A DNA stretch of 64,000 bases. Source: a virus. The notes under the pieces are model-generated. The model searched no databases and was not told where the DNA came from. It saw only the letters and a program-made list of their open reading frames with translations. The translations under genes were made by a program, and so were the position numbers. Position 1 is the first letter of the stretch, and each line of letters begins with the position of its first letter. The stretch is from UHGV virus genome UHGV-0212524; one strand, written 5' to 3'. This document shows, in pieces, positions 1 through 64,000 of this stretch.

Positions 1-139
1 AAGTAGGTTCAAGGCACACATGAACGACTACGCCATGCGTGGTCTGATTACTGCCCCTGGACCACAGCCCAGCTGTGGGACTGTGAAGCGTAAAGCTTCG
101 TACAGTAACCTGCCGAGTTGGTGGTCGTAGGTGTAATAA

Positions 140-166
140 AAAGGGGTGCTGTCACACCCCTTTTTA
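140..166 (+). terminator. intrinsic terminator-like hairpin
   Basis: GGGGTG..CACCCC stem followed by TTTTT. Confidence 0.4.
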
Positions 167-249
167 CGCTTTAACTTTTCCAAAGAGAAGTTAAAGCAAG
201 GTACGCTGTTGGTGCAGCGTACCTTTTACAGCACCATTACGGAAACGTA

Positions 250-462
250 ATGGATTTCTTTAATCACCCTACAAAGAGGGCTTATACCATGAACAATGGT
301 TACTACTTTACTGACAAAATGCTTGCAGAACAATATGCAGCAAAAACCAATTTACAGCAACGTATCTACGAGTATAGTCAACTCGGTGCGAATAAACGAT
401 TAAAACCATCAACCAACCGTTTCACACAGATAATCACTGAAAAAAGGAGTGAACGCTACTAA
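250..462 (+). CDS. hypothetical small protein (70 aa)
   Basis: ORF flanked by hairpin/T-tract elements on both sides; no recognisable motifs. Confidence 0.4.
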   Translation: MDFFNHPTKRAYTMNNGYYFTDKMLAEQYAAKTNLQQRIYEYSQLGANKRLKPSTNRFTQIITEKRSERY

Positions 463-470
463 CTAATAAA

Positions 471-497
471 AGGGGGTGTGCTACCACCCCCTACTTA
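471..497. terminator. hairpin terminator, probably serving the minus-strand gene 598..2160 and/or the small + ORF
   Basis: GGGGGTG..CACCCCC stem with A/T-rich flank giving a U-tract on the minus strand. Confidence 0.4.
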
Positions 498-597
498 GTT
501 CAGTAGTTGACTTTCGTTCATAAATATTAGATGTCTTGTTTTTTTTTGCTTTTCGGGACGCATAAGGGGTCGTAGGGGGAGCCGAAGCTCCCCAGAC

Positions 598-2160
598 TCA
601 AAAGAGTTCGTCACCCATACCGCCTGTAAAGACGTTTATCGACGATGCAGTTACTGTTTCTTCTTTATCGCAATCCCATGGCAGAATGCCAACTTCACGG
701 AAAGGTATTACTGTATAATGGTAAGCTTCTTTAGTATCGATAATTGTACGGTGTTTACCACGTTGTACTTCTAAGTAACTATGCCCATTGACAACACGTT
801 TGTTAAAATACATCTCACCGTCAGCTTCGTTATCCAAGCTGGAGCAGTTATCGTAAAGACCGCGACCTGGCAAGTTCTTACAGAAACTTGCTGGGTCTAA
901 CGCTTTTAATTTTTTGCCTTCTGGTGAGATTTGGTGTGGTGCTAACAAGAAACCACGGTTACGTACTACCTGGATGTTTCGAGCGATACGATAAATTTCT
1001 TTAATGTCGCTACCGGCAATCCCGTTACCGTGACCTGCTTTACTGATAGTCCCGAAATAGTCTCCGCGAATCCCAGCTACATGATAACCTCGACGCTTTA
1101 AGTCCAGTATTAAGTCGTTTAAGTAGTGTATTTTAAAATCTGAGTTTGTGTGTTTCTGAAAGATGTACTCCCAACCGTTAGCCCGCATTTTACTACAGAG
1201 GTAGTCCGACATTTTTGTGTTGTGCAAAGCTTTCTCTTCGTCGGTAGCGTTTTCAGAAGCAACCATAACCGGCGCTTCACCTTCAAAATGACCGTAGAGC
1301 GCTTGGTACGCATACGCCAAGTTAACGTCCAGTTCGTTCTCTAAACTTAAATCGAGAATAACCGGCTGCAAATCCCCTTTAACGTTTTCCATTACTTTTT
1401 CAGGTGTATTGAATACCGGAATACTGATAGACAACAACAGACTAAAAAGTGATTTACAGTTAAAAGGCAGTGCAGGCATCAGCCAAAGTTCTTCGGTAAT
1501 CCCTTTGTTACAACCCAGCATCTGGTTAATGGCTTTCCATCCGGTACGTAAACCGTTACCCGCTGCTTTCTTACTGATTGAGTCGAACACATGTACGAAC
1601 GGTGCACGGTTATCCGTAATAAGCTCACCAACTAGTGAGGGAATCTTATTATGAGAGCGTTCACTGAACGTAGAGAGACTATCTCTGAGGTCGTTGAGCG
1701 CCGTTTGTAAATCAACGCGCGTTTCTGTTCCGTTCAGTGCGCCTAACGTACGACCTAATTTTTGTTTCAGTTGTACGCCTTGAATAGCTTGACGTAATTG
1801 GAAGTAGTATTGTGCTACTTGACGGTTAAGATGCTCGATGCGTGCTTCTGGTTCTTCTGGAATATCATCTTCCAGGAATTTGGTAATCGTATCGTATAGA
1901 GGACGTATTTGCGTAGTGGCCAACTTCAAACGTTTCATGACGTTTGTGTGGTCGTAAGGCATACCGCCGTCTATGATGGATGTGATGATATCCTTGATTT
2001 CGACGAGGGCGGCACGTTCGTCACCTTCCTCTACGTAATCAGGAAGCTTAGCCTCTAACAGCACTTTTCTTATGACCTCGTGATCCTTCTCAGGGTCGGT
2101 CAGCAGACTTTCAGTGTATAGTGTGGCTAATGCGGTTATCAACATCATTTTGTTATTCAT
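598..2160 (-). CDS. hypothetical protein (520 aa)
   Basis: long uninterrupted minus-strand ORF, only short ORFs in other frames; no motif recognised. Confidence 0.6.
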   Translation of the reverse strand: MNNKMMLITALATLYTESLLTDPEKDHEVIRKVLLEAKLPDYVEEGDERAALVEIKDIITSIIDGGMPYDHTNVMKRLKLATTQIRPLYDTITKFLEDDIPEEPEARIEHLNRQVAQYYFQLRQAIQGVQLKQKLGRTLGALNGTETRVDLQTALNDLRDSLSTFSERSHNKIPSLVGELITDNRAPFVHVFDSISKKAAGNGLRTGWKAINQMLGCNKGITEELWLMPALPFNCKSLFSLLLSISIPVFNTPEKVMENVKGDLQPVILDLSLENELDVNLAYAYQALYGHFEGEAPVMVASENATDEEKALHNTKMSDYLCSKMRANGWEYIFQKHTNSDFKIHYLNDLILDLKRRGYHVAGIRGDYFGTISKAGHGNGIAGSDIKEIYRIARNIQVVRNRGFLLAPHQISPEGKKLKALDPASFCKNLPGRGLYDNCSSLDNEADGEMYFNKRVVNGHSYLEVQRGKHRTIIDTKEAYHYTVIPFREVGILPWDCDKEETVTASSINVFTGGMGDELF

Positions 2161-2173
2161 GGAGCATCCTTAA

Positions 2174-2698
2174 ATGCAAATTCGTTTTAGTCCACCGTGG
2201 GAAGTTCAGCCTAACATAGATAAAGGCGCTGCCGTTAAAAGTGTAGAATTGCTCCAGGCAGGGTTCTTTAACTGGTTATATGACTGTCCGAATGGTTTCA
2301 GTTCTATCATTATACCTGAAGTAAGTCGTTCTGCTATTTATAAAGCGTTAATGGCTCCGCCTGTACTTCCAGGTAAATATTATGATCAGGTGTTACGTCT
2401 GGTCGAATCAGGCGAAAAGGTTTCCCTTGACGATTTATATGGGGAAACAATTCCTTGTCGCTTACGCTGGGTCTTTACCCAACGTGGTGATACGATTGTG
2501 GCGTCATTTGCAGAAGCGAAGTCCGGTTCGGGTTTTTCTTCGGGTGAAGACCACGCTGCGAAAAAGATGTTCTGCGCAGAACTTTTTAAATATATGCGTA
2601 CCAAGACTCGCGTCGTGGATGACTGCTTCAGTACCTCAACGCAGTTTGCCGCTAACGAAGTGCTGACGCAATTATACGCATGTCATTTATCTCATTAA
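2174..2698 (+). CDS. hypothetical protein (174 aa)
   Basis: ORF immediately upstream of the putative capsid gene; divergent from 598..2160 with only 13 bp between the start codons. Confidence 0.5.
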   Translation: MQIRFSPPWEVQPNIDKGAAVKSVELLQAGFFNWLYDCPNGFSSIIIPEVSRSAIYKALMAPPVLPGKYYDQVLRLVESGEKVSLDDLYGETIPCRLRWVFTQRGDTIVASFAEAKSGSGFSSGEDHAAKKMFCAELFKYMRTKTRVVDDCFSTSTQFAANEVLTQLYACHLSH

Positions 2699-2710
2699 GG
2701 TATTAAACAA

Positions 2711-4996
2711 ATGAAAGATACCCGAATCTCTAATTTAGAGAAACTCGTAGAAGCCGGTACTAGTCTGGCCCAAAACGTCATCGGCAACAACACCGCCAGC
2801 GAAATGTGGAATACGATTGTTGCAGGCGAGTCCGTACGTAGCAACGCAAAAGTATTTGGCGCTCTGCGTGACGAAGCATCACAGCACTATGCCAACGCTT
2901 TTGGCGGCAAGAAAATGTCTCATGCTGCGACTGTCGCCTCCGCAATGATTCTGGGCGCAGCTAACCACGGTAAAGACCTGCAAGAACGTGTTGCCCAGGA
3001 ATACGCTAAGCCGGAATTCCACAGCAAGTATAACCTGGATATTGGTATCCCTGGTGCGCAAGGTGGTGACTGGGGTCGTGAGCGCATGGTTGTTGCTCAG
3101 GAATACTATAGCAACAAAGACTACGACAAAAACCTGGGCCTGACCTGGACCCTGAACGTACGTGCTCTGGAAACTCAGTCCAAGTTTGCTGAAACACTGT
3201 TCCCGACCATTACCGTTGACACCAACGATGTTGGTATTACCGTACGTACTAAAGTGACTACCGTTTCTCGCGGTATCATGAACGCGCTGCTGAGCAAAGA
3301 CGTGGTTGAAGACCATCGTCGTCCGCTGCACAACGCACTGACTGACCACACCGTTCTCCAGGACGAAGCGATCAACATCGTTCCTTACGTAATGGAAACC
3401 GGTGAAAACCAGGAATACTTCGTAAGCGAAGAACTGGTTCCGAACGAAACCGTTCGCCTGGGTCGTGTACCTCCGTATCCGACTAACTACCTGAGCTTTG
3501 CAAACGACACGCTGAACCTGTTCCAGCTGTCTGCGCATCCGGGTATCGTTCAGGAAGGTTACGATGAAACTGATGAAATCGCACCGGGTTGTGCTCTGGG
3601 CAGCCTGCTGATTTCTGTACGTAAACCGACCGAAGAAGCGAGAGCGGGTAAATTCATCAAACTGCACGTTCGTGACATGCAGTTCGCAACCTTCCAGCGT
3701 CCTGCTGAAGGTGACGGCCGTGAACTGGTTCTGCAATTCCGTCGTACCGCGTTCTCTCTGAATGCGAAAACCACCGACTGGACTGGTGCAGCTATTCCGG
3801 CTCTGCAAGCACTGGGTCAGAACTCCTACACCCTGCGCTACGTTATCACCATCACCATGTCCCTGTTCACCAGCGGCCAGTTCGGTGGTAAAGTAGACAT
3901 TTCCGGCCACAAACTGGAAATCGAAGGTCTGTACGATGCAACTGGTAACAAAGTTGATACCAAGTCTGGCACCGGTAAAGTTATCCTGGACGGCCTGAAG
4001 CTCGAACTGATGGGCTGGCGCTTCGATGGTACTCGTACCAACGAAAACCGTCGTACCCAGGGTCTGCTGCTTGACCCAATTTGGGAACAGGAAAACTACA
4101 AACTGCAATACGGTTCTCCGATTCTGACCAAGTCTCCAGTTGGTGTTGAATACGACGACACTGAACGTCTGGACGACCTGATCTCTGCGGTGAACATCCG
4201 TAACGAACAGCTGGCGATTACTCAGACGCTGTCTTACACCGAAGCAGTACGTAACGCAGCCGCTGCGATGATCACTCCGTGGGACAAACCGGCCATCCGT
4301 GGTCTGGGCCGTCACTGGGTTGCTCCGTGGTTCAAAGAGTCTGACTACAAAGTCGATGAAGTTGTTCAGTCTCTGGATACCAAAGAAGCGCTGATCAACG
4401 CTCGTCAGGGTCTGTTGCAGCGTATCGGTAGCCAGGTAACTCAGGCTATCCAGGATTCTCGTTTCATTCCTGCACTGCGCCTGCTGACCGCTGATCCGGA
4501 CATTCTGCCGAAAGTTATTATCGCAACTGACGAACCGACTGCATCTATGCTGCTGCTGGTTCAGGGCGACCAACGTCTGCTGGGCGACCGTTATGAATAC
4601 GAAGTCGTTACCACCAACGATGACCGCTGGCGTATCTACAACGCAGCTGACGATTCCTGGACTCGTCGTCTGCAATGGTTCCTGAAAGTTCCGACTGCGG
4701 ACGATGGTTCCTACTGCGTACTGAACTGGGGTAACCACTTCTGGTCTCCGATCATGGTTACCAACATCAACATCCAGCGTAACGGTTCTACTTCTAAAGA
4801 ACTGGCTGTACAGCCGCGTAACGCGCATATCTGCCACTGCCCGATCACTGGTCTGATTTGGGTTAAAGGCATCACCAAACTGGTTGAAGAAAAACTGGCT
4901 TACAACGTTTCTGTAGAACAGAACGGTCAGAAACAAACCGAAGGTGGTGTAGCAGGTAATGTTGCTGGCGACGGTAAAGACAAAGCTGGTAAATAA
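2711..4996 (+). CDS. putative major capsid protein (761 aa), highly expressed structural gene
   Basis: extreme bias toward E. coli-optimal codons (CGT, CTG, GGT, AAC, ACC), strong terminator directly downstream; size matches the ~740-750 aa capsid proteins of phiKZ-like phages; a 905-aa acidic-tailed protein lies five genes downstream. Confidence 0.45.
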   Translation: MKDTRISNLEKLVEAGTSLAQNVIGNNTASEMWNTIVAGESVRSNAKVFGALRDEASQHYANAFGGKKMSHAATVASAMILGAANHGKDLQERVAQEYAKPEFHSKYNLDIGIPGAQGGDWGRERMVVAQEYYSNKDYDKNLGLTWTLNVRALETQSKFAETLFPTITVDTNDVGITVRTKVTTVSRGIMNALLSKDVVEDHRRPLHNALTDHTVLQDEAINIVPYVMETGENQEYFVSEELVPNETVRLGRVPPYPTNYLSFANDTLNLFQLSAHPGIVQEGYDETDEIAPGCALGSLLISVRKPTEEARAGKFIKLHVRDMQFATFQRPAEGDGRELVLQFRRTAFSLNAKTTDWTGAAIPALQALGQNSYTLRYVITITMSLFTSGQFGGKVDISGHKLEIEGLYDATGNKVDTKSGTGKVILDGLKLELMGWRFDGTRTNENRRTQGLLLDPIWEQENYKLQYGSPILTKSPVGVEYDDTERLDDLISAVNIRNEQLAITQTLSYTEAVRNAAAAMITPWDKPAIRGLGRHWVAPWFKESDYKVDEVVQSLDTKEALINARQGLLQRIGSQVTQAIQDSRFIPALRLLTADPDILPKVIIATDEPTASMLLLVQGDQRLLGDRYEYEVVTTNDDRWRIYNAADDSWTRRLQWFLKVPTADDGSYCVLNWGNHFWSPIMVTNINIQRNGSTSKELAVQPRNAHICHCPITGLIWVKGITKLVEEKLAYNVSVEQNGQKQTEGGVAGNVAGDGKDKAGK

Positions 4997-5011
4997 TACC
5001 GAATAAAAAGT

Positions 5012-5050
5012 GTCTAAGCCCTTCGGGGCTTAGACCTTTTATTTTTTTTT
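5012..5050 (+). terminator. rho-independent terminator
   Basis: GTCTAAGCCC-TTCG-GGGCTTAGAC hairpin followed by a long T-tract. Confidence 0.8.
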
Positions 5051-5066
5051 CTTTCTATTATTTTTT

Positions 5067-5089
5067 GGATAGATATTATCAATGGGAGA
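5067..5089 (+). promoter_or_regulatory. degenerate copy of the conserved promoter-like motif (GGATAGATATTATC..GGGAGA)
   Basis: matches the motif found at 26185, 30839, 46575 and 50194; sits after a terminator T-tract and upstream of gene 5179. Confidence 0.3.
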
Positions 5090-5178
5090 CTGTCAGTTGG
5101 TTTAAAGGAGACTTTATGGAAAAAATACATTTAAGACTAAAGATATGTACCATTATTAAAACTTAATCTGGCCCTTAC

Positions 5179-6189
5179 ATGAACCGTCTTGATATTGATG
5201 TGGTACCCAGTATTACTGACCGTTCGTTGTATCAAAGGTCAGGACTACAAAAACTCATCACTTTTGAGAATAATACTGGTGTGCCAATTTACGTCACTGA
5301 AACCAGTGGCGGTAGCTTTATTTTAACTCCGTCCAAAAGCCCGGCTGATGAGCATGGGGTTGTTGTTTATGTAACGTATCAATCGTTCGGAAATCTGGCT
5401 AACCTGAACGGCTTTGCAGAAGTCTTACCAGAAAAACAATTCACTAAATTTTGTGCAGATTTAAAGGAGAAAGGAGAGGTCACACTCCGATACGTGGTTG
5501 ACGATATCGGTGCTTTATTACGTGGGGACTTGGTTGTATTGAAGCAGCTAGGATTCGCTTTTTCAATTACACCAGTTCGATTAGAAAGTACGCCACCGAG
5601 CGTAAGACCAGGAGGTGAGAGAACTGAATTTACATTAGGTGTTATTGTTGTGCAGCGTTACGACGATCCCGAACTATATCGTTGGATTAGATTCTACGGA
5701 ACGCGCATGGAAGTACAACCGATACTATCACGGTATTACGAACCGGGTGTGTATATGGTAATCGGAGGTGGAGACAAAGTAGAAGGGAGCAGGATGATTC
5801 ACTTCGAGTTCGATGACTTATTGTCACCGTTCCGTGTTTTTAAAGATAAAGAAACAGCCACCGCGTTTCGATGGCAAGAAACGTTACCGGATATTCACGA
5901 GATAAAGGAAAAGCTGGAAAGTCAATACAGAGAAAAATTAGAAAGTTTGGATTCGGCAAAAGACAAACTGGAATTAGAACACAAAAAACAACTACAGAAT
6001 TTGGCTTTGGAAAAGGAGCGTTTGACTCTAGCGTATAAACAACAAGAACTAGAAGCAAAGTCTCGGGCAGAGGCACGAAAAGAATTCTACGAGACTCGTT
6101 CTTACATTCGTAAAGATGGGTCAGACCTATTTAAATCAGTCCCTGCGTATCTGGCGGCGGGTGTCGCATTTATAGGGATGCTAAAATAA
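5179..6189 (+). CDS. hypothetical protein, coiled-coil region plus C-terminal hydrophobic segment (336 aa)
   Basis: ORF; K/E/L-rich heptad-like region (KEKLESQYREKLESL...) and C-terminal AYLAAGVAFIGML. Confidence 0.55.
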   Translation: MNRLDIDVVPSITDRSLYQRSGLQKLITFENNTGVPIYVTETSGGSFILTPSKSPADEHGVVVYVTYQSFGNLANLNGFAEVLPEKQFTKFCADLKEKGEVTLRYVVDDIGALLRGDLVVLKQLGFAFSITPVRLESTPPSVRPGGERTEFTLGVIVVQRYDDPELYRWIRFYGTRMEVQPILSRYYEPGVYMVIGGGDKVEGSRMIHFEFDDLLSPFRVFKDKETATAFRWQETLPDIHEIKEKLESQYREKLESLDSAKDKLELEHKKQLQNLALEKERLTLAYKQQELEAKSRAEARKEFYETRSYIRKDGSDLFKSVPAYLAAGVAFIGMLK

Positions 6190-6199
6190 GGAGCGTGGC

Positions 6200-7975
6200 G
6201 TGTTTAAAGATGCAATCAGAAAGCTTAAAGAGGATGGCAAAATAGTACCCTTTAACCGAGCGATTGCGGAAGGTGTCGGTTATACACAGGCCAAAGACGG
6301 TATACACGAGCGTGTTCAGATTATCTTGAAACGTGAGCTGGATTATCATCCTGTTGATAATCCGCGTGTTCCTGAAGGGCTGGCTGTATTAGGTGTACGG
6401 TTAATGTCACCGTTTGAAACGTTCATCTATAAGCTGTCTCGTTCTGAGAGCAGCAGAATGGATAGACGTCGTGGTGTGATGTCCATTGCGAATACTGATG
6501 CGTATATGGTCATGTCAACATTCCGTATTCCAGGAGATTCTCGACCGATCTCAAGACCGATTAACTTACCCTTTATCCGTCGTGGTGGTTTAATGAACTA
6601 TTACGGTACGACGTATCACGTTGCACCGGTTATTCACCAGCCAGGTATCTGTCGCGAACACGGTGGGGTATTTGTTAACTTTGACTTTAAACGTAAAGCC
6701 TCGTTGAAATTCTGTAAGCAACCTGTCCGTGTGTTAGTCAACGGTAAAAAAGAGGAGCTATTCTTACCAGGAACCAAAAACCTGTTCAAAGCGAAGAACG
6801 CAACACATCCTGATACTGACGAGAAACCGTTAATGTATTGGTTGTTCGGACGTTACGGATTTAAAGAAGCGATTAAACGCTATACTGGTGTTGACGTAGA
6901 AATTTATCCATCGTTTAAGATCCCAGAACTCGATCTCAACGAGAAAGTTGTAATCAGTTCCGGTGAATCGAAATATAACCGTTCGATAATGTACGCGGTT
7001 GTCGTACCCGCAGAAGCATTGCCGAACGTGGATAAAGTTGGTTGGGATCAAAACGAGCATTTGTTGCTGGCCGCAATTGCTGCGTTCTTCAAAGCCGCTC
7101 ACTACTATTGCAGTAAACAATCCATTAAGAACGGTAACGTCACGCCGCTCCCGCCGCTGTTTACCGCAATTAACGAGTTAGCGATGGAAGACGATATTGC
7201 TAACCTGAACTCTGCTCCGATTTGGCGTGAGATTCTGGGAAGAAGTATCGTAGGACTGAAACCTTCCGATATTGAGTTAGCGCACAGTATGGCGAAACAC
7301 TATACTGAATGCGATCGCTACGTTAACTCAACGTTCCGTGCAGAACTGAAGATGACCGATCCTGACATTCCAGACGACATGGATATGTTTGATTTCTTCT
7401 GGTATGCAACGAAACTGATGGTACGTACCCGTTTGACTAAACAGGGTGACATTCCGTCGATGTACGGAAAACGTTTAACCGTAACTGACTACTTACTGTT
7501 AGGTGACCGTGGGTTTACACCAACGGTAGCGGCTATTCGTTTCCATCTGGGACAAACGGAGAATCGTTCGCCAGAATCCTGCGCGAATATGATTCGTAGC
7601 GCACTCAATAAAGAAATTGTCACGAGTCTGGTGTTGCGTAATATCACTGGTAACGGCGGTGTAAGTTATTTCAACGCATCAACAGAGTCCATGGTACTAG
7701 GAGTATCCACACACGCGATTAGTCAAACTGAAACGGAATCTAAACGTAACAGCAAAGGCGGTAAAACGGTTAACCTTAATGACCGTACGAAACACGCTTC
7801 TGCATCGCATCTGGAGTGCGGTAACGTTTATTACATTCCGAAATCGTCCCCGTTCAAATGGGGTATCCTTAACCCGTACATGAAAACTAGCCGTCAGTTA
7901 GTGATGGTTCGTAATCCAAAACTTGACGAGTTAATCCAAGCAACCGAAGAAGATATTGCGAAGATTGGCCGTTAA
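6200..7975 (+). CDS. hypothetical protein (591 aa)
   Basis: long ORF in operon context. Confidence 0.6.
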   Translation: MFKDAIRKLKEDGKIVPFNRAIAEGVGYTQAKDGIHERVQIILKRELDYHPVDNPRVPEGLAVLGVRLMSPFETFIYKLSRSESSRMDRRRGVMSIANTDAYMVMSTFRIPGDSRPISRPINLPFIRRGGLMNYYGTTYHVAPVIHQPGICREHGGVFVNFDFKRKASLKFCKQPVRVLVNGKKEELFLPGTKNLFKAKNATHPDTDEKPLMYWLFGRYGFKEAIKRYTGVDVEIYPSFKIPELDLNEKVVISSGESKYNRSIMYAVVVPAEALPNVDKVGWDQNEHLLLAAIAAFFKAAHYYCSKQSIKNGNVTPLPPLFTAINELAMEDDIANLNSAPIWREILGRSIVGLKPSDIELAHSMAKHYTECDRYVNSTFRAELKMTDPDIPDDMDMFDFFWYATKLMVRTRLTKQGDIPSMYGKRLTVTDYLLLGDRGFTPTVAAIRFHLGQTENRSPESCANMIRSALNKEIVTSLVLRNITGNGGVSYFNASTESMVLGVSTHAISQTETESKRNSKGGKTVNLNDRTKHASASHLECGNVYYIPKSSPFKWGILNPYMKTSRQLVMVRNPKLDELIQATEEDIAKIGR

Positions 7976-8014
7976 CCACGAAAGACGTATTAAGACCTAT
8001 TAGGAGAATTAAGA

Positions 8015-9625
8015 ATGGCAAGCTACAGCGAAACTCGTGAATTTATCTTGAAAGTTTTTATGGCTAAACAGGATCAGCTTTTGAACTATCTCGTCGACGC
8101 GATGAACGCGAAGGGGATAAAAGAAGATCCGTTTGTTAATGCAGCGTGTATTGTGGGTAACTGGTATCTGCAAAACCGTCGCCCTAGTGACCAAACTAAC
8201 GTTGCGGTTATCGAAACCTTTAAGGCAACGCTCTATAGCCGTCTGTTAGGTTTAGGTCTGACTCCGTTGCAGCCGGACATTCATAGCGCGTTAGAGAAAG
8301 CGTTTGTGCTGGCGAATCAGCTTGCAGAAGAAGCACGTCGTGCTGGGCAGGGTGGATTCGGTGTGCGTACTGAACCGGTTAACTTCGGTATTCAGAATTC
8401 GCAGAATGCGCAACCAACTGCACCGATTCAGGGTTCTTCTGTACCGATGGCCAGCTATACTCCGGCCGGTGTAACAGTGCAACCTGTACAATCCGCTCCG
8501 GTATTCGGTGGTACTCCGCAAACTCAACCGCAAACGCAAACACAGCCTGCTATTATTCAGCCGACTGTTCCGCAGGAAGTGATGAACAAAAGCAAGCCTG
8601 TGGATATGAATAAGGAAACGATGGATGATATCATTCAACGTGCTAACCGTCCTCACCATGACATTTTGCGGGTAGAAATTGTGGAAGACTATTTAGATCA
8701 CGAGCTGAAAGAAAAGATTCAGCAAAACGTTGTTTCGCCGAAAGAAGCTAACACACGCGTCAAGAATTCTGTGTATGCAGAACATCGTGACTGGGGTGAT
8801 AAGGTTAGTGAACTGGTTGAAGATAACGACAAACAATATTGCTCGTATGACGATGCGGGTATCATGGTGAAAGTCGAAAGCGAATACCGTCTGTATCCGA
8901 TGGCACAGACTGAAACTTCTGCGGTGTATCTCCAGGAGTTTTATAGTTCGGTTCGCCAGATTATCGACGATCTCGATACCGTACGTGATATTGACGATAT
9001 TGAAAAGCTGATGGAGCGTGTTTCTAATGACGTCTTCAGACTGCGTGACCTTGCACAACGTTTGTTAATGTACTTCCTCACCAAATCTGATGAGAATGAA
9101 ACGTATCGTAGCGAATGTTCAGCGTTTACTCGTCGTTTCATTGCAACATTAACCGTGCTGGTTCACAACGCCATCTCCGTGGCATCTGCTTACGGTAAAG
9201 ACGTTCCGGGTACGAAATTCGTACAGTTGGAATGCTGCCTGGATGACATGACCTACTTTAAAGAGACAGTGTATGGTCGTACCATCGGTGAAAATGGTGT
9301 GAGCAAGTCTGCGGATTATTTTCGTGAAATGTTCCTGCTGATCGCGCGTTCTCTGCGTAAGCTGCACATTCGTCTGACCTGCGATAATAAAGCTATTGAA
9401 CTGTCTCAGGTAACGTACACGATTTCTCTGCAAGCAGATTATCAATCCGCTAACGATCGCCATATCGTGGAAATCTCATCGTTTGGTAACAGCTTCGAAC
9501 CGATTGTTTCAATCTACGAAGTCATTAACCAGAAAGCACCAGAAGCGTTCATTAAACTTAAGACCCCGTCTCATGTTTATTCGCTGCTGAGCACAGGTGA
9601 CGTGACTGCACCAGTTCGTTATTAA
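8015..9625 (+). CDS. hypothetical protein with Q/P/T-rich low-complexity linker (536 aa)
   Basis: long ORF; internal PQTQPQTQTQP stretch. Confidence 0.6.
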   Translation: MASYSETREFILKVFMAKQDQLLNYLVDAMNAKGIKEDPFVNAACIVGNWYLQNRRPSDQTNVAVIETFKATLYSRLLGLGLTPLQPDIHSALEKAFVLANQLAEEARRAGQGGFGVRTEPVNFGIQNSQNAQPTAPIQGSSVPMASYTPAGVTVQPVQSAPVFGGTPQTQPQTQTQPAIIQPTVPQEVMNKSKPVDMNKETMDDIIQRANRPHHDILRVEIVEDYLDHELKEKIQQNVVSPKEANTRVKNSVYAEHRDWGDKVSELVEDNDKQYCSYDDAGIMVKVESEYRLYPMAQTETSAVYLQEFYSSVRQIIDDLDTVRDIDDIEKLMERVSNDVFRLRDLAQRLLMYFLTKSDENETYRSECSAFTRRFIATLTVLVHNAISVASAYGKDVPGTKFVQLECCLDDMTYFKETVYGRTIGENGVSKSADYFREMFLLIARSLRKLHIRLTCDNKAIELSQVTYTISLQADYQSANDRHIVEISSFGNSFEPIVSIYEVINQKAPEAFIKLKTPSHVYSLLSTGDVTAPVRY

Positions 9626-9663
9626 GTTTGGATTGGGGGTGGAAACATCCCCATTTTTAAGGA

Positions 9664-9918
9664 GTGCGTATGGCCGCTTATGTTGATTACAGTAAAGCCA
9701 AGATAGAGCTAAACGTAATTGATACCGTGGAGCGTTTAAAGCAACAACTTTCTTTGGAGTTATATCAACTTCGCGTCCGTATTCACGAGCGTGAACAACT
9801 TATTGAGAAACGTCCATTATTTATCGACGAGAAGCAGGTAAAACTTATCACTGCGGAGTTAGAAGTTATGACCGCAGAGAAACTGTTACTCGAAGAACGT
9901 ATCGCTGCTATTGGTTAA
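9664..9918 (+). CDS. hypothetical small coiled-coil protein (84 aa)
   Basis: ORF followed by terminator. Confidence 0.5.
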   Translation: MRMAAYVDYSKAKIELNVIDTVERLKQQLSLELYQLRVRIHEREQLIEKRPLFIDEKQVKLITAELEVMTAEKLLLEERIAAIG

Positions 9919-9927
9919 TCACCACAC

Positions 9928-9960
9928 AAGGAGAGCTTCGGCTCTCCTCCTTCTTTTTTA
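9928..9960 (+). terminator. rho-independent terminator
   Basis: GGAGAGC-TTCG-GCTCTCC hairpin plus T-tract. Confidence 0.75.
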
Positions 9961-10006
9961 TTCCCCAATTTATTATAGCCGCCCACTATAGTGAGGGAAT
10001 GAGGAA

Positions 10007-10306
10007 ATGATTAAATATGTTGTTATTAATGTAAACTACGAACGTAGTCCACGTTTTCGCTTCGAATTACCTGAAACCGAAGCAACCATGGAGTTTAATC
10101 GCTATTTATTAGAACACTCAAACACCAAAGTCAATCACGGTAGATACTGGCTTATCTACTATAATGCCCGTAACGAACTACTGAAAGCCGTTAAGAAATC
10201 AGGTCAGCCAGAACTGTTAGCGAAACTGATGGCGTACGATAACGATCCTTTAGCAATAGGAATTATGTTAGACCTTGCTATCAATAAAGACGAAATAGCA
10301 TGGTGA
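10007..10306 (+). CDS. hypothetical protein (99 aa)
   Basis: ORF between terminators. Confidence 0.5.
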   Translation: MIKYVVINVNYERSPRFRFELPETEATMEFNRYLLEHSNTKVNHGRYWLIYYNARNELLKAVKKSGQPELLAKLMAYDNDPLAIGIMLDLAINKDEIAW

Positions 10307-10365
10307 AAAAAGAAAGCTACCCCGACCCCAGAAGGGTCGGAGTAAGCTCGAATTATTTTTTTTGC
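10304..10365. terminator. bidirectional terminator between convergent genes
   Basis: CCGACCC-CAGAA-GGGTCGG hairpin with an A-tract upstream and T-tract downstream. Confidence 0.7.
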
Positions 10366-10368
10366 TAT

Positions 10369-13086
10369 TTAGAGAGTTTCATCGGTGTTGTCATCTGCGC
10401 CGGTATCCGTCTCGTCCGTGCCTTCAGTTGAAACGTCTTCTTCCGTCGTCGTATCGGTTTCCGTCGTTTCATCATCGGTCATGTCCAAGTCTTCATCACC
10501 GCCCAGATCGTCACCACCTAAGTCCTCATCGCCTCCTAAGCCACCATCGTCTTCAGTGCCGCCACCGAAGTCGCCGCCACCGCCGAAGTTATTGGCGTCT
10601 TCAGGATTCAGATCGGCTGCTTTTGCTAACGTCTGAACTTTACCTGTCGCACGTTTTGCTAACTGAATCAGCGTCTTCGATGCCGCTGCAATCTCATCAG
10701 AAATCATCTTGACGTTTTCACCACGTTTATCTTCATCGTAGATCAAATCAAACAGATCGGTTTCGATGCCCTGATTACGTAGCCAGTTGCGCGCGTAGAA
10801 GGTCTTAACCATCGTCTTGAGGTCATCAGGTGACATTTCAATACCTTCGTTCTGAAGCATATTAGCAATGTCATCCGTGACCACCAGATCTGCAAGTTTC
10901 TCGATAAATTCATAGCGTTTATCGAAGAGATCAGCTTGAGATGCTGTTGCAGAAGTATCAGGCGGTGGCAAGGTGACCTTCATACCGTTGATAAACTTCG
11001 CCATATACTCTGACGTTTGTTTTGTCATCTCTTCGCTAGATACATCCGGATTCTGCTCACGGATATACTCAACGATAATACGGATGAGTTCTGCTTGCAG
11101 TTTCGGTGAAGCTTGCAGACTGTTTGTAACGTAGCGCGTAAGCGGGGTTGAGAGGATTTCCTGTTTCTTCACAATCTGTTGAGTGACCAACAGCGATTTA
11201 GAATAAATCTGAGAAGCAAACTCCAGGTTCTCCGGGGTAAGTACAAGGTCAGGATCAACACACGCGATGTGACATGTACGGCGTAACAGGTTCTCGTCGA
11301 TTTGTTGATCAGGAACTTTATACTCCGGCGTGGTATCAGACACAGACACTTTGTGGCTGGCGTAGTAATCGTTACCCGTTACGTTAAAGGCAATCCCCGC
11401 GTTAGCCCCCATTGACCAGGCGTCGTTGATATCGCCCCACATCGGCAGGCGTCGATTGTAGGAATTAAGGATATCTGATTTAACTTGGTCAACGGTTTTT
11501 TGACCGTTTGCATCATCTGGTGACAGCTCAATGTCGTACTGCATGTGACGTGCCGAGTTCAGTACAGATGAGTTCATCGTTGCGAACAGCAGCGCCATCC
11601 TGACAGTAGAGATAATAAAGGAGCGCTCAGTAATAGAAACCCCGATACCATCTTCGTTAAAGTCGGTTGCAAAATAGCAAAGGTTATTAACCGGAATGTA
11701 AACCACCTGAGTATGACGTTTTGCGAGATGACGCGCTAACAGAATACGACCGAAAGTTTCGGTAATATTCATGCTGATTTCTGCGCCACCTAGTGCCTGA
11801 CTTAATGCGCGGGCAAATTCGTTTTCAGCGATTTCACCACAACGTGCACTTAAACGGTTGGCGATTTCCGGGGTAATACGAGAAGTGTTCCCTAAGCCCA
11901 GATTAGAACGGTTAATGATGCTGTCCGTCATCCCGTCGTTATTCAGGTAGTTCATAAAGTTCGCATCGCCGTACAGCGAGGAGCGAGCATTGATGAAGTT
12001 ACCCATGTCATCTACGATGGTCAGATAACCGATAGGGTTACGAACGTCATCGCCAATTACCAGTGGCAGCGTTGACTCTGCGGGCAGTAAACGTTCGATG
12101 TATTCGATTTTGTTATTCTCATCCATTGAGATAATAGGAATATCACCGTACGTTTGTGTTTTCGGTGTTGACTTATACGCCTCGTTTAAATCACCCAAGT
12201 TAATGAACCCTTTTTCAGCAGCGTCACGCTGACGGTCATCGAAAGATTGGTTAGGGTCGAACGGACTGCCACCGTTTGGTGTAGACGGCTTTTCATATGC
12301 GGCTTGCTCTAATTGCCCGTACAATCCCGTACGTGCGTTCTCATGCGCAATACGACGATACAAATCCGGTAGCATGGTAATGCGCGGGTTATCGGTAATC
12401 GTGATTTCCATCTGGAATTTATCCGAGAACATCGAATCGTGTTTACCGAAATCGATTTTCAACGTTTGAGGACCAGTAACGGCTCCGTGTAAACGGTTGA
12501 GAATTGATTCTACACCAACTCGCTGCCCTTCTTTCGGCGCATTAATAGGCCCGAGAATACCAAGCTGTTGTTCGAAGAACGCCGTTTGGGAACGACGAAC
12601 AGATTCAGTAGCGACCTTTGTATTCAGACCGAATAATTGGTCGAAGCCGGTATCCGAGATTATCATCACTGGACTTGCGCCTTTGGTTTTTAACGCATCG
12701 TAAATCCACTGATATAATTTCTTAGGTAGCTGACGAATGTTATCGTGATAATCACGGGTCGGTGTCAGTAGTGCGTTACGCAGATCAATGGGGATGTCCG
12801 CGATGTTGTCGTAAATCAACGTCGTGTTGATTAAGTCTTTTGTTGATAGCAGGCTCGAAGTTGCAATAGTAACGATTGTTTCGAGTTCAGGTAACGCATC
12901 AAAGATACGTTCCGCATTTTTGATAGTACGAATACGTGAACTCGCAATTGCCGTGAGTTCTTGACGTGTTGGCGTAGAACCACCCTCGCTACGCGTACCG
13001 CGTTGTTGCTGAGGTGCTGGGCCCGTAGTTTTACGAAGAATTGCAGCTACGGCGGGGTCGCCCGTTAATTTACTAATATCGTCCAT
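10369..13086 (-). CDS. large virion-associated protein candidate (possible portal), 905 aa, with acidic Gly/Asp/Thr-rich C-terminal tail
   Basis: long minus-strand ORF; C-terminal ~70 aa low-complexity acidic tail; position relative to putative capsid gene. Confidence 0.5.
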   Translation of the reverse strand: MDDISKLTGDPAVAAILRKTTGPAPQQQRGTRSEGGSTPTRQELTAIASSRIRTIKNAERIFDALPELETIVTIATSSLLSTKDLINTTLIYDNIADIPIDLRNALLTPTRDYHDNIRQLPKKLYQWIYDALKTKGASPVMIISDTGFDQLFGLNTKVATESVRRSQTAFFEQQLGILGPINAPKEGQRVGVESILNRLHGAVTGPQTLKIDFGKHDSMFSDKFQMEITITDNPRITMLPDLYRRIAHENARTGLYGQLEQAAYEKPSTPNGGSPFDPNQSFDDRQRDAAEKGFINLGDLNEAYKSTPKTQTYGDIPIISMDENNKIEYIERLLPAESTLPLVIGDDVRNPIGYLTIVDDMGNFINARSSLYGDANFMNYLNNDGMTDSIINRSNLGLGNTSRITPEIANRLSARCGEIAENEFARALSQALGGAEISMNITETFGRILLARHLAKRHTQVVYIPVNNLCYFATDFNEDGIGVSITERSFIISTVRMALLFATMNSSVLNSARHMQYDIELSPDDANGQKTVDQVKSDILNSYNRRLPMWGDINDAWSMGANAGIAFNVTGNDYYASHKVSVSDTTPEYKVPDQQIDENLLRRTCHIACVDPDLVLTPENLEFASQIYSKSLLVTQQIVKKQEILSTPLTRYVTNSLQASPKLQAELIRIIVEYIREQNPDVSSEEMTKQTSEYMAKFINGMKVTLPPPDTSATASQADLFDKRYEFIEKLADLVVTDDIANMLQNEGIEMSPDDLKTMVKTFYARNWLRNQGIETDLFDLIYDEDKRGENVKMISDEIAAASKTLIQLAKRATGKVQTLAKAADLNPEDANNFGGGGDFGGGTEDDGGLGGDEDLGGDDLGGDEDLDMTDDETTETDTTTEEDVSTEGTDETDTGADDNTDETL

Positions 13087-15281
13087 TGGGGTCTCCGATG
13101 CAGAGATTTAACATATTTCGTGAACAGAACATCGCGTTGGCGAAATCACTGATTATTAAATCAGAATCAATCGCACAACAGATGAATCTGGCAATAACCG
13201 AGAACGGCGGTTTCGTTTCCGATAACCGAAGTACGTGGCGATACTACCTGCATTTAGCAGGACAACGTCACGAATGGGATAAGCCCATTTACATAACGTC
13301 GCTCGACACGCAAGAGCAGATAGAATTAACGACAGCCAACCTGTCCCGTCATAAAAAGACCTCAAACGTATTTCGTTCGAACGGCGGGTACATTGAGGAG
13401 CTGATCAGAACGTATCCTGACTACGCGATTTATATCCGGGGTGTGTTTAATCCGGTGGATATAAACTACGCCATCCGTGTGGCTGACTGCTCTATCCTCT
13501 ATTACGACAGTTCATTAGTGGAGTCGCAAGAGACGTCACTGATGTCGAGATTGGAAGACAGAATAAGGGCAGCTCACGTTCGCTATATGTCAGAAGGGTG
13601 GAAAGTTCACAACGATGCGTTCGTGTTAGCATTCTACTGTATTCTGTATCCGCAGTTACCCGGCATCATCGGGTATATTCGTTCTTCTTTACAGCATACC
13701 ACGGAAACGCATTCGTTTTACGTGACAGAGTTCTTAGCATCACACCAAGAACTTCACGAGTTTATGCCGTATTTGACCCAGAAACAGAAATTCATTCTTT
13801 ATCGGAATATTCGTTACTGGGAACGTAACTCAGGGAAAGAGGAGATTTTCGACTGGCAGATTGATGCGCTACTGACAGGTTGGGGGATGCCTGCGGTTGG
13901 GTATAATGTTGCGCAGCAAATACACGAACCGAAGGATGATGACGATTCCACGTTAACGCCGTTACCGATCGGTTATCAGCAATCGCTTAACTATACGGAA
14001 AAGGACTCTGGTCGAGACCTTGACATTGTAACAACGACGGACATCATCCAGAAGGAAGTCGCGTTAGCGTACAATAACCCGGCGTACGAACCGGAGTATC
14101 AGGAAGACTTAGATACCCGTTTAAGTTTAACGCAATACCCTAACCTGAAAACCAAACTCATTGAAGTTACAGCAGTCGACCCAGAAGCGATTGAGCGCTT
14201 CGAGTATCTGCATAACCTCTTTAACGAATGGGTACATCTCGTCGCGAAAGGGAAATACAACATTTACCACGAGATTCTTAACCCAACAAACGGGGATACC
14301 TTAAAGCTTAGCTCAAAAGAGTTATTGGCGCTGTTCTTGTACGCGGCGTATAAAGGGTATTCTGACGTTGCGTTAGAAAAGATTCCTGTGTTCAACGTGT
14401 TCGGGGTGTTAATCAAACGCTGGGTTTCATTCGATGAAATGGAACAACATTTAATCCCGAGCTGGGAAAACCGTTTCGATGCGTTGATTAACTATTATAC
14501 CGATACGCACACAGAAGTCGTCGGAACGATTCTTAGTGCTGATGAACTTTACGACACGGTTAATGAAATCATTACCCAGAAACGACGTCGTTGGCGTTAT
14601 AGCCAAAACCGTCGGAAGATTCCTGACCGTGCAGCGGGTATGATGCTGTTTAACTACCATTACCGTGATTATCGTTGCGATTTAAAACTGAACTATCGTA
14701 ACTACGATGAGTTCTTTAAAACGTTTGGGTTAGACTATACGTTGGTTTCGGCGGAGACGTGGCAAGACATTGCTATTGACGCATTTAACACCGCAACTAA
14801 CCTGGAAACCCGCGCAACGATTTCACAGTCTGAGATTCAGCGTGCAATGGTACGACTGATGACGAAGTTGTCATCCTACACCGTACATTTTGCTGCACGA
14901 ATGGGGTCAGATTCTTACGACGTTATGGACCCGCTCTGTCCTATCTTAGGGGATATCCCTATGAGTGGGGAGGGGTCGATTACCATTATTGAACCCCTCT
15001 TAGGCGTACAGCAAGTTACGCGTCACCAGTATATGTCCACCGACACTGTGTTACCGGCAGCGCCTGTTATTAAAGAACTGTCGATGCCACAGCACATCAA
15101 ACTCAGGATGAACATTTACATGGGTATCCGAGTGAAAGTAACACAGCAGGTTGTGGTGGATATTAACGAGCCGACTACCGGGGTTGTTAAAGTGAAATCT
15201 TCGCTTGACGATTGGACGTTAAACGAACAGGTGAAAATTAACGATCTGGACGGCTTCACGCTTGACCAGCTACCTAAGTGA
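13086..15281 (+). CDS. hypothetical protein (731 aa)
   Basis: long ORF, divergent from 10369..13086; no Walker A motif found. Confidence 0.6.
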   Translation: MGSPMQRFNIFREQNIALAKSLIIKSESIAQQMNLAITENGGFVSDNRSTWRYYLHLAGQRHEWDKPIYITSLDTQEQIELTTANLSRHKKTSNVFRSNGGYIEELIRTYPDYAIYIRGVFNPVDINYAIRVADCSILYYDSSLVESQETSLMSRLEDRIRAAHVRYMSEGWKVHNDAFVLAFYCILYPQLPGIIGYIRSSLQHTTETHSFYVTEFLASHQELHEFMPYLTQKQKFILYRNIRYWERNSGKEEIFDWQIDALLTGWGMPAVGYNVAQQIHEPKDDDDSTLTPLPIGYQQSLNYTEKDSGRDLDIVTTTDIIQKEVALAYNNPAYEPEYQEDLDTRLSLTQYPNLKTKLIEVTAVDPEAIERFEYLHNLFNEWVHLVAKGKYNIYHEILNPTNGDTLKLSSKELLALFLYAAYKGYSDVALEKIPVFNVFGVLIKRWVSFDEMEQHLIPSWENRFDALINYYTDTHTEVVGTILSADELYDTVNEIITQKRRRWRYSQNRRKIPDRAAGMMLFNYHYRDYRCDLKLNYRNYDEFFKTFGLDYTLVSAETWQDIAIDAFNTATNLETRATISQSEIQRAMVRLMTKLSSYTVHFAARMGSDSYDVMDPLCPILGDIPMSGEGSITIIEPLLGVQQVTRHQYMSTDTVLPAAPVIKELSMPQHIKLRMNIYMGIRVKVTQQVVVDINEPTTGVVKVKSSLDDWTLNEQVKINDLDGFTLDQLPK

Positions 15282-15288
15282 GAAAACC

Positions 15289-15816
15289 ATGGCATATCGC
15301 GTCGACTTAACGAAAACTCCGAAACAAATTCTGGTAGATCGTATTAACTACGTTTTCGGGGTATCCTATACCACTGACAACATCGATTTTAACGATAAAG
15401 GTGTGCAACCACTGACGAAAGACGAAGCCCGTCGTTACGGACTGGAATCGAAAGTGGCGGCCGACTTTAAAAACGGTGTTACAGGGAACCAGGAATTCAT
15501 CTTAACCCGTGTTGACCTGGCAACGTTCTTAGCTGACGAACCGGTTACAGTACCGAAAGGCGAAGTAACCAGCAGCCAAGAACTGGCAGACTATATCGTT
15601 GCTCAGACCGGTATTGATTTGACCCAAGACGACATTATGATCGAGCCTATCAGTGAGGAACTCGATTCTTATGATGTTCGCTTAGTCCCGAATCACTTAT
15701 CTTTTAAAGGAACGATTCCGGTCGTATTTACTGACCCCACACCACGTACGTTGGCGTCTCTTGTGACGAAACTTGCGTTGGACGGGTTCCGCCCTGGAGA
15801 ATTAATCAATGTCTAA
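15289..15816 (+). CDS. hypothetical protein
   Basis: ORF; ATG at 15289 preferred over the upstream TTG at 15262, which would overlap the preceding gene. Confidence 0.5.
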   Translation: MAYRVDLTKTPKQILVDRINYVFGVSYTTDNIDFNDKGVQPLTKDEARRYGLESKVAADFKNGVTGNQEFILTRVDLATFLADEPVTVPKGEVTSSQELADYIVAQTGIDLTQDDIMIEPISEELDSYDVRLVPNHLSFKGTIPVVFTDPTPRTLASLVTKLALDGFRPGELINV

Positions 15817-16696
15817 TGTCAAAGTTTACGACGGTAAACTCTCGACGGTAACACTTAATGCGATGCGTCTGGCTACCGCATTAATTACCGGTGCCGATGT
15901 GCAATACCCACAGAAGTCCACACTGAATGAGTTTTATAAGCTCATGCAAACCCCAGTGCCGGATGGTAAAGCACGTCCCCATTTGCAGTACATGGCGATT
16001 GGTAACCGTGGCCACATGGTCGACACATCAGATGTTGTTGCTGATGTTGTTCCTGTAGCTAAAGAACCTATCGCGTCCGGGATGTTTTCACGCGTTCCGT
16101 TTGTCCTGCGTACTAAAGACAACGATTTGTCTGATGAGCAGCGTAAGAACTACGCTTTCCGTACTCTGGAAACCATCAACAAACGTGAGTATTGGGCGTA
16201 CTACTTAAAACGCATTGACATGCGTGCAGTAAAAACCACCGACTACGACATTAAGCGTGAGAACGGTGTTGAAACTGTAGAAGACTTTGTTTATACGGAT
16301 ACTGAACTGAACCCGGTACCGAAAGTGCTGCCGGATTACGATTACGACGATGACGGTACCGTTGCAATCCCTGATGGCCGTTATGTGGAGTCAGGTGCAG
16401 ACCTGGTTATCCCGTGGACGGACTTCGACGTTCAGGAGTACATGAACGTAACCAGCATTATGCGCGGTAGCCCTCGTAGTTCGATTATCTCTGAACTGGC
16501 ACTGTGCTCCGGTTTAGACCAGGTAACGTCTGGTGACTCTGCCACAGGTTCGAAGTTCAGCTACACTGAAGCTATCGGTGTACAAGCCCTGTATTACATT
16601 TCGATGTTTACTAACCTGGCGCAGACGAACGATAAACTGTCACTGACAATCCGTATCGGTCAACCTGCACCGTTCTTCTTAGGGACAGCGAATTAA
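15809..16696 (+). CDS. hypothetical protein (295 aa)
   Basis: ORF in operon. Confidence 0.55.
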   Translation: MSNVKVYDGKLSTVTLNAMRLATALITGADVQYPQKSTLNEFYKLMQTPVPDGKARPHLQYMAIGNRGHMVDTSDVVADVVPVAKEPIASGMFSRVPFVLRTKDNDLSDEQRKNYAFRTLETINKREYWAYYLKRIDMRAVKTTDYDIKRENGVETVEDFVYTDTELNPVPKVLPDYDYDDDGTVAIPDGRYVESGADLVIPWTDFDVQEYMNVTSIMRGSPRSSIISELALCSGLDQVTSGDSATGSKFSYTEAIGVQALYYISMFTNLAQTNDKLSLTIRIGQPAPFFLGTAN

Positions 16697-17340
16697 TGTT
16701 GATTCCTGAGCCGAGACTTCCCGATAAAATGGTCAGGATCGCGGCGATAGACCCCGGTACGAGCCATCTCGGGATGGCGGTGCTGGATTGGGAATATGGC
16801 AGCGACCAAGCCGAAGTGGTGTGGGCTGATACCATGCACGTATTAGACCCAACACATCCAAGTGCGTTTGCAGAGTGTGTCGGTAAACGCGACGATCGCT
16901 TAGTAAAACTCGAAGCGTGCTACCGTGAGTTTCTTCGGATTGCGCGTCCGACGTTTGTTGCAACAGAAACGCCGTTTATGCGGCGAGCAAAACTCTCCGC
17001 GTATGAGTCTGGCGTAGAGTTACAGCTGATGTTAAGACGAGCGTTATGGGACGTGTTTCCAGAGAAAGTCTTACACGGGTTCAATCCGATTATTGTAAAA
17101 TCATTCGTCGGTGTGGAAGCGAAAGGAACGGACAAAACAGATATGTTTCGTGCCGTAACGAAGTTGTATCGCGACCACGCGTTGTTTGATATTACAACGT
17201 TGGATGAGCACAGTATCGATGCCGTGGCGGTGGGGAATATCTTTGTCAGGGTAAACCTGTTAAACTTGAATAGTCTCCTACCGCCAAAACAAAAGTCTGC
17301 TAAGGCAGCAAAACGGCGGAGAAGACGTCGGAGGAAATAG
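16696..17340 (+). CDS. RuvC-like Holliday junction resolvase with poly-Arg C-terminus
   Basis: N-terminal RIAAIDPGTSHLGMAVLD resembles the RuvC catalytic Asp motif; ATETPF and LDEHSIDAVAVG match the later acidic motifs; C-terminal KRRRRRRRK. Confidence 0.6.
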   Translation: MLIPEPRLPDKMVRIAAIDPGTSHLGMAVLDWEYGSDQAEVVWADTMHVLDPTHPSAFAECVGKRDDRLVKLEACYREFLRIARPTFVATETPFMRRAKLSAYESGVELQLMLRRALWDVFPEKVLHGFNPIIVKSFVGVEAKGTDKTDMFRAVTKLYRDHALFDITTLDEHSIDAVAVGNIFVRVNLLNLNSLLPPKQKSAKAAKRRRRRRRK

Positions 17341-17342
17341 CG

Positions 17343-17921
17343 ATGTCGCAACCAACACAAGACGTGTCAGCCGCAATTCTTGACATTCTTATCCAAGCAG
17401 GAAACAGAAAGTTAAGTAAAGAGCAGTCCGAAGAACTGTCTAAGATTCTCAAAGACAACTTCGGTGACGACGTCTCTGTAGACGTAACGCGGTCAGGTAC
17501 AAAGATTCTGTCGGAGCTACGTCCAACGCTTCTTGAGAACATTGGAAAGATGGCGGAAAACTTTCAGCAGCAAGCCACAAATGCTGTAGAGAGTTTAGGT
17601 GACGAAGTAAGCAAAGAAACGATGTTGACGCTGTGGCCAAAACTTGCCGGTGCACAGAAGTTCATTATTGTTCTGCTTGCACTCGCCACTGTGGTCGTGA
17701 CAGGCTTCTTAGCGTACGACACGCATCAGAACTTTCCAAAAGACAGCATGGAAGTGTTGTTTGTATCCTTACTTCCGCTGTTTGGACTGGTAGTATTCGC
17801 AACGTGGCCGATTAAAACATTGGCTTACAAGTCGTTGGAGATTGCTACCAAAGTTGTCGAGAAGAAACTTGAGAAATCAGGTCAGGTCGTCGCGAAGACG
17901 GAAACAAAGACAACGAAATAA
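17343..17921 (+). CDS. hypothetical membrane protein (192 aa)
   Basis: two hydrophobic segments (FIIVLLALATVVVTGFLAY, LLPLFGLVVFATWPI). Confidence 0.55.
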   Translation: MSQPTQDVSAAILDILIQAGNRKLSKEQSEELSKILKDNFGDDVSVDVTRSGTKILSELRPTLLENIGKMAENFQQQATNAVESLGDEVSKETMLTLWPKLAGAQKFIIVLLALATVVVTGFLAYDTHQNFPKDSMEVLFVSLLPLFGLVVFATWPIKTLAYKSLEIATKVVEKKLEKSGQVVAKTETKTTK

Positions 17922-17926
17922 AACCA

Positions 17927-17967
17927 ACCTCTACCTTCGGGTAGAGGTTTTCTTCTTTTTATTTTAC
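17927..17967 (+). terminator. rho-independent terminator
   Basis: ACCTCTACC-TTCG-GGTAGAGGT hairpin plus T-tract. Confidence 0.8.
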
Positions 17968-18009
17968 AATTTTTGATCATACTGTGAGACTTGAACATGG
18001 AGACTTATC

Positions 18010-18663
18010 ATGGAACCACTACGTTTAATGACCAGAACGCTACTGATTCCTATCTGGGAATTGAAGCTTGCCCCGTTGTCCGCCTCTAATGGGGAGGTCA
18101 TCGATTTTATTAAAGACGAGGAATTTGTGCTGACGGCTTTCCAGGAGACGCTGCATCGTTATTATAATGCAGTACCTTTATCTGGCGGATTAGATTGCCC
18201 TGGTGTAGAAGGGAGTACGTCTGCGTTAATCGCAGAGTATTTAGAACAGAAAGGAATCGGGGTTGGGAAAGGTCGGGTTTATGTGGACGTCGATAAACTG
18301 AAGAGTTATCAGATTGAGCTGACGTTTCAGATAAGAAAATTACTCACCCGCTACGGCCTTTTCTCAATTAACTGTAAATTTGATGACGTACGGATGTTAG
18401 ACCACGGTTTTACCACCACCCTCAAAATTTGTCGCGGTAAAAGATTCGTACAGTTTGCTTGGTGGGTACCAGTATTGCGTGGTGAGAGAAAAACGGTGGA
18501 GGGGTTGTACGGCTGGGCGCTATGGAGCGAAGTTCCAGTAAATAAACTCGATGCGGTTATTCCAAAACACCGAAATGTTCCGCTTAGCAGTTTATTTACT
18601 TCCGGCGAGAACACTACGTGGGCTGAATTCGTTAATAACGTTATGTCAATTGGGGAACAATAA
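18010..18663 (+). CDS. hypothetical protein (217 aa)
   Basis: ORF. Confidence 0.55.
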   Translation: MEPLRLMTRTLLIPIWELKLAPLSASNGEVIDFIKDEEFVLTAFQETLHRYYNAVPLSGGLDCPGVEGSTSALIAEYLEQKGIGVGKGRVYVDVDKLKSYQIELTFQIRKLLTRYGLFSINCKFDDVRMLDHGFTTTLKICRGKRFVQFAWWVPVLRGERKTVEGLYGWALWSEVPVNKLDAVIPKHRNVPLSSLFTSGENTTWAEFVNNVMSIGEQ

Positions 18664-19139
18664 TGCAGCAGTTAGATATTACTGAAGACAAAATCTCCGC
18701 TAAATTTCCACAATTACGCGAATACATCAAGGACTTAAACTCGATACGCGAAACACCTGTTCGTATTACGTTAGCGATAGAAGACGACATTACGCACGGT
18801 ATCGCGATTTGGGAACCGGGCAATCTTATCTATCTGGTGGTAGCAGAAGGTTCTCGACGTTTCGGTGTGGGTTCGTTCTTATTGCAGTACGTTCAACTGA
18901 ATTCCGATCGTCAAATGGTGACGTGTCGTGTCCACCCTTCGAACATTGACGGCCTGTGTTTCTTTTCGAAAAAAGGCTACCAGATTGACCGTTGGTATAT
19001 CGCCAGCGACTCTCGTCGGTATTTTCGTATGACGAACGGTAACGTTGTTTCGTCATACGCCCCGCCGGAAGAAGGATATTTGGTGGATTTTATCGAAAAC
19101 ACGCCCATCTTTCTCTCTGTTGCGGATAAAATTTATTAA
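18663..19139 (+). CDS. possible GNAT-fold acetyltransferase (158 aa)
   Basis: RRFGVGSFLLQYV and FFSKKGYQ resemble the GNAT acetyl-CoA binding motifs; weak. Confidence 0.35.
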   Translation: MQQLDITEDKISAKFPQLREYIKDLNSIRETPVRITLAIEDDITHGIAIWEPGNLIYLVVAEGSRRFGVGSFLLQYVQLNSDRQMVTCRVHPSNIDGLCFFSKKGYQIDRWYIASDSRRYFRMTNGNVVSSYAPPEEGYLVDFIENTPIFLSVADKIY

Positions 19140-19155
19140 CCGTTGAGAGTCTAAA

Positions 19156-19632
19156 ATGATACGTGTCGAATATGAGACGCGGTGCTTAGAAGACAATCGA
19201 GCAAAAGCATTACGTTGTGTTGAAATCGTTCCCGAACACGAACTGGATATTCATGCTGGTAAGGTTCGGGGCGTTCCGGTTAAGATCGTACAACACAGCC
19301 ATTGTTCGCAATATAAAGAGAAAGCTGTCCCAGTAGTACGTTCCAGTAAACGAGAAGACTTTTCAGAACTCCGTAAGTGTTTTCAACGACACTACCGCCG
19401 GAGTAAATGGAAAGTGCTGGTGTTAATGTTAGTTGACGATTTCATTAAAGACCTGGTTTGGGAAGAAGTGCTTAAAGAGCGTGGTTTTCAACCCAAACCG
19501 TTCTCGTATCACTGGGAACGTTTCAAAAAGAAATACCACGAGTCATTGCGTTGGTCTCCGAACACACGGAATATGATGCCACGTTTAGAGTCAATGCCTT
19601 GGCTTCGTGTTTATCTCGATGAGGTAAACTGA
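19156..19632 (+). CDS. hypothetical protein (158 aa)
   Basis: ORF. Confidence 0.5.
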   Translation: MIRVEYETRCLEDNRAKALRCVEIVPEHELDIHAGKVRGVPVKIVQHSHCSQYKEKAVPVVRSSKREDFSELRKCFQRHYRRSKWKVLVLMLVDDFIKDLVWEEVLKERGFQPKPFSYHWERFKKKYHESLRWSPNTRNMMPRLESMPWLRVYLDEVN

Positions 19633-20021
19633 TGAAACGTTTTATTACCCCATTTCTAATGTTACTTTCGTTTTCTGTATTAGCGGATTTTAAACCTTAC
19701 GATATCAGTCGTTACGAACCCGCTGTCCCTGGCGATAAACCGGTTGTGTTTAAAGCAGATGACCAACCCGTCACTGTGGTTCAAAACGATGAGTTTGCGG
19801 TGGTGAATTACGGCAAAACGGACTTATGCCCTGCGGGTGGATTTTATCTGGTGAACATCAAACGTCGAACTTATCAGTTTGTTGATCCGGGTAGCTGCTC
19901 TGCAATGGTTAAGGTGACGTTAGAAACCGTACCTTATACGAATAAAAACATTAATATACAACGTTTAACCTTTTATGCGGGTGATGAAATCACAGCACGT
20001 TATCCGTTATACGGGTATTAG
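19632..20021 (+). CDS. secreted/periplasmic protein candidate with N-terminal signal peptide (129 aa)
   Basis: N-terminal MKRFITPFLMLLSFSVLADF signal-peptide-like segment. Confidence 0.5.
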   Translation: MKRFITPFLMLLSFSVLADFKPYDISRYEPAVPGDKPVVFKADDQPVTVVQNDEFAVVNYGKTDLCPAGGFYLVNIKRRTYQFVDPGSCSAMVKVTLETVPYTNKNINIQRLTFYAGDEITARYPLYGY

Positions 20022-20683
20022 TGATTAGCCCCCACGGAGTTCGTATGTCTTTTGTAATTGATTTCGACGTTGGCCACAGACAGAACTTACTTAATCTCGT
20101 TAGTTATTGTAACAGCGACAGTGTACGGAAAAAGCTTTCGGCTGAAAAGGTAGACGTTACGCTTGTCGGTGCCCCAACACCTGAAGGGCGCTATAAGGTA
20201 AAGTTAACGAACCGTAACGACATAAACGATGCGGTACTGATTACCTACACAAAGCTTCAACTGAACGACTTCCTTGAGATTCCTGCCAAGTATCTGGATT
20301 GGTTTGATTTCGAAAACGGTCAACCTAAGAACTACGATACGTGGGCAGCTTCCGCTAAAGTCGCCGTAGAGAAAATGTGCCAAGACCGAGGTATGGTGTT
20401 GTCGCGCGCTTGGGACACCGGTTCACAGTGTCACGTTGAGTTTGACGAGTCTATCGAACGCTATGTGGTTGTTTACGAGTGCGACTCTTTTATTTATAGT
20501 GCGAGAAACCGATTCATCTTACCTCTACACTTAGGGCAGGTGATTAACGACACGACATTAGACGGTCTTAATTACAATAACGAACTGAACAAGAAACCAT
20601 TGGCGGATTTGGACGGTGAGTTAGAAGTGTGGATGGGCCAGGCGTTGGTTGAGACAGTCGTCTTAAGCGGCCTGGAGATGTAA
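20021..20683 (+). CDS. hypothetical protein (220 aa)
   Basis: ORF followed by strong terminator. Confidence 0.55.
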   Translation: MISPHGVRMSFVIDFDVGHRQNLLNLVSYCNSDSVRKKLSAEKVDVTLVGAPTPEGRYKVKLTNRNDINDAVLITYTKLQLNDFLEIPAKYLDWFDFENGQPKNYDTWAASAKVAVEKMCQDRGMVLSRAWDTGSQCHVEFDESIERYVVVYECDSFIYSARNRFILPLHLGQVINDTTLDGLNYNNELNKKPLADLDGELEVWMGQALVETVVLSGLEM

Positions 20684-20693
20684 TAGTAACGGT

Positions 20694-20738
20694 GGGTAGA
20701 GAGAGCTTTCGGGCTCTCTCTACTTTTCTTTTTTTTCA
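20694..20738 (+). terminator. rho-independent terminator
   Basis: GGGTAGAGAGAGC-TTTCG-GGCTCTCTCTAC hairpin plus T-tract. Confidence 0.8.
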
Positions 20739-20753
20739 TTATCGACGGTCTTT

Positions 20754-21320
20754 ATGGAGGTGACCATGAAAGAATACAAAATCGCGATCATCGGGTCTCG
20801 AGAAACACCGGAAGACGTTATGCAGGAAATGTTAGACACGTTACGGGAAGGGTTTCGAATCTTACGAAAGAAAGGCTACACGATTACCACCCGTTCTGGA
20901 GGGTGTTATAAAGGCCCAGACCAACTTCAGTTCATGTTAGCACGCACCGAGGACGTTAAGAGCGTTTGTTACCTGCCGGATGAAAAGAAAATGTGGTTAG
21001 GGAAAATACACCCTAAGGTAGAGTTTCGTTATATCCCACAAGACGTGCAGTACCGAGCAGTTGTTGCTTCACTCCACCCAAACCCAGATAATCTCTCACC
21101 GATTGCCTGGGCGTTACACGGTCGTAATCTGAACATCATCGCAGGTGACCGCTTAGACGAACCGGTAGACGCAGTATATTACTTTAGCGACCACGACAAA
21201 CACGGGAACGCAAAAGGTGGCACCGCAATGGGTGTAAAATACGCGAAGTCAATCGATGTTCCTTGTTATTATCATACCGCCGATCGGGATAAGTGGTTGG
21301 AAAGTCTTCGTTTATTATGA
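20754..21320 (+). CDS. SLOG-type Rossmann-fold protein (DprA/YpsA-like) candidate
   Basis: KIAIIGSR near the N-terminus and TTRSGGCYKGPDQLQ resemble DprA/LOG/YpsA nucleotide-binding motifs. Confidence 0.35.
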   Translation: MEVTMKEYKIAIIGSRETPEDVMQEMLDTLREGFRILRKKGYTITTRSGGCYKGPDQLQFMLARTEDVKSVCYLPDEKKMWLGKIHPKVEFRYIPQDVQYRAVVASLHPNPDNLSPIAWALHGRNLNIIAGDRLDEPVDAVYYFSDHDKHGNAKGGTAMGVKYAKSIDVPCYYHTADRDKWLESLRLL

Positions 21321-21356
21321 ACTTGACTTTAACCGTTTTACAAAGGAAATCTTGAT

Positions 21357-22241
21357 ATGCGTCGTAGTTGGATTGGCCAACAGGTGGGACAGGAGTCTCG
21401 CGATCGCACCGACTCTTCTGCCTCGTATGGCCACCAGGTCTATTTGGAAATTATCGGTTTAGTGAACAACCGATTACACGATGCTAAGCGTGTCGTCACC
21501 GGCAAAATGAAAACGATGAAAGAAGACGCTGACCGATTAGAAGATCGGTTGAAAGACGTCAAAACGTTTTCTGCCAAAGTGGTTCCTGCGGGCACCTGGT
21601 GTGCGCGTGTGTGTTACGAAGACGTCCCTGATTTAAAAGAATGTCTTAAGTTAGTCGATTCCGTAAACGGGTTCGAGGCGGCTGCGAAGAAATTCCTGGT
21701 TGTGACTAACCCGATGGCTATCGGTCCTAAAGAAGTTCACCGTAAAGTTGAAGACGGGATGTTAAAAGAATTGAGCTACTCCAGTAGTTCAGCGATTCAT
21801 CGTGCGATGGGGTATATCCCTAATTTGATGGGCACGGAAGTTACTGCGTATCCGTTAGCAGGAAACGTCTACGTCGTTACGCAGGGTGAACTGGGTAAAA
21901 GTAAGACTACGTTCGGTATCGGTAACGGCGGGATGTATAAAGACACTATTGCCGCACTCACCGAGCGTGAATGTCACCAGGCATTAAAAGCGGTGCGTAA
22001 GATTGCAGACATCATGGAATCCCGCAACGCGAAAAACGGACTTTTTGGCTACAGCGGTATTTACCAAGAAGCTGAAAAGATTAAAGATAAAATGTACAAA
22101 GTCGATCGGGATGAAATCTCCGAGGTTAAACGCGCTTACAAAAACGTTATTAAGTTGGAAGACGCGGTGACCACTGCACTCGACCGAGTAGCGGATGGGT
22201 TGTTAGCCTGGGTGAAAGCGACGATCAAAGCAAACGAGTAA
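21357..22241 (+). CDS. hypothetical protein, paralog of 22248..23381
   Basis: C-terminal YKNVIKLEDAVTTALDRVADGLLAWV matches YKNALRLEDAFTTSLVRVAEGLLEWC in the next gene. Confidence 0.55.
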   Translation: MRRSWIGQQVGQESRDRTDSSASYGHQVYLEIIGLVNNRLHDAKRVVTGKMKTMKEDADRLEDRLKDVKTFSAKVVPAGTWCARVCYEDVPDLKECLKLVDSVNGFEAAAKKFLVVTNPMAIGPKEVHRKVEDGMLKELSYSSSSAIHRAMGYIPNLMGTEVTAYPLAGNVYVVTQGELGKSKTTFGIGNGGMYKDTIAALTERECHQALKAVRKIADIMESRNAKNGLFGYSGIYQEAEKIKDKMYKVDRDEISEVKRAYKNVIKLEDAVTTALDRVADGLLAWVKATIKANE

Positions 22242-22247
22242 ATTATC

Positions 22248-23381
22248 ATGTCAACGTTAGATAGCGACTTAGAAGTGCTTTGTGACGATTACGACCGACT
22301 CGTAGCGTTAGAATCCATTGGAGTAAAAGACAATTATCCGGCTATCGTTGCTATCCGTAAACGTTGGCTTTTGGATGATGTGGTTGTTGCGTCAGAGTCT
22401 GCGGCCATGATGCACCGTGCGCAGTTTTTGTCAGACACGGAACCTGATAAAGGGATAGGCAAAGCGGCTGCACGACTCACCGGACGTGCGGTTCGTGGCG
22501 TAAGTCGGGTAGCAGGGCGTGCTGCCAGTGCAGGTGCAAAAGCATCAGCGAATTTCGCAGGTAAACATTCCAAACAACTTGCTTTACGTTTTGTGGATTT
22601 TGCCGAAGTTGCGGGTAAAGAAGTCATTAAGGAATTAAAAGAAGCGACGTCTAAAGCAACGACCTTAGAGCGCAAACTGCAAAAGTTAAATGCTCGTCTA
22701 AGTTTAATCGGTGACAAAGACACCTTAAAACCGGTTGACTGCGACACGGGAAGCTGGACGACCAAAGTTTGTTTAGAAGACAAACCTAACGTAAAAGCGT
22801 GTATTGAGTTCAGTAAGAACCTGAACGCAATGGATGCGATGGTCAACGAGTATACCGTTAAAACGCGCACCATTATCGGTAAGAGCAAGAAAGTTACTGA
22901 GAGTGGCTTGGAGAAAGTAGGCCGCTCAACGAACTGGGCGATTAAACGTAGTGCAGGGTTGTTCGGTATTATCGATCCGTTTAAAACGGTGAAAGCGTAT
23001 CCGTGGCCAGGTAACGTGGTGGTCGTTGAACACGACAACGGTAAGATTGAGTGGGCGATTGCCCGTGATGGTGATTTTGGCCACACAATCAAATCTCTGA
23101 ACTTACACGAAATCGGTTCAGCTCTCGAAGCCGTTGAAAAAATTATCCGAGCTTTACGTCAGCGTGGTACGAAGCGACGTAGCGTTGGTTATACCGGTAT
23201 TTACGATGAAGTTCAGCGAATGAAAAAAGAGCTGAAGTCGTTAGACGGTCGTGAGTTACGCGATGCTACCGTTCGGTATAAGAACGCACTGCGTTTAGAA
23301 GATGCGTTTACTACCTCGTTAGTGCGTGTTGCGGAAGGCTTACTGGAATGGTGCAGGTTGTCGCTGATTGAGGTTAAATAA
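22248..23381 (+). CDS. hypothetical protein, paralog of 21357..22241
   Basis: shared C-terminal domain with the preceding gene. Confidence 0.55.
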   Translation: MSTLDSDLEVLCDDYDRLVALESIGVKDNYPAIVAIRKRWLLDDVVVASESAAMMHRAQFLSDTEPDKGIGKAAARLTGRAVRGVSRVAGRAASAGAKASANFAGKHSKQLALRFVDFAEVAGKEVIKELKEATSKATTLERKLQKLNARLSLIGDKDTLKPVDCDTGSWTTKVCLEDKPNVKACIEFSKNLNAMDAMVNEYTVKTRTIIGKSKKVTESGLEKVGRSTNWAIKRSAGLFGIIDPFKTVKAYPWPGNVVVVEHDNGKIEWAIARDGDFGHTIKSLNLHEIGSALEAVEKIIRALRQRGTKRRSVGYTGIYDEVQRMKKELKSLDGRELRDATVRYKNALRLEDAFTTSLVRVAEGLLEWCRLSLIEVK

Positions 23382-23848
23382 TGCGTATTACTATTATTCT
23401 CAAACCCGACAGTAAATACGGAAAGTTATACGGCGACCAGGTACTCAAACTGCACAACATGTTGTTCGCAGAAGAGAAAGTGCGTATTAGTCAGTTAACT
23501 GGACGTGACACGTTCAACCCCATCGAACGTTTAGAAGAGATTTGGCCTCAAGATTATCTCTGTGCGTGTGCGGTGGATGATAACGAACAGCTTCTGGGCT
23601 TTATGACGTTCTCATTGGGTTCTTGCTCAAAAGACACGTTCGTTTACATCGGGAATTACTATGTGGTTCCTGAAGCACGTTCTCAAGGGGTAGGGCGTGC
23701 GCTTATGGACAAAGTCCGTGAATACGGAAAGTCCAAAGGTTGTGGTTGGATGAGTCTGGATGTGTTAGACAACAACGTTAAAGCTATCTCCTTGTATGAG
23801 AAAATGGGATTCCGTACCGAATGCAGGGAAATGATAAAGGAAATCTAA
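23381..23848 (+). CDS. GNAT family N-acetyltransferase
   Basis: VVPEARSQGVGRALMDKV...ISLYEKMGF are typical GNAT acetyl-CoA binding motifs. Confidence 0.6.
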   Translation: MRITIILKPDSKYGKLYGDQVLKLHNMLFAEEKVRISQLTGRDTFNPIERLEEIWPQDYLCACAVDDNEQLLGFMTFSLGSCSKDTFVYIGNYYVVPEARSQGVGRALMDKVREYGKSKGCGWMSLDVLDNNVKAISLYEKMGFRTECREMIKEI

Positions 23849-23849
23849 A

Positions 23850-24482
23850 ATGGCTGCAAGATTCGTACCGTTTCACGACGGGTCTAGATATACTTTTGGT
23901 GTAGAGCGTTACGCTGTGGGTTTTCGTCCTGGTTGGAGAGTGGTGCGAATCGATAAAGCGTGTTGGTGTTTACCGACCGGCATTTTTGATTACTTTACAC
24001 CTGAAGCTTTAACGCGGTTTGTTTCTCTGGGTTCTCCCACGCAACGTGCTGCGTGGGAAAAGAATATTCGTTGCCGTTATTTGGGTAAAACACGAAACGC
24101 GACGGTACGTGGTGTTTATCACGTAGGGAGTCGTTGGTTACACGTTGAGCCAACACATCCCCGTTGTGCCGTCACGCCCTTTAACGGTGAATATCACGGT
24201 CAGGTGTATACCGGAATACATTTTGCATTCCCAGATAACCCTGACCTTAATTACTTTCTGGCTACCCCGAAAGACGTTACATTAGCCACGTTCTATAAAT
24301 ACCTTTTGTTCTATCCTGCCTACGTCGTTGCAGAATACGAACACAAAGCATTTCCTCTGCCTTATGGTAGAGACAGGAGATTAGCAGGATGTTCTATCGA
24401 GAACTTCAGCAATACACCGACGCTCTCCGAAAAGCGACCATTGATGCTCACAACAACCTCAGAGATGTCGTTAGCGTTATAG
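23850..24482 (+). CDS. hypothetical protein (210 aa)
   Basis: ORF. Confidence 0.5.
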   Translation: MAARFVPFHDGSRYTFGVERYAVGFRPGWRVVRIDKACWCLPTGIFDYFTPEALTRFVSLGSPTQRAAWEKNIRCRYLGKTRNATVRGVYHVGSRWLHVEPTHPRCAVTPFNGEYHGQVYTGIHFAFPDNPDLNYFLATPKDVTLATFYKYLLFYPAYVVAEYEHKAFPLPYGRDRRLAGCSIENFSNTPTLSEKRPLMLTTTSEMSLAL

Positions 24483-24760
24483 AACAGTGTTCGGATGTAT
24501 TGTATGCGGAAACGATTGAAACGCCAACCCGTGACGGTGTGAAATCGCTCCAGCTACACGTTTGTAGTAAACACGGCAGTTTGTCGTTAAACTTCCGTGT
24601 AGGTTTAGATTATTACATGGTTCGTAAGAGCTATTTAAGTTGTGACGGTGACCTCTATCCGGTTGTCTGGAACAACGATTATTCTAAGTTTGTTTATCCA
24701 CTTGAAGAACACCGACGCACGGTTTATGAATTTGTGAAAGCTGTTCTCGAGGGGTTCTAA
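24389..24760 (+). CDS. hypothetical protein (123 aa), overlaps preceding gene by 94 nt
   Basis: ORF with AGGAGA RBS about 8 nt upstream of the ATG. Confidence 0.4.
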   Translation: MFYRELQQYTDALRKATIDAHNNLRDVVSVIEQCSDVLYAETIETPTRDGVKSLQLHVCSKHGSLSLNFRVGLDYYMVRKSYLSCDGDLYPVVWNNDYSKFVYPLEEHRRTVYEFVKAVLEGF

Positions 24761-24770
24761 AGAGGGTATT

Positions 24771-25379
24771 GTGATGTCAGAGATGATTCTCGACTCATTA
24801 CTGCTGATTACGGTGGCGTATATCAACAAAACCGGTAAGCTACCAAAGCGTGGGGTGACGATTGAACGGGAGGGGTTTAAGCACCGCTACCCGTTAACGA
24901 AAGTTCTCGATTTGGCAGCGCGGTTAGCGAAGATGCGTAGACCGACGTCAGACGCAGCACCGAAGTACGTATTAGTGGTACTCCAACGTGCGATTTCTGA
25001 AGTCCGTCGTGCGCGTCGTCGTGCCTCGTTTCGCTTTTATCCAAACTCTACGCAACAGGTTGTGGGGGTCTATAACGAAATGGTTGTTGATTTACGTACC
25101 GAACACTGTAACGTTACAGGACTTGCGTATAACCGCCTCAAACGCATTCTGGACGACTCAGACGCGTTTACCACACCGCAAGAAGGCCAAGCGGCTTTAG
25201 CGCTTCTACGTGGCGCTGAGCTCGTTATTGTGGACACCGCAGTACAGGCCGCAAGAATGCAGCACTATCTTGCTAAGCAAGGGTTAGTTTTACTGTGTGT
25301 ACCGTCAGCACAGGCGGCTAATCTTACCGCACCGGAAACGTCAGAAGTGTGGAGTGGTCCGATTGTTGACCATCAATAA
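24771..25379 (+). CDS. hypothetical protein (202 aa)
   Basis: ORF followed by terminator. Confidence 0.5.
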   Translation: MMSEMILDSLLLITVAYINKTGKLPKRGVTIEREGFKHRYPLTKVLDLAARLAKMRRPTSDAAPKYVLVVLQRAISEVRRARRRASFRFYPNSTQQVVGVYNEMVVDLRTEHCNVTGLAYNRLKRILDDSDAFTTPQEGQAALALLRGAELVIVDTAVQAARMQHYLAKQGLVLLCVPSAQAANLTAPETSEVWSGPIVDHQ

Positions 25380-25385
25380 AACCTT

Positions 25386-25421
25386 ACCCCTACCAATCGG
25401 TAGGGGCGGGTTTCTTTTTTA
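25386..25421 (+). terminator. rho-independent terminator
   Basis: CCCCTACC-AATCG-GTAGGGG hairpin plus T-tract. Confidence 0.75.
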
Positions 25422-25517
25422 TCCTAAAATTTATTACAACCAATAGCTATTATGTGAACGCCGGTATGGAATAAAGAAGTATCGGTTTAAATTTTTGTGC
25501 GTAAAGGTAAAACGATA

Positions 25518-26141
25518 ATGCTTAAGACAGTGTCTATTGATGGCCCTGACTTTTCTGGGAAATCGACGTTGTGCAAAATAGTAAAAGGTATGCTGGAATC
25601 TGCGGGGTTAAAGGTCTGCATCCGTAATCACCCTACGACGGAGACCGAGGCGGGTATCCGTGCACGCAGTTTAGTCATTCAGTCCGCAGCAAAAGCAAAA
25701 ATTGCCGAAGCGATGTGCGACGATTTCCTTCACACGTTAGACCATGTTGTTGACGATTACGATGTTGTTATTTTCGACAGGTTCTGTCCCTCTACAGTCG
25801 TTTACCAGGGCGTCGACGGTAAAGACGAAGTTTTCCGACGTAAGCTAACGCGTCATTTCCACGCACCAGATTTGTACGTTTGGACAGATGTGGATTACGA
25901 CGGCGCAGTAGCACGCTTTAAGAAACGGGTAGAAGAACAAGGTAAGAATTGGGACGATGAAGTCCTTACCGTTAAGTATTTAAAAGATAACCAAAGCTGG
26001 GAAGCGTTACGTGACCACTACCGCTTTGCCCACCACATCCTCACTGAAGGTGGTTGTCTGCACCATTTATTACCCGTGAAGCAAGACGACGATTACCGGT
26101 TAAAAGCGGCTGAAATCGTTGCTTGTATTTTAGAGAATTAA
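25518..26141 (+). CDS. P-loop nucleotide kinase (thymidylate/dNMP kinase-like)
   Basis: SIDGPDFSGKST resembles the Tmk P-loop IEGxxGAGKST; ATG at 25518 with AAAGG RBS preferred over GTG at 25497. Confidence 0.5.
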   Translation: MLKTVSIDGPDFSGKSTLCKIVKGMLESAGLKVCIRNHPTTETEAGIRARSLVIQSAAKAKIAEAMCDDFLHTLDHVVDDYDVVIFDRFCPSTVVYQGVDGKDEVFRRKLTRHFHAPDLYVWTDVDYDGAVARFKKRVEEQGKNWDDEVLTVKYLKDNQSWEALRDHYRFAHHILTEGGCLHHLLPVKQDDDYRLKAAEIVACILEN

Positions 26142-26147
26142 TCACAT

Positions 26148-26184
26148 ACCCCTACCTTCGGGTAGGGGGTTATTTAATTTTTTC
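26148..26184 (+). terminator. rho-independent terminator
   Basis: CCCCTACC-TTCG-GGTAGGGGG hairpin plus T-tract; same hairpin family as 25386. Confidence 0.8.
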
Positions 26185-26209
26185 TCAGATAGATATTACC
26201 TTAGTGAGA
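26185..26209 (+). promoter_or_regulatory. conserved promoter-like motif TCAGATAGATATTACCTTAGTGAGA
   Basis: near-identical to copies at 46575 and 50194; follows a terminator and precedes gene 26260; followed by an inverted repeat. Confidence 0.45.
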
Positions 26210-26259
26210 TTACATCGTAATCTCTTTACGACTTGTTCTACAGATGAGGATTAAATATC

Positions 26260-26943
26260 ATGGCACCGAGAACTAAGAAAACTGAAGTTAAAGAAACTGT
26301 AGAAAAACCGATTGATACTAAGGAAGCAGAAGTTAAACAGGGTGGGCCTAGCAAGAAGCTTGCGCTTATGCCGCCCGCCACAGAAATACACGGGGATAAA
26401 ATCTTAAGTTACACTCCGCGTGCGAGTTTAACGATCGATATTTACCATTACCCGGTATTCGACCTGTACACGCTTGTCTGTCGACTCGACGATGAGGTAC
26501 TGGCAGTCGTGCCAGGTATCCACAAAGAAAAACTGCTTACGGGTTCAGTCATTAGCGAGATTTTCCTGCGCCTGATGTTTAAATCAGACGATAAGATGAT
26601 CAGCCAGATTGCTAGTAAATTGACTGACTTCTTTGTTGAGGCTTCAACGTGGTTAGGCTTTCACCCAACGGCTTATTTCGTTTTCGACACCAAAATGTTG
26701 TATGCTGAAATGGGCGATAGTGTTAAGTATCCTATCTTGCTTAATGAAGAAGTCGTTCCGTTTTCCCTTACCAGTCCTAACAAACATCTTCGCTTTCATC
26801 CGGCGTTAGAAAACCTGATTGAATACAATCGGTTGGAAAAATATTACGCTTATCATCGCATGTTCTTTGAACTTCTGCGTGATAAATTAAGAGGCAAAGT
26901 TCCAGATTCTAGTGCAGCATTCACTAGTTCTAAGCTTTGGTAG
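26260..26943 (+). CDS. hypothetical protein (227 aa)
   Basis: ORF between terminators. Confidence 0.55.
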   Translation: MAPRTKKTEVKETVEKPIDTKEAEVKQGGPSKKLALMPPATEIHGDKILSYTPRASLTIDIYHYPVFDLYTLVCRLDDEVLAVVPGIHKEKLLTGSVISEIFLRLMFKSDDKMISQIASKLTDFFVEASTWLGFHPTAYFVFDTKMLYAEMGDSVKYPILLNEEVVPFSLTSPNKHLRFHPALENLIEYNRLEKYYAYHRMFFELLRDKLRGKVPDSSAAFTSSKLW

Positions 26944-26954
26944 TTTGTAACAAA

Positions 26955-26984
26955 CAGGGAGCTTCGGCTCCCTTTTTCTTTTTA
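26955..26984 (+). terminator. rho-independent terminator
   Basis: AGGGAGC-TTCG-GCTCCCT hairpin plus T-tract. Confidence 0.8.
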
Positions 26985-27029
26985 CAACTTTTTCTTTTGT
27001 TGTGAGGAAAGCCGATAAGGAGTATTAAA

Positions 27030-28016
27030 ATGGTATATCGTAAAACGATAGAAAGAACCTCTTCTGATTTAACCGTAGGACGCTTAACCCGTAGAGATAT
27101 TCGCAATCCTCAGCTTCAGGCATGTTTAACGGGGCCTAACGGTGCGGCGATTCGTGAAGCACTGTGCAATACTGAGCTGAATACGTTCTCTTTACAAAAA
27201 GGAAAAACAATCCAAGGGTTTATCATCACAAAACACATTTACGGTGACCCAACGTTACACTGCTTGTATATGCATGAAATTGTACCTGGGTGTTTGAACA
27301 AACTGAGCCTTCTATTGGTACTTGACTATACTGGGTTTACGTACCTTAACCGAATTGCCAGAGGTGTGGAAGAAATTGCTGAGCTTAACGATTTAGGGTT
27401 TAGACATACCCACACAGCATATCGTTTAGGTACGCGTAAGCTACTGGATGTCACTTTACCGACGAACGTGAAGAACGTCTCCGGCGACTTCTATAAAGAC
27501 TTAACCAGAGCACAACGTGAACAGCTCATGACGTTGTTTGGCACTAGCGTTGTTGAAAACATCAATGCTGACCCTGTGACGCGTTCTCGACAAATAATGC
27601 CGCAAGTTGAAACGCTGGTGGAGTTAGTGCGTCACGTCAATCACTACACTTACGTTTGGATGGACGGTAACGACATTGTGGGTGTGGTGCAAGTTAAATC
27701 ACGCAATCTTAGCGAGTGCGAACTAAAAGCCATTGCGGTAAGTGAATCACACCGGGGCCGTGGGATTGGGCGTGCGTTGTTGTACCGTGCTTTACAGATT
27801 GCATCGACAACAGCAGCACCATTAGAAATAGGGTGTTACAATAACAACCCAGCATTTAGACACCTGGCTGTAGATTTGTTTAAATTCCGTCCCTACGAGT
27901 ACGAATTTGTTTTAGTGCGCGACGACGATGTCGTCAGTTGGGAGCGTCGGAAAAACCGCGTCGAGTTAGTGTTAGGCGACGAAATGTCATCGTTACAAGG
28001 CGGAATTAATGCATAA
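27030..28016 (+). CDS. protein with C-terminal GNAT acetyltransferase-like domain (328 aa)
   Basis: C-terminal IAVSESHRGRGIGRALLYRALQIA matches the GNAT acetyl-CoA binding motif. Confidence 0.5.
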   Translation: MVYRKTIERTSSDLTVGRLTRRDIRNPQLQACLTGPNGAAIREALCNTELNTFSLQKGKTIQGFIITKHIYGDPTLHCLYMHEIVPGCLNKLSLLLVLDYTGFTYLNRIARGVEEIAELNDLGFRHTHTAYRLGTRKLLDVTLPTNVKNVSGDFYKDLTRAQREQLMTLFGTSVVENINADPVTRSRQIMPQVETLVELVRHVNHYTYVWMDGNDIVGVVQVKSRNLSECELKAIAVSESHRGRGIGRALLYRALQIASTTAAPLEIGCYNNNPAFRHLAVDLFKFRPYEYEFVLVRDDDVVSWERRKNRVELVLGDEMSSLQGGINA

Positions 28017-28824
28017 ACCAATTATAAAGTGGATGGGTGGCAAATCGCGGATTATCGACACCTTATTACAAGTCTTACCTGAACGTACAACATTCGTTGA
28101 ACCGTTTGTTGGTGCAGGGTCGGTGTTTTTGAACACACGTTATAAACGTTACATTCTTGCTGACTCTAACCCTGACTTAATTCAGTTGCTGAACGTGGCG
28201 AAAGACCAACCTGAAGAACTTATCTTAAAGTCGAAACCGCTATTCGAAGACGGTAACGATTGTATTAAGTATATGGAGAGACGAGAACTGTTTAATCGCG
28301 AAACGGATATGGCTCCGTTAGACCGTGCTGCAATGTTTCTGTATTTAATGCGTCACGGTTTTAACGGGATGTGTCGTTACAACGGCAGCGGTGGTTTTAA
28401 CGTTCCGTTTGGTCGCTATCCTAACGGTGTGTATTACCCGTTAGAAGAGATTCGTGGTTGGGCTAAACGTTGTCAAGAACCGGAATACTTAGAAATTGTT
28501 TGTGAAGATTTCCGAACAGTTTTAGAGCGTACACCGGAAGACAGCGTGATTTACGCAGACCCACCTTATATACCGCTCTCAGAGACCGCTAAACACGCCC
28601 AATACCATCGGAAGGAGTTTTCCCAGGCTGACCATCGAGAACTCGCCAGAGCGCTGTTTAAGCAGGTTGAGAAGGGGAATAGCGTTGTGTTGTCCAATGC
28701 AGATACGTTACTAACGCGTGAGATTTATTACGGGTTCGAATGGCGTTCTGTAGAAGTAGGGCGATACATGGGTGCGTCAGGTGCTGCTCGTAAAACGGTA
28801 ACGGAATTGTTAGGAGTGCTCTAA
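28009..28824 (+). CDS. dam: DNA adenine methyltransferase (Dam family, GATC-type N6-adenine MTase)
   Basis: KWMGGK N-terminus, FVEPFVGAGSVFLNT SAM-binding motif, YADPPY catalytic DPPY motif and LSNADTLLTREIY; collinear with E. coli Dam. Confidence 0.85.
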   Translation: MHKPIIKWMGGKSRIIDTLLQVLPERTTFVEPFVGAGSVFLNTRYKRYILADSNPDLIQLLNVAKDQPEELILKSKPLFEDGNDCIKYMERRELFNRETDMAPLDRAAMFLYLMRHGFNGMCRYNGSGGFNVPFGRYPNGVYYPLEEIRGWAKRCQEPEYLEIVCEDFRTVLERTPEDSVIYADPPYIPLSETAKHAQYHRKEFSQADHRELARALFKQVEKGNSVVLSNADTLLTREIYYGFEWRSVEVGRYMGASGAARKTVTELLGVL

Positions 28825-29597
28825 TGCGTATAGTGGATATCCACGATTATCGTAATGACCATTTAGCGATTGGTGTAGAAGGTAAAATGGTTTCGTTAAC
28901 CCGTGTACGCAAAGGGTTAATGGAAAAGGAAATCATTCGGGAATCTGAAGACCCTACCTTTATCATCCTTTCGAATACTAACCAATTACAGGGCATCTTT
29001 TCAGGGCGTGCAGACGGTAAGATTTTCTATATGTCCGCAATCGTTGTGTTTGCGAAGAAGAACATCAACTTCGCCCAACTCAAACGTCTGTTAAACGTGA
29101 AGATGTTTGACGTTACCTACCCTGCTAATGACCTAAAACGTCGTGATCAGTTAATGACGTTTTTGGGTATGCAACCAACGTCTATCGATTATGACCTTAC
29201 GATTACTGAGAAGCCAGAAGTACGTACTGACTTACCTGACGTGGTCGACGTTGAATCCCTAACGTTAGAAGAGACGTTTACGATTCCTAAGGTTGTTAAT
29301 GTCAGCCTCGACACGCACTGTTTAGGGTTGTTAGCCGTAGGTGCGGCAGAAGGGCTGTGTTGTCGTAAAGACGGTAAGGTTGAAGGTATCTTAGTCTATT
29401 CGAAAATCAATGAAAAGACGTTTGCCACCGAAGGTTTTTTCTATAACGACTGTACTTACGGAAACGCACTGCTAACCACGTATTTCCGTATTGCTTATCT
29501 GAAAGGCGCAACTGTTCGCCTCACGTTTCCATACACAGCCCCACCGTCTATGGGTGGAGTTGAGGTAGAACCATTAACCGGCCACTTTATCTTTTAA
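28824..29597 (+). CDS. hypothetical protein (257 aa)
   Basis: ORF. Confidence 0.55.
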   Translation: MRIVDIHDYRNDHLAIGVEGKMVSLTRVRKGLMEKEIIRESEDPTFIILSNTNQLQGIFSGRADGKIFYMSAIVVFAKKNINFAQLKRLLNVKMFDVTYPANDLKRRDQLMTFLGMQPTSIDYDLTITEKPEVRTDLPDVVDVESLTLEETFTIPKVVNVSLDTHCLGLLAVGAAEGLCCRKDGKVEGILVYSKINEKTFATEGFFYNDCTYGNALLTTYFRIAYLKGATVRLTFPYTAPPSMGGVEVEPLTGHFIF

Positions 29598-29606
29598 GGA
29601 TGATGA

Positions 29607-29834
29607 ATGGAAATCAAACGTATTGTAACCAAAAACAAACAGATTGTTTACGTCGCAGGTGATAACGAATTCTCGGCGGTAATCAACAGCGAAAATGCGC
29701 TCATTATCGGTTATCCGGGTAAAGTTATTACGCGCAGTCACCAACGTGTGATTGACAAACTTATCGCAAAAGCGAAAGCGCGTGACGGTGTTGGTTCAGT
29801 ACAAACCCACACGGGGTTAACGCTGGCCCTCTAG
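29607..29834 (+). CDS. hypothetical small protein (75 aa)
   Basis: ORF. Confidence 0.45.
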   Translation: MEIKRIVTKNKQIVYVAGDNEFSAVINSENALIIGYPGKVITRSHQRVIDKLIAKAKARDGVGSVQTHTGLTLAL

Positions 29835-29873
29835 TCAGCAGGTAATATGACCTCTTAACTGGAGACTTTAATA

Positions 29874-30380
29874 ATGAGTGAGACTCTGGATTTTAATCAG
29901 CTCGAACAACACGATTTCGACCTCGGTGTTCGTGATATCGATGCTGATTATGAAACACGTTGTAAAGAGCTGTTTAACCGTTACGGTCAGCTCATCACCG
30001 GTGCCTCTGACGACACCGAATTCAGTTTAGATGAGTTTGAAAAAGCTCTGTCGTGTTTTATCACTGACTGTCTGGCGAAGAAAGCGTTGCTGGTCGAACT
30101 GAACTTAGACTCCGTCGAACCTACTGATGCCCATGCTGTGTTGAAAGAATCCATCATCCCAACTGATGAGATTATGGACACTGTCGCAGGTATTCGTGGT
30201 ACGTTTGAAACTGCCGTAGAAGAGTACACGGAACAGCTTCGTGAATCAGGACTGACGTTGTGTGCGCCAGCAGGTGAGCCATTACCGTCCGACGAAGAAA
30301 CTGAAGAAGCGCGTAGTCGCTTAGCGCGTTATGTCATTACGTCTATCTTGGTAGATGATCGCGAAGAGAATCTGCTGTAA
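29874..30380 (+). CDS. highly acidic protein (168 aa), DNA-mimic/anti-restriction candidate
   Basis: about 40 Asp/Glu versus about 14 Lys/Arg by manual count; lies 3' of the Dam gene. Confidence 0.5.
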   Translation: MSETLDFNQLEQHDFDLGVRDIDADYETRCKELFNRYGQLITGASDDTEFSLDEFEKALSCFITDCLAKKALLVELNLDSVEPTDAHAVLKESIIPTDEIMDTVAGIRGTFETAVEEYTEQLRESGLTLCAPAGEPLPSDEETEEARSRLARYVITSILVDDREENLL

Positions 30381-30385
30381 GCTGC

Positions 30386-30424
30386 CCCTCTCTCCGTTTG
30401 GAGAGAGGGTGTATTTATTTTACG
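30386..30424 (+). terminator. rho-independent terminator
   Basis: CCCCTCTCTCC-GTTT-GGAGAGAGGG hairpin plus T-rich tract. Confidence 0.8.
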
Positions 30425-30461
30425 CGTATAGCCGTAGTTATGCACAAGTAAACAAAATTAA

Positions 30462-30794
30462 TTGAGGAACAATCTGATGTGGTTAAGTGCTATTCACCGT
30501 GATTTGCCAAAACGTGACGTGTCGTTTACTGTTGATGACGCACCGATCGCGGTAGGCGTCGCGAAATTCGAAAGAATCGAAGAAGGGCAGTTTGTTGTAA
30601 TGGATGGCAACGACAACGAATTTATGTTGTATCATCCAGAAGTGGATACCTCTGAAATTTGTGACGGTGTTCTTTTGTTGTCCTGGCAAAAACCTGAAAC
30701 CAAAGAATGGATGTGGTGTGTTGCTAAACCGACGAATGAAGCCGGAACCGCATACGTGTTTGGGGAAATTTATGTCGAACCAGAACCACACTAA
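30462..30794 (+). CDS. hypothetical protein (110 aa)
   Basis: ORF. Confidence 0.5.
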   Translation: MRNNLMWLSAIHRDLPKRDVSFTVDDAPIAVGVAKFERIEEGQFVVMDGNDNEFMLYHPEVDTSEICDGVLLLSWQKPETKEWMWCVAKPTNEAGTAYVFGEIYVEPEPH

Positions 30795-30838
30795 TTTCGA
30801 TATAACTTCAGCATTGTGTTGTTAATGGTCTAAAAAAT

Positions 30839-30880
30839 TTAAGATATATTTCATCTATGTGAGAATTCTCACTTAACTAA
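30839..30880 (+). promoter_or_regulatory. promoter-like motif variant (TAAGATATATTTCATCTATGTGAGAATTCTCAC)
   Basis: shares GATATAT..TGTGAGA plus palindrome plus CTTAACTAA with the 50194 copy; upstream of gene 30896. Confidence 0.35.
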
Positions 30881-30895
30881 ATGGAGTAATCTAAA

Positions 30896-31165
30896 ATGGC
30901 TAAGATTTACATTGTTGAGAAACGTGCGGGTAATGTTCTTTCCTATTACGAAGAAGGTAAACCTGAAAAAGTTAAAACACTCAAACTCGACGGGTATGAA
31001 GTGAAGAGTTTACGCAAGGGTGTGAAGATTACCTTTAAAGGTCTGGTTCGCGCAGGTAACTTACACATTGTTAAGGCCGATGGTACGATGGCTGCGTTAG
31101 CACCTGTCAGTGCTGCGAAAACGACAGCCGGTCGTGGCTGCTACGGTAGCAGTCGTAAGATTTAA
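30896..31165 (+). CDS. hypothetical protein (89 aa)
   Basis: ORF followed by terminator. Confidence 0.5.
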   Translation: MAKIYIVEKRAGNVLSYYEEGKPEKVKTLKLDGYEVKSLRKGVKITFKGLVRAGNLHIVKADGTMAALAPVSAAKTTAGRGCYGSSRKI

Positions 31166-31171
31166 GCAGTG

Positions 31172-31210
31172 CCCCTCTCTCCTAATGGAGAGAGGGTACT
31201 TTTATTTTTC
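31172..31210 (+). terminator. rho-independent terminator
   Basis: CCCCTCTCTCC-TAAT-GGAGAGAGGG hairpin plus T-tract; near-identical stem to 30386. Confidence 0.8.
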
Positions 31211-31223
31211 TTCGAGGTGTGTG

Positions 31224-31712
31224 ATGACAACGGTATTAGTAACAAAGGATTACATTTTAGCTGATCGGTTGGTTGATTACGGCGGCACAGTTAAAGAGCT
31301 TCCTAAATTACACAAATACAAAAACAAATTCGTTGTTTACACTGGGGAACGTGTATTGGACTCGGATCTCTGGAAAACGACGATAATGTCCGGAGCAGAA
31401 AAATATTTGATCGAAGAAAAGCGAACTAAGGTTGAAGAGATATTTAAAGATCTTATCGAAAAAGAACAACTTTTCGATCAGGTTATCATTTTTACAGCTA
31501 AGGAAACACACTGGCTCGGGCTGCTAGAGGGTAAATTTGAATCTCGTGTACTGAATAAAAACACGGTTTGGGCAACGGGTTCGGGTCAAGGTTTTGCTCG
31601 AGCAGCATGGGCAACAGGTATAACCGAAAAGAATATCATTCCCTTAGTAGGTTCGATTGATACAGCTTCATCACAAACGTACGACTTATTTTACAGGAAG
31701 CACTTACGATGA
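31224..31712 (+). CDS. HslV/proteasome-like Ntn-hydrolase candidate (162 aa)
   Basis: Met-Thr-Thr N-terminus (MTTVLVTKDYILADRLV) and ATGSGQGFARAAWA resemble the HslV N-terminal Thr nucleophile and GSGG motif; start placed after the terminator. Confidence 0.4.
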   Translation: MTTVLVTKDYILADRLVDYGGTVKELPKLHKYKNKFVVYTGERVLDSDLWKTTIMSGAEKYLIEEKRTKVEEIFKDLIEKEQLFDQVIIFTAKETHWLGLLEGKFESRVLNKNTVWATGSGQGFARAAWATGITEKNIIPLVGSIDTASSQTYDLFYRKHLR

Positions 31713-32230
31713 AGATAAACGCTGTCTTAATTGGCGATGAAATTTTCGTTAATACAAAAACACAATATCTGTATTACGAAGGTATTACTGTAGTAGACGA
31801 CTATTACAGTAAATACGGTTGGTGGATTCCGACTCCTAACTCTTTACGATTAGAAGAAGCATTAACTGCTGAAGAGAATAAACTGGAAGATGACTGGACT
31901 TATATCAGTTCCGTAATTGACGTCAGTGGTCGAATTAAAGACGTCTACTGGGCTAAAGAGTCAGGGTGGCGTGTTACGCTACACCAATCTACACCAGTAA
32001 GATTGTTGTACGACCACTCGGATAGTTCAGAGTTAGCGTTTACCATTGAGACGCTCTCGGTACGTAAAGATTTGGATAACGTGGGTAAAGGGAAGTGGTC
32101 TATTGAACGCGTAGAGGAGATTCTCGGCCACTTTAAAGCCAACAACAAATTTAAACGTTGGTGTACATTACCTGAGTTAGTAGAAGAGTTGAAAAAGCGG
32201 GATTGCAAGCCGCTACCTTTTAACCCGTAG
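31709..32230 (+). CDS. hypothetical protein (173 aa)
   Basis: ORF. Confidence 0.5.
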   Translation: MKINAVLIGDEIFVNTKTQYLYYEGITVVDDYYSKYGWWIPTPNSLRLEEALTAEENKLEDDWTYISSVIDVSGRIKDVYWAKESGWRVTLHQSTPVRLLYDHSDSSELAFTIETLSVRKDLDNVGKGKWSIERVEEILGHFKANNKFKRWCTLPELVEELKKRDCKPLPFNP

Positions 32231-32276
32231 TCTTTTTTACAACTGCGGCTATTTTAATGATTAGGAGAATATAGAG

Positions 32277-32672
32277 ATGACCGCAATATTAGGTATAATG
32301 TCAAGAAAAGCTGATGTCATTGAGACATTTATTGACCAATATAACAACTCACCGTATACGCGTCTTAGATTGCGTATACCCCAGAATAGCACAGAATGGG
32401 TTCGTTGGTTTAGGATTTGGGATAAAACAATAAGTAAAATTGATCCGTTATTTAGAATTAGGGTTGAACCTGCTTATTGGATTGTAATGGAAATTTCGCT
32501 ACTACGTATTATCGAAAAACGTCCTATTGACACCATGACGATGTTTGGGAAAGATACGTATAAAATGTTGACCAACGGTTTTGTAGGTAATGGAGAACAC
32601 ACCTTGTATCAGGCAATGCTGGAAATGTGTTTGTTCGATTTAGTTACTTACGAATTGGGGATTTCAAAATGA
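32277..32672 (+). CDS. hypothetical protein (131 aa)
   Basis: ORF. Confidence 0.5.
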   Translation: MTAILGIMSRKADVIETFIDQYNNSPYTRLRLRIPQNSTEWVRWFRIWDKTISKIDPLFRIRVEPAYWIVMEISLLRIIEKRPIDTMTMFGKDTYKMLTNGFVGNGEHTLYQAMLEMCLFDLVTYELGISK

Positions 32673-33133
32673 ATTGCTTCGAATCTAAAGAAATTGTTGA
32701 GTTGTTTAAACAGCGTGAGAAAACCACTTTCCGTGACTTGTACGATTCCGATTACCGTCCTCTGTTTGCGGTATTGCTGAAACTGGATAAAGAACCCGAA
32801 ATTGCATTAGCAGAAGTTCAACATCACCACATCAGTTTCGTATTAACTGAAAACAAGGAACGTTGGGTAGATGACATACTGGGTCGTATTGCGCTTTTGG
32901 AAACACCACATCGTTGGGAAGTGGTTATTCAGAAATCGCTGTTCCCACGGGAAGATATTTTCAACAATTATCGTCCGAAACAGTATTACAACCACGACGG
33001 GTCGCCAAAACGTGCTTTCCTGGCACCGCAACACTTCGTAACCTACGTAACGTTGCGTTATAAAGACACCGTGGTGCCGTTTGACACCTACCTGGAAATG
33101 CGTGAGATAATTTTAGGGAAGAGTCCGTCATGA
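32669..33133 (+). CDS. hypothetical protein
   Basis: ORF; ATGA start/stop overlap with preceding gene. Confidence 0.5.
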   Translation: MNCFESKEIVELFKQREKTTFRDLYDSDYRPLFAVLLKLDKEPEIALAEVQHHHISFVLTENKERWVDDILGRIALLETPHRWEVVIQKSLFPREDIFNNYRPKQYYNHDGSPKRAFLAPQHFVTYVTLRYKDTVVPFDTYLEMREIILGKSPS

Positions 33134-33612
33134 TTCAATTTTCTGTTGGCGCAGAAAGACTGGCGTCGTTTAAAGAACGTGCTCAGTCTGCAATCAAAAA
33201 CGGTTACATTGAGAAAGGTGTTCGTGATACCTGTAAACTAATCAACGACCATCCGCACCTGGCGACAATGTGGAGCTGTGAAGGTCACGGTATGTATTCT
33301 AAGTCACCTGGAAATCTGCATATCGTTTTTGCAACAGACGCTATTGGAAGTCAGATTCCAATGCAGGTTATGACCGAACTTGCAAAATCAGATTTACCGA
33401 ATTTCTGGAATCTTAGTTTGTGTCGTCTTTATATACCAGACGCATACACGGATTTGGTATATCTTGAACCTGACTATGGATTAAATACCGATGACACGTC
33501 TTACTGGTCTTGGAAAATCGGATACATGTGCTTGATTAATCGGCCTGTATTAATTGAAGCACGTCAAGCTCTTTACAAAGCATTTCACACAGTATTAGTT
33601 GAGAATAAATAA
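33130..33612 (+). CDS. hypothetical protein (160 aa)
   Basis: ORF with ATGA overlap. Confidence 0.5.
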   Translation: MIQFSVGAERLASFKERAQSAIKNGYIEKGVRDTCKLINDHPHLATMWSCEGHGMYSKSPGNLHIVFATDAIGSQIPMQVMTELAKSDLPNFWNLSLCRLYIPDAYTDLVYLEPDYGLNTDDTSYWSWKIGYMCLINRPVLIEARQALYKAFHTVLVENK

Positions 33613-34304
33613 TGGCTACCAAACAAAAGAAACCTCGTAACAAAAAGTATAACCCGAAAGCGGCTGCTAACCGTACTGCGCACACCATTGCTGAAAATGC
33701 GCTAAACCGTATTACTTTCGTCGGTAGCTCTATTCGTCCTATTGGTCCGTACGCAGGTCGTGGTTTCCAGTTCACAACGTCACCGCGTATGCGCATGGCA
33801 GCGACTGATATGTTAATCGGTGGTTTGTTTGACGAACCACGTAACTGGAAACTCTGGGTTGCGCATCTGTACGAAACAGATAATGGTGTACAAGCAGAAA
33901 CCGTCGTGGCCACGCTTGACGACTACACGTTAAGTGACTTCTGTCAGCACGGCGACAAAATCATCAAGTCGCTACGTGAGACAGAAGAAAACTACTTCGG
34001 CTATGCTTTCGTTGCTGCGCCTAATGAACGCTATGATTTCGACCAGGGAGAAGAACGCTTACTGGAAAACTTCATGCATTCTGGACTATTAGACAAATCC
34101 TTACACTTACCTGAAGAGGAACTGATGGTTTCGCGTAAGGATATGGTAACGTTGCTGTTAGCCGACCGTGGTCGTTTTGATATCACCGAGCCACATGTAC
34201 GTAAAGTACAGAAACTCGTGGATAAAGTAGACGAAACTGACCTGGACACTAATGAAGTCGCAACACGTATTCAAAGTGTAGTAAACCAGATTGAGGATTA
34301 CTAA
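33612..34304 (+). CDS. hypothetical protein with basic N-terminus (230 aa)
   Basis: ORF; N-terminal KQKKPRNKKYNPK. Confidence 0.5.
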   Translation: MATKQKKPRNKKYNPKAAANRTAHTIAENALNRITFVGSSIRPIGPYAGRGFQFTTSPRMRMAATDMLIGGLFDEPRNWKLWVAHLYETDNGVQAETVVATLDDYTLSDFCQHGDKIIKSLRETEENYFGYAFVAAPNERYDFDQGEERLLENFMHSGLLDKSLHLPEEELMVSRKDMVTLLLADRGRFDITEPHVRKVQKLVDKVDETDLDTNEVATRIQSVVNQIEDY

Positions 34305-34306
34305 AC

Positions 34307-34837
34307 GTGATAGCACGACTTGTGGGTTGGTTTAAGCAATGTCGTGCAAAGGCGGTCGAATGGCCGCCTATTACGCATGACGAGAAAGTGGCTCTTTTTT
34401 TGAGATATAACAAAGACTTGAAGAGATTAGGTGGATTAATGCGCTTAACGGAACGTCAGGTTTTTGCTAAGATTTCGAGCAGCGAGTTGCGTAAAGAAGT
34501 AATTCCACACCTATCCTTTTTAGGGCAGGTTTATGCAATGACGACAGAGGAATTTTTATCAACCCAAGGTAGCGAACGGCCACATATTCGGTTTTCCGTC
34601 GTAGGTGAACCTGATACGGTAGGTGAAATCGATTTTAAGATGCTGTATCGCAGAATAAAAGATGATGGGTTTATACATGTTAAACGATTATCAGAAACTT
34701 CTGTGGTGATTTATCATCGCACTGATCAGGATTTGTTAGGGTGTGTTATAAGGCTAACAAATTTACGTAGTTTTTACGTTGATTTACTTACAGACTTTTA
34801 TCCGGAACCTTGGTGTTTTATAGATGAAAATAAATGA
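34307..34837 (+). CDS. hypothetical protein (176 aa)
   Basis: ORF. Confidence 0.5.
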   Translation: MIARLVGWFKQCRAKAVEWPPITHDEKVALFLRYNKDLKRLGGLMRLTERQVFAKISSSELRKEVIPHLSFLGQVYAMTTEEFLSTQGSERPHIRFSVVGEPDTVGEIDFKMLYRRIKDDGFIHVKRLSETSVVIYHRTDQDLLGCVIRLTNLRSFYVDLLTDFYPEPWCFIDENK

Positions 34838-35036
34838 CGGATATATCATTTCAGCAATCGTTTCAACTGCGTTGATTGTAGCGATGTTGATGTTCTACGT
34901 TAAGACGTCTGACGAATCACGTAGAGACTCCCTTTATCGTGAATGTATGTCAGGCACTACTGTAGATAATCCACGCTACGCTGAATTAGTAATGGCGTGT
35001 ACGGAATACGCTAATCGAATGGGAGGAGGGAAATGA
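34824..35036 (+). CDS. small membrane protein (70 aa)
   Basis: hydrophobic segment ISAIVSTALIVAMLMFYV. Confidence 0.45.
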   Translation: MKINDGYIISAIVSTALIVAMLMFYVKTSDESRRDSLYRECMSGTTVDNPRYAELVMACTEYANRMGGGK

Positions 35037-35230
35037 AAATTTGGTTGCCGATTCTAGTTTTTATCGTTATTGCAGGGGCACTCGCAAGTGCTGAGTTAGA
35101 TAGCCGTACTTTAGAAACGAAACGTGAATTGTACCAGGACTGTATAAAGGATTATACACCGGGTACAGAGCTTCATGCACAAGCTGTAAAAAGTTGTGCG
35201 TTGATGGCTGAATCGCAGACTCGCTCCTAA
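35033..35230 (+). CDS. small secreted/membrane protein (65 aa)
   Basis: N-terminal MKIWLPILVFIVIAGALASA. Confidence 0.45.
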   Translation: MKIWLPILVFIVIAGALASAELDSRTLETKRELYQDCIKDYTPGTELHAQAVKSCALMAESQTRS

Positions 35231-35604
35231 TGCGTATCTGGACGCTACAACTCGCTAAGTGGCGGTTAGCTAAGCAGAAAGGATTTCACGCGGTGGATAT
35301 CACCGTGAAGTCAGGTCGAAAGGAACTCGCCCCCGACTGGGATTTCCTAATGGCGTATAAATCTTCTGTCAAGGACGCTGCCGCTGAACGTGAGTACACG
35401 ATAAAGTATTTGTACAAACTCGAACGACTGTTAGATACTGATGCCGAAGTTTTAGTGTCGTTACTCAGACACGATGACTTGGTTTTGATGTGTTATTGTC
35501 CCGCAGGTAAGTTTTGTCATCGACACTTACTGGCGAACAAACTTCAAGAAGTGGGAATGATGTTTGGTATCGACGTTGTGTTGTGTGGAGAATTAACCGA
35601 ATAA
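35230..35604 (+). CDS. DUF488-like protein candidate (124 aa)
   Basis: CYCPAGKFCHRHLLA motif resembles the CxC...CHR signature I associate with DUF488/YeaO-like proteins; from memory only. Confidence 0.3.
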   Translation: MRIWTLQLAKWRLAKQKGFHAVDITVKSGRKELAPDWDFLMAYKSSVKDAAAEREYTIKYLYKLERLLDTDAEVLVSLLRHDDLVLMCYCPAGKFCHRHLLANKLQEVGMMFGIDVVLCGELTE

Positions 35605-35669
35605 AAAATTCTATCGAAATCTTCCGGAAAAATCACTAATCATTCTTGATTTTTAACTACAGAATAGTC

Positions 35670-35716
35670 TCCTACCGCCCGATTCTATGGGCGGTAGGTG
35701 TTTTATTTTTTTTTGA
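35670..35716 (+). terminator. rho-independent terminator
   Basis: CCTACCGCCC..GGGCGGTAGG hairpin followed by a long T-tract. Confidence 0.8.
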
Positions 35717-35730
35717 TCTCGGAGGGTTAA

Positions 35731-36294
35731 GTGGCCACACCATACGTACCTGATTTGAGTCTGACCTCAGCAGAGCTAGTGGTCGCTTTAATCAATCACG
35801 ATAATGGGTTACAGCTTACGCTAAACGAAATACGTATTAGCGGGACCGTAACAAACTCATCTCCAACAACTTCGCGTCGTAACACCATTACCGAAATCAG
35901 TAAAATCAGAAAACCAGATGGTGCGTCTGTTGTGGTTTATTACGACAGACTCGACGCAGATGAAGTATTAACGTATGAACCCATTCTGATTTCGTTAGAC
36001 GGTACTGAAGACAACGTTCGTGACATTCTTAGTGTTGTAAATGAATTCTGCGGAACGAACTTACAACCCGAGGATTTACGTGCTTCAGATATCACTTTAG
36101 GTAACGATCCCATTTCCGTTAACGTTGCCGACGATTCTCCTGCGTGGATGAACGCGTTTATGGTGACGTTGTTTGATACAACCGAACGGGCATTAGCAAA
36201 CGAAGAAGATGCAATCTTCTGTATTGGTGACAATGCCGTTCTTACATTCGAGGTTACAGATGGCGACAGCACTGAAGAAGACGAGACTCCATGA
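35731..36294 (+). CDS. paralog-family protein (187 aa), first gene of the tail-fibre module
   Basis: GTG start with GGAGGG RBS; shares PDLSLTS...YYxRL...CGxNLQPxDL with 45858..46370. Confidence 0.55.
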   Translation: MATPYVPDLSLTSAELVVALINHDNGLQLTLNEIRISGTVTNSSPTTSRRNTITEISKIRKPDGASVVVYYDRLDADEVLTYEPILISLDGTEDNVRDILSVVNEFCGTNLQPEDLRASDITLGNDPISVNVADDSPAWMNAFMVTLFDTTERALANEEDAIFCIGDNAVLTFEVTDGDSTEEDETP

Positions 36295-36721
36295 GCTCGA
36301 AAGCTACGCAGGCACACCGCAGGGCGGGGTACTGCTGTATAGCAAAGACAATAAAGAATATAAAATTGATGTTGATAAGTTAGCCCCGGTTGCGACAGTC
36401 ACCACGGTTAACGGTTCGAATAATGCCGCCACGTTGGATTTCAATACCAGCACTGACATTATTCTGGTGTTAAACGATCCCACTACTACGGTGACGTTCG
36501 CAGCCCTTACTAACGTTGCGGAAAATACCCGTTTCGAAGTAATGCTAACGTTTAAGCAGGGAACAGGGGCGAATAAAGTAACCTGGCCTGAAAACGTTAA
36601 GTGGCCTCACGGTGCAAAACCGGTTTTATCCTACACGGCAAATGCGGAAGACACTCTGTCGCTTTATACCCTTGACGGGGGTGCCACTTGGAAAGGTTCT
36701 CTTCTTGCAGCGGGTTACTAA
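36260..36721 (+). CDS. small protein with tail-fibre-like N-terminal domain
   Basis: MATALKKTRLHELESYAG..GVLLYSKDNKEYK resembles the N-terminus of the 1488-aa fibre (MAKAVKKIRLHDLRPYTG..GVLLFSKDEKDYK); internal ATG chosen. Confidence 0.5.
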   Translation: MATALKKTRLHELESYAGTPQGGVLLYSKDNKEYKIDVDKLAPVATVTTVNGSNNAATLDFNTSTDIILVLNDPTTTVTFAALTNVAENTRFEVMLTFKQGTGANKVTWPENVKWPHGAKPVLSYTANAEDTLSLYTLDGGATWKGSLLAAGY

Positions 36722-39700
36722 ATGAGAAAACATTTTCAGCGTCACGCGATTAGCTACGCGTTATCGTTAGCTTACGGTCACCAATCCTTCGTTACCCGGA
36801 ATACGGGAACGACTAACGACGCACATATCGATCATTACATTCAAAACGAAGAAGGTGTTCTGTCGAATAACCGTCATTTCATCGCTGATACCATGGCGGA
36901 ATACCAACCGAACGGTGACGCAACGACCGAGGGTCAGTCGTTACACATTATCGGTTATTGCCACATGTATATCGCAACAAAAGACGAAAGATGGTTAGAT
37001 GCTGCGAAACACGCCTGGGATGCGTACAACACGTACTTCTACGCCGGACAGCCTATTCCGACAACACCCCAGCGTCGGATTTGTAACTGGTTAGTAAACG
37101 GGAAAGAACCGGTATTAGCACACTATCCTATTCACCCTACGGAACCTACCAACGGCGGGTATAAATGTGTTCCTGTAAGGTTTACAAATGGCCAATGTAA
37201 GATACCGCACGGTGCACCTTTCTGGGGAGAGTATTTGGATATCTGTACGTTTGCATATCGTGGCCACCCTGCCTGGGCCGCGATTAACGCAGATGTACAG
37301 ATTATCAAGGAAGACAAAGAAGGGTCGATTAATTGGGAAGACGTTTTAACTCACGTTATTACTAATCCTGATAAGCCTTACGAAAGCACAGCTTGGGTCG
37401 ATTGGCCAACACTGCTAAATAATACTACAGGTTACACCCCGCTTTGGGGCGGCTCTGCAACAAAAGCTCCTAAACACGACGTTGACTGGATAATTGCCTG
37501 GACGGGTAACAAAATCCAGGATGGTGAAATTATTGAGACGGGATTAGCAGACGCTGATAAAGGTACCGTACAGTTAAAAGACACACAGTTAAACGGTGTC
37601 TATTTAATTAACTACGCGGTAAAACTTCCTGTCGAACACGGCGGTTACGAATTTAAACGTAATGAGCCGTGGCACAACCGTCCGGTCCACACACCGTTCT
37701 TAGGGTCGAAAAACCAATACGGTAACGCCGCTGATGCTGAACTGTGGTTTATCGACGCCTGTTATTTGCTGTGGCGAATCACAGGTGAAGAGAAATACAA
37801 ACAAGCATTAGACTGTGCTTTCTACACCGCACATGAGTACACGTATATTGATGCGACAGATAAATTCTTCCGTCGTTCTACCGCTGCGGATACACCGTTT
37901 ACTGACGGTATTTCGTACGATTTCGATTACCCAGATACCGTAAGTGCCACCTACGGCCGTGATGAGAATGGAGACATTACCATCCACGTGCCTGAAGCGG
38001 CGCAGCACTTTATGGAGCAAAAAGCGGTTAGGTTCAGGATTAACAAAGACTCTAAACTACGTGTCACGTACGGTGGAGTTTGTAAGAATGGCGATCCTGT
38101 CTACTGTAAAGTGATGGTGAACATTAACCCTGCGAAAGCTGATACCGAGGAGGTAAACTGGTACGGTTTAACCTTACCTCGGTCTACGGTAAATACCGTT
38201 AAACAGTACGATGTTGACTTAGGCCAACTTTCCCGTATTACCACCCCAGAAGGGGGAGACTACCTGATAGCTGAAGCCCGTGCGTGTTCGGACTACGGTG
38301 GTTGTACGTGGGAAGAACGTTTTGAGGATAGCATTTACGATGGTCGCGCGGGTACCGTGGTAGAAGCGGAATTTCCTGATGACAGTGCCGGGTTTATTAT
38401 CGGGTTTTGGTTAACCGCTGAAGAGAAGGTAAAACCCGTTTCTATTGTTTACCGTGCAGACGCAGATTTTAACTTGCGTTTAGTCGACAGTGATAACTGG
38501 CTTTGGTGGTGGATGTTACCCAACACAAACAACGAATGGCGTCAGGTAACGTTGAATCCGGATGAAGCCACACTTTCCGGTTATCAGCCAGACCACACAG
38601 ACGCTGACCCTAAACCTTCAGCACCGAATTTCGATAAGGTGGATCAGGTCACGATTCTTCCTGACTCCACAGTTGACCATGCACACTTTGCTTACTATTG
38701 TGTTAACGATGTCCCACCGGTCTTTAATAAAGACGATGGTTATATTTTAACCTTCCGTATTGCCTTACGCGGTGGTGCAGAGTTTGATGCAAAGGTGGGT
38801 GATTGTACGATTGTAGATTACCGATTGGATTCGTTAGCGTACTGTCCGGGTACGATACCGTTCACGAACAGCTACTTAGAAGGTTCAGAACAGTTAGGTG
38901 CTTGGCACGGGATGCCTTATCCAGGTTATCAGTATCCGTTTATGTACAGTATCCACAAAGACGACCGGTATAAGTTGTGGTTAGATAACCAGATTCAATT
39001 CCTGCACGATTCGCAGTTGGCTTACCAACAGCAAATTGGGGAATTAGGACCTGGTTGCGCAGCTTATATCTGGAACCGTTGGGACAACTACAGCTACGGA
39101 GAAGCGGATACCTGGACGACGTTCCATTGGGGTGATGACCATCCTTGGGCAGGGTATCAGCCTCGCGCGTTTCATGCTGCGTGTCGGTGTTGGTACGAAC
39201 TGAAACTGCGAGGTAAAGACGTTCCCGAGGCGTTAACAACCTATATTGACAACTGGGTGAATTGGCTAGGTGGGTTTGTGGATCGGTTTAACGGCCACAC
39301 TCCTAACGAGTTCCCTACAGCACCGGATAAAGCTGTTTGGGTGGAAAACGACTTCACCGCACATATGTGTGGGTTGTGGTTAGCAGGGTGTTGCTGGGCA
39401 TTACTCGCCGGTGCAACGAATCCGAACTACGAAAAAGTGGTTAATGCGGCAATTAAGGAGTTAGGTGAAGGGTTTACGATTACCTCAATTCCGAATAAGC
39501 CGATTAATGGAGCGTGGTCTCCAGCCGCTCGAGAGTCTTCTGATAACGGAATGGCTTATGGGTTCTACACTGGAGAAGTGCTACGTGCGTTAGGTCTCTA
39601 CGTTACTTATAAAACCTACGGACCCAACGCTAATATTTATCGTGACTTAGCGATTACTGACCACAGTCAAGCGGTCTTAGACGTTACGTTAACGATAGAA

Positions 39701-39727
39701 GATGTTCCATTAAAACCGGAGCAATAA
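36722..39727 (+). CDS. large tail-associated protein (1001 aa), possible tailspike/enzymatic fibre component
   Basis: long ORF inside the fibre module, Trp/Tyr-rich; function not recognisable from sequence. Confidence 0.55.
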   Translation: MRKHFQRHAISYALSLAYGHQSFVTRNTGTTNDAHIDHYIQNEEGVLSNNRHFIADTMAEYQPNGDATTEGQSLHIIGYCHMYIATKDERWLDAAKHAWDAYNTYFYAGQPIPTTPQRRICNWLVNGKEPVLAHYPIHPTEPTNGGYKCVPVRFTNGQCKIPHGAPFWGEYLDICTFAYRGHPAWAAINADVQIIKEDKEGSINWEDVLTHVITNPDKPYESTAWVDWPTLLNNTTGYTPLWGGSATKAPKHDVDWIIAWTGNKIQDGEIIETGLADADKGTVQLKDTQLNGVYLINYAVKLPVEHGGYEFKRNEPWHNRPVHTPFLGSKNQYGNAADAELWFIDACYLLWRITGEEKYKQALDCAFYTAHEYTYIDATDKFFRRSTAADTPFTDGISYDFDYPDTVSATYGRDENGDITIHVPEAAQHFMEQKAVRFRINKDSKLRVTYGGVCKNGDPVYCKVMVNINPAKADTEEVNWYGLTLPRSTVNTVKQYDVDLGQLSRITTPEGGDYLIAEARACSDYGGCTWEERFEDSIYDGRAGTVVEAEFPDDSAGFIIGFWLTAEEKVKPVSIVYRADADFNLRLVDSDNWLWWWMLPNTNNEWRQVTLNPDEATLSGYQPDHTDADPKPSAPNFDKVDQVTILPDSTVDHAHFAYYCVNDVPPVFNKDDGYILTFRIALRGGAEFDAKVGDCTIVDYRLDSLAYCPGTIPFTNSYLEGSEQLGAWHGMPYPGYQYPFMYSIHKDDRYKLWLDNQIQFLHDSQLAYQQQIGELGPGCAAYIWNRWDNYSYGEADTWTTFHWGDDHPWAGYQPRAFHAACRCWYELKLRGKDVPEALTTYIDNWVNWLGGFVDRFNGHTPNEFPTAPDKAVWVENDFTAHMCGLWLAGCCWALLAGATNPNYEKVVNAAIKELGEGFTITSIPNKPINGAWSPAARESSDNGMAYGFYTGEVLRALGLYVTYKTYGPNANIYRDLAITDHSQAVLDVTLTIEDVPLKPEQ

Positions 39728-39747
39728 TAACCCGCTTATAAAAATGT

Positions 39748-39780
39748 TGGGGGAGGTGCTTTACCTCCCCCAGATCTTTT
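39748..39780 (+). terminator. rho-independent terminator
   Basis: GGGGGAGGT-GCTTT-ACCTCCCCC hairpin plus T-tract. Confidence 0.75.
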
Positions 39781-39805
39781 AGCTCCCGATAGAGAATTAA
39801 ATATC

Positions 39806-42800
39806 ATGGCTAAAGCGGTAAAGAAAATTCGTTTACACGATTTACGTCCATACACCGGGGATATAGGTGAAGGTGTTTTACTTTTTTCCAAGGATGAGAA
39901 AGATTATAAGTTACCTGTCCGTGAGATCGTTGCAGATATTGACACCGTACGTAATGCGGTGTCTGATGCACAAACAGCAGCAACACAATCACAAGAAGCT
40001 GCAACTCAGGCTACACAAGCAAAGAATTTAGCAGAAACAGCAAAACAACAAACTGACACCGTTGCGGCTACAGTTGCTCAACAAGCGCAAACTGTAACCG
40101 AAAAAGCAACTGAAGTCGGTACAAAACACACTGAAGTGTTAGCCGCGAAAACGGCGGTAGATACCCAGGTTGTGTCCGTTAATGAGAAAGCGCAAGCGGT
40201 AGCGGCAAGCGAGGCCAACGTCACACAAGCGGTGACTACCGTTACGAAGAAAGCAGAAACTGTTGCCACACAAGCCGGTCAAGTCGAACAGTCGCTTACG
40301 GCAGTTAACGAAGCTGTCGCGTCGGTAGAGTCGTCAAAAGCCGCTGTAGAAGCTACAGCAACGCAAGTTACCACAGACAAAGAAACCGCAGAGAATGCGG
40401 CAACGCGTTCTGAGGCAGCGGCTAAGCGTGCAGAAGAAATCGCTGCAAAAGGTAACGTTGATGCAACAACGACCAGTAAAGGTATCGTTAGACTTAATAA
40501 TACCTTAAGCAGTGACTCTGTTACTGAAGCGGCTACGCCGTCAACGGTTAAGCAGTTAAATGAAGATTTGCAGTTAAAAGCAAACCGTCACAACCCAACT
40601 TTTACCGGTGTGGTAAAAGCACCAACACCTGCTTCGGATTCTAACGACACGAGCGTCTCAACGACCGCATGGGTACGGCAAGCGATTGCTGAATTAGTGG
40701 ACTCTTCACCCGAGACGTTAGATACGTTATCAGAAATTGCAGCTGCGTTAGGAAACGATCCTAACTTTGCGACAACGATGACGAACCAACTCGCGGGTAA
40801 ACAGCCGTTAAGTCCGTTACTGACAGCGATTGCCGCAGTCACCACCGCTGCAAACAAACTCCCTTACTTTACCGGTAGTAATCAGGTAGGGTTAGCGGAT
40901 TTCACCTCGACTGCGCGTGATTTGTTAGCGAAAGGGTCGACGGCAGATATCATTAACTTCCTGGGTTTGAAAACCACTGTTGATAAAGCTGCGGGTGCTA
41001 TGCAACGCAGTTCTAACGGTGCCGATATTCCAGATAAAGTCACCTTCGCGAAGAACATCGGGTTGTCAGCAGAGACGTATTTGAAGTTTAATGGGGAAAT
41101 GGCAGTAGATGCGGATATCAACACCTTCGGCCCAGTCGAAGCGTTTATGGGTGTCTGGTCTAAAGCCACGTCTACGAATGCAACAATTGCAAAGAACTTC
41201 CCGGAAGACGATGCAGTTGGTTACTTAGAGGTATTCAAAGCAGGTAACTACAGCGGAAGCCAACGTTTTACCATACGTAACGGTAACGTCTATACTCGTC
41301 GTTTAACAGGAACCTGGAACGGTACTAACGGCCCTTGGTCGCCCTGGAGAATGACAACTACCGCGAACCGTCCGCTCTCCACCACTATTGACCTTAACAC
41401 TTTAGGTGGTGTTGAACACATGGGTCAGTGGCGTAACTCCAGTTCTTCTCTTGCGACGTTCGATCGTCATTATCCCGAAGAAGGTGGTAATGCTCAAGGT
41501 GTATTAGAAGTAATGGAAGGTGGTCTCTACGGACGTATGCAACGTTACACCACTCGTCGTGGTACGATGTATGTCCGTGGGTTGACTGCGACTTGGGATG
41601 CGTCTAATCCACAGTGGGAAGATTGGATTCAAGTTGGGTATCAGGTAGACGGTGCCTACTATAAGGGTAGCTTTAATGACTTAACTAAACCTGGTCGTTT
41701 TAGTGTTACCGGTGAGGCTACTGACGGTCCGTTAACAGACTCTGCTGGCGCAACCTTGTTAGGTGTTTGCGAAGTTACCTTACGCTTAGACGGTTCAGGC
41801 GTTGAACAAAATTATACCACATACGGTACAGGCGCAACTACGAAAGGTCGCAAGTTCCAACGAATTCGTACAGGAAACGCCTGGAGCGAATGGCGAGAGA
41901 TTTTCACATCCTATTCACTCCCGTTGGCTTTAGGGATCGGTGGGGTTGCTGCCAAGGTCGATCCGTTAGACTGGCAAACCTTCGATTTCGTTCCTGGCCA
42001 GATGATAAGTACACCGTTGAATACCATGAAAAACATTCCTGCGGGAATGGATTGGGGTGTTATTGACGGTAACTTGGTCAGTATTCTCGTAGGGGCGTCA
42101 GAGGACACCGGTACTGGTCGGAGTATGTTGGTCTGGCGCGGTACAGTGTCTACTGCTAACTATCGCTTCTTTGCAGTACGTATCGCTGGCGAGAAGGGTA
42201 GCCGTACGATTACGCCACGACAGATGCCTGTGTTGAACGCAGCCCACACTTGGGCAGAGAAACAGACCTTTGCAAAAGGGTTAGCAGGTGAGTTAACCGG
42301 CAATGCTTCAACCGCCACTAAGCTCCAGACTGCGCGTAGAATTGGCGGGGTCGCTTTCGACGGCAGCGGCGACGTTAACCTCCCAGGTGTTAACCAACAA
42401 GGTAATCAAAACACCACAGGTAACGCCGCGACAGCCACTAAACTTCAAACCGCCAGAAATATTAACGGTGTGAAATTCGATGGCTCTGGAGACATCAATA
42501 TCAACACCTTGGTAGGTCGTGGACGGGTTACCGCTCTGACCGGGTCGAACAAGGGTACACCTGGTATCCAGATGTACGAAGTTTACAATAACGGTTATCC
42601 AACCGCCTATGGTAACTTGCTGCACTTAGGTGGTGCTAATGCGCTAGGCGAAGGTGAGTTGTTAATTGGTTGGTCGGGCACGAGTGGTGCACACGCACCC
42701 GTTTATATTCGTAGTCGACGCGATACGGCTGATGCGCCGTGGTCAGATTGGGCACAAGTTTATACTGCCCGTGACAGTATTCCTGGTGTAAATACCACCG

Positions 42801-44272
42801 GTAATCAGGATACTACTGGCAATGCCGCTACCGCGACGAAACTGAAAACCGCTCGCAGAATCGGCGGCGTTACCTTTGACGGTACTGGGGATATCAATTT
42901 ACCGGGGGTTAACCAGCAAGGCAACCAGAATACGACAGGTAATGCAGCGACCGCTACTAAGTTACAAACAGCACGTAAGATCGGCGGTGTTAACTTTGAC
43001 GGTTCGCAAGACATTAGTCTGCCCGGTGTAAACCAGACGGGTAATCAGTCGACTACCGGAAACGCAGCCACGGCAACAAAGTTGCAGACAGCGCGTACCA
43101 TTAACGGTATCGCATTTGACGGTACTAGAAATATATCGTTAGGGCCTGCCGATATAGGTTGTCCGGCTTCGCCCACTGGTTGGTTGGAGACTGGTAAAGA
43201 CGGCGGCGCAATAACTACAGCACAGCTAGTGACGTTATTGCAAAATAACGGCGCGTTTACCACAAAATCATGGGTTGCTCGCTGTGCATGGGCTTATGCT
43301 GCTAGTGCGTCCATACCGAACAGCGAGACGGGTTGTGGTGTTATTCCGTTAGCTGGGGCTGTTATAGAAGTGATTAGTAACAGCGCAAACAACTACACGA
43401 TCCGTATAACGACCCCCACAACGACGAGCGTCGGCGGCGCACTCACTAATGCGGAGTTTATCTACGTAAATAACGGTGATGCTTACTCACCAGGTTGGCG
43501 TCGCGCTTACAATACGAAAAACAAGCCAACTGCTGCGGATGTTGGGGCGTTGCCATTATCTGGCGGTCAATTGAATGGTGTGCTGACGCTGCAAAATGTG
43601 AGTCAGCCTCTCAAGACGCCGGGTGGCGGCATTCTGGCAAATGATGGAAATTTATACATCAATAAGTCAGGATTTGCAGGCTGGATTGATGCGCTGTTTT
43701 TGAAGAACAGCGGCGGTACTGTCACTGGCGATTTAACGGTTAACGGTAAACTGGTTACGAAGTATGCTGATTTCCGAATCGCTTACGGTAGCTGCGGTTT
43801 CATTTTACGTAATGATGGTGCCAATACCTATTTCTTAGTAACCGACTCCGGACAAGCCGCAACGGGTTCCTGGAACGGACTACGTCCGTTGTATTTTAAT
43901 AACTCTAACGGTCAAGTAACCTTTGGTCATAACATTTCTAGCAACGGTAACGGTTCGTTTAACGACGTACAGATTCGTTCTGACCGTCGCAACAAACGTA
44001 ATCTGGTGAAGCTGGATAAGGCTTTGGATCGGTTAGAAGCGCTTACCGGCTATCTGTACGAGGTTCAACATCCAGACGACGGTTGGAACACTTCGGTAGG
44101 TCTAATTGCTCAAGACGCATTAGAAGCGTTACCTGAACTTGTGTCTGAGGATGATGATGCCATTTCAGGCGAAAAACGTTTACGTCTAAACTACAATGGC
44201 GTTATTGCGCTGTTAGTAGAGGGTATGAAAGCGTTGCGTCAAGAGGTTAACGAAATTAAAGGAAGATCCTAA
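39806..44272 (+). CDS. long tail fibre protein (1488 aa) with phage tail-fibre repeats and C-terminal S74-type intramolecular chaperone domain
   Basis: Ala/Thr/Gln-rich N-terminal shaft; five or six copies of GNAATATKLQTARxIGGVxFDGSGDINL; C-terminal SDRRNKRNLVKLDKALDRLEALTGYLYE...NYNGVIALLVEGMKALRQEV typical of auto-cleaving chaperone domains (T5 pb1 / K1F endosialidase type). Confidence 0.85.
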   Translation: MAKAVKKIRLHDLRPYTGDIGEGVLLFSKDEKDYKLPVREIVADIDTVRNAVSDAQTAATQSQEAATQATQAKNLAETAKQQTDTVAATVAQQAQTVTEKATEVGTKHTEVLAAKTAVDTQVVSVNEKAQAVAASEANVTQAVTTVTKKAETVATQAGQVEQSLTAVNEAVASVESSKAAVEATATQVTTDKETAENAATRSEAAAKRAEEIAAKGNVDATTTSKGIVRLNNTLSSDSVTEAATPSTVKQLNEDLQLKANRHNPTFTGVVKAPTPASDSNDTSVSTTAWVRQAIAELVDSSPETLDTLSEIAAALGNDPNFATTMTNQLAGKQPLSPLLTAIAAVTTAANKLPYFTGSNQVGLADFTSTARDLLAKGSTADIINFLGLKTTVDKAAGAMQRSSNGADIPDKVTFAKNIGLSAETYLKFNGEMAVDADINTFGPVEAFMGVWSKATSTNATIAKNFPEDDAVGYLEVFKAGNYSGSQRFTIRNGNVYTRRLTGTWNGTNGPWSPWRMTTTANRPLSTTIDLNTLGGVEHMGQWRNSSSSLATFDRHYPEEGGNAQGVLEVMEGGLYGRMQRYTTRRGTMYVRGLTATWDASNPQWEDWIQVGYQVDGAYYKGSFNDLTKPGRFSVTGEATDGPLTDSAGATLLGVCEVTLRLDGSGVEQNYTTYGTGATTKGRKFQRIRTGNAWSEWREIFTSYSLPLALGIGGVAAKVDPLDWQTFDFVPGQMISTPLNTMKNIPAGMDWGVIDGNLVSILVGASEDTGTGRSMLVWRGTVSTANYRFFAVRIAGEKGSRTITPRQMPVLNAAHTWAEKQTFAKGLAGELTGNASTATKLQTARRIGGVAFDGSGDVNLPGVNQQGNQNTTGNAATATKLQTARNINGVKFDGSGDININTLVGRGRVTALTGSNKGTPGIQMYEVYNNGYPTAYGNLLHLGGANALGEGELLIGWSGTSGAHAPVYIRSRRDTADAPWSDWAQVYTARDSIPGVNTTGNQDTTGNAATATKLKTARRIGGVTFDGTGDINLPGVNQQGNQNTTGNAATATKLQTARKIGGVNFDGSQDISLPGVNQTGNQSTTGNAATATKLQTARTINGIAFDGTRNISLGPADIGCPASPTGWLETGKDGGAITTAQLVTLLQNNGAFTTKSWVARCAWAYAASASIPNSETGCGVIPLAGAVIEVISNSANNYTIRITTPTTTSVGGALTNAEFIYVNNGDAYSPGWRRAYNTKNKPTAADVGALPLSGGQLNGVLTLQNVSQPLKTPGGGILANDGNLYINKSGFAGWIDALFLKNSGGTVTGDLTVNGKLVTKYADFRIAYGSCGFILRNDGANTYFLVTDSGQAATGSWNGLRPLYFNNSNGQVTFGHNISSNGNGSFNDVQIRSDRRNKRNLVKLDKALDRLEALTGYLYEVQHPDDGWNTSVGLIAQDALEALPELVSEDDDAISGEKRLRLNYNGVIALLVEGMKALRQEVNEIKGRS
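42298..43140 (+). repeat. in-frame ~120-nt tandem repeats encoding the tail-fibre repeat units (two clusters)
   Basis: repeated DNA and peptide units inside the fibre gene; they also generate antisense ORFs on the minus strand. Confidence 0.8.
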
Positions 44273-45054
44273 TGGCAGTTGTCGGCGTAGGTGGTTGGAT
44301 TGGTTCTTCAGCAAAAGCTGAAACTGGTAACGATTGGATGTCTGGCGCGATGCGCACACTTGGTGTGCCGGTTCCAGGCTGGATGTCGCAATTGGCGGGA
44401 AAATCAAAAGAGGTTCAGTATTCGATCGGGGCTAATCACAATTACAATAAAGATACGCTTATTAACTATTTACGTTCTATAGGCTCTAATGCTGTCGTTG
44501 TGACCATTACAGGGGATTTAGTGTCTTATAGTAGCGGGGTTCCTTGTTTAGAATTCCCTAGCAATCTTCCAAATTCGTATATTACACTCATCATCAATCC
44601 TGGGGTTACAGTATACGGCAGAGGAGGCAACGGCGGTTCTAACTCACCAGGCGGTGCAGGTGGAACCGCAATACAGAACGGAATAGGAAACAGACTGCGT
44701 ATAACCAACCGTGGCGCTATTGCCGGAGGCGGTGGCGGCGGTGGCGGCGGTAACAGGGGTAGACTAATATTTGGTGGTGGCGGTGGTCGCCCATTCGGTG
44801 CTGGTGGGTCTTCCTCACATATGAGTTCCGGTGCAGCTGCTGGTACTATTTCCGCTCCTGGTAGAGGATCTGTTGGTGAGGGGTCTCTTAGTGCATATAC
44901 AGGCGGTTCGGGTGGTAATGTCGGTGCTGCTGGAGGAAGATGTAATACTCATGGTAACGGTACAGAATATAACGGCGGAGCCGCTGGTGCAGCCGTTAGA
45001 GGTAATGCGCCAAGATGGGACGCAGTAGGTGCAATATATGGTTCACGTGTTTAA
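44272..45054 (+). CDS. glycine-rich protein (260 aa), adhesin/fibre-tip candidate
   Basis: ATGA-type overlap with the fibre gene; poly-Gly runs (GGGGGGGGGN, FGGGGGRPFGAGG); N-terminus shared with 45115..45618. Confidence 0.5.
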   Translation: MAVVGVGGWIGSSAKAETGNDWMSGAMRTLGVPVPGWMSQLAGKSKEVQYSIGANHNYNKDTLINYLRSIGSNAVVVTITGDLVSYSSGVPCLEFPSNLPNSYITLIINPGVTVYGRGGNGGSNSPGGAGGTAIQNGIGNRLRITNRGAIAGGGGGGGGGNRGRLIFGGGGGRPFGAGGSSSHMSSGAAAGTISAPGRGSVGEGSLSAYTGGSGGNVGAAGGRCNTHGNGTEYNGGAAGAAVRGNAPRWDAVGAIYGSRV

Positions 45055-45114
45055 TTTGAAAAAGTATGGGGATACTCACTCCCCTCCTCACACCTTTCAA
45101 AAGGATAGGGTATA

Positions 45115-45618
45115 ATGGGGGTAGCATCTGGATGGGTCGGTTCTTCGGCCAAGAACGAAACGGGCGAACAATGGATGAGTGCTGCTGGTAGTAAATTAGG
45201 ATTGGGTAGACCTTTTATGATGAGTCAAATGGTGGGCCGATCTCTTGGCTGTAAAATCGCAACTGCTGCATATAGCGATTCAATGGCTAAATTTTGGGGT
45301 GCGGTGGGACCAAACTGGCCGTTAGCGCAGAAAAATAAAGGGACTATTCAGAATCCTGGTAGCTGCGGCGTAGGCACACTTATTGGTATCCAACTACTAT
45401 TGATCACATTGGCTGCTGATGCAAAACCAAGTTTAGCGGTCTATTTACAAGGTGGGAGAGCTTCTAACATCACCGTAAATCTAGGCGGCAACACTTGTAC
45501 GGTAGCCTATCAGCAGGTTATTAATGGTCAACATTATTACTGGACCTCTAACATTAGCACTGCTTTCCAAAACGTGATGAAATCAACCGGCACATTAAGA
45601 GATTTGAAGATTAGTTAA
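45115..45618 (+). CDS. hypothetical protein sharing an N-terminal domain with the Gly-rich protein
   Basis: MGVASGWVGSSAKNETGEQWMS versus MAVVGVGGWIGSSAKAETGNDWMS. Confidence 0.5.
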   Translation: MGVASGWVGSSAKNETGEQWMSAAGSKLGLGRPFMMSQMVGRSLGCKIATAAYSDSMAKFWGAVGPNWPLAQKNKGTIQNPGSCGVGTLIGIQLLLITLAADAKPSLAVYLQGGRASNITVNLGGNTCTVAYQQVINGQHYYWTSNISTAFQNVMKSTGTLRDLKIS

Positions 45619-45648
45619 TAATTTTCAAGCGAATGTGCTTGAAAACGT

Positions 45649-45895
45649 AATCGGGGGGGGGGGTGAAATGTTTTTAGCCACCATTTTATGTCTCCCCAAG
45701 CATAGGAGGTAACCATACGTGGAACATTTCACGCCTGTTTGGGCGTTAACTTAAGTAAAAAACGATCACTCGAATCTGCTATAAAAAGCAATCGGGGGGT
45801 GGTGAAATGTTTATAGACAACTTTTTATGTCTCTCCAATCATAGGAGGTAACCATACGTGGAACAATTCACGCCTGATTTGTCGTTAACTTCACT
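45649..45895 (+). repeat. tandem duplication (~105 bp units, ~139 bp period) of the promoter/RBS/first codons of gene 45858
   Basis: copy 1 at ~45649-45752 and copy 2 at ~45789-45895 share AATCGGGGGG..GTGAAATGTTT..TTTTATGTCTC..CATAGGAGGTAACCATACGTGGAACA.TTCACGCCTG; copy 1 retains a GTG-initiated 11-codon remnant ORF (45719..45754). Confidence 0.7.
45653..45663 (+). repeat. G11 homopolymeric tract
   Basis: eleven consecutive G in copy 1 of the duplicated upstream region; copy 2 has GGGGGGTGG. Confidence 0.8.
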
Positions 45896-46370
45896 TAACA
45901 TGGTTATTTCACTGGTTAACCATGACCTCCAGCTCGACCTGCAAGAGAACGAGGTTGAAGTCAGCGACGTAAAGACCAGTAACGAAATGGATCGTGACAC
46001 CACTGCTGTTGTAAAGATAAAACGTCCTGGTAACAGAACGTTACAAATCTATTACAACCGTTTAACCGCAGAGCGGTGGTTAAACCAGCAACCTATTCTG
46101 GTAAAGGTTTCCGGTAATGGTTTTACCGCACACGATCTAATCGACGGAATTAACGCGGCTTGCGGTTGTAATTTACAACCCGACGATCTTACCGACGAAT
46201 CATTTACCGTAGGGAAAGACGCTGTAACGTTACAGGTTTCACCCAACTCGTTAGGTTATAAAGGCCAATTCTCCGTTCTGGTTTTCGGTAACGACGAAGA
46301 AGCCGCTGTAGTAAAAGACAACGATTTAATCGTTACCGCAGATAATCGCGTCTTAACCTTTGGTGGTTAA
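45858..46370 (+). CDS. paralog-family protein (170 aa), paralog of 35731..36294
   Basis: GTG start with TAGGAGGT RBS; conserved PDLSLTS, YYNRL and CGCNLQPDDL motifs. Confidence 0.55.
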   Translation: MEQFTPDLSLTSLNMVISLVNHDLQLDLQENEVEVSDVKTSNEMDRDTTAVVKIKRPGNRTLQIYYNRLTAERWLNQQPILVKVSGNGFTAHDLIDGINAACGCNLQPDDLTDESFTVGKDAVTLQVSPNSLGYKGQFSVLVFGNDEEAAVVKDNDLIVTADNRVLTFGG

Positions 46371-46528
46371 TAGTGGCTGAACTGGTAGGAAAGGTACGCA
46401 TTCGCGAGCTACCGACACTTTCAGAAGACATCACTGGTGTGGTGGTGTTAGCGTCTATTGCCTGTTAAGATCGTTATTACGCATCTTACAGGGACAACGC
46501 TTTCTCAGAACGGAATGAAATAAATATT

Positions 46529-46576
46529 AGGTAGTAGGGGCTAAGCCCCTACTACCTTTCTTTTTTATTTTTTCTC
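46529..46576 (+). terminator. rho-independent terminator
   Basis: AGGTAGTAGGGG-CTAA-GCCCCTACTACCT hairpin plus T-tract. Confidence 0.8.
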
Positions 46577-46599
46577 AGATATATATTACCTAGGGGAGA
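46575..46599 (+). promoter_or_regulatory. conserved promoter-like motif TCAGATATATATTACCTAGGGGAGA
   Basis: contains TATATTAC; directly after a terminator T-tract; followed by an inverted repeat (GAGAGCGAA..TTCGCTCT). Confidence 0.45.
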
Positions 46600-46744
46600 G
46601 CGAAATTTACATTCGCTCTATTAGTTATAGCCGAAAGGAGGATTAGTTCTATCACCCGTATTATCTGTTCTGGTGAATTGGGTGAAGATAAAAAATCGTG
46701 TTTGATAAATTAGTTGAAGACTACGTTAAGAAAGAGGGACAATT

Positions 46745-47188
46745 ATGAAACCAAATACTACTAACGGCATTATGTTACTTTGTGATTCTGAAACGTTAGC
46801 AAATCGTATTCGTGGTTTGATGCAAGTACGTTGGCAGCAAAAGGTTTGCGTGGACTATGCTGCACCGTTTGTTCACGTTACCTGGCTACCAGAAGCTAAC
46901 GATTTTAAAGAGAGTATAACCACGAGAAGAATTAAAGATTGGTTAATGGCAATCATTAACAAACGGATTACCGTTATCAATTTCCAGTTGTTCGGTAGTA
47001 AAGAAGAACACGATACCTTAAAACGCTGTTTAAGGGGATTGGATCTTGCCTTTTCTGTTCGTGGAAACTGTTACACAGCGTTCTTCATCGGTTCTCTTGA
47101 GTTATTTCAGGGAACATTAAACATTCAACTAAAAGAAGATTACGGGATCGTAAATAAGATTGATTTCGAATTCCCAGCAATGATTTAA
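46745..47188 (+). CDS. hypothetical protein (147 aa)
   Basis: ORF with AAGAAAGAGGG RBS region. Confidence 0.55.
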   Translation: MKPNTTNGIMLLCDSETLANRIRGLMQVRWQQKVCVDYAAPFVHVTWLPEANDFKESITTRRIKDWLMAIINKRITVINFQLFGSKEEHDTLKRCLRGLDLAFSVRGNCYTAFFIGSLELFQGTLNIQLKEDYGIVNKIDFEFPAMI

Positions 47189-47199
47189 GGAGGAGTAGC

Positions 47200-48042
47200 A
47201 TGTTTCAGTTCGAACTCACCGAAGAAGAAAAGGTTATCAACAAGTTTAAAATTTCCCCTATCCCTACTGAGGATCAAATTAAAGAAATCACTGAGCTACA
47301 AAACACGTACACGTTTTACTATAAAGTTAAATCAGAAGCGTTTAACATTTTCTGGGTAGAAGGCGAGGTCGATTTCCCTAACAAGCTCATTAGTGCGGTT
47401 ATGGATATTTTAGTACGGGCTGTTGAGACGCCTAAAGATCCAGAAATTCCGGATCAAATGACTTGTAGGCTAAAAGACAAGCCAACTGCGAAAGACGTCG
47501 CTTACTTCACAGACGAGATTCCACTTACCCCCAAACAGGCAGGTAAAATCGGTTCGATATTATACCTTTTTTACAACGACAAATTCACTTATCTGGTTGA
47601 AAACAACGTGCTTAAAGTGAACTATGAAGGTGCTACTTATCGCGCTTTTTTAAATAACCTATTGAATGACATAGAGAAAGAAAATATTCTGCTATTTACA
47701 GTTGAGGATATTAGCGAGGCCGATGCTGCCGAGTTTATTCGCGCAGTGAAAGATGAACACGAACACCATCTATTTATAATTTATCAAAGCAAATATCTTG
47801 AAGGTAACCTGAATCTCTTGATCCCAAACAAACCATGGGTTCTTAAAGTTCTGGAACCCCTTGCGCAGAAAATTAAGAGAGATGGTGAATATTTTAAACA
47901 CGTTCTCAAGAAATACGAAAAAGAAATCAGCGAACGACTTTCACGCCACTTTTTTGGACAGCTAGAAGCTCACGTTGGCGAATACGCCCAGCTGTTTGAT
48001 AGATTTTGTAACGAGATGAGAGAAGTTCGGAATCTTAAATAA
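47200..48042 (+). CDS. hypothetical protein (280 aa) with EADxFIR-type module
   Basis: ILLFTVEDISEADAAEFIRAVKDEHEHH resembles modules repeated in 52001..53167. Confidence 0.55.
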   Translation: MFQFELTEEEKVINKFKISPIPTEDQIKEITELQNTYTFYYKVKSEAFNIFWVEGEVDFPNKLISAVMDILVRAVETPKDPEIPDQMTCRLKDKPTAKDVAYFTDEIPLTPKQAGKIGSILYLFYNDKFTYLVENNVLKVNYEGATYRAFLNNLLNDIEKENILLFTVEDISEADAAEFIRAVKDEHEHHLFIIYQSKYLEGNLNLLIPNKPWVLKVLEPLAQKIKRDGEYFKHVLKKYEKEISERLSRHFFGQLEAHVGEYAQLFDRFCNEMREVRNLK

Positions 48043-48084
48043 CGAAGGCTTAATTACCCCACTATTTACCTAAAGGAGCATTAA

Positions 48085-48600
48085 ATGTCTGTAACAATCA
48101 ACATGAATCTTTATACCAAACGTGAACGTCAAATCTTGGCTAATCAGCCAGGTGTTACTACGATTGACGGTAAACCTATCGACCCATTAAAAGTCGTTGT
48201 CGCACACAACTGTTTCGAGAAAGACTGGGACATCATGTATTTCCGTTGCCGTTCTGTCGCCAACGCACTTACCCAGCTCTCGAATTATCATCCTGGCCCA
48301 GTATTAAAAGACTGGGTTTGGTTAGTCCCTAAAACACCTTCAGCGATTGAGTATCCGTCGGGTATGGTCTATATTCGTCCTGTCGCTTATCCAGAACGTT
48401 TAAAAGAATATCTGGAGGTTATCTGGGACCGACCTCGTAAAGAGCTGGTGACGATTATCCGTTTACTTCAAATGTGCGATATCCCCAATGTTTCGAATCT
48501 GAAACTTACGTCTCGCGATATTAACCAGGCTTACTGGGAACTAGAGTGGACAGAACCGAAATTCGAAAACACTAACCGTATTTTCTTGCACCGGGGGTAA
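48085..48600 (+). CDS. hypothetical protein (171 aa)
   Basis: ORF. Confidence 0.55.
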   Translation: MSVTINMNLYTKRERQILANQPGVTTIDGKPIDPLKVVVAHNCFEKDWDIMYFRCRSVANALTQLSNYHPGPVLKDWVWLVPKTPSAIEYPSGMVYIRPVAYPERLKEYLEVIWDRPRKELVTIIRLLQMCDIPNVSNLKLTSRDINQAYWELEWTEPKFENTNRIFLHRG

Positions 48601-48602
48601 AA

Positions 48603-48884
48603 ATGTTAGATTGGTTGTTGGGTTTAATTAACTCACGTCAACAGGAGCTTTATAAAGAAAACACGCGGTTACGGCAGCAGCTTAGTAACAATCGTCAAAC
48701 CAAACGACAGTTAATTCGGATGGTAAAACAACAGGCGCGCTGTATACGCGATATCGATTATCAGTATCACCGTCTGAATACCTTAGACCCAACAACAAAA
48801 GCTTTAGGCAGTACGATTGGACACGCACGGAAAGTCAGTCACGACGCGTTAGTTCGAATCGACACAATAGAAGAGAAGCTGTGA
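48603..48884 (+). CDS. hypothetical protein (93 aa)
   Basis: ORF followed by a perfect palindrome. Confidence 0.5.
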   Translation: MLDWLLGLINSRQQELYKENTRLRQQLSNNRQTKRQLIRMVKQQARCIRDIDYQYHRLNTLDPTTKALGSTIGHARKVSHDALVRIDTIEEKL

Positions 48885-48926
48885 TATAACCCCTCTCAGG
48901 AATTCCTGAGAGGGTGGAGTAACAAT

Positions 48927-49301
48927 ATGTCATTACTGTTATACAAATTCAGATGTTGGCTAGACACCTCGTTTAAAACCTGGGCTTGTGGTGAGAATGT
49001 CAGAACGATCGTTAAAGCAACAGACTGGTATACCGAAATTGTGGTACTCCCTGACGGTAAACTAATTAATGTTCAGGTACGCAATATCACCGTCAGGATA
49101 GGTCGTAAAGGCGGTGCTATTTTTCTTCCCGAACTCTATCTGGTTTCTGCATTGGAACTGAAAGCAGGACCGATGTTATTTGGTCGAACAGCGCAACACT
49201 ATTTCGATACGCTTATTAAACTTAGTAATAGTGTAAAGAAATTAGGTGAGTCGGTCCATAGATTTATTAAAGAAACTGAACGAACTACGGTGGAGATTTA
49301 A
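48927..49301 (+). CDS. hypothetical protein (124 aa)
   Basis: ORF. Confidence 0.5.
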   Translation: MSLLLYKFRCWLDTSFKTWACGENVRTIVKATDWYTEIVVLPDGKLINVQVRNITVRIGRKGGAIFLPELYLVSALELKAGPMLFGRTAQHYFDTLIKLSNSVKKLGESVHRFIKETERTTVEI

Positions 49302-49304
49302 AAG

Positions 49305-49613
49305 ATGGAAAGTAAAATCACGAACACATCAGCACCTGAGAACATTGTCAACTATATTCTCAGTGGCGGATTGTTAGAAGACAATAAAGAAACGTGCGAT
49401 AAACTCGTTTCTCAACTACTGCCGATTCGTTCAGAATACTGCGAAGTCGTTATCTTGGGTTCTGAGTATTGCGTACGTTCTTACTGTCGTCGTTTCGAAG
49501 CCTTACGTGTTCCACGTACGTTAGGTGGCGTGATACTCTTAGTCTCTAACTTTCACAATGCACACGTTCGTGTTGCAACCTGGATTGCTAACGGTGGTAA
49601 CAATGGTTTTTAA
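49305..49613 (+). CDS. hypothetical protein (102 aa)
   Basis: ORF. Confidence 0.5.
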   Translation: MESKITNTSAPENIVNYILSGGLLEDNKETCDKLVSQLLPIRSEYCEVVILGSEYCVRSYCRRFEALRVPRTLGGVILLVSNFHNAHVRVATWIANGGNNGF

Positions 49614-49911
49614 ATTGTTAGGTTTCGGAAAATGCAAAGAGTGTGCAAAGCACGAAGAATATATCAAGTTATTAGAAGAAACAGTTGAAACGCAAAAAGA
49701 ACTTATCTCTGAATACCGCGCGAAAACCGGTTCAGTGGAATATCTGACCATCCTTGTTTGTGCTATTGCTGAATTGGGTTGTGAGGGAAAATTACCTAAA
49801 GAAGAGATATTAAAATTATTAAAAGAAAAAACAGAGTTCTACCGTAAAGAAATTGATGATTATAAACGTGAAGTTATAAGAGCGAATTGGGAGGTTATTA
49901 ATGAAGCGTGA
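49603..49911 (+). CDS. hypothetical protein (102 aa, internal ATG start)
   Basis: ATG at 49603 with GGTGG RBS; CxxC near N-terminus (GKCKEC). Confidence 0.45.
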   Translation: MVFKLLGFGKCKECAKHEEYIKLLEETVETQKELISEYRAKTGSVEYLTILVCAIAELGCEGKLPKEEILKLLKEKTEFYRKEIDDYKREVIRANWEVINEA

Positions 49912-50182
49912 AACGGTTGTATTTCGTAGTAATGGTGATGTGGTTTTGTATCGTGGTAAGAAACGTATTCGTACGTTAGAATACCGAGAAGCAAAACGTT
50001 TTGTTGAAGAGTGTGCATGGTTAATGCATTACGAAGGGAACTATCGTGCTATCTTAGAAGCACCGCGTTTAGAACGTGCGGTTGCACAGATGGCGATAGG
50101 TAATCCTAAGAACTGTTACCTGGCACGTAAGCCAAAATACCTACAGCGGCTTTCGTTAGGTAGCTTTATTGCGGGGTTTTAA
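49901..50182 (+). CDS. hypothetical protein (93 aa)
   Basis: ORF. Confidence 0.5.
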   Translation: MKRETVVFRSNGDVVLYRGKKRIRTLEYREAKRFVEECAWLMHYEGNYRAILEAPRLERAVAQMAIGNPKNCYLARKPKYLQRLSLGSFIAGF

Positions 50183-50193
50183 TAAAAATAATT

Positions 50194-50218
50194 TCAGATA
50201 TATATTACCTAGGTGAGA
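50194..50218 (+). promoter_or_regulatory. conserved promoter-like motif TCAGATATATATTACCTAGGTGAGA
   Basis: contains TATATTAC; followed by inverted repeat GTGAGAG..CTCTCAC and CTTAACTAAA; upstream of gene 50265. Confidence 0.45.
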
Positions 50219-50264
50219 GTTCAGCTACTCTCACTTAACTAAAACCATTTTAGGAGCATATACC

Positions 50265-50759
50265 ATGAACTTCACTAGACTTGATTACACTAACGAATTA
50301 GTTGACAAAGAAAAATACAAATTCACCGTTGACTTGGGTTACGGATTACTGGACGTAGAAAAAGATGTTCTGCACAAAGAATTCCGTGAGCAGTTCGGTG
50401 CTTTGTTCTGCGCAGGTTTCCGCAGAAACACTATTGATATCGGTTACAGCGCAACAGCGTATACCGATGAAGAAATGTTTAAGCTGGTAACACAGATTAT
50501 CGGAACGCGTGGAGCTAATCGTCTTAATTATTCCAACGAACTTGTTTCGAAAGAGCATTACAAGTTCACCGTTAGACTACCTGCACACCTCACAGAAGAA
50601 GATAAGAACATCCTCTACAAAGCCCTCCAAACCGAATTCGGTAAATCGCTCAAAGTAGGGTTCCGTAGTCGTAGTATCGATATCGGAATTAGTGTGGATG
50701 TGTGTAGTGACGATGACCTTTACGAATTAGTTTCGGAAGTTATCGGAAAACATCTCTAA
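50265..50759 (+). CDS. hypothetical protein made of two tandem ~80-aa repeats (164 aa)
   Basis: LDYTNELVDKEKYKFTV...GFRRNTIDIGYS...FKLVTQIIG repeated as LNYSNELVSKEHYKFTV...GFRSRSIDIGIS...YELVSEVIG. Confidence 0.55.
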   Translation: MNFTRLDYTNELVDKEKYKFTVDLGYGLLDVEKDVLHKEFREQFGALFCAGFRRNTIDIGYSATAYTDEEMFKLVTQIIGTRGANRLNYSNELVSKEHYKFTVRLPAHLTEEDKNILYKALQTEFGKSLKVGFRSRSIDIGISVDVCSDDDLYELVSEVIGKHL

Positions 50760-50805
50760 ACCTAAATTAACACTTCGACTTGTAAATCTAAAAGGAAAAA
50801 TAAAA

Positions 50806-51570
50806 ATGAAAACTATCGAATTCAAAAACAGCAACGTACGCGAGCAAGGACACATTATCACGAGCTTCCTGAAAAATTCTACACCGCATTTAGCTTATCA
50901 ATTCTACGGGAACGAACTTAAGATTGCCGGTTTTGATGAAGTTGAATTAAATAGGGCAAACGAATTCATTACCGACGTTATTGCCGACGAAGCTACCTGT
51001 TTAGTTCTGAACTTTGTTAAACCTGGAGAAGACATAAAGTCTGCCGAGAAGTTATTTATGGCAGTTTCTGAGAAACTATACGGTATCGTTGAGGTTGATA
51101 GCAATAACTATATTGTTTATTTTAAGCATTCTCCAAAGAAAAACCTCACTAAACTCAGAGAGTTTTTTGAACACAACCCTTCATACTGCGTAGATCTTTA
51201 CACCCTCGCTTACGACGGAAAAGTACATCCTAACAACCTTATTCGTTATGACTATATTCCGCATGTACCGGGAAGATTCGAGGCTACGGAATGGTTCTTA
51301 TTACACAAAGATCGGATTGCTTATTACAATTACGAAGAGATCAAAGGAATTGTAGACAAAATCAATGACGACTACTTACAAACTCGCGAAATGTTTTGCG
51401 TGACTGTAAGAGCTAACGGATTAACTTCGTTCACTTGTGACAACCGCGTCGGTCGTCGCGTCTACGATCTGCTAATAAAGGAACTCGACAAACTTACTCC
51501 GGTAAAAGTTGGTGTTAACTATTTAAATTGGATAAAGGCAGGATTAATTGATGAAAACCCTAAATTCTGA
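50806..51570 (+). CDS. hypothetical protein (254 aa)
   Basis: ORF. Confidence 0.55.
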   Translation: MKTIEFKNSNVREQGHIITSFLKNSTPHLAYQFYGNELKIAGFDEVELNRANEFITDVIADEATCLVLNFVKPGEDIKSAEKLFMAVSEKLYGIVEVDSNNYIVYFKHSPKKNLTKLREFFEHNPSYCVDLYTLAYDGKVHPNNLIRYDYIPHVPGRFEATEWFLLHKDRIAYYNYEEIKGIVDKINDDYLQTREMFCVTVRANGLTSFTCDNRVGRRVYDLLIKELDKLTPVKVGVNYLNWIKAGLIDENPKF

Positions 51571-51979
51571 TTTGCGTGATTACATTCGTAAATACCCAGC
51601 CAGTATTCCGGTACTGGCTTCACTCTCTTTATCGGGTATGGACCTTAATACCTTAACGGTAGAAAAATTCCACGAAGTGGTGAAGTCGTCGTATCAAATT
51701 GTTACCGATATGTCAGTGCGGAAACGTGCTGACTACCCAGACGGCGATTTCGGTACAGAGATGTTCACAGACTACGCAGTTGCGTATCTGATGGGACGTC
51801 ACTTTATCGATAAACTCAATACGGCTGTAGAAGGAGAAACAGTCACGGAAATTGTTAATGCTTGGCAGCAACGTATTGTGAGTGACGCTTACTGTCGTCA
51901 AGCCTTAAAGAAAATGTCGGCGGTAGCATTAACCAATGACCAACGTGCTTTAGAGTTCCTTAAGCACAACTACGAATAA
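51548..51979 (+). CDS. hypothetical protein (143 aa), paralog of 53237..53668
   Basis: LNSDLRDYIRKYPASIPVLASL versus LKDDIRNYIRNNPIALGVLAGF; identical length. Confidence 0.5.
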   Translation: MMKTLNSDLRDYIRKYPASIPVLASLSLSGMDLNTLTVEKFHEVVKSSYQIVTDMSVRKRADYPDGDFGTEMFTDYAVAYLMGRHFIDKLNTAVEGETVTEIVNAWQQRIVSDAYCRQALKKMSAVALTNDQRALEFLKHNYE

Positions 51980-52000
51980 TTTACCAAAAGGAAAAGTACC

Positions 52001-53167
52001 ATGTTTAATATTGAGATTACACCGCTCGTTAAAACTGAAATCCGTCCGGTTCCTGAAGCACAGTTACTCGATCAACTTTATCGTATATTCCTGGATAAAG
52101 GTGTGCATTTCCGTGTAGAACAAGTCAACGATGAAAGCATCGTGTTCTACTGGACTCACAGCAACGATTACCTTTGCGACACTATCGCGGTGGAAATCGG
52201 TGAGTTGCTCAACCCGGTAGAAACAACCGAGACAGAGCAACCGAAAGTCGAAGAGCAGCAGAAAGACGAACCGCACGTCCTCTGGTACGAAGGCGAAAAG
52301 ATTAAGGATATTAAAGAGGCGTTAGAGACCTTCTATCCCGATGATTTAGGCATTTACTGGGATAACAGCAAACTCGTCGTTCGATTGAAGAATGACGATC
52401 GTAACCTCATGGAAGAAGTACGTTCTGTCGCTGAGCTGATCGATAACGACACCGTTCGACTTATTTCGTTTCAAGGTATCGGAAAAGGTGAAGCGGACGA
52501 ATTCATGCGTATAGTTGTTCACGAACACAAGGAGAAAATTCGCCAGTCTAATTATGCTGGCGATACTCTAACTGTGCTTGTTGATAATGACCCTGTTGTT
52601 ATTAATCAACTGAACATCTGTATGCGTAAGTTAACAAAGAAAATTTTTCTTAACCAACTCGAAGAAGGGGAGCAACCGCGTGAAGAGTCCGATGTGTTGA
52701 AAGCCTTTACATACACTGGTCCAGATGCCGAAGCGATTAATGACACTTTGACAGCATTCTATTCTACCAAGGTAGAGACCAAACTCGAGGGCGAAAAACT
52801 CACCTTTAAATGGAAATGGTGGAACATTGCTTTTGAAGAAGAAATTCATAGTCTCATTAATGAGATTGTTGACAACCGTCTACGTCTTCTAACAATCACT
52901 ACTATTGGGAAAGAAGATGCCGATACGTTTATGCGTGATATCACTCGTTGGTTTCCTGAGAAAGTCCGTCAGTGGACTTACAAAAACGATACACTTACCA
53001 TTCTACTCAACTATGAACCCGGTATTATTGGAAAGTTAAAAACTCATCTGCGTGACTTGTGGTCAGTTCGTTTTCTTAATAATAACGAGCACTTACTCGA
53101 CGCGTACTTTAGAGAAATATCTTCTGGCGTAGGTTGCAACTGCCCTAACTGTCAGAAGCATCGCTAA
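52001..53167 (+). CDS. hypothetical protein with internal repeated modules and C-terminal CxC..CxxC motif (388 aa)
   Basis: modules RLISFQGIGKGEADEFMRIVVHEHKEKIRQ and RLLTITTIGKEDADTFMRDITRWFPEKVRQ; C-terminal GVGCNCPNCQKH. Confidence 0.55.
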   Translation: MFNIEITPLVKTEIRPVPEAQLLDQLYRIFLDKGVHFRVEQVNDESIVFYWTHSNDYLCDTIAVEIGELLNPVETTETEQPKVEEQQKDEPHVLWYEGEKIKDIKEALETFYPDDLGIYWDNSKLVVRLKNDDRNLMEEVRSVAELIDNDTVRLISFQGIGKGEADEFMRIVVHEHKEKIRQSNYAGDTLTVLVDNDPVVINQLNICMRKLTKKIFLNQLEEGEQPREESDVLKAFTYTGPDAEAINDTLTAFYSTKVETKLEGEKLTFKWKWWNIAFEEEIHSLINEIVDNRLRLLTITTIGKEDADTFMRDITRWFPEKVRQWTYKNDTLTILLNYEPGIIGKLKTHLRDLWSVRFLNNNEHLLDAYFREISSGVGCNCPNCQKHR

Positions 53168-53184
53168 TTAACTAAAATCGTCCA

Positions 53185-53218
53185 AGGGGTGGTAAACCAC
53201 CCCTCTATTATTGTATTT
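53185..53218 (+). terminator. rho-independent terminator
   Basis: AGGGGTGG-TAAA-CCACCCCT hairpin followed by a T-rich tract. Confidence 0.7.
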
Positions 53219-53236
53219 ACCTAAAGGAGCATTAAA

Positions 53237-53668
53237 ATGTTTTTCGTATTAAAAGATGATATCCGTAACTACATTCGCAACAACCCGATTGCCCTGGGCG
53301 TTTTAGCAGGTTTCTGTCGTCCAAATACTGATTTCGATTTAGTTAAGTTAGAAGAATATCAGGAAATTGTGAATACTAACTACATGCACATCTGTAGCTG
53401 GGGTAAACGTCCTCGTGAAGAGTATCCCGCAGGTGAATTAGGCGACTCTATGCATCGTGACCAGAATCTGATGCACGAATTCGTTGAATACACACTGGAA
53501 AATCTTAACTATCCGCTTTTAGTCGACACTGTACCAGAAATGGTTGACGAGTGGTTAAGTCGTGTTTACAACGACCCTACTGCCAGCACTCTACTGAGTC
53601 AGATGTCGCAAACTTCTCGTGATATCGACACCCGGACCCTGATGTACCTAGCACACAACGTTCGCTAA
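53237..53668 (+). CDS. hypothetical protein (143 aa), paralog of 51548..51979
   Basis: shared N-terminal motif and length. Confidence 0.5.
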   Translation: MFFVLKDDIRNYIRNNPIALGVLAGFCRPNTDFDLVKLEEYQEIVNTNYMHICSWGKRPREEYPAGELGDSMHRDQNLMHEFVEYTLENLNYPLLVDTVPEMVDEWLSRVYNDPTASTLLSQMSQTSRDIDTRTLMYLAHNVR

Positions 53669-53674
53669 CCTCTC

Positions 53675-53735
53675 TCCGCTATAGGCTTCGGTCTATAGCG
53701 GAATTAATTTTCTTTCCCTTTTCTTTTTTGTTATT
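53675..53735 (+). terminator. rho-independent terminator
   Basis: CCGCTATAG-GCTTCGGT-CTATAGCGG hairpin plus extended T-rich tract. Confidence 0.75.
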
Positions 53736-53834
53736 TTGACGCTACTTTACTTACACCCTACCCGACTATTCCTATGCTGGCTGAGGGATGTAAAACGACC
53801 TCTTAAACCTTTTTACTTACTGTGAGTTAACGCG

Positions 53835-54683
53835 ATGTCTCTTACGTCAAAACAGAAACTGCTAAAACTCATCAACACTGAAAACAATATTAGTCCACCG
53901 TTGACTTTCAGTGATGTTGATATCGGAGAACCTACCGGTACTGGGGTTGATACCCAGGTGGTTCTGACCTCTAAACTCAAAGGCGATGAGTCTACTACTT
54001 TAACAGTGACTTACCACCGTCGTAATTTACCTGACTACTTAACCGGTGAGTTGGTATTCGGTAACGACAGTGTGGTAACCGCATCAGATTTGCTTAATGC
54101 GATCAACGCAAAATACAGCCTAAATATTTTACCCTCGGATATCGTTGACGCAAAAGTTGAAGGCGAAACCCATCAGCTTACCGCTAACGAGAAATCTTAC
54201 GAGTGGTGCGGTGTAGTAACGCTTACGCTGCATGATCCTATTGACCTGACTGAACTTTTACCAGTTACTCAATTAGAGAATCTGGTAGAGTATCCGTCCA
54301 CTAAGAAAGGTAACGCTGCGGTTTATTCACACCCGATTGATTTCACCGCAGAAAAAGATTACCTTGACCCGATTACTATCAACGACACCGTAGACTTGGT
54401 AGAGTTAGCCTCTAAACTGGATGGCGTCGTTGATGAGAAATGGGTAAGTGTACCTAAGAACGCGGCTAACAACCTGTACGGTGCTAAAGTTATTTACGAT
54501 GGTCCAACCGCAGGTTACGAAGGCGCAAATACGAAGTTCACTCGTGTGTTGGTGCTAACGCTCAGCCCGCTGTGTTCTAACCTGACCGGTAACCTGTTAA
54601 TTCACTTTAACGGTACCGATCGTCCGAAGTCGAAGATTGAATTAGCACAGACTAATCCGGTCTTACCGGGATTCTTAGATTAA
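53835..54683 (+). CDS. paralog-family protein (282 aa), probable virion protein
   Basis: TTLTVTYHRRNL and SDLLNAINAKYSLNILPSDI motifs shared with 54697, 35731, 45858. Confidence 0.55.
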   Translation: MSLTSKQKLLKLINTENNISPPLTFSDVDIGEPTGTGVDTQVVLTSKLKGDESTTLTVTYHRRNLPDYLTGELVFGNDSVVTASDLLNAINAKYSLNILPSDIVDAKVEGETHQLTANEKSYEWCGVVTLTLHDPIDLTELLPVTQLENLVEYPSTKKGNAAVYSHPIDFTAEKDYLDPITINDTVDLVELASKLDGVVDEKWVSVPKNAANNLYGAKVIYDGPTAGYEGANTKFTRVLVLTLSPLCSNLTGNLLIHFNGTDRPKSKIELAQTNPVLPGFLD

Positions 54684-54696
54684 GAGGATTACAGTA

Positions 54697-55176
54697 ATGA
54701 CCAATCAAGAAACTATCTTCGACCTTATTAAAAAGGCTAACCCGGACGCTGAGTTCGACACCACCAAAGTCACGCTGGGCGATCCGGTTGTGACCACCGG
54801 TACTTACAATACCGAAATCACAGTTGCGTCAATTAAGAATCTCGGTTACACTAACGAACAAACGTTCCAGTATAACCGCATTGACGCAGGTTTGTATTTC
54901 CTGAACGTATTACCGAAACTGTTGGTAGAATCTGCAACGACTACCGCTGACTTACTGCCCGTCATTAACGAGCAGTACAGCCTAACCCTTACAGAAGACG
55001 ACGTGTGGGTAGAACAGGTTGGTGAGTTACCGTTGGACGGTAGCGCAATCGAACACGGTATTTTCTTCCGTCCTGAGTGTCTGACTTGGGTCGGCGGTTT
55101 TACGGTGCGTGTTGCACGTAAACCGGCTGTTGAAACACCGCCAGCTAAGCCATCACGCGCTAAGAAGAAAAAATAA
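54697..55176 (+). CDS. paralog-family protein (159 aa) with basic C-terminal tail
   Basis: TFQYNRIDAG and ADLLPVINEQYSLTLTEDDV motifs; C-terminal SRAKKKK. Confidence 0.55.
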   Translation: MTNQETIFDLIKKANPDAEFDTTKVTLGDPVVTTGTYNTEITVASIKNLGYTNEQTFQYNRIDAGLYFLNVLPKLLVESATTTADLLPVINEQYSLTLTEDDVWVEQVGELPLDGSAIEHGIFFRPECLTWVGGFTVRVARKPAVETPPAKPSRAKKKK

Positions 55177-55179
55177 TTA

Positions 55180-55217
55180 CAGGGTGGGGGTAATCCCCAC
55201 CCTCTTTTCTTTTTTGT
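55180..55217 (+). terminator. rho-independent terminator
   Basis: AGGGTGGGG-GTAAT-CCCCACCCT hairpin plus T-tract. Confidence 0.8.
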
Positions 55218-55239
55218 GTAAAAGAGGAGTTAAACGAAA

Positions 55240-55830
55240 ATGGCTGAACGTTGGTCTAAAGAAGGTATCATTGAATCCAAAACCGATTTGGAAGGCGGGT
55301 ACGTCAACGACCCTGACGACTTAGGTGCAGAAACGAACCACGGTATCACGGTAACGACTGCACGTGAGTACGGTTACACAGGGAAGATGAAAGACCTTAC
55401 CCGTGCACAAGCATTCGATATCTACGATCGCGGTTGGTGGAAGAAGCTCAAACTTGATGAGATTTTCGCTATCTCACCGTTACTCGCGGACCGGATGTTT
55501 GATTTTGGTATTAACGCAGGTCGTGCCAACTGCGTGAAATCGCTACAGCGTATTCTCAACGTGTTGAACAACGAAGGTAAACTCTACGCGGACATCGATA
55601 CCGACGGCGGTATGGGGCCTAAAACGCTGGGCGCGTTGAACGCGTACCTGAAATATCGTAAAGATGAAGGGCTAAGCATTTTAATCTTTGCGTTAATCTC
55701 GCACCAAGTAACTTACTACACGGAAATCTCCGAAAAACGTAAGAGAAACGAGAAATACACCTACGGTTGGTACGGCCGCGTCTTCAGAGAAATGGCAGAT
55801 TATGCGGTAAAAGCGGGGTTAGTAAAATGA
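55240..55830 (+). CDS. endolysin, GH108-type muramidase with C-terminal peptidoglycan-binding domain
   Basis: N-terminal EGGYVNDPDDLGAETNHGIT matches the GH108 signature (EGGY..DP.D..G.T..GIT); C-terminal DTDGGMGPKTLGALNAYL resembles PG_binding_3; strong AAGAGGAG RBS. Confidence 0.7.
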   Translation: MAERWSKEGIIESKTDLEGGYVNDPDDLGAETNHGITVTTAREYGYTGKMKDLTRAQAFDIYDRGWWKKLKLDEIFAISPLLADRMFDFGINAGRANCVKSLQRILNVLNNEGKLYADIDTDGGMGPKTLGALNAYLKYRKDEGLSILIFALISHQVTYYTEISEKRKRNEKYTYGWYGRVFREMADYAVKAGLVK

Positions 55831-55931
55831 ACTGGTTTGCTAAACTCTTAGCGTTATTGTGGAAAGCGTTAACGTCTGGACGGAAACGTAAAGACGAAAA
55901 ACGTGGACAAGAGTTCTTCTGGTTTTTGTAA
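55827..55931 (+). CDS. small ORF (34 aa) overlapping the endolysin stop (ATGA); amphipathic/basic peptide, lysis-accessory candidate
   Basis: MNWFAKLLALLWKALTSGRKRKDEKRGQEFFWFL; not in the supplied ORF track because it is under 60 aa; speculative. Confidence 0.25.
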   Translation: MNWFAKLLALLWKALTSGRKRKDEKRGQEFFWFL

Positions 55932-55937
55932 GGAAAG

Positions 55938-56612
55938 GTGTGGGTAATGGAAAAGCTTCAATATAAACGTTTAGATAATAAGTGGTTTGTATTAACGGAG
56001 GATTACCATTATCCGTTTACGTTACGTGAGATTTATCACGACCACGTACACTTAGACCGTGCGGTTTATTTAACCGGTGTATTACCTGACACGCAACTGT
56101 GGTTAACCGCTCCGAAAGGGTTCGTTACCGATTTAGCGTCAATTCCTGAACACTTACAGGGAATTTTCCATCCTGACGGACCGTGGGCACCTGCGGCCTG
56201 CATTCACGACTTACTCTATCAAAAATGTAACACGGAGCGTAGCTATCCCATGACACCGGGTGGTAACGTTTCGCGTATTATCGATAAAGAGTTCTCTGAC
56301 TTAACATTCCTGCGTATTATGCAGTCGTTGGAAATCTCGCCGTATATCTGCCAAACATTTTATAAAGCCGTGGCGGGGTTCGGTTGGGATGCTTACGTAG
56401 ACCCTAACGCGAAGCCGTCTTATACCACTAACGATTACCGTACGTTAGATTACAATCGAAACTATTTGTTCGTTCGTGAGTTTAAGGAGCCTGCTATTCC
56501 TGACCACGAACGTGTTGATATCACCACAGGTTGTCCCGTTAATGTCAAATACTTGAACATCAAACGGGCTTTTCTGTCTGGGAGGGAAGATGTTTCATCC
56601 AAATCCGAGTAA
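55938..56612 (+). CDS. DUF1353-like phage protein candidate (224 aa)
   Basis: GFVTDLASIPEHL and AACIHDLLYQ resemble the TD.AS.P / HD.LY motifs I associate with DUF1353; from memory only. Confidence 0.35.
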   Translation: MWVMEKLQYKRLDNKWFVLTEDYHYPFTLREIYHDHVHLDRAVYLTGVLPDTQLWLTAPKGFVTDLASIPEHLQGIFHPDGPWAPAACIHDLLYQKCNTERSYPMTPGGNVSRIIDKEFSDLTFLRIMQSLEISPYICQTFYKAVAGFGWDAYVDPNAKPSYTTNDYRTLDYNRNYLFVREFKEPAIPDHERVDITTGCPVNVKYLNIKRAFLSGREDVSSKSE

Positions 56613-57105
56613 CTTTAAACTCAAAGAGTTAGTACCACAATCGTACATCGCCAAATACGGTGATTCTGCAATTCGGTTTATGAACCCGTTGTTAATGATT
56701 TCGCTACAACAGATTCGTAACCGTTTCGGCAGAATGGTGATTAACTCGTCTGCTGCGCAACAGCGTGGCCTAAGAACCTTAGACTTTTTCATCAACCAAG
56801 AAAAGCCTAAGGGTGGTAACTATAAACAACGTGCGTTACAACTCTACTCTGATTCAGGGAGTCAGCACAAGTTCGGTAATGCATTTGACGCAACACTGTT
56901 AGACTCAACGGTAAAACAAGTCCACGACTATATCGCCGCTAATCCTGACGAATTTCCGTTCATTCACTTTATCGAATGCGACATCAGTTGGTTACATATC
57001 GACGTTCGTAACCAACCGAATATCACGTTCTGGTCACCGAATCGCGGTACTGTGAAAGTCGTGAAACAAAGCCCTATCGATTGGAGCGCCTTAGTTAAAA
57101 TCTAA
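56590..57105 (+). CDS. peptidase M15-like (hedgehog/DD-peptidase fold) zinc peptidase, likely second cell-wall hydrolase
   Basis: SQHKFGNAFDAT fits the HxxGxAxD zinc-binding motif and WLHIDVR the distal His/Asp motif. Confidence 0.5.
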   Translation: MFHPNPSNFKLKELVPQSYIAKYGDSAIRFMNPLLMISLQQIRNRFGRMVINSSAAQQRGLRTLDFFINQEKPKGGNYKQRALQLYSDSGSQHKFGNAFDATLLDSTVKQVHDYIAANPDEFPFIHFIECDISWLHIDVRNQPNITFWSPNRGTVKVVKQSPIDWSALVKI

Positions 57106-57189
57106 GCGCATAATCCTTAACTTAGGGTGATTGTACATTATTTTGTATAAACTGTCTTAGAACGCATTCTAGAGCGTTTTACGGACAAA

Positions 57190-57230
57190 ATAAGCCTACC
57201 CTCCTGCTAAGCAGGAGGGTATTTATTATT
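57190..57230. terminator. bidirectional terminator between convergent genes
   Basis: ACCCTCCTGC-TAA-GCAGGAGGGT hairpin with A/T-rich flanks on both sides. Confidence 0.75.
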
Positions 57231-57705
57231 CTACCGGGTGCAACATAGTGCCGGTATCCGGAATGCTGCCTTCGTGACATCTGAAGAACGTTACACCTTT
57301 ACCTTCACCCGTTTTGTAGTTGACGGTAGAATACGCAAACGTTGGGGTTTTCGACAGTAACCCGTTTACACGGTAATAGCGCTCACCGGTAACAACGTTT
57401 AAGTTACCGTCCACCTTGCCTAACAGGTCTTTATAAAGTTGCGGAGATTCAATTTTACCTTCGTCCCATGTAGCGACCCAATTCGCCCCTGTATCCATGA
57501 CTAACACCGAAAGGGGCATCAGTTTTAGGCTAGACGGTACCGGTTTAAAATCGTCGAATTCTTGAGAAGCAGCTGTACAGGTGTAAATGACCATATCGTG
57601 TTGGTCAACAGGTACGGTGGAGAACTGACCTTCTGCGTTCGGCTGAATAGCACAACTTGCCAATGTCATTACAAAAGCAACGACCACGAGAATGCGTTTT
57701 AGCAT
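57226..57705 (-). CDS. lipoprotein (about 160 aa) on the opposite strand; superinfection-exclusion or lysis-associated candidate
   Basis: N-terminal MLKRILVVVAFVMTLASC with lipobox-like LASC; AAGGGTGAG RBS before the ATG at 57705; flanked by terminator and a divergent promoter region. Confidence 0.55.
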   Translation of the reverse strand: MLKRILVVVAFVMTLASCAIQPNAEGQFSTVPVDQHDMVIYTCTAASQEFDDFKPVPSSLKLMPLSVLVMDTGANWVATWDEGKIESPQLYKDLLGKVDGNLNVVTGERYYRVNGLLSKTPTFAYSTVNYKTGEGKGVTFFRCHEGSIPDTGTMLHPVE

Positions 57706-57843
57706 AATCTCACCCTTATTAAAATTAAGAAAAATTAATTTTTTCAGGTTAGCGCCTACTGCCAACCGTCATATCTATATTTTAGGAAATGTCTAAAATA
57801 ACATTCTTATGCAATCCACCCCTACCACTTACGAGGTAAAAAG

Positions 57844-58380
57844 ATGGCTAAAACCTTCAAACTGCAGTTCGTCGAAGCTGTAATTGCTAAAAACCCAGGA
57901 ACCGCTTCTAATCTGACGGTTGATGATGTCGATTTTGGTGCTGTCGAAGCGCACAGCGGTACCGGTGGTCGTAACACCAAAATTACGCTGACCGCCAAGG
58001 CAGAAAGCCAGAACTTCAAAGGCGAGAAAGAATTCCACTACATTCGTCTGGCTTCTCAAGACCTGATCGGTGCCAAAGCTTACGAAAAAGCCGGTAGCCT
58101 CGATCTGGAAAACTCTGCCATTGTAACCAAACTGAACGAAGAAATGGTTACTAAAGGTTATGTCGATGACTATTTCGCTGAAAGCGAACTGACCATTGAG
58201 AAAACTGACGGGGATAGTGGTGCTAAAGTTTACACTGTCAAAGTAAACGATGCACACATTAAATTCCTGGCTGGTACTATTGCCACCTTCACTTATTCCA
58301 ACCCAGCTCCTGAGAAGGTAGCGCTGAGCGGTCTGGAAGGTGAACTTGATGGCTTCACTGCACCGGGTGTCGGTGGCTAA
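57844..58380 (+). CDS. paralog-family protein (178 aa), probably abundant virion protein
   Basis: optimal-codon bias; NTKITLTAKAESQNFKGEKEFHYIRL and C-terminal ELDGFTA shared with 58450..58980. Confidence 0.6.
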   Translation: MAKTFKLQFVEAVIAKNPGTASNLTVDDVDFGAVEAHSGTGGRNTKITLTAKAESQNFKGEKEFHYIRLASQDLIGAKAYEKAGSLDLENSAIVTKLNEEMVTKGYVDDYFAESELTIEKTDGDSGAKVYTVKVNDAHIKFLAGTIATFTYSNPAPEKVALSGLEGELDGFTAPGVGG

Positions 58381-58388
58381 GTAAGTTA

Positions 58389-58420
58389 AATCGGGGGGGG
58401 TGACCTCCCCCGATATTTCT
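58389..58420 (+). terminator. terminator hairpin containing a G8 run
   Basis: ATCGGGGGGGG-TGACC-TCCCCCGAT hairpin. Confidence 0.6.
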
Positions 58421-58449
58421 CTAACTTGTTCTATTAAGGACCTAAGATA

Positions 58450-58980
58450 ATGGCCGCTACTAACCAGATGATGTTGGTCGCGCTTTATAATGCTGCTAAC
58501 GCTGAGCTACCGCATCAGATTACAGATAAAGAAGTGTCCTTTGGTCTCCCTACTGCGCTGGAAGGCGAAAGTAAGAATACCAAAGTTACCATGACCGCAC
58601 TACCGGGTTCTGAGAATTTCAAAGGCGAAATCGAACTGCATTACGATCGTCTGGAGCCGGGTGTTGTAGGACGGATTGAACTAACTGACGATCTGTCTCG
58701 TTGGGTTCAAGAAAATGAACTCCGCGCTTGGTTACAGCTATACATCAACAAAGTAAAACCTGACGACGCTATCGCGCCAGGTGACGTTGTGTACAGCACC
58801 GAAGACCAGAAAGACGAACATGAAAACGTCACTCTGCGTACCGTGACATGCACCGTTACTGAACAGAACCTCCGTTATAAACCGGGTGTAATGGCAACTT
58901 TCGTAATTACACCGAAGGTAGTCGATAATCGTATTGACCTGGCCACCACCGACGGTGAATTGGACGGTTTTACTGCTTAA
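58450..58980 (+). CDS. paralog-family protein (176 aa), paralog of 57844..58380
   Basis: NTKVTMTALPGSENFKGEIELHYDRL and C-terminal ELDGFTA. Confidence 0.6.
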   Translation: MAATNQMMLVALYNAANAELPHQITDKEVSFGLPTALEGESKNTKVTMTALPGSENFKGEIELHYDRLEPGVVGRIELTDDLSRWVQENELRAWLQLYINKVKPDDAIAPGDVVYSTEDQKDEHENVTLRTVTCTVTEQNLRYKPGVMATFVITPKVVDNRIDLATTDGELDGFTA

Positions 58981-59000
58981 CCGCTAAGTCAACTACTATA

Positions 59001-59052
59001 ACAAAAAATAATAAGTTTACCTACCTCCTTTACGGAGGTAGGTATTTTTTAT
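59001..59052. terminator. bidirectional terminator marking the boundary of the reverse-strand island
   Basis: TACCTACCTCC-TTTAC-GGAGGTAGGTA hairpin with A-tract upstream and T-tract downstream. Confidence 0.8.
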
Positions 59053-59723
59053 TCTAATCCCATTTCCAGCGCAAGTGCACGGATCGTGTCGTAGTCACGC
59101 TGTTCGGCGTACTGACGAATTTCACTTTTCTGGGCAGACATCGCGTTGTGTAGCTGTTGGTCACGTTTCACAATAGCCGCCATTAACGCTTTACATTGCT
59201 CCAGCGTAAACGGTTCTATACGTGTATTCGACGTGTCCAGCCAATAATCCGGTGCAGTTTCAGACTGGATATATTGACCCAGCATCTGACGAGAGGTTTC
59301 ATCCGCTTGGAAATGATGGCCGTCAACTTCGATATAACCGTGACGCTGGTCTTCGTATCGGTGTTCAATTTCCAACATGATTTTCTGGATATCTAAATAG
59401 ATATAGCGAGACGTCGAGCGCATATTCGAACGAATCTCGTCCAGGTTAATCTCCAGAACGTCAGTAATGAATTCTTTTGCTTTGTTCAGTGTAAACTTCG
59501 CCTCAATAGGAGACATTTCGTAAGTTTGCATCTGAGCTAAAGCTTCTTCATCACTCATCCCTTCAATCAACTTATAGTGCAGTAATGCACAGAACCCCGT
59601 ACGACCACGGTCTTCGTTACCTACACGTTCCATGTAGTTACCGTGGCGGTCAATTGGCAGATCGTGCGCGAAATAACGCGCCCGAATCTCTTCTTTCGTT
59701 AAGCTTTTGTTAGAAGCAGACAT
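59049..59723 (-). CDS. hypothetical protein (224 aa), last gene of the radical-SAM island
   Basis: minus-strand ORF co-oriented with the radical SAM genes. Confidence 0.5.
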   Translation of the reverse strand: MSASNKSLTKEEIRARYFAHDLPIDRHGNYMERVGNEDRGRTGFCALLHYKLIEGMSDEEALAQMQTYEMSPIEAKFTLNKAKEFITDVLEINLDEIRSNMRSTSRYIYLDIQKIMLEIEHRYEDQRHGYIEVDGHHFQADETSRQMLGQYIQSETAPDYWLDTSNTRIEPFTLEQCKALMAAIVKRDQQLHNAMSAQKSEIRQYAEQRDYDTIRALALEMGLE

Positions 59724-60265
59724 TCTTCTTCTCCAACCATACCTAATTCTTGCAGCAAGCCAAAATCAACCAACTGGAAGGTTTCAGAGAGATCGTTTGA
59801 CCACACCACGTTTGCAATGTCGCGTTCTTCATCCGTTAACTGTGGTAACACATTTTCGTTGAACGTCTGATGCTCTACGTAATAAGCATCGTAGATAGAC
59901 GTAGAACGCAAGCAACGGATTGGCAGACGCGGGAAAGACACCGCTAATGCAGCAATAGATGCGCTACTCGGATTCTCCGCAGAATAACGAAGCAATTCGA
60001 TCTTGTGGCGTGGGTAATCCAGTACGCGTTGTTCGAAACCCGGATTACGTTTTTCGATTTCCACAACGGACTCATGGCCTGTCTCTGTACAGTAAACGGG
60101 AATCATCACGTTTAGCCCGTACTTAATCAACAGAGGTTTAATCTCATCTGTAAAGTCTTCACCAGGGATAATGGCGTGAACGTTATAGAGTTTGTGTTTG
60201 CGCAGAAAACGCTCAACCAGGTGGAGTTTACGCTTCGTAAAATTGTGGATCAGAATTGATTTCAT
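59699..60265 (-). CDS. hypothetical protein (about 188 aa)
   Basis: minus-strand ORF; ATG at 60265 preferred (GAGG RBS) over 60289. Confidence 0.5.
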   Translation of the reverse strand: MKSILIHNFTKRKLHLVERFLRKHKLYNVHAIIPGEDFTDEIKPLLIKYGLNVMIPVYCTETGHESVVEIEKRNPGFEQRVLDYPRHKIELLRYSAENPSSASIAALAVSFPRLPIRCLRSTSIYDAYYVEHQTFNENVLPQLTDEERDIANVVWSNDLSETFQLVDFGLLQELGMVGEEECLLLTKA

Positions 60266-61562
60266 TATTTGCCTCAGTAGGTTGTGCATTTAACGCACGT
60301 TTAGCTTGCTCACGCTCACGCGTACATTTCGGACAGTAACAAACAGACGAATCGTGCAGTGACGATGCGTGGACGGTGCCTGTACGTTGACGCCAGTATT
60401 CTGCCGCCATCAGTTTTGCGGTCGTCCAACCACATTGACGTCGTTCAGCGTGGTACGCCTTACGGTCTTCCAGTGTCCCTTCACCGTTTTCGTAGGAAGC
60501 AGCTGCACAGCTCCCACAACCGTGTTTCATCGGACAACCTAAGCACGTTTCAGGATAGTTGGTGTATTGCGTCTGAATCTCTTCCAGCAGTTTCCCGCCG
60601 TCTAAGCTAACAAACTCACGACCGACTAACTCAAACACCGCAGAGCGTGACGTTACCGTTGACATGAATCGGTTACAACCATACACCTTACGGTCAAAAC
60701 CTAAACAAGTCATAAACGTCAACGTCCCACAGAACGGACGTAAACGTTCAGGGTTATAACGGTGCGTGTCGTCGTACAGCAGTTTATCACGCCAATCTGG
60801 GTCCCAAATCTGACGGAAATCCAGACCTTCAGGAATGATGTGGGACAACACGTTACGTGGATTGGTGTGCAGCCCTTTCTCAATCCAATAATCCATCACC
60901 TCGATCATCTGCAACGCAATATCCGTTGCCATGCTCCGTGGAAGGATATCTTCGTACGTCACGTTACCCGAAATCGTACCACCACCCGCAATATCGATTA
61001 ACGACTTCATACTCGCCGCGTAATGCGGGAGGGTTTCGGTTGTAAAGGTTGCCTTGATACCCAGTTCAGCAATACCCACTTCTTTTAAGTAGTTATAGCC
61101 ACGAACAGCGGCTTCGTAAGAACCCTGACGCGTCGTGGTAAAGATACGATAACGGTCATGGACTTCTGGCAGCCCGTCGATAGACACACCGATGGAGAGT
61201 TTGTCTTTCCAACGCTCGACGATCTCACGGTTTAACGGACGGTCTAACAACGTCCCGTTCGTGGAGATACTGAACATATACGGTCGATTATGCTCCTTAC
61301 ACAACTGTTCTGCGGTTTCAAACGCCGCTAACAGCAGTTTCGGTTGCATAAAAGGTTCGCCGCCGATGATATCAATAATGACGTCGATGTTCGGAATATC
61401 TTTATCACGCTCAAAACAGGCGTGTAAGAAATCCACGATATCCGCCGCTTTGTTATTACGCGGATACTTACGTTCGTAACAATACTCACAGTCTAAGTTA
61501 CAAGACAGGTTCGTTACCACCTGGTAAGTACGTTGTGAACGTGGTGCTTCATTATTGCTCAT
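60228..61562 (-). CDS. radical SAM enzyme with C-terminal SPASM-like Cys cluster (444 aa), peptide maturase candidate (ScfB/anSME-like)
   Basis: N-terminal CNLDCEYC (CxxxCxxC), IIGGEPFMQ (GGEP), C-terminal TCLGCPMKHGCGSC plus further Cys (QCGW, VCYCPKC). Confidence 0.8.
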   Translation of the reverse strand: MSNNEAPRSQRTYQVVTNLSCNLDCEYCYERKYPRNNKAADIVDFLHACFERDKDIPNIDVIIDIIGGEPFMQPKLLLAAFETAEQLCKEHNRPYMFSISTNGTLLDRPLNREIVERWKDKLSIGVSIDGLPEVHDRYRIFTTTRQGSYEAAVRGYNYLKEVGIAELGIKATFTTETLPHYAASMKSLIDIAGGGTISGNVTYEDILPRSMATDIALQMIEVMDYWIEKGLHTNPRNVLSHIIPEGLDFRQIWDPDWRDKLLYDDTHRYNPERLRPFCGTLTFMTCLGFDRKVYGCNRFMSTVTSRSAVFELVGREFVSLDGGKLLEEIQTQYTNYPETCLGCPMKHGCGSCAAASYENGEGTLEDRKAYHAERRQCGWTTAKLMAAEYWRQRTGTVHASSLHDSSVCYCPKCTREREQAKRALNAQPTEANNEINSDPQFYEA

Positions 61563-62469
61563 CTTTGCTTATCCTTTTACGCTCTGCATAAATCACGCGT
61601 TTAATGTACTCGTAAGCACCTACCCCGATAGAGCAAGCAAGCTGATTGCACCCACCGTTTAAGATAGCCGGTGCATTCTGAAGCTGATGTTCTGTTCCAT
61701 CTGCGTTCAAATACAACTCTTCGCTACAGACATTACACTCGTTTTCGAAAATCTTGCTGACAGACACGCCGCACGATTCTCCGGTTTGGACGTTCAGCCG
61801 TTCCATATTCTCCTGAATCTTTAAATAACCATAAACGAAGTTCATGATGTGATCGGGAGACAACGGTTTTGGCATTTGGGCATCAAACATCAGAGAAAAC
61901 GCACGGGGACGATAGTGGTACATCGCACGATGTAAATCCACAATATCTTCATACCAGCGCTTATCGGCTAACTGGTCACGCGTAATCACAGCCCAGGTTT
62001 GGAAGTTATCGAGTTCGTATAACGCTTCCAGTGCTTCGTGGCTATCCTCTTCAATAAAGCGCATAAAAGGGCGCTCAGAACGTTTGTAGCCATCAATTGA
62101 TACAAACACATGCTCAAAGTCTTTTAGCAGCGTAAGATGCGATTTACGCAGTTTTAAGCCGTTGGTATACAAGTGATGCTCAAGGTGCGGATGAGACACT
62201 TTCAGTTCGTTAACGAAATCCTCAATCTTACGTTGGACGAGTAGCGGTTCACCACCCGTCCAATGTATTTCCTTAATAGCTGGATTCTCTTGTAGTAATT
62301 CCAGGATACGTTCGCGTTGAAAAGCACGAGACGAATCTTCACGATTCATGTAGTAGGCTCCACCGCAGAAACTACAGTCTAGGTTACACTTAGACGTCGT
62401 AACTACGGACAATATAGTGGGTTTATCGTACAACTTCGTCGAGATCCTGGATTCCACATTGTCTATCAT
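61552..62469 (-). CDS. second radical SAM enzyme (305 aa) with C-terminal auxiliary Cys cluster
   Basis: KCNLDCSFCGG (CxxxCxxC), IHWTGGEPLLV (GGEP), C-terminal CGVSVS..ECNVCSE..GGCNQLACSIG. Confidence 0.75.
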   Translation of the reverse strand: MIDNVESRISTKLYDKPTILSVVTTSKCNLDCSFCGGAYYMNREDSSRAFQRERILELLQENPAIKEIHWTGGEPLLVQRKIEDFVNELKVSHPHLEHHLYTNGLKLRKSHLTLLKDFEHVFVSIDGYKRSERPFMRFIEEDSHEALEALYELDNFQTWAVITRDQLADKRWYEDIVDLHRAMYHYRPRAFSLMFDAQMPKPLSPDHIMNFVYGYLKIQENMERLNVQTGESCGVSVSKIFENECNVCSEELYLNADGTEHQLQNAPAILNGGCNQLACSIGVGAYEYIKRVIYAERKRISKDEQ

Positions 62470-62489
62470 TGCAGGTTGCTCCAGTATTT

Positions 62490-63377
62490 TTAAATATAAT
62501 CGATGGCGAATAAAGGATCTTCGTCGAAGTTAACACCGGGTTTTAAAATCAGTGGCGAATTATACGCTTCCAGTAAACGGTTAAGTTCGTTGTAGCGGCT
62601 ATTCATCCGTTTGAGGTCTTCTAAGGTCACAACACGGTCAAGCATCGGCTTAACTGCTTCGGCTTCTTCGTCAGTCAGTTTAACTTTCGACAGCAAGAAG
62701 CTGACGAGTTTGGAAATGTCCGCTTCGGTAGCTGGGCTCTGACCAAAACGTACCTGAACCATATGCTGCATCCACGGTTTACGAATGCGTTTCGTAATCA
62801 CGTGTTCGTCAGTGATGGCTTTCCAAACCGAACGTTCACGAATCCATTCGAACTTATAGCTGTACGCCATTAAGTCGGCCAGATGCGTAATTCCGAGTTC
62901 TTGATAGCCTTCAATATCGATATACGGTTCCGTATCAAAATACTCTTTGGTATCTTTTTCAACCAACGCGTAATAGTTAGGGAACGCACCCAGGTAGTCT
63001 GGACTCCACCAACGACGGGCCATTGGTTTAGCATCGAGTTCTTCAAACGGTGTGAACATAAGTTCTAAGTCAACTGTATTATTTAACACACCGTCGCTAA
63101 AGAAATATTTACCGTCGATAAGTTTACCGCGTTGTGAGTTGTCACCGGTAAAGACAACGATGCTTTCGCCAACCATATCACGAATTTTGAACGTATTCTC
63201 AACCGTAAAGTTGTCACGATTAGCGATATGACGACCACGCACTTTCGGCCATTCCCCAGGAATCATGGCAATTAAGCGTACATCATCAGCAAGATGGTGA
63301 CGTACCGAATCAGGGGAAGAGATGTGAAGTGGATGATTGAACGTTGTCGTATATGCAAGATGTAGATCGTTCTTCAT
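62490..63377 (-). CDS. hypothetical protein (295 aa) between the precursor genes and the radical SAM genes
   Basis: minus-strand ORF in the island; no recognisable motif. Confidence 0.55.
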   Translation of the reverse strand: MKNDLHLAYTTTFNHPLHISSPDSVRHHLADDVRLIAMIPGEWPKVRGRHIANRDNFTVENTFKIRDMVGESIVVFTGDNSQRGKLIDGKYFFSDGVLNNTVDLELMFTPFEELDAKPMARRWWSPDYLGAFPNYYALVEKDTKEYFDTEPYIDIEGYQELGITHLADLMAYSYKFEWIRERSVWKAITDEHVITKRIRKPWMQHMVQVRFGQSPATEADISKLVSFLLSKVKLTDEEAEAVKPMLDRVVTLEDLKRMNSRYNELNRLLEAYNSPLILKPGVNFDEDPLFAIDYI

Positions 63378-63498
63378 TGATTACTCCAATTATTTCACGG
63401 GTAGTATCTTTAGCGTCTAGCTCAGACCCAACATAAACAGCAGCTTTGTTATCAAGGATGGTTTCGAAGGGCTTGGTATGGAACCACCACCAGAAGAC

Positions 63499-63708
63499 TT
63501 ACCTGCCTCCCCCTGCACCTTTACTACAGCTACCACTGCACGCCCAGCTACAACTCCCATTACAGTTATAGTGAGTTAACGGTAATCCTGCCAAGTTATT
63601 CGTTGAGGACACCGTACCCTGATTAGCAATATAGTTATTCGCATCTGTGGTTTTAATGTAGCCTTCAACCTGACCGATTCTGTCTCGAATATTTTTGAGG
63701 GAAATCAC
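63499..63708 (-). CDS. Cys-rich small ORF (69 aa), RiPP precursor candidate
   Basis: GTG start with strong GGAGGT RBS; 46-aa Cys-free leader then C-terminal core HYNCNGSCSWACSGSCSKGAGGGR with C-x3-C spacing. Confidence 0.5.
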   Translation of the reverse strand: MISLKNIRDRIGQVEGYIKTTDANNYIANQGTVSSTNNLAGLPLTHYNCNGSCSWACSGSCSKGAGGGR

Positions 63709-63718
63709 TTCTCACCTC

Positions 63719-64000
63719 CTATCGTCCTGTGCACGACGAGCAGCCACCGGTACAGCTACTGGAGCACGATGCTGTACAGCCGCCCGTACAAGTGCCCGAG
63801 CACGCATTAGCGCACCCACCCGAACAACTCCCCGAACACCCTGAACAGCTACTTGAACACCCTGACGTACAGTTTGCAGAGCATGAAGAACCGCAACCAC
63901 CAGACGCGTTCCCTGTACAGCCACCAGAGCAACTCGAGCAGGTAAAGGAACACGTGCCCGCACAGTCATAATGCGCACGATTCCGACCACCGAACAGGTC
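63719..64000 (-). CDS. Cys-rich repetitive ORF (5' end beyond the window), second precursor candidate
   Basis: hand translation of the minus strand gives ..DLFGGRNRAHYDCAGTCSFTCSSCSGGCTGNASGGCGSSCSANCTSGCSSSCSGCSGSCSGGCANACSGTCTGGCTASCSSSCTGGCSSCTGR-stop; shares HY(N/D)CxGxCS(W/F)xCS and GR-stop with the 69-aa ORF; frame absent from the supplied ORF track. Confidence 0.45.
   Translation of the reverse strand, partial: DLFGGRNRAHYDCAGTCSFTCSSCSGGCTGNASGGCGSSCSANCTSGCSSSCSGCSGSCSGGCANACSGTCTGGCTASCSSSCTGGCSSCTGR

Follow-up and report, generated by a model that had tools for sequence, protein, structure and literature searches.

Five candidate phiKZ-type early promoters, with a 5′-terminal hairpin at most strong sites, in a jumbo phage genome

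The stretch of 64,000 nucleotides of UHGV virus genome UHGV-0212524 analysed here (the window) carries five copies of a motif of about 45 nt that are very probably phiKZ-type early promoters read by the virion RNA polymerase (vRNAP), the hairpin of the strong sites most likely being a 5′-end protector of the transcripts. The motif thus appears to be this phage's version of a known kind of element, and the hairpin on most strong copies is only a mildly new point.

An extended motif present at five intergenic sites

The five copies share the core (T)CAGATAKATATTAYC-N3-G-N-GAGA and are located at 5065, 26185, 30840, 46575 and 50194. Those at 26185, 46575 and 50194, considered near-identical in a preliminary description of this DNA, are exact matches to TCAGATAKATATTACC and score 51.6–63.8 bits with a matrix built from 53 instances of the family, and the variants previously placed at 5067 and 30839 correspond to matrix sites at 5065 (43.5 bits) and 30840 (37.1 bits). 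An optional T had been allowed in the motif, but all five sites align without gaps (CTTAGTGAGA / CTAGGGGAGA). A search tolerating three mismatches or fewer gave five matches in the window for 0.61 expected, a count reached by none of 100 shuffles; one of these five, at 18668, is intragenic and was not counted as a site. With the family matrix, exactly five sites stand out at 37–64 bits, the remainder of the window staying below 5 bits, as did all of 20 shuffled sequences. Each of the five sites lies between genes on the + strand, in the orientation of the next gene and 35–150 nt upstream of a start codon. This significance is limited to the extended motif. The bare 8-mer TATATTAC is insufficient, its four copies in the window (2.2 expected) representing no enrichment and two of them (21175 and 44578) being intragenic.

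The window originates from a jumbo phage that is phiKZ-like (Chimalliviridae) and belongs to the SPN3US/Erwinia-phage group, and it is dominated by virion genes. These include the gene of a capsid protein of the PhiKZ type (PF25620, E 9e-208). The window also encodes a homologue of PHIKZ123 (PDB 7ogp_E, E 1.8e-17), which is, with PHIKZ055, a subunit of the solved phiKZ non-virion RNA polymerase (nvRNAP; PDB 7ogp). Judging from these two proteins, the genome is of the right kind for phiKZ-type early promoters. Genes for vRNAP are absent within the window and present only in close relatives and in the SPN3US annotation; a large RNAP-like subunit encoded by these relatives is annotated adjoining the tail fibre in SPN3US.

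The five sites and their flanks

Site 1 (5045..5089, + strand; TTGGATAGATATTATCAATGGGAGA) is an ATTATC ('class B') variant with an A/T-rich tract upstream and a predicted transcription start site (TSS) at G5086. Just upstream, the hairpin GTCTAAGCCC-TTCG-GGGCTTAGAC followed by a T-tract (5012..5035, +), read from the sequence as an intrinsic terminator, is predicted to end the capsid gene transcript. The first genes downstream (5179..7975, +; phrog_7286 and phrog_2943) are a conserved hypothetical gene (5179-6189) and the PHIKZ123-like nvRNAP subunit gene (6200-7975). Orthologues of site 1 are present after the capsid gene in SPN3US (72505 and 72703) and in Asesino. Site 2 (26165..26209, +; TCAGATAGATATTACCTTAGTGAGA; 51.6 bits) belongs to class A, has its predicted TSS at G26206 and is also found in the close relatives L007 and L028. 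The terminator scan placed an intrinsic terminator immediately 5′ of it (CCCCTACC-TTCG-GGTAGGGG plus T-tract; 26149..26168, +). Its predicted transcript starts with the hairpin GAGAUUAC-AUC-GUAAUCUC (26206..26224, +), with eight pairs from +1 and −8.2 kcal/mol; in L007, the changes are confined to the loop. Site 3 (30820..30864, +; TAAGATATATTTCATCTATGTGAGA), with a predicted TSS at G30861, is the weakest variant.

Sites 4 and 5 are also of class A. Site 4 (46555..46599, +; TCAGATATATATTACCTAGGGGAGA; 52.9 bits; predicted TSS at G46596) is preceded by an intrinsic terminator read from the sequence (GGTAGTAGGGGC-TAA-GCCCCTACTACC plus T-tract; 46530..46556, +) and followed by a leader of about 150 nt and an ORF at 46745. 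Its 5′ hairpin, AGAGCGAA-AUUUACA-UUCGCUCU, begins at +2 (46597..46619, +; −10.6 kcal/mol; leader z = −2.26). Site 5 (50174..50218, +; TTTCAGATATATATTACCTAGGTGAGA; predicted TSS at G50215) is the best match to the family consensus, with 63.8 bits. The hairpin GAGAGU-UCAGCU-ACUCUC (50215..50232, +; −8.4 kcal/mol; leader z = −2.90) starts at its +1 and is kept in L022 and L017 with a changed loop. Downstream of these two sites, the ORF list and the composition delineate blocks of small genes without family matches (46745..53668, +), and PHROG and Pfam searches of 46745-47188, 47200-48042 and 50265-50759 gave no match. The GC content of these blocks is about 0.40, versus 0.46 elsewhere; low GC is typical of accessory early genes.

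The terminator said to precede each site is present at 5065, 26185 and 46575, whereas 30840 and 50194 have only an A/T-rich tract upstream, itself within the promoter consensus, with no canonical terminator upstream of 50194.

A second motif class

Weaker look-alikes had been noted near 9971, 17965 and 25440. They score below 5 bits, carry a different conserved motif and were rejected as early motifs. This second motif, TTACRWY-N12-TGTGA, probably corresponds to another promoter class. It occurs as TTACAAT-N12-TGTGA at 17964..17987 (+), a location where SPN3US and Asesino have it too, and as TTACAAC-N12-TGTGA at 25434..25457 (+). At the latter position, SPN3US and the close relative L028 have an early-like site of the ATTATC type, indicating that the early-type element has decayed in the window. 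The element TTATTATAG-N7-CTATAGTGAGG (9970..9994, +), almost base-for-base the same in SPN3US and Asesino, is related to the second class with a spacing increased by one. Another exact copy of TTACAAC-N12-TGTGA is located upstream of a GNAT/Dam-methylase operon (26982..27005, +) and a copy with AATGA at 32237-32260. The second class precedes other operons and has the initiator (T)GTGAG in common with early-type sites; site 3 is a hybrid, being also two mismatches or fewer from the second class.

Conservation in related phages

The motif is found at syntenic places in SPN3US and Asesino, which share with the window the succession of capsid gene, sites and PHIKZ123 homologue. Genome-wide, SPN3US has 20 sites, all on the + strand, versus 0 in shuffles, and those at 15633 and 15726 head an operon with the PHIKZ055 homologue. 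An exact-pattern search of IMG/VR returned 29 stretches, all on jumbo contigs of 150–246 kb except one 7-kb fragment. About 45 nt are conserved, including CAGATA, ACC and the GTGAGA start, in phages of different enterobacterial hosts, and two sub-types, TATTACC and ATTATC, differ systematically.

A hairpin at the predicted 5′ end of the transcripts

Across the relatives, a 5′-terminal hairpin starting at the predicted +1 is present in 34 of the 38 strong sites; many of these instances are orthologues, and the effect persists in a non-redundant set (14/18). Hairpins were found in 22% of 1500 GAGA-anchored controls and in 12.7 of 38 sites (maximum 24) when the tails were shuffled. The 5′ stem-loop of the strong sites is statistically real but modest in strength (−6 to −10 kcal/mol). 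Some of the hairpin signal arises from pyrimidine-rich leaders following a fixed, purine-rich GAGA start, as 33% is already reached with shuffled tails.

The stem-loop had been proposed for every site, as an inverted repeat starting at GAGA. A stable repeat of this kind, starting at GAGA or close to it, was borne out at 26206-26224, 46597-46619 and 50215-50232; at site 3 it is minimal (3 bp in RNA, a GTGAGAATTCTCAC palindrome in DNA; fold z = −0.74) and at 5086 it is absent (fold z = +0.68). A hairpin is thus not required for promoter function, since it is missing from two of the five window sites, which have no convincing stem-loop, and from most phiKZ sites (present in 2/7 sampled).

Several features indicate a signal at the RNA level. 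Stem positions 5–8 use UA, GC, AU and CG pairs, and in L017 and L024 a C>U change in the stem at 46596 is compensated by G>A (GAGAGUGAA...UUCACUCC). Folding is more stable for the sense than for the antisense strand (mean −5.5 vs −4.1 kcal/mol, Wilcoxon p = 2e-4), and 15 of the 119 stem pairs are G-U. At strong TATTACC-type sites, the first 18–24 nt of the transcript would fold into a hairpin beginning at +1 or +2, hiding the 5′ end from RppH and RNase E 5′-end-dependent decay and stabilising the first viral mRNAs. The hairpin is probably a protector of the mRNA 5′ end, since the stems covary, are sense-strand specific and are mostly absent from ATTATC-type and phiKZ sites.

It is rather unlikely that, with the promoters as described, the inverted repeat at +1 acts at the level of DNA or initiation, be it as a cruciform, a melting aid, an operator or a pause/attenuation signal for the phage polymerase. 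The repeat does overlap the start site, reaching −2 in two sites (GTGAGAGT...ACTCTCAC and GTGAGAATTCTCAC), and phage N4 vRNAP promoters use DNA hairpins. Furthermore, phiKZ nvRNAP promoters are influenced by sequence downstream of the TSS (PMC7598289) and 201phi2-1 shows premature termination in 5′ UTRs (PMC11512511). However, stems differ in sequence between sites, which makes a sequence-specific operator unlikely, the G-U pairs and the better folding of the sense strand favour RNA, hairpin-less promoters are also conserved, and the terminator scan (20–32 kb) did not flag the hairpins at 26206-26224 and 30861 as terminator-like.

Rather than stabilising passively, the hairpin could serve as a tag recognised by a phage or host factor, for instance in handling the first mRNAs and exporting them from the early infection vesicle, or in preferential translation; we consider this distinctly unlikely. 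A tag would fit with the limitation of the hairpin to one promoter subclass (in SPN3US, 7/7 TATTACY vs 3/13 ATTATC-type sites, Fisher p = 0.003) and with the GAGA that always opens it, and the way in which mRNAs exit the EPI vesicle is described as still to be explained (PMC13282480). Yet loops and distal stems vary in sequence and length, an Rfam search found no family, no candidate binding protein was identified, and the conservation of GAGA is equally explained by an initiation preference.

Probable assignment to the virion RNA polymerase

The core named in the preliminary description as the phiKZ early-promoter consensus, TATATTAC, is indeed the published one. In its extended form, the motif is nearly the same as the predicted early promoters that PMC7058600 Table 2 gives for OBP and N1M2 (TTTCARRYAKATATTATYWAAGTGWA) and for 201phi2-1 (...TATATTACDWHDGTG), and it matches, with the same layout, the sites that we read directly from the phiKZ genome. 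In phiKZ and 201phi2-1, this motif class is tied to early transcription by the virion polymerase (PMC7598289, PMC8244752, PMC11512511). The centre of the early motif is close to −10, upstream of the TSS (PMC7598289); in phiKZ, an extended −10 is accompanied by a T-rich tract (PMC8244752), and in 201phi2-1 transcription starts about 10 bp downstream of the AT-rich motif (PMC11512511). Because the motif matches published early promoters, is conserved and, in IMG/VR, is specific to jumbo phages, the initial interpretation as vRNAP early promoters is supported, with polymerase, early timing and exact TSS assigned by homology with phiKZ and 201phi2-1.

In such an early promoter, an A/T-rich tract would occupy about −40 to −22, TTTCAG about −27 to −22 and an extended AT-rich '−10' element, ATAKATATTAYC, about −21 to −6; there would also be a (G/T)G initiator, with transcription beginning at the G that opens GAGA, 7 nt downstream of TAC. 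The multisubunit vRNAP, injected with the DNA, would recognise these sites without a host sigma factor and read operons made up of small accessory genes, with the 5065 site, an ATTATC variant, serving the operon that holds the nvRNAP subunit; terminators just upstream would insulate each unit.

Middle or late promoters of nvRNAP, or promoters used by both phage polymerases, are very unlikely. They would suit a window dominated by virion genes, the TATG contained in site 30840, the initiator shared with the second motif class and the systematic difference between ATTATC-type and TATTACC-type sites, one of which might be another temporal class. Some 201phi2-1 nvRNAP genes are, moreover, read from middle or late promoters and not every one has an early promoter (PMC11512511), so the argument from gene class is soft. 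By contrast, published phiKZ-like middle and late promoters have no strong upstream motif (only TATG for the late ones and a weak motif near −22/−24 for the middle ones; PMC7598289, PMC8244752), the motif coincides with the early consensus (PMC7058600), and the large virion-gene blocks of the window (10369-25379 and 36722-45054) are not headed by it. Strong host sigma-70 promoters read by the bacterial polymerase are hardly plausible: the core contains TATATT (−10-like) and ATATTA, the A/T-rich upstream tract resembles an UP element and the motif is common to phages of different enterobacterial hosts, but a conserved −35 element is absent, no sigma-70-type match occurs at the two of five sites (26185 and 30840) within the scanned 20–32 kb, where the sigma-70-type count is below the shuffle mean, the conserved 45 nt or so take in positions that do not matter to sigma-70 (CAGATA, ACC and the start GTGAGA), and development of the related phiKZ does not depend on host RNA polymerase (PMC7598289, PMC13282480).

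Comparison with known systems

The window family resembles phiKZ early promoters in the TATATTAC / ATATTAC core, the T/A-rich tract upstream, the TTT-R-AG-A-T just 5′ of the core (tttaaacagTATATTAC and ttaagataTATATTAC in phiKZ), the G start 7 nt after the core, the intergenic location in the orientation of operons that hold small unknown genes and nvRNAP genes, and the number of sites (some 20–30 per genome). The phiKZ early promoters of the virion RNAP, with their TATATTAC consensus, were reportedly described by Ceyssens et al. in 2014. They were refined by dRNA-seq (PMC8244752). Unlike them, the window family has a longer and tighter consensus (CAGATAKATATTACCTAGGTGAGA), in which the GAGA start is conserved and the position two bases ahead of the ATATTA core can be G or T (AGATAKATATTA); it also has the two sub-types and, in about 90% of strong sites, a 5′-terminal hairpin.

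The early promoters of Pseudomonas phage OBP and Klebsiella phage N1M2 are listed as bioinformatic predictions (PMC7058600 Table 2). Identity with them is near position-for-position, including TTTCA, RYAKATATTA and the GTG start, and the window site at 5065 (GGATAGATATTATC) is exactly of their ATTATC type. The strong window sites differ in having ACC instead of ATY and GAGA after GTG, and a hairpin is not described in the text of that article consulted.

In 201phi2-1, the early promoters (TTAWTAVAA-HYWTTTRARR-BTATATTACDWHDGTG) have TSSs mapped by ONT-cappable-seq, no 5′ hairpin is reported and stem-loops are mentioned only in terminator contexts (PMC11512511). The same three blocks occur near −30, −20 and −10, and the TSS maps to the last G of GTG, give or take about 2 nt, which is why we placed +1 at the G of GAGA. 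Host and lineage are different, and six sites only are experimentally confirmed there.

Stem-loops at the 5′ terminus stabilise bacterial and phage mRNAs, as in the E. coli ompA leader and the phage T7 gene 10 leader (GGGAGA...). Like these, the window family has a short hairpin 0–2 nt from the 5′ end, separate from and upstream of the ribosome-binding site, and a purine-rich start (GAGA). Polymerase and promoter are unrelated, and in the window family a stabilising function is suggested by position and the strand-specific folding signal only. Finally, phage N4 also combines a virion-carried polymerase with early promoters associated with an inverted repeat, a DNA hairpin being the promoter determinant. 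The N4 hairpin is upstream of +1 and read as DNA by a single-subunit enzyme, whereas the repeat of the window family is downstream of +1, variable in sequence, rich in G-U pairs and dispensable in many sites.

An extended motif at five intergenic sites

The preliminary description had proposed that one motif recurs in the window in near-identical and variant copies, and we could confirm this: exact copies of TCAGATAKATATTACC lie at 26185, 46575 and 50194 and variant copies at 5065 and 30840, all five forming the gap-free alignment T.AGATAKATATTAYC-N3-G-N-GAGA. A position matrix derived from 53 distinct instances from this phage and its relatives gives these sites 37-64 bits; nothing else in the window, on either strand, reaches 5 bits, and neither does any position in 20 shuffled sequences. 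All five are intergenic and lie on the same strand as the downstream gene. The bare 8-mer TATATTAC is not enriched (4 copies vs 2.2 expected, two of them intragenic), so that the signal resides in the extended motif. A 3-mismatch match at 18668 was rejected, being intragenic and devoid of the remainder of the motif.

Each copy had also been described as following a terminator and preceding an inverted repeat, which holds only in part. Of the five sites, three come directly after a terminator (5012-5035, 26149-26168 and 46530-46556) and two do not. A solid inverted repeat follows at three sites, a marginal one at 30861 and none at 5086.

Directly after the first site, a 16-codon ORF (MEKIHLRLKICTIIKT; 5117-5167) with a good AAGGAG site is retained in two loci from close relatives (L015 and L016); the Erwinia phage Asesino has a 270-aa gene there, and a second promoter copy follows in both Asesino and the Salmonella phage SPN3US. 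The cassette with the strongest terminator is followed by an unusually long leader (about 150 nt, 46596-46745), in which a second predicted hairpin encloses an AGGAGG that has neither ATG nor GTG nor TTG at the usual distance. Either a small ORF with an unusual start or a structured leader could account for this stretch, which is not conserved in the relative L024.

Affiliation and gene content of the source phage

Among the genes of the window are those for a major capsid protein of the PhiKZ type (2711-4996; PF25620 PhiKZ_MCP, E 9e-208), a homologue of PHIKZ123, one of the subunits of phiKZ's structurally solved non-virion RNA polymerase (nvRNAP) (6200-7975; PDB 7ogp_E, E 1.8e-17), a DnaB-like helicase, large proteins of the virion and the tail, and a long tail fibre. 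Capsid identity is 78-80% with Erwinia phages phiEaH2 and Asesino and with SPN3US. Megablast with an 8-kb portion of the window retrieved no near-identical phage from GenBank; IMG/VR contains jumbo contigs 89-99% identical to the window, among them IMGVR_UViG_3300045988_095954 (99%). Gene order is the same in the window, SPN3US and Asesino. Based on the capsid, the PHIKZ123 match, the identity to relatives and the shared gene order, we place the source, an uncultured phage, in the SPN3US-like branch of the phiKZ-like (Chimalliviridae) jumbo phages, which have their own multisubunit RNA polymerases. The 1401-aa RNA polymerase-like subunit of SPN3US is encoded in close relatives of the window; the genes for the virion RNA polymerase (vRNAP) are located outside the window.

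The tail fibre (39806-44272, 1488 aa) combines a T4 gp34-type trimerisation domain with a C-terminal S74 intramolecular chaperone. It is inserted after a conserved tail protein (36722-39727), at a position occupied by small genes in SPN3US, which suggests a swap of a host-range module. The stretch 45613-45898 holds a tandem duplication of about 140 nt, imperfect (87% identity over 105 nt), in which a G-run, a strong AGGAGG and a GTG start are found. Its first copy opens an 11-codon ORF only and its second a 170-aa ORF (45858-46370), which has no similarity with the neighbouring ORF 45115-45618.

The five sites as probable phiKZ-type early promoters

The earlier suggestion that the motif represents the early-promoter type of phage phiKZ is supported by comparison with published consensus strings (PMC7058600 Table 2). 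The window motif is nearly the same as the predicted early consensus sequences of N1M2 (TBYAWWWWWTTTCARRYAKATATTATYWAAGTGWA), OBP (...TTTYARRYAKATATTATYWWADTG) and 201phi2-1 (...TTTRARR-BTATATTACDWHDGTG), and as the early consensus of phiKZ itself (TATATTAC). The phiKZ genome, read directly, exhibits the matching layout, tttaaacag / ttaagata + TATATTAC + N6 + G. The alignments display a conserved AT-rich stretch, about 10 nt long, whose core resembles TATATTAC, with a T/A-rich tract upstream, and in both the window and SPN3US the motif is over-represented, strand-consistent, intergenic and placed in front of operons. Motifs of this class are centred near -10 in phiKZ-like phages, have been confirmed as the early consensus wherever transcripts have been profiled and have been assigned to the vRNAP (PMC7598289, PMC8244752, PMC11512511); infection by such phages is insensitive to rifampicin (PMC13282480). 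We therefore identify the five sites, by analogy with these systems, as predicted phiKZ-type early promoters. Following PMC7598289 and PMC11512511, transcription would start within about 2 nt of the G of GAGA, i.e., at 5086, 26206, 30861, 46596 and 50215.

The downstream genes encode small proteins without assigned function, a neighbour of the GNAT/Dam region and operons with the PHIKZ123 and PHIKZ055 homologues. Those behind the strong sites are small, without family matches and located in lower-GC stretches, as expected for accessory early genes, and none of the big blocks of virion genes in the window is headed by the motif.

Bacterial sigma-70 promoters are an unlikely alternative. In the 20-32 kb region that was scanned, neither 26185 nor 30840 coincides with a sigma-70-type match (-35 and -10 hexamers, spacing 16-18 nt), and the region contains 14 such matches vs 17.3 in shuffled sequences. 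A 45-nt profile from all family sites shows no conserved -35 element.

Conservation of the motif among relatives

SPN3US and Asesino carry this motif too, often identical in every base (TTTCAGATATATATTACCTAGGTGAGA). The 20 sites of the complete SPN3US genome all lie on the + strand, 19 in intergenic positions, and shuffled sequences give 0. A search of 2.9 million viral contigs in IMG/VR for the exact pattern yielded 29 stretches, all on contigs of 150-246 kb except for one 7-kb fragment. Positions are conserved as well: a site lies after the capsid gene and before the PHIKZ123 homologue in the window, SPN3US and Asesino, and SPN3US also has sites ahead of the operon with the PHIKZ055 homologue. 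In phiKZ, gp054 has a validated early promoter, and a parallel was sought in the SPN3US gene preceding the PHIKZ055 homologue; the proposal that this gene encodes the nuclear-shell protein (chimallin) was dropped, with no match by BLASTP or in Pfam or PDB.

Many relatives carry, at about -41 to -36 of their SPN3US-like sites, a conserved GATTAW block just 5' of the A/T tract, which echoes the TTAWTAVAA block in the 201phi2-1 consensus. The only similar stretch of the window is 50174-50185 (TTAATAA). Hairpin-bearing leaders of SPN3US/Erwinia-type relatives have in common a box, TTGACTATCAAGGAG, which takes in the ribosome-binding site and lies about 25-40 nt past the predicted start (loci L004, L006, L008, L019, L029, L031 and other relatives); the window's own leaders lack it.

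A hairpin at the predicted 5' end of the transcripts

At 26206, 46597 and 50215, the first 18-24 nt of the predicted transcripts fold into a hairpin that starts at +1 or +2 (-8 to -11 kcal/mol). Such a 5'-terminal hairpin is found at 34 of the 38 strong sites across relatives, compared to 22% of 1500 genomic control segments likewise starting with GAGA and to a mean of 12.7 (maximum 24) of 38 when the 26 nt after GAGA are shuffled; with orthologous duplicates removed, it is present in 14 of 18. The stems vary from site to site (GAGAUUAC, AGAGCGAA, GAGAGU, GAGAUUGC, AGAUGAG, GAUAGA and others), all four Watson-Crick orientations being used at stem positions 5-8. Orthologues differ by changes in the loop only and by one compensatory double change (GCGAA/UUCGC to GUGAA/UUCAC). 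Relative to the predicted start, the hairpin begins within about 2 nt of the 5' end of the sense RNA and is conserved in structure and not in sequence.

G-U pairs (15 of 119) and the better folding of the sense than of the antisense strand (mean -5.5 vs -4.1 kcal/mol; Wilcoxon p = 2e-4) point to selection on RNA and not on a DNA cruciform. The hairpin is distinct from the ribosome-binding site, those at 26206-26224 and 30861 were not flagged as terminator-like in a scan of the 20-32 kb region, and Rfam gave no match anywhere in the window.

The hairpin is associated with one promoter sub-type: in SPN3US, it accompanies 7/7 TATTACY sites vs 3/13 ATTATC-type sites. Only two of seven sampled phiKZ sites have it, and a separate IMG/VR scan for the OBP/N1M2-type motif yielded too few instances for hairpins to be judged in that lineage.

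In E. coli, RppH and the 5'-end sensor of RNase E act on mRNA at its 5' end. The most economical explanation would be that the hairpin shields this end from both activities; alternatively, it could act in initiation or pausing, or serve as a recognition tag. No mention of a +1 hairpin was found in the jumbo-phage transcription literature covered, which includes PMC8244752 and PMC11512511.

A second class of conserved motifs

Three spots near 9971, 17965 and 25440 had been listed as weaker copies of the early motif. They do not belong to it, scoring below 5 bits on the matrix, and have a conserved motif of their own instead. The exact form, TTACAAY-N12-TGTGA, occurs in intergenic regions of the + strand at 17964-17987, 25434-25457 and 26982-27005, with an AATGA variant at 32237-32260 (+, intergenic); the element at 9970-9994, TTATTATAG-N7-CTATAGTGAGG, is conserved almost base for base. 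In the SPN3US record, the motif is located at 23010, 57122, 72639, 85597, 93462, 100137, 109925 and 181016, mostly 40-60 nt ahead of start codons. A relaxed pattern is found 4 times in the window vs 0.78 in shuffled sequences, and 12 vs 2.1 times in SPN3US. The element at 17964 is kept in place in SPN3US and Asesino. At 25434, SPN3US and the relative L028 have an ATTATC-type early-like site, which is decayed in the window. The general consensus, TTAC(A/G)(A/T)Y-N12-(T/A)(G/A)TG(A/T), is positionally conserved between genera and intergenic, typically after a terminator and 40-60 nt before a start codon.

These elements share with the early motif a T-rich lead, a TTAC-like heptamer near -20 and a TG start, but lack its AT-rich -10 block. 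They are probably another class of promoters, most likely serving the nvRNAP, to be compared with the phiKZ middle motif near -22 and the late TATG. The TTACRWY-type motif may correspond to a middle/late promoter class of SPN3US-like phages.

Two possible promoter grades and comparison with known systems

ATTATC-type sites (e.g., SPN3US 72703, 184063 and 23829; window 5065-5080) contain the palindrome AGATA-GATAT-TATCT, lack the 5' hairpin and precede conserved core genes (nvRNAP subunits and others), whereas TATTACC-type sites have the hairpin and precede small accessory genes. This split suggests two grades or classes of early promoter. Tentatively, and with limited credence in the combination, SPN3US-like nucleus-forming phages might possess two early-promoter grades, a lineage-specific hairpin device and TTACRWY-N12-TGTGA as their middle promoter. 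The TATTACC-GTGAGA grade would then always place a hairpin at the extreme 5' end of the transcripts, and the palindromic AGATAGATATTATCT grade, ahead of polymerase and other core genes, would do without it; the hairpin would protect the first viral mRNAs, or mark them for handling out of the early infection vesicle. A hairpin tied to one promoter sub-type bears on the survival of the first mRNAs of nucleus-forming phages against host RNases.

For a phage of this kind, the core finding is expected, the early-promoter type being already known; the association of sub-type and hairpin and the second motif are modest additions. No literal description of the extended SPN3US-type consensus was found in the literature covered. 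The analysis provides a clean transcription-unit map for an uncultured SPN3US-like jumbo phage and shows that the phiKZ-like early-promoter grammar reaches into this lineage, which helps annotation, the prediction of early genes (host takeover, anti-defence) and the design of phage-specific expression parts.

A tblastn search with the RNase E inhibitor Dip (phiKZ gp037) found no homologue in SPN3US or in the window (E > 1), which is a weak negative; in the tentative reading above, phiKZ largely lacks the hairpin and has Dip instead.

What the first reader, a model, noticed from the sequence alone, without database searches (positions are those of the whole stretch)
28009..30380. Dam methyltransferase followed by a strongly acidic protein: anti-restriction module candidate
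The Dam-family MTase is unambiguous (DPPY, FxGxG). Three genes downstream, 29874..30380 encodes a 168-aa protein with net charge about -26, Ocr/ArdA-like in composition. Together they would protect phage DNA by methylation and by DNA mimicry of restriction enzymes.
Basis: partly seen in the sequence, partly recalled or inferred. Interest (0 to 1): 0.45.

Follow-up and report, generated by a model that had tools for sequence, protein, structure and literature searches.

The report
Dam methylase plus conserved acidic orphan protein
A giant, nucleus-forming phage carries an ordinary Dam-type DNA methylase and, in the same predicted transcription unit, a very acidic protein of unknown function; both are conserved backbone genes of the phage's clade, and nothing beyond its charge links the acidic protein to known anti-restriction proteins.

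Summary
ORF 28009-28824 is a Dam-family N6-adenine methyltransferase. ORF 29874-30380, the third gene downstream, encodes a 168-aa protein with net charge -26.

The window comes from an undescribed relative of Salmonella phage SPN3US and Erwinia phage Asesino, which are nucleus-forming jumbo phages. The two genes are orthologues of SPN3US gp105 and gp109.

Terminator-like hairpins bracket a five-gene unit: GNAT, Dam, a 257-aa gene, a 75-aa gene and the acidic gene. Co-transcription is therefore plausible.

The "anti-restriction module" reading is weakly supported:
- **Distribution.** The acidic protein is in all 62 clade records. The Dam orthologue is in 53 and is absent from Phobos (whole genome checked), so the two genes are not an obligate pair.
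- **No link to known families.** The acidic family has no sequence or fold similarity to Ocr, ArdA or any solved structure, and no relatives outside the clade.
- **Constraint.** It is under strong purifying selection (dN/dS about 0.05). Its acidity is conserved (-18 to -26), as are short motifs at both termini.

My best guess is a polyanionic binding or decoy protein with an unknown partner. GATC is depleted across the clade whether or not Dam is present. Overall this is ordinary, with a modest chance of a new mimic family.

The parts
26956..26973 (+). Terminator-like hairpin (AGGGAGC-TTCG-GCTCCCT plus T-run), followed by TTTTTAC. It marks the upstream boundary of the predicted transcription unit.
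   Evidence: An equivalent hairpin plus TTTTTAC lies upstream of the GNAT gene in SPN3US and pEa_SNUABM_6.
27030..28016 (+). 328-aa protein with a C-terminal GNAT acetyltransferase domain (orthologue of SPN3US gp104). Its stop overlaps the Dam start by 8 nt.
   Evidence: Pfam PF00583 E=5e-12 at residues 198-279; phrog_8663; overlap seen.
28009..28824 (+). Orphan Dam-family N6-adenine DNA methyltransferase (orthologue of SPN3US gp105). FVGAG is at nt 28105-28119 and DPPY at nt 28558-28569.
   Evidence: It is 73% identical to phiEaH2 Dam and 67% to the SPN3US-group Dam. No endonuclease partner is evident among the neighbouring genes.
28824..29597 (+). 257-aa protein of unknown function (phrog_9941, nearest SPN3US gp106). 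Its start shares one base with the Dam stop.
   Evidence: No PDB or Pfam match. dN/dS 0.03.
29607..29834 (+). 75-aa basic protein (net +5, pI 9.9; phrog_7896, orthologue of SPN3US gp108).
   Evidence: A homologue is also present in Phobos and CR5, about 8-9 kb upstream of their acidic gene.
29874..30380 (+). 168-aa strongly acidic all-alpha protein (orthologue of SPN3US gp109, phrog_8221). It has a conserved N-terminal peptide (residues 9-20, QLxQHDFDLxVR) and a conserved C-terminal tail (LxDDREE).
30386..30409 (+). Strong terminator-like hairpin (CCCTCTCTCC-GTTT-GGAGAGAGGG plus T-rich tail), 6 nt after the acidic gene's stop. It marks the downstream boundary of the unit and coincides with a jump in divergence.
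   Evidence: A hairpin at the same boundary occurs in SPN3US, pEa_SNUABM_6, Asesino and Wellington. dS jumps here.

Best explanation
This region is the local copy of a conserved backbone block (SPN3US gp104-gp109) of the SPN3US/Asesino-like clade of nucleus-forming jumbo phages. It is not a mobile anti-restriction cassette.

(1) The 271-aa protein is an orphan, E. coli-Dam-like methyltransferase. It most likely methylates GATC adenines on phage DNA. I infer that it substitutes for host Dam. The methylation would mark or partly protect phage DNA from GATC-directed nucleases.

(2) The 168-aa protein belongs to a clade-restricted orphan family. Its conserved features are a large negative charge, a helical core, a disordered but highly conserved N-terminal peptide and an acidic C-terminal tail. 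I infer that it acts by binding another protein. Most likely it is a polyanionic decoy (a nucleic-acid mimic in the broad sense) for a basic nucleic-acid-binding protein. The target is unknown and need not be a restriction enzyme.

Shown here: gene identity, conservation, purifying selection, the predicted operon boundaries, and the absence of similarity to known families. Inferred: GATC specificity, co-transcription and the decoy mechanism.
For: Dam:
- PF02086 E=1e-57.
- TIGR00571 above its cut-off.
- E=1e-63 to E. coli Dam 2g1p. K9, N120, R124 and P134 are identical; Y119 is F and L122 is M (alignment; the roles of these residues are from my memory of Horton et al. 2006).
- Best PADLOC model is 'orphan methyltransferase'.

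Clade context:
- The acidic protein hits 62 phage records.
- The major capsid protein hits 61 records at >=60% identity, with near-identical counts by host-genus name (one Salmonella record more for the acidic protein).
- SPN3US and Asesino are experimentally nucleus-forming (PMC13282480, PMC11724907).

Operon:
- The GNAT/Dam and Dam/257-aa genes overlap, and the remaining gaps are 9 and 39 nt.
- Hairpins bracket the unit and are conserved in relatives.
- Divergence from a close relative is uniformly low inside the unit and jumps straight after it.

Acidic protein:
- Net charge is -18 to -26 in homologues down to about 26-30% identity.
- 17 acidic positions are conserved in >=80% of sequences.
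- The most conserved blocks are residues 11-20 and 151-168, and residues 1-10 are predicted disordered.
- dN/dS is 0.055.
- The AF2 model is all-alpha, pLDDT 82.5.
Against: - No partner, localisation or expression data exist for any member of the acidic family. No paper in the library mentions SPN3US gp109.
- Many conserved residues are not acidic (Q9, Q12, H13, F15, R20, Y37, F55, K57, R108, R152, R163). That fits a specific protein-protein interface or even a catalytic role as well as it fits a mimic.
- The tertiary model is uncertain. pTM is 0.67, and the BFVD model of the Kwan homologue superposes only at TM 0.44-0.48.
- GATC stays 2-5-fold depleted in Dam-carrying members, so Dam methylation is evidently not a complete answer to whatever selects against GATC.
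- GATC specificity itself is not shown.
Confidence: 0.4

Rival explanations
1. Dam and the acidic protein form an anti-restriction pair. Dam masks GATC sites. The acidic protein is an Ocr/ArdA-like DNA mimic that blocks type I (or BREX-type) systems early in infection, before the phage nucleus exists.
For:
- Acidity is conserved across the family.
- The two genes share one predicted transcription unit.
- The hosts are Enterobacterales, which commonly carry type I systems (general knowledge).
- Chimalliviruses are now known to carry at least one extra anti-defence gene, AdfM (PMC13309987).
Against: - No Ocr or ArdA Pfam hit for any of 34 family members.
- hhalign against Ocr gave probability 0.2%.
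- The gene is clade-core and syntenic, not accessory.
- It is retained in Phobos, which has no Dam.
- It evolves under strong purifying selection.
- The unit is not preceded by the candidate early-promoter motif found elsewhere in the window.
- The phage nucleus and the early infection vesicle are described as already shielding the DNA of related phages from type I/II restriction (PMC12908238).
Confidence: 0.1
2. The acidic protein serves the phage's own machinery rather than host defence. Possible roles are a chaperone or neutraliser for basic phage proteins (for instance the adjacent 75-aa basic protein or internal head proteins), a replication or transcription accessory factor, or an adaptor or substrate of the phage HslV/HslU-like protease encoded a few genes downstream.
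For: - It is universal in the clade with very low dN/dS, like housekeeping phage genes.
- It has conserved non-acidic residues and terminal peptide motifs typical of specific partner docking.
- The C-terminus is an acidic run that usually ends in L, F or I. From general knowledge this recalls SSB-type acidic tails and protease recognition tags.
- An HslV-like gene lies 2-3 genes downstream in the window, Phobos and CR5.
- A basic 75-aa protein is encoded immediately upstream.
Against: - The 75-aa homologue is 8-9 kb away in Phobos and CR5, so adjacency is not conserved.
- No similarity to any known chaperone, scaffold or adaptor was found.
- It has not been reported among SPN3US virion proteins (no mention found; this is weak evidence).
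- There is no direct evidence for any partner.
Confidence: 0.3
3. Dam has a regulatory or packaging role, such as timing of replication, transcription or terminase cleavage (as for P1 pac), rather than protection. The acidic protein is functionally unrelated to it.
For: - GATC is strongly depleted even in Dam-carrying members: O/E 0.21-0.46. A few retained sites could act as signals.
- Only two GATC sites lie in 26900-30500.
- Dam orthologues are missing from one whole lineage that is otherwise collinear, so Dam is dispensable for the clade's basic cycle.
- Known phage precedents exist: P1 Dam-dependent pac cleavage and Mu mom regulation (general knowledge).
Against: - The trend of depletion, although overlapping, fits relaxed avoidance where Dam is present. 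Dam-less Phobos is at 0.09 and CR5 at 0.17, against 0.21-0.46 in Dam-carrying members.
- No clustered GATC sites or candidate regulatory sites were identified.
Confidence: 0.15

Closest known systems
E. coli Dam / phage orphan Dam methyltransferases (D12 class, TIGR00571; SPN3US gp105, phiEaH2 Dam)
   Same: - Full-length alignment to E. coli Dam (E=1e-63) with FxGxG and DPPY motifs.
- Most residues that I recall as GATC-contacting are conserved.
- It is an orphan with no endonuclease neighbour.
- It is 67-73% identical to the Dam of related jumbo phages.
   Different: - It scores below NCBI's E. coli Dam equivalog cut-off: 255.6 against 441 bits.
- Y119 is F and L122 is M.
- It is encoded by a phage whose relatives SPN3US and Asesino form a phage nucleus during infection (PMC13282480).
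- The genome is itself 2-fold depleted in GATC.
T7 Ocr (gp0.3), DNA-mimic anti-restriction protein
   Same: Small, all-helical and strongly acidic, with a similar net charge.
   Different: - No sequence similarity (hhalign probability 0.2%; no PF08684 hit).
- No detectable fold similarity.
- It is not the first gene at a leading genome end but sits in a central conserved block.
- It has conserved N- and C-terminal peptide motifs and many conserved non-acidic residues.
ArdA (conjugative-element anti-restriction DNA mimic)
   Same: About 165-170 aa with a net charge near -25 to -30 (the ArdA figures are from general knowledge).
   Different: ArdA is a three-domain alpha/beta protein, whereas the model here is all-alpha. 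There is no PF07275 hit and no fold hit.
SPN3US gp109 / phrog_8221 family (hypothetical proteins of Seoulvirus, Erskinevirus, Machinavirus, Wellingtonvirus, Derbicusvirus)
   Same: A true orthologue: 36-59% identity over the full length and the same genomic position.
   Different: The window's copy is from a lineage with no near-DNA match in the phage collection. Its closest relatives (88-97% identical) are in gut metagenomes and Salmonella assemblies. No function is known for any member.

Membership tests
Dam family (D12-class N6-adenine MTase, TIGR00571) | Profile match above curated thresholds | tested here: met
   PF02086 195.9 bits against 22. TIGR00571 254.7 bits against 114.85.
Dam family (D12-class N6-adenine MTase, TIGR00571) | Catalytic motif IV (DPPY) and AdoMet motif I (FxGxG) | tested here: met
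   DPPY at residues 184-187 and FVGAG at residues 33-37.
E. coli Dam equivalog (GATC-specific) | Score above the NF008152 equivalog cut-off | tested here: not met
   255.6 bits against a cut-off of 441. It is therefore a Dam-family member, not an E. coli Dam equivalog by NCBI's criterion.
E. coli Dam equivalog (GATC-specific) | Conservation of DNA-contact residues (K9, Y119, N120, L122, R124, P134; roles recalled from Horton et al. 2006) | tested here: inconclusive
   K, N, R and P are identical; Y is F and L is M (alignment). This is consistent with GATC specificity but is not proof.
E. coli Dam equivalog (GATC-specific) | m6A at GATC on phage DNA | not testable with these tools
   Needs DpnI/DpnII digestion or long-read methylome data.
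Ocr (T7 gp0.3) DNA mimics | Sequence or profile similarity (PF08684) | tested here: not met
   No Pfam hit at E<=0.1 for the window protein, nor at E<=1 for 34 members. hhalign against Ocr gave probability 0.2% (Ocr sequence from memory).
Ocr (T7 gp0.3) DNA mimics | Ocr fold (elongated helical dimer mimicking bent B-DNA) | tested here: not met
Ocr (T7 gp0.3) DNA mimics | Strong, conserved negative surface charge | tested here: met
   Net -26. The family ranges from -18 to -26, and 17 acidic positions are conserved in >=80% of sequences. Surface geometry was not assessed.
Ocr (T7 gp0.3) DNA mimics | Binding to and inhibition of type I R-M enzymes | not testable with these tools
   Needs plating or binding assays.
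ArdA anti-restriction proteins | PF07275 match / three-domain alpha-beta fold | tested here: not met
   No Pfam hit. The model is all-alpha. No fold hit.
Functional two-gene 'module' (Dam + acidic protein) | Co-transcription | tested here: inconclusive
   Same strand with overlapping or short intergenic spacing. Bracketing terminator-like hairpins are conserved in relatives. No transcript data are available.
Functional two-gene 'module' (Dam + acidic protein) | Co-inheritance across genomes | tested here: not met
   The acidic gene is in 62 records and the Dam orthologue in 53. The whole Phobos genome has the acidic gene but no Dam at E<=1.

The most novel reading that the evidence does not exclude
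The gp109-like family is a new-fold nucleic-acid mimic. All SPN3US-like nucleus-forming phages would deploy it against a cytoplasmic host factor: a restriction or BREX-type system, or a nucleoid or RNA-binding protein. That would show that the phage nucleus and early infection vesicle do not make such counter-defence redundant. Together with clade-wide GATC avoidance and a phage Dam, it would point to a GATC-directed or DNA-directed threat that still reaches these shielded genomes.
Probability: 0.1. Interest if true: 0.65.

Novelty: new member of a known kind. Interest (0 to 1): 0.3.

Why it matters
In the related phages PhiKZ and PhiPA3 the phage nucleus shields the DNA from restriction enzymes and DNA-targeting CRISPR systems. 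Recent work (AdfM, PMC13309987) shows that this shield is not sufficient on its own.

A universally conserved, strongly acidic orphan protein sitting in one predicted unit with a Dam methylase is a reasonable candidate for a further host-interaction factor. It is also directly testable, because genetic tools such as amber mutants exist for SPN3US.

As it stands, though, both genes have long been present in some 60 published genomes. Dam is annotated there and the acidic protein is listed as hypothetical. No evidence beyond composition links the acidic protein to anti-restriction. The practical value here is a corrected, bounded annotation and a short list of decisive experiments.

Tried and rejected
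- **Near-DNA search of 27000-31200 against phage genomes:** no match, so the lineage is new at the DNA level.
- **Word-indexed and exhaustive HMMER searches with the family profile:** 44 and 16 hits, all from the same family. Nothing outside the clade and no annotated relative.
- **tblastn with the distant metagenomic member P0050:** it only re-finds the same phages.
- **PDB sequence search with the profile:** only coiled-coil noise, BICD at E=0.015.
- **NCBIfam and PADLOC:** nothing for the acidic, 257-aa or 75-aa proteins.
- **75-aa basic protein as a constant neighbour:** rejected. In Phobos and CR5 its homologue lies 8-9 kb upstream.
- **110-aa downstream gene as a constant neighbour:** rejected. 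Phobos gp122 is unrelated.
- **257-aa protein as a degenerate GNAT:** hhalign E=0.07, unconvincing. PDB gave nothing.
- **PhiKZ early-promoter octamer TATATTAC:** not enriched on its own, 4 against 2.2 expected. A longer motif is enriched but does not precede this unit.
- **Bipartite pattern TTTTTAC-N(14-24)-TATGTGA:** zero exact hits in the window.
- **tRNA and Rfam scans:** nothing.
- **Literature:** no paper mentions SPN3US gp109. No methyltransferase data were found in the Chimalliviridae reviews and papers consulted.
- **Exact-sequence look-up of the window protein:** not on record.
Full report
**What is there**

The finding's coordinates hold four tightly packed + strand genes:
- 28009-28824, 271 aa.
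- 28824-29597, 257 aa.
- 29607-29834, 75 aa.
- 29874-30380, 168 aa.

The first is a Dam-family methyltransferase:
- Pfam PF02086, E=1.3e-57.
- TIGR00571, 254.7 bits against a cut-off of 114.85.
- E=1e-63 over its full length to the E. coli Dam crystal structure 2g1p.
- FVGAG at residues 33-37 and DPPY at residues 184-187.

The last ORF has 40 acidic and 14 basic residues, giving net -26 and pI 4.1. It is the most acidic per residue of 79 crude gene calls in the window, about 3 SD from the mean.

**Where the window comes from**

There is no near-identical DNA in 50,697 phage records. The proteins, however, place the window in the clade of Salmonella phage SPN3US (Seoulvirus) and the Erwinia phages Asesino/phiEaH2 (Erskinevirus), Machina, Wellington and Phobos/CR5 (Derbicusvirus).
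- The major head protein (2711-4996) is 78-80% identical to those of phiEaH2, Asesino and SPN3US.
- SPN3US and Asesino are experimentally shown to build a phage nucleus (PMC13282480; PMC11724907). "Seoul-like" phages all encode chimallin (bioRxiv 10.1101/2024.12.31.630880).
- Relatives with a 97%-identical acidic protein and the same gene order occur in a human gut metagenome and a Salmonella assembly.
- Dam is the orthologue of SPN3US gp105, and the acidic protein is the orthologue of gp109.

**Anatomy of the unit**

- The upstream GNAT-domain gene (27030-28016) overlaps the Dam start by 8 nt.
- The Dam stop shares a base with the next start.
- The remaining gaps are 9 and 39 nt.
- Terminator-like hairpins followed by T-runs lie at 26956-26973 and at 30386-30409, the latter 6 nt after the acidic gene's stop.
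- The same hairpin plus TTTTTAC arrangement is found upstream of the GNAT gene in SPN3US and pEa_SNUABM_6. It is also found after the acidic gene in SPN3US, pEa_SNUABM_6, Asesino and Wellington.
- Against the gut-metagenome relative, synonymous divergence is 0.07-0.26 from 26260 to 30380. It jumps to 0.84-1.2 in the next three genes, so a recombination boundary coincides with the terminator.

I therefore infer a five-gene transcription unit: GNAT, Dam, 257-aa, 75-aa, acidic. This is a prediction, because no transcript data exist. A 16-nt AT-rich motif, CAGATATATATTACCT, occurs three times in intergenic DNA; none of 100 shuffles reached the four matches found at up to three mismatches. It resembles the early-promoter type described for jumbo phages (PMC7598289). 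It precedes the gene upstream (26260) but not this unit, so an immediate-early class is not indicated.

**Is it a module?**

| Gene | Phage records |
|---|---|
| Acidic family | 62 |
| Major capsid protein at >=60% identity | 61, near-identical counts by host-genus name |
| Dam orthologue (>=49% identity, about 2.7 kb upstream of the acidic gene) | 53 |

The acidic gene is thus clade-core. The nine records without the Dam orthologue are the Derbicusvirus records (Phobos, EarlPhillipIV, Derbicus, pEa_SNUABM_38, CR5).

I assembled the whole Phobos genome and searched it with tblastn:
- No Dam at E<=1.
- Acidic protein present, 44% identical (gp121).
- The 75-aa homologue lies 8 kb upstream.
- An HslV-like gene lies two genes downstream.

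The 50-kb CR5 segment I examined shows the same layout. The two genes are therefore linked by conserved synteny and probably by co-transcription. They are not an obligate pair.

**The acidic protein**

- *Distribution.* An exhaustive HMMER search of 1.84 billion representative proteins with a 34-sequence profile found 16 proteins, all from the same family.
- *Charge.* Net charge is -18 to -26 in nearly all members, down to 26-30% identity. Seventeen acidic positions are conserved in >=80% of sequences.
- *Other conserved residues.* Many non-acidic residues are also conserved: Q9, Q12, H13, F15, R20, Y37, F55, K57, R108, R152, R163. The best-conserved blocks are residues 11-20 and 151-168.
- *Structure.* AlphaFold2 (pLDDT 82.5, pTM 0.67) predicts five helices, with residues 1-10 disordered.
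- *Profile searches.* No Pfam family reaches threshold. Seven members give sub-threshold GatC hits, which I regard as chance.
- *Selection.* dN/dS against the close relative is 0.055.

The family is real and constrained. Its charge is evidently selected. It is not a member of the Ocr or ArdA families.

**Mechanism**

The combination is a conserved polyanionic surface, a conserved flexible N-terminal peptide, and an acidic C-terminal tail that usually ends in L, F or I. This points to a protein that works by binding another protein.

My preferred reading (about 0.4) is a decoy or nucleic-acid mimic for a basic nucleic-acid-binding protein whose identity is open. A phage-internal role comes close behind it (about 0.3): chaperone or neutraliser of basic phage proteins, or adaptor or substrate of the nearby HslV/U-like protease. 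The specific Ocr-like anti-type-I model gets about 0.1, for four reasons:
- Its only support is composition.
- The gene behaves as a core gene, not an accessory one.
- It survives without Dam.
- In the related phages PhiKZ and PhiPA3, the nucleus and early infection vesicle are described as shielding the DNA from type I/II restriction (PMC12908238).

The AdfM precedent shows that extra anti-defence genes do exist in this family (PMC13309987).

**Dam**

The alignment to E. coli Dam keeps K9, N120, R124 and P134; Y119 becomes F and L122 becomes M. The roles of these residues are from my memory of the EcoDam-DNA structure paper. GATC specificity is therefore likely but not shown. The score is below NCBI's E. 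coli Dam equivalog cut-off. No endonuclease partner is evident among the neighbouring genes, and the best PADLOC model is "orphan methyltransferase".

GATC is depleted throughout the clade:

| Genome or segment | Dam orthologue | GATC observed/expected |
|---|---|---|
| Window, 64 kb | present | 0.46 |
| SPN3US, 62 kb | present | 0.36 |
| Asesino, 58 kb | present | 0.21 |
| Phobos, whole genome (87 sites against 933 expected) | absent | 0.09 |
| CR5, 50 kb | not found | 0.17 |

The trend fits partial relaxation of avoidance where Dam is present. The ranges nearly touch, and the Dam-less genomes are one lineage. Classical explanations for GATC avoidance in enterobacterial phages involve MutH or undermethylation (general knowledge). 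Why a nucleus-shielded genome should show avoidance is unexplained.

**Verdict**

The genes are orthologues of long-sequenced SPN3US-type genes, so novelty is low. Residual interest lies in a universally conserved acidic orphan protein of nucleus-forming phages and in the pattern of GATC avoidance alongside Dam.

Noticed in passing
whole window; L001+L018 (SPN3US), L004+L019 (Asesino), L008-L012 (Phobos), L017 (CR5): GATC is the most or second most depleted 4-nt palindrome throughout the clade. Observed/expected is 0.46 (window), 0.36 (SPN3US) and 0.21 (Asesino) in Dam-carrying phages. It is 0.09 in Phobos (87 sites against 933 expected) and 0.17 in CR5, which lack the Dam orthologue. Avoidance of the phage's own probable methylation site in a nucleus-forming phage is unexplained.
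   Followed up: partly
window 26186-26201, 46576-46591, 50195-50210 (+): The AT-rich motif CAGATA(T/G)ATATTACCT occurs three times, always intergenic on the + strand. With up to three mismatches the search found four matches, and no shuffle of 100 reached that number. It is a candidate early (virion RNA polymerase) promoter consensus for this phage. A similar CAGATAGATATTATCT follows the acidic gene in Phobos (L005 about 4494-4509).
   Followed up: partly
window 30386-30409 and 31173-31196 (+); also 25387-25406, 26149-26168, 26956-26973, 35671-35698: Strong terminator-like hairpins follow many genes, and two of them have identical stems (CCCTCTCTCC/GGAGAGAGGG). Each is followed by a T-run ending in TTTAC. 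Often a TATG(T/C)-type box lies about 25 nt further on, before the next gene. The arrangement is conserved in SPN3US, pEa_SNUABM_6, Asesino and Wellington. These may be combined terminator and middle/late promoter cassettes.
   Followed up: partly
window 35731-36294 (+): A second very acidic ORF (187 aa, net -25, pI 4.05). It matches PHROG virion structural protein families (phrog_2935, phrog_1037), so strong acidity alone does not mark anti-restriction function in this genome.
   Followed up: partly
window 30381-31712 vs L013: Mosaic boundary. Against a gut-metagenome relative, dS is 0.07-0.26 for genes 26260-30380 but 0.84-1.2 for the next three genes (30477-31712). This implies recombination at the terminator after the acidic gene.
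   Followed up: partly
window 31224-31712 (+): An HslV-family peptidase-like gene (phrog_1040) lies 2-3 genes after the acidic gene. The same is true in Phobos (gp123) and CR5 (CR5_121), both of which also encode an HslU-domain ATPase further downstream.
   Followed up: no
window 2879-4936 (-): A 685-aa antisense ORF lies entirely inside the major head protein gene (2711-4996, +). It is probably a by-product of codon usage and was not examined.
   Followed up: no
window 28824-29597 vs L001 4064-5689: The window has a single 257-aa gene where SPN3US, Asesino, Wellington and pEa_SNUABM_6 have two divergent paralogues (gp106 and gp107). Phobos and CR5 instead annotate two GNAT-like genes plus a hypothetical gene after the thymidylate kinase gene.
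   Followed up: partly
window 29874-30380, residues about 54-99 of homologues P0005, P0006, P0008, P0016, P0019: Sub-threshold similarity to Pfam GatC (PF02686; best 21.2 bits against a 23-bit cut-off) in 7 of 34 family members. It is centred on the conserved LNELNFxGVEP segment and is probably chance.
   Followed up: partly
L013-L016 (relatives of the window phage): Phages carrying a 97%-identical acidic protein in the same gene order occur in a human gut metagenome (ERZ918790), a JGI metagenome and a Salmonella assembly (GCA_008579845.1). This fits reports of 'persistent' Seoul-like jumbo phages in bacterial assemblies. These relatives carry a 119-aa HTH gene upstream of the 227-aa gene, where the window has thymidylate kinase directly upstream.
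   Followed up: no

Follow-up and report, generated by a model that had tools for sequence, protein, structure and literature searches.

A predicted N-terminal-threonine peptidase from a divergent phage branch of the HslV/proteasome superfamily, encoded with a conserved partner gene in a Salmonella/Enterobacter jumbo phage

Results

The peptidase gene and its surroundings

The window, meaning the whole stretch of 64,000 nucleotides analysed from the virus genome UHGV-0212524, carries on its plus strand an open reading frame at 31224..31712, with an ATG at 31224, a TGA stop at 31710-31712 and a length of 162 codons. Its 162-aa product reads MTTVLVTKDYILADR...ATGSGQGFARAAWATG...YRKHLR and is described here as a predicted, divergent N-terminal-threonine peptidase of the HslV/proteasome family (an 'A-type' phage HslV-like protein). 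An earlier note on this DNA had pointed to a Met-Thr-Thr start and a GSGQGFARAAW motif in this protein, and both are present, the latter at residues 119-129 with its G119-S-G121 codons at 31578-31586.

The mechanically called ORF runs back to a GTG at 31110. This codon was rejected as the start, since it would make the gene overlap both the preceding gene (30896..31165) and a hairpin, and the homologues start with MTT. The real start is placed at 31224 because a ribosome-binding site, GAGGTG, can be read directly at 31214..31219 (plus strand), 4 nt 5' of the ATG, because close homologues begin with MTT, and because the family profile aligns from residue 1 onwards in most of its 71 representative matches. 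The hairpin, at 31173..31196 on the plus strand, is terminator-like, with a G+C-rich stem followed by a T-run, and ends 27 nt 5' of the start codon. A second terminator-like hairpin with an identical 10-bp stem (CCCTCTCTCC / GGAGAGAGGG) and T-run lies at 30386-30409, so that the pair (30386-30409 and 31173-31196) flanks the genes 30462..30794 and 30896..31165 upstream of the HslV-like gene. The stem has two matches in the window against none expected in shuffles, and the repeated hairpin may be an intergenic regulatory or RNA-stability element.

At its 3' end, the HslV-like gene shares an ATGA junction with a partner gene at 31709..32230 (plus strand), whose ATG overlaps the stop codon and whose 173-aa product belongs to phrog_25529. 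Most genes of the surrounding block are uncharacterised; its dTMP kinase, GNAT and Dam methylase genes lie upstream. Directly after the partner gene, about 396 bp (window 32270-32665) are missing from the complete relative NZ_CP134650.1; this stretch, in which lie an orphan ORF of 131 aa without family match (32277..32672) and a good sigma-70-like promoter match (32272-32299), looks like a small recent insertion. The adjacent genes 32627-33133 and 33130-33612 both match phrog_7413, a family of unknown function, which suggests a tandem duplication. Near the 3' end of the window, two adjacent minus-strand genes (60228-62469) correspond to genes annotated as radical-SAM in the NZ_CP134650.1 relative and in Derbicus.

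The source is a jumbo phage of Salmonella/Enterobacter. No near-identical phage was found in the INPHARED phage collection, and the close homologues of the HslV-like protein (71-95% identity) are encoded on contigs of about 222-226 kb assembled from Salmonella enterica isolates and from metagenomes. The complete relative NZ_CP134650.1 (222,441 bp) was deposited as an Enterobacter ludwigii 'plasmid', with a gull as its source, and aligns with the window in blocks that are 86-98%, mostly 95-98%, identical. Circular contigs of about 222-226 kb with the same jumbo-phage genome turn up repeatedly in isolate assemblies of S. enterica serovars (proteins P0015, P0028 and P0043); together with the E. 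ludwigii 'plasmid', they suggest that the phage persists in a carrier or pseudolysogenic state and is not a contaminant. More distantly, the neighbours of the HslV-like gene are syntenic with those in Erwinia, Cronobacter and Salmonella jumbo phages of the genera Machinavirus and Derbicusvirus. The peptidase gene also appears to have been exchanged between lineages by recombination: in an IMG/VR contig of 220,786 bp (L014:10001-11004) that is otherwise a close relative, the HslV-like allele is 74% identical with a dS of 1.3-3.8, whereas the adjacent partner gene is 91% identical with a dS of about 0.4.

Homology to HslV and the proteasome

Single-sequence and curated-model searches give little for this protein. 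It has no match to the Pfam Proteasome family PF00227 even at E <= 10, and phmmer with the window protein alone finds nothing in the PDB; among the 56 members of the wider family, PF00227 matches one, at 6.8e-5. The NCBIfam HslV equivalogs TIGR03692 and NF003964 match neither the window protein nor its Machinavirus and Derbicusvirus homologues at E <= 0.1. The phrog_1040 'peptidase HslV family' profile matches residues 1-159 at E 5.6e-6, a membership that rests on a PHROG profile match, for which there is no curated threshold.

Family profiles make the relationship much clearer. An exhaustive profile search of 1.84 billion representatives yielded 71 clusters, and a further homologue search with a broad alignment added almost no sequences. 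With a 27-sequence profile of the close family, the best PDB match is T. brucei HslV at E 0.017. With the 56-sequence family profile, T. brucei HslV again ranks first, now at E 2.2e-10, followed by HslV of E. coli, T. maritima, H. influenzae, Bacillus and S. aureus (5e-5 to 4e-4) and then by proteasome beta subunits. These profile-PDB alignments pair MTT with MTT, the family A-D-R with the HslV G-D17-G, the family Lys with Lys33, the family Gly with the GFAGG segment, and GSG with GSG. The resemblance to HslV exceeds chance.

Catalytic residues and selection

All of the residues expected of a MEROPS T1 peptidase, that is, a Thr or Ser nucleophile after Met, Asp17, Lys33, the oxyanion Gly and the GSG loop, are found in the alignment, and the corresponding codons can be located on the plus strand of the window. 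The predicted nucleophile is Thr2 (31227..31229), which would become Thr1 after Met removal and aligns with Thr1 of E. coli HslV; across the family (n=56), this position is Thr in 46 sequences and Ser in the other 10. Outside the close Salmonella-lineage set, the N-terminus is MT in 66 of 80 sequences and MS in 10. Asp14 (31263..31265) aligns with Asp17 of HslV and the proteasome and is invariant (56/56), and Lys28 (31305..31307), the Lys33 equivalent, is kept in 52/56. In the profile alignment, Gly41 (31344..31346; 52/56) is the putative counterpart of the oxyanion-hole Gly in HslV GFAGG (proteasome Gly47). Finally, Gly119-Ser120-Gly121 (31578..31586) aligns with the HslV GSG motif, its Ser matching proteasome Ser129; G119 is found in 56/56, S or T at position 120 in 54/56, and G121 in 54/56. 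The family also has a typical C-terminal D-x-x-Y-R-x-x-L motif.

The catalytic positions are all kept in every close variant (71-95% identity). Pairwise dN/dS values of 0.05-0.34 indicate purifying selection on the HslV-like gene in a lineage that, as described below, has no HslU.

Predicted fold

An AlphaFold2 (AF2) model built from an alignment of 56 family sequences that included no bona fide HslV reached a pLDDT of 94.3 and a pTM of 0.88, with the strand and helix order of a proteasome fold; it supersedes a run with a shallow 27-sequence alignment, which was unusable (pLDDT 47). The model has the four-layer alpha-beta-beta-alpha architecture of a proteasome-type Ntn fold (MEROPS T1 superfamily), with helix H1 at 48-61 and helix H2 at 64-80. 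A Foldseek search of the PDB with this model places HslV and BPH at the top (E 6e-7, TM 0.65).

The earlier note had called the gene a phage HslV/proteasome-like Ntn hydrolase with an N-terminal Thr nucleophile, had proposed a profile comparison with HslV and proteasome beta, and had named a missing T1 fold or missing Thr1/Lys33 equivalents as counting against its reading. The comparison put solved HslV structures on top, the fold and both equivalents are present, and Thr2 aligns with HslV Thr1 with Thr or Ser in 56/56 sequences. As far as fold and superfamily are concerned, profile, AF2 and Foldseek evidence thus bear out the proposal. The protein is not, however, an HslV orthologue, because the curated models miss it and the structural scores fit a distant branch.

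A conserved partner gene

A homologous partner gene lies directly 3' of the HslV-like gene in at least nine lineages, namely the window lineage, Machinavirus, Derbicusvirus and six metagenomic lineages, and the ATGA junction is found in 6 of 10 pairs inspected. Comparison by hhalign links the two PHROGs that contain partners (94.8%, E 4.9e-8). Sequence searches of Pfam and the PDB return nothing for the partner, and hhalign detects no homology between partner and peptidase, either locally or globally. When the AF2 peptidase model was searched against BFVD with Foldseek, a 182-aa Derbicus protein appeared at rank 45 (probability 0.99, TM 0.46). This protein can be identified with the partner gp124, since gp124 is the sole 182-aa CDS in Derbicus, and on this structural match the partner may have a degenerate Ntn-like fold.

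HslU is encoded by sister phages and was probably lost here

In Machinavirus, Derbicusvirus and two metagenomic lineages, a gene for a protein of 578-730 aa lies about 2-2.5 kb downstream of the HslV-like gene (L002:8965-10701, L001:8832-10880, L003:8808-10871, L005:8575-10308, L020:12757-14949 and L032:12744-14489). Judged by its phmmer matches to HslU of S. aureus (E 3e-46) and E. coli (E 3e-41), this protein is a genuine HslU homologue, whose AAA+ module is interrupted at the I-domain position by an insertion of about 285 aa or more. The co-location of the HslV-like and HslU genes is synteny and does not in itself prove an interaction. Derbicus encodes the window-type HslV-like protein only, with no second paralogue, and the window-type protein is therefore the only candidate peptidase for the Derbicus HslU.

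In E. coli, HslV is activated by the hydrophobic C-terminal tail of HslU (...RFIL). This tail is absent from all four phage HslU homologues examined, three of which end in ...TLRKN or ...TLRKSLRG, so that both the mode of docking and the ability to use host HslU are uncertain.

HslU encoded alongside, as expected of HslV proper, is thus found in the sister genera and missing from the window lineage. No HslU was detected in the window by tblastn at E <= 10, and neither the window nor the 222-kb NZ_CP134650.1 contains an HslU or classical AAA+ gene; a scan of NZ_CP134650.1 for the classical Walker-A motif gave convincing matches in two proteins only, one a dTMP kinase and the other SbcC-like. 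The syntenic HslU site (34838..35229, plus strand) is occupied by two small ORFs, and a maximum-sensitivity HMM search found no HslU remnant in it. We infer that the window lineage lost the phage HslU and kept the peptidase and its partner. In both ORFs a hydrophobic N-terminus precedes a shared Y-x-(E/D)-C ... C motif, and their products resemble a pair of paralogous single-pass membrane proteins. A DUF488-N3a protein (window 35230-35604), encoded immediately 3' of the HslU position, is kept in all three phage groups.

A second HslV-like paralogue

Outside the window, NZ_CP134650.1 encodes a second HslV-like paralogue of 166 aa (MTTIVFDGKTLACDGQVT...) at 88426..88926 (L007:38426-38926). It matches phrog_1040 at E 1.9e-35, as against 5.6e-6 for the window protein, and is the more canonical of the two; BLASTP finds no similarity between them. 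The second type is widespread, occurring in SPN3US-like and Erwinia jumbo phages and in small phages of 40-49 kb, including Klebsiella and E. coli phages.

Discussion

Several known systems can be set beside the window protein. It is 14-23% identical to bacterial HslV (ClpQ; E. coli, T. maritima; PDB 1NED, 1M4Y; MEROPS T1B), from which it differs in that its gene has no adjacent hslU, is followed by the conserved 173-aa partner gene and encodes a C-terminal D-x-x-Y-R-x-x-L motif of its own. The phage proteins of phrog_1040 (SPN3US, Caitlin, Klebsiella phage IME346) are similar in size (about 160-180 aa), MTT start and catalytic motifs, although the window protein matches their profile weakly. 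Its direct homologues, with 25-31% identity and the same synteny, are Phobos gp123, CR5_121, Derbicus gp123 and pSal-SNUABM-04 ORF116, the first three of which are annotated in RefSeq as 'peptidase HslV family'. For pSal-SNUABM-04, the authors reported HslV at ORF 1 and ORF 116 and stated that no HslU is encoded (PMC7823757); ORF 121, annotated as 'putative DnaA', is however an HslU homologue. Phage-associated proteasome homologues (PPH, AAH, CPH) were described by Fuchs, Alva and Lupas in 2021 (PMC8665760). PPH are about 140 aa long and lack helix H2 (PMC8665760), whereas the window protein has 162 aa and predicted H1 and H2 helices. An HslU homologue of Erwinia phage RAY has been located in the phage nucleus (bioRxiv 10.1101/2023.02.24.529968). 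We found no functional study of any phage HslV-like protein in the literature searched. The window gene therefore joins a kind that is already annotated but uncharacterised; what is added is that the partner gene is conserved and that one lineage has lost the phage HslU.

On this evidence, the gene product is probably a catalytically competent N-terminal-threonine peptidase of the proteasome/HslV superfamily (MEROPS T1; in the grouping of Fuchs et al. 2021, PMC8665760, the compact HslV/BPH-like 'group I'), belonging to a divergent, phage-specific branch and acting in a non-structural role in the infected cell. The peptidase and its translationally coupled 173-aa partner would be made from one transcript. 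Host methionine aminopeptidase would then remove Met1, as expected because Thr is a permitted P1' residue for this enzyme, as it is in E. coli HslV. The exposed Thr nucleophile would act with Asp14 and Lys28 (Asp17 and Lys33 in HslV numbering), with Gly41 forming the oxyanion hole and with the Gly119-Ser-Gly121 loop. A self-compartmentalised ring particle is probably assembled, possibly with the partner included. The ancestral role of the branch may have been that of a proteolytic core for a phage HslU-type unfoldase, kept in Machinavirus, Derbicusvirus and two metagenomic lineages, and its role in the infected cell would most plausibly be the turnover of host or phage regulatory or defence proteins.

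How the peptidase of the window lineage would be fed is a separate matter. It may work free of any ATPase on peptides or unfolded proteins, as proposed for BPH and Anbu, and we put this forward tentatively. Because the window lineage is without HslU and sister phages have their own, it could instead work with a host AAA+ unfoldase such as HslU, the pairing that the earlier note had proposed, and we rate this as only slightly less likely. In one version of the latter, the phage peptidase, alone or together with the partner or the second paralogue, would dock host HslU and either redirect ATP-dependent proteolysis or titrate HslU away from host HslV. Enterobacterial hosts do have hslVU, the gene has remained under purifying selection even though its lineage encodes no unfoldase, and HslV-family genes without an annotated HslU also exist in small 40-49 kb phages. 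The interface argues the other way: HslV binds the C-terminus of HslU through its Lys28, for which the family keeps no conserved counterpart, the register being off by one residue and the position variable, and the different C-terminus of the cognate phage HslU homologues suggests that the interface has been altered. On balance, such a hijacking of host HslU is somewhat unlikely.

A more elaborate model would take the peptidase and its partner as the two components of a phage 'mini-proteasome'. Here the partner would be a degenerate Ntn paralogue without a nucleophile, comparable to an inactive alpha-type or beta-type subunit; the motor of the particle would at first have been a phage HslU, with its giant I-domain and non-canonical C-terminus, and after loss of this unfoldase the particle would act ATPase-free or with captured host HslU, degrading host regulatory or defence proteins. 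We offer this model as speculation that is more probably wrong than right by a wide measure.

The same fold could also serve an Ntn enzyme other than a protease, such as a connectase-like ligase or transpeptidase, or an amidase, with one particular phage or host molecule as its substrate. The best sequence-profile and structure matches are nevertheless HslV, BPH and proteasome beta; the first helix pair, H1/H2, which is missing from connectase (PMC8665760), is present in the model of the window protein; the full proteasome-type set of Thr, Asp, Lys, Gly and GSG loop is retained; and the gene co-occurs with an HslU unfoldase in sister phages. A non-protease function is improbable in the light of these observations.

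Loss of the unfoldase in the window lineage, together with a second paralogue in the relative that has the much stronger HslV-family signal (phrog_1040, E 1.9e-35), could be taken to mean that the window protein has no activity left and is a relic or scaffold, a pseudo-enzyme whose only part is structural, for instance as a subunit for that more canonical paralogue. The catalytic positions are however kept in all close variants and near-invariant across the family, dN/dS is well below 1, and Derbicus has no second paralogue; we consider a relic very unlikely. The earlier note had also suggested a role in virion maturation. Phages do need maturation proteases, and in Machinavirus genes annotated 'prohead core protein protease' come after the HslU gene, but a prohead protease or a virion component is highly improbable here, because NZ_CP134650.1 has a distinct S80 morphogenetic serine protease (prohead protease) gene at another place, Derbicus has its own 'head maturation protease' (gp220), the gene lies in the mostly uncharacterised block downstream of the dTMP kinase, GNAT and Dam methylase genes, and Derbicus gp123 and gp124 fall outside the set annotated as virion structural.

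A catalytically competent peptidase acting in the infected cell is thus the reading we prefer. In practical terms, the gain is better annotation, including the correction concerning HslU in pSal-SNUABM-04, rather than a new kind of system. Large phages commonly carry proteasome-family peptidases as accessory genes, all of them uncharacterised, and the locus offers a clean natural comparison: three sister groups share the peptidase and its partner, two of them keep the phage HslU, and one has lost it while its peptidase stays under selection. Does a phage Thr-peptidase need its own unfoldase, borrow that of the host, or act alone? This question can be tested, and answers to it could reveal which host or phage proteins jumbo phages destroy.
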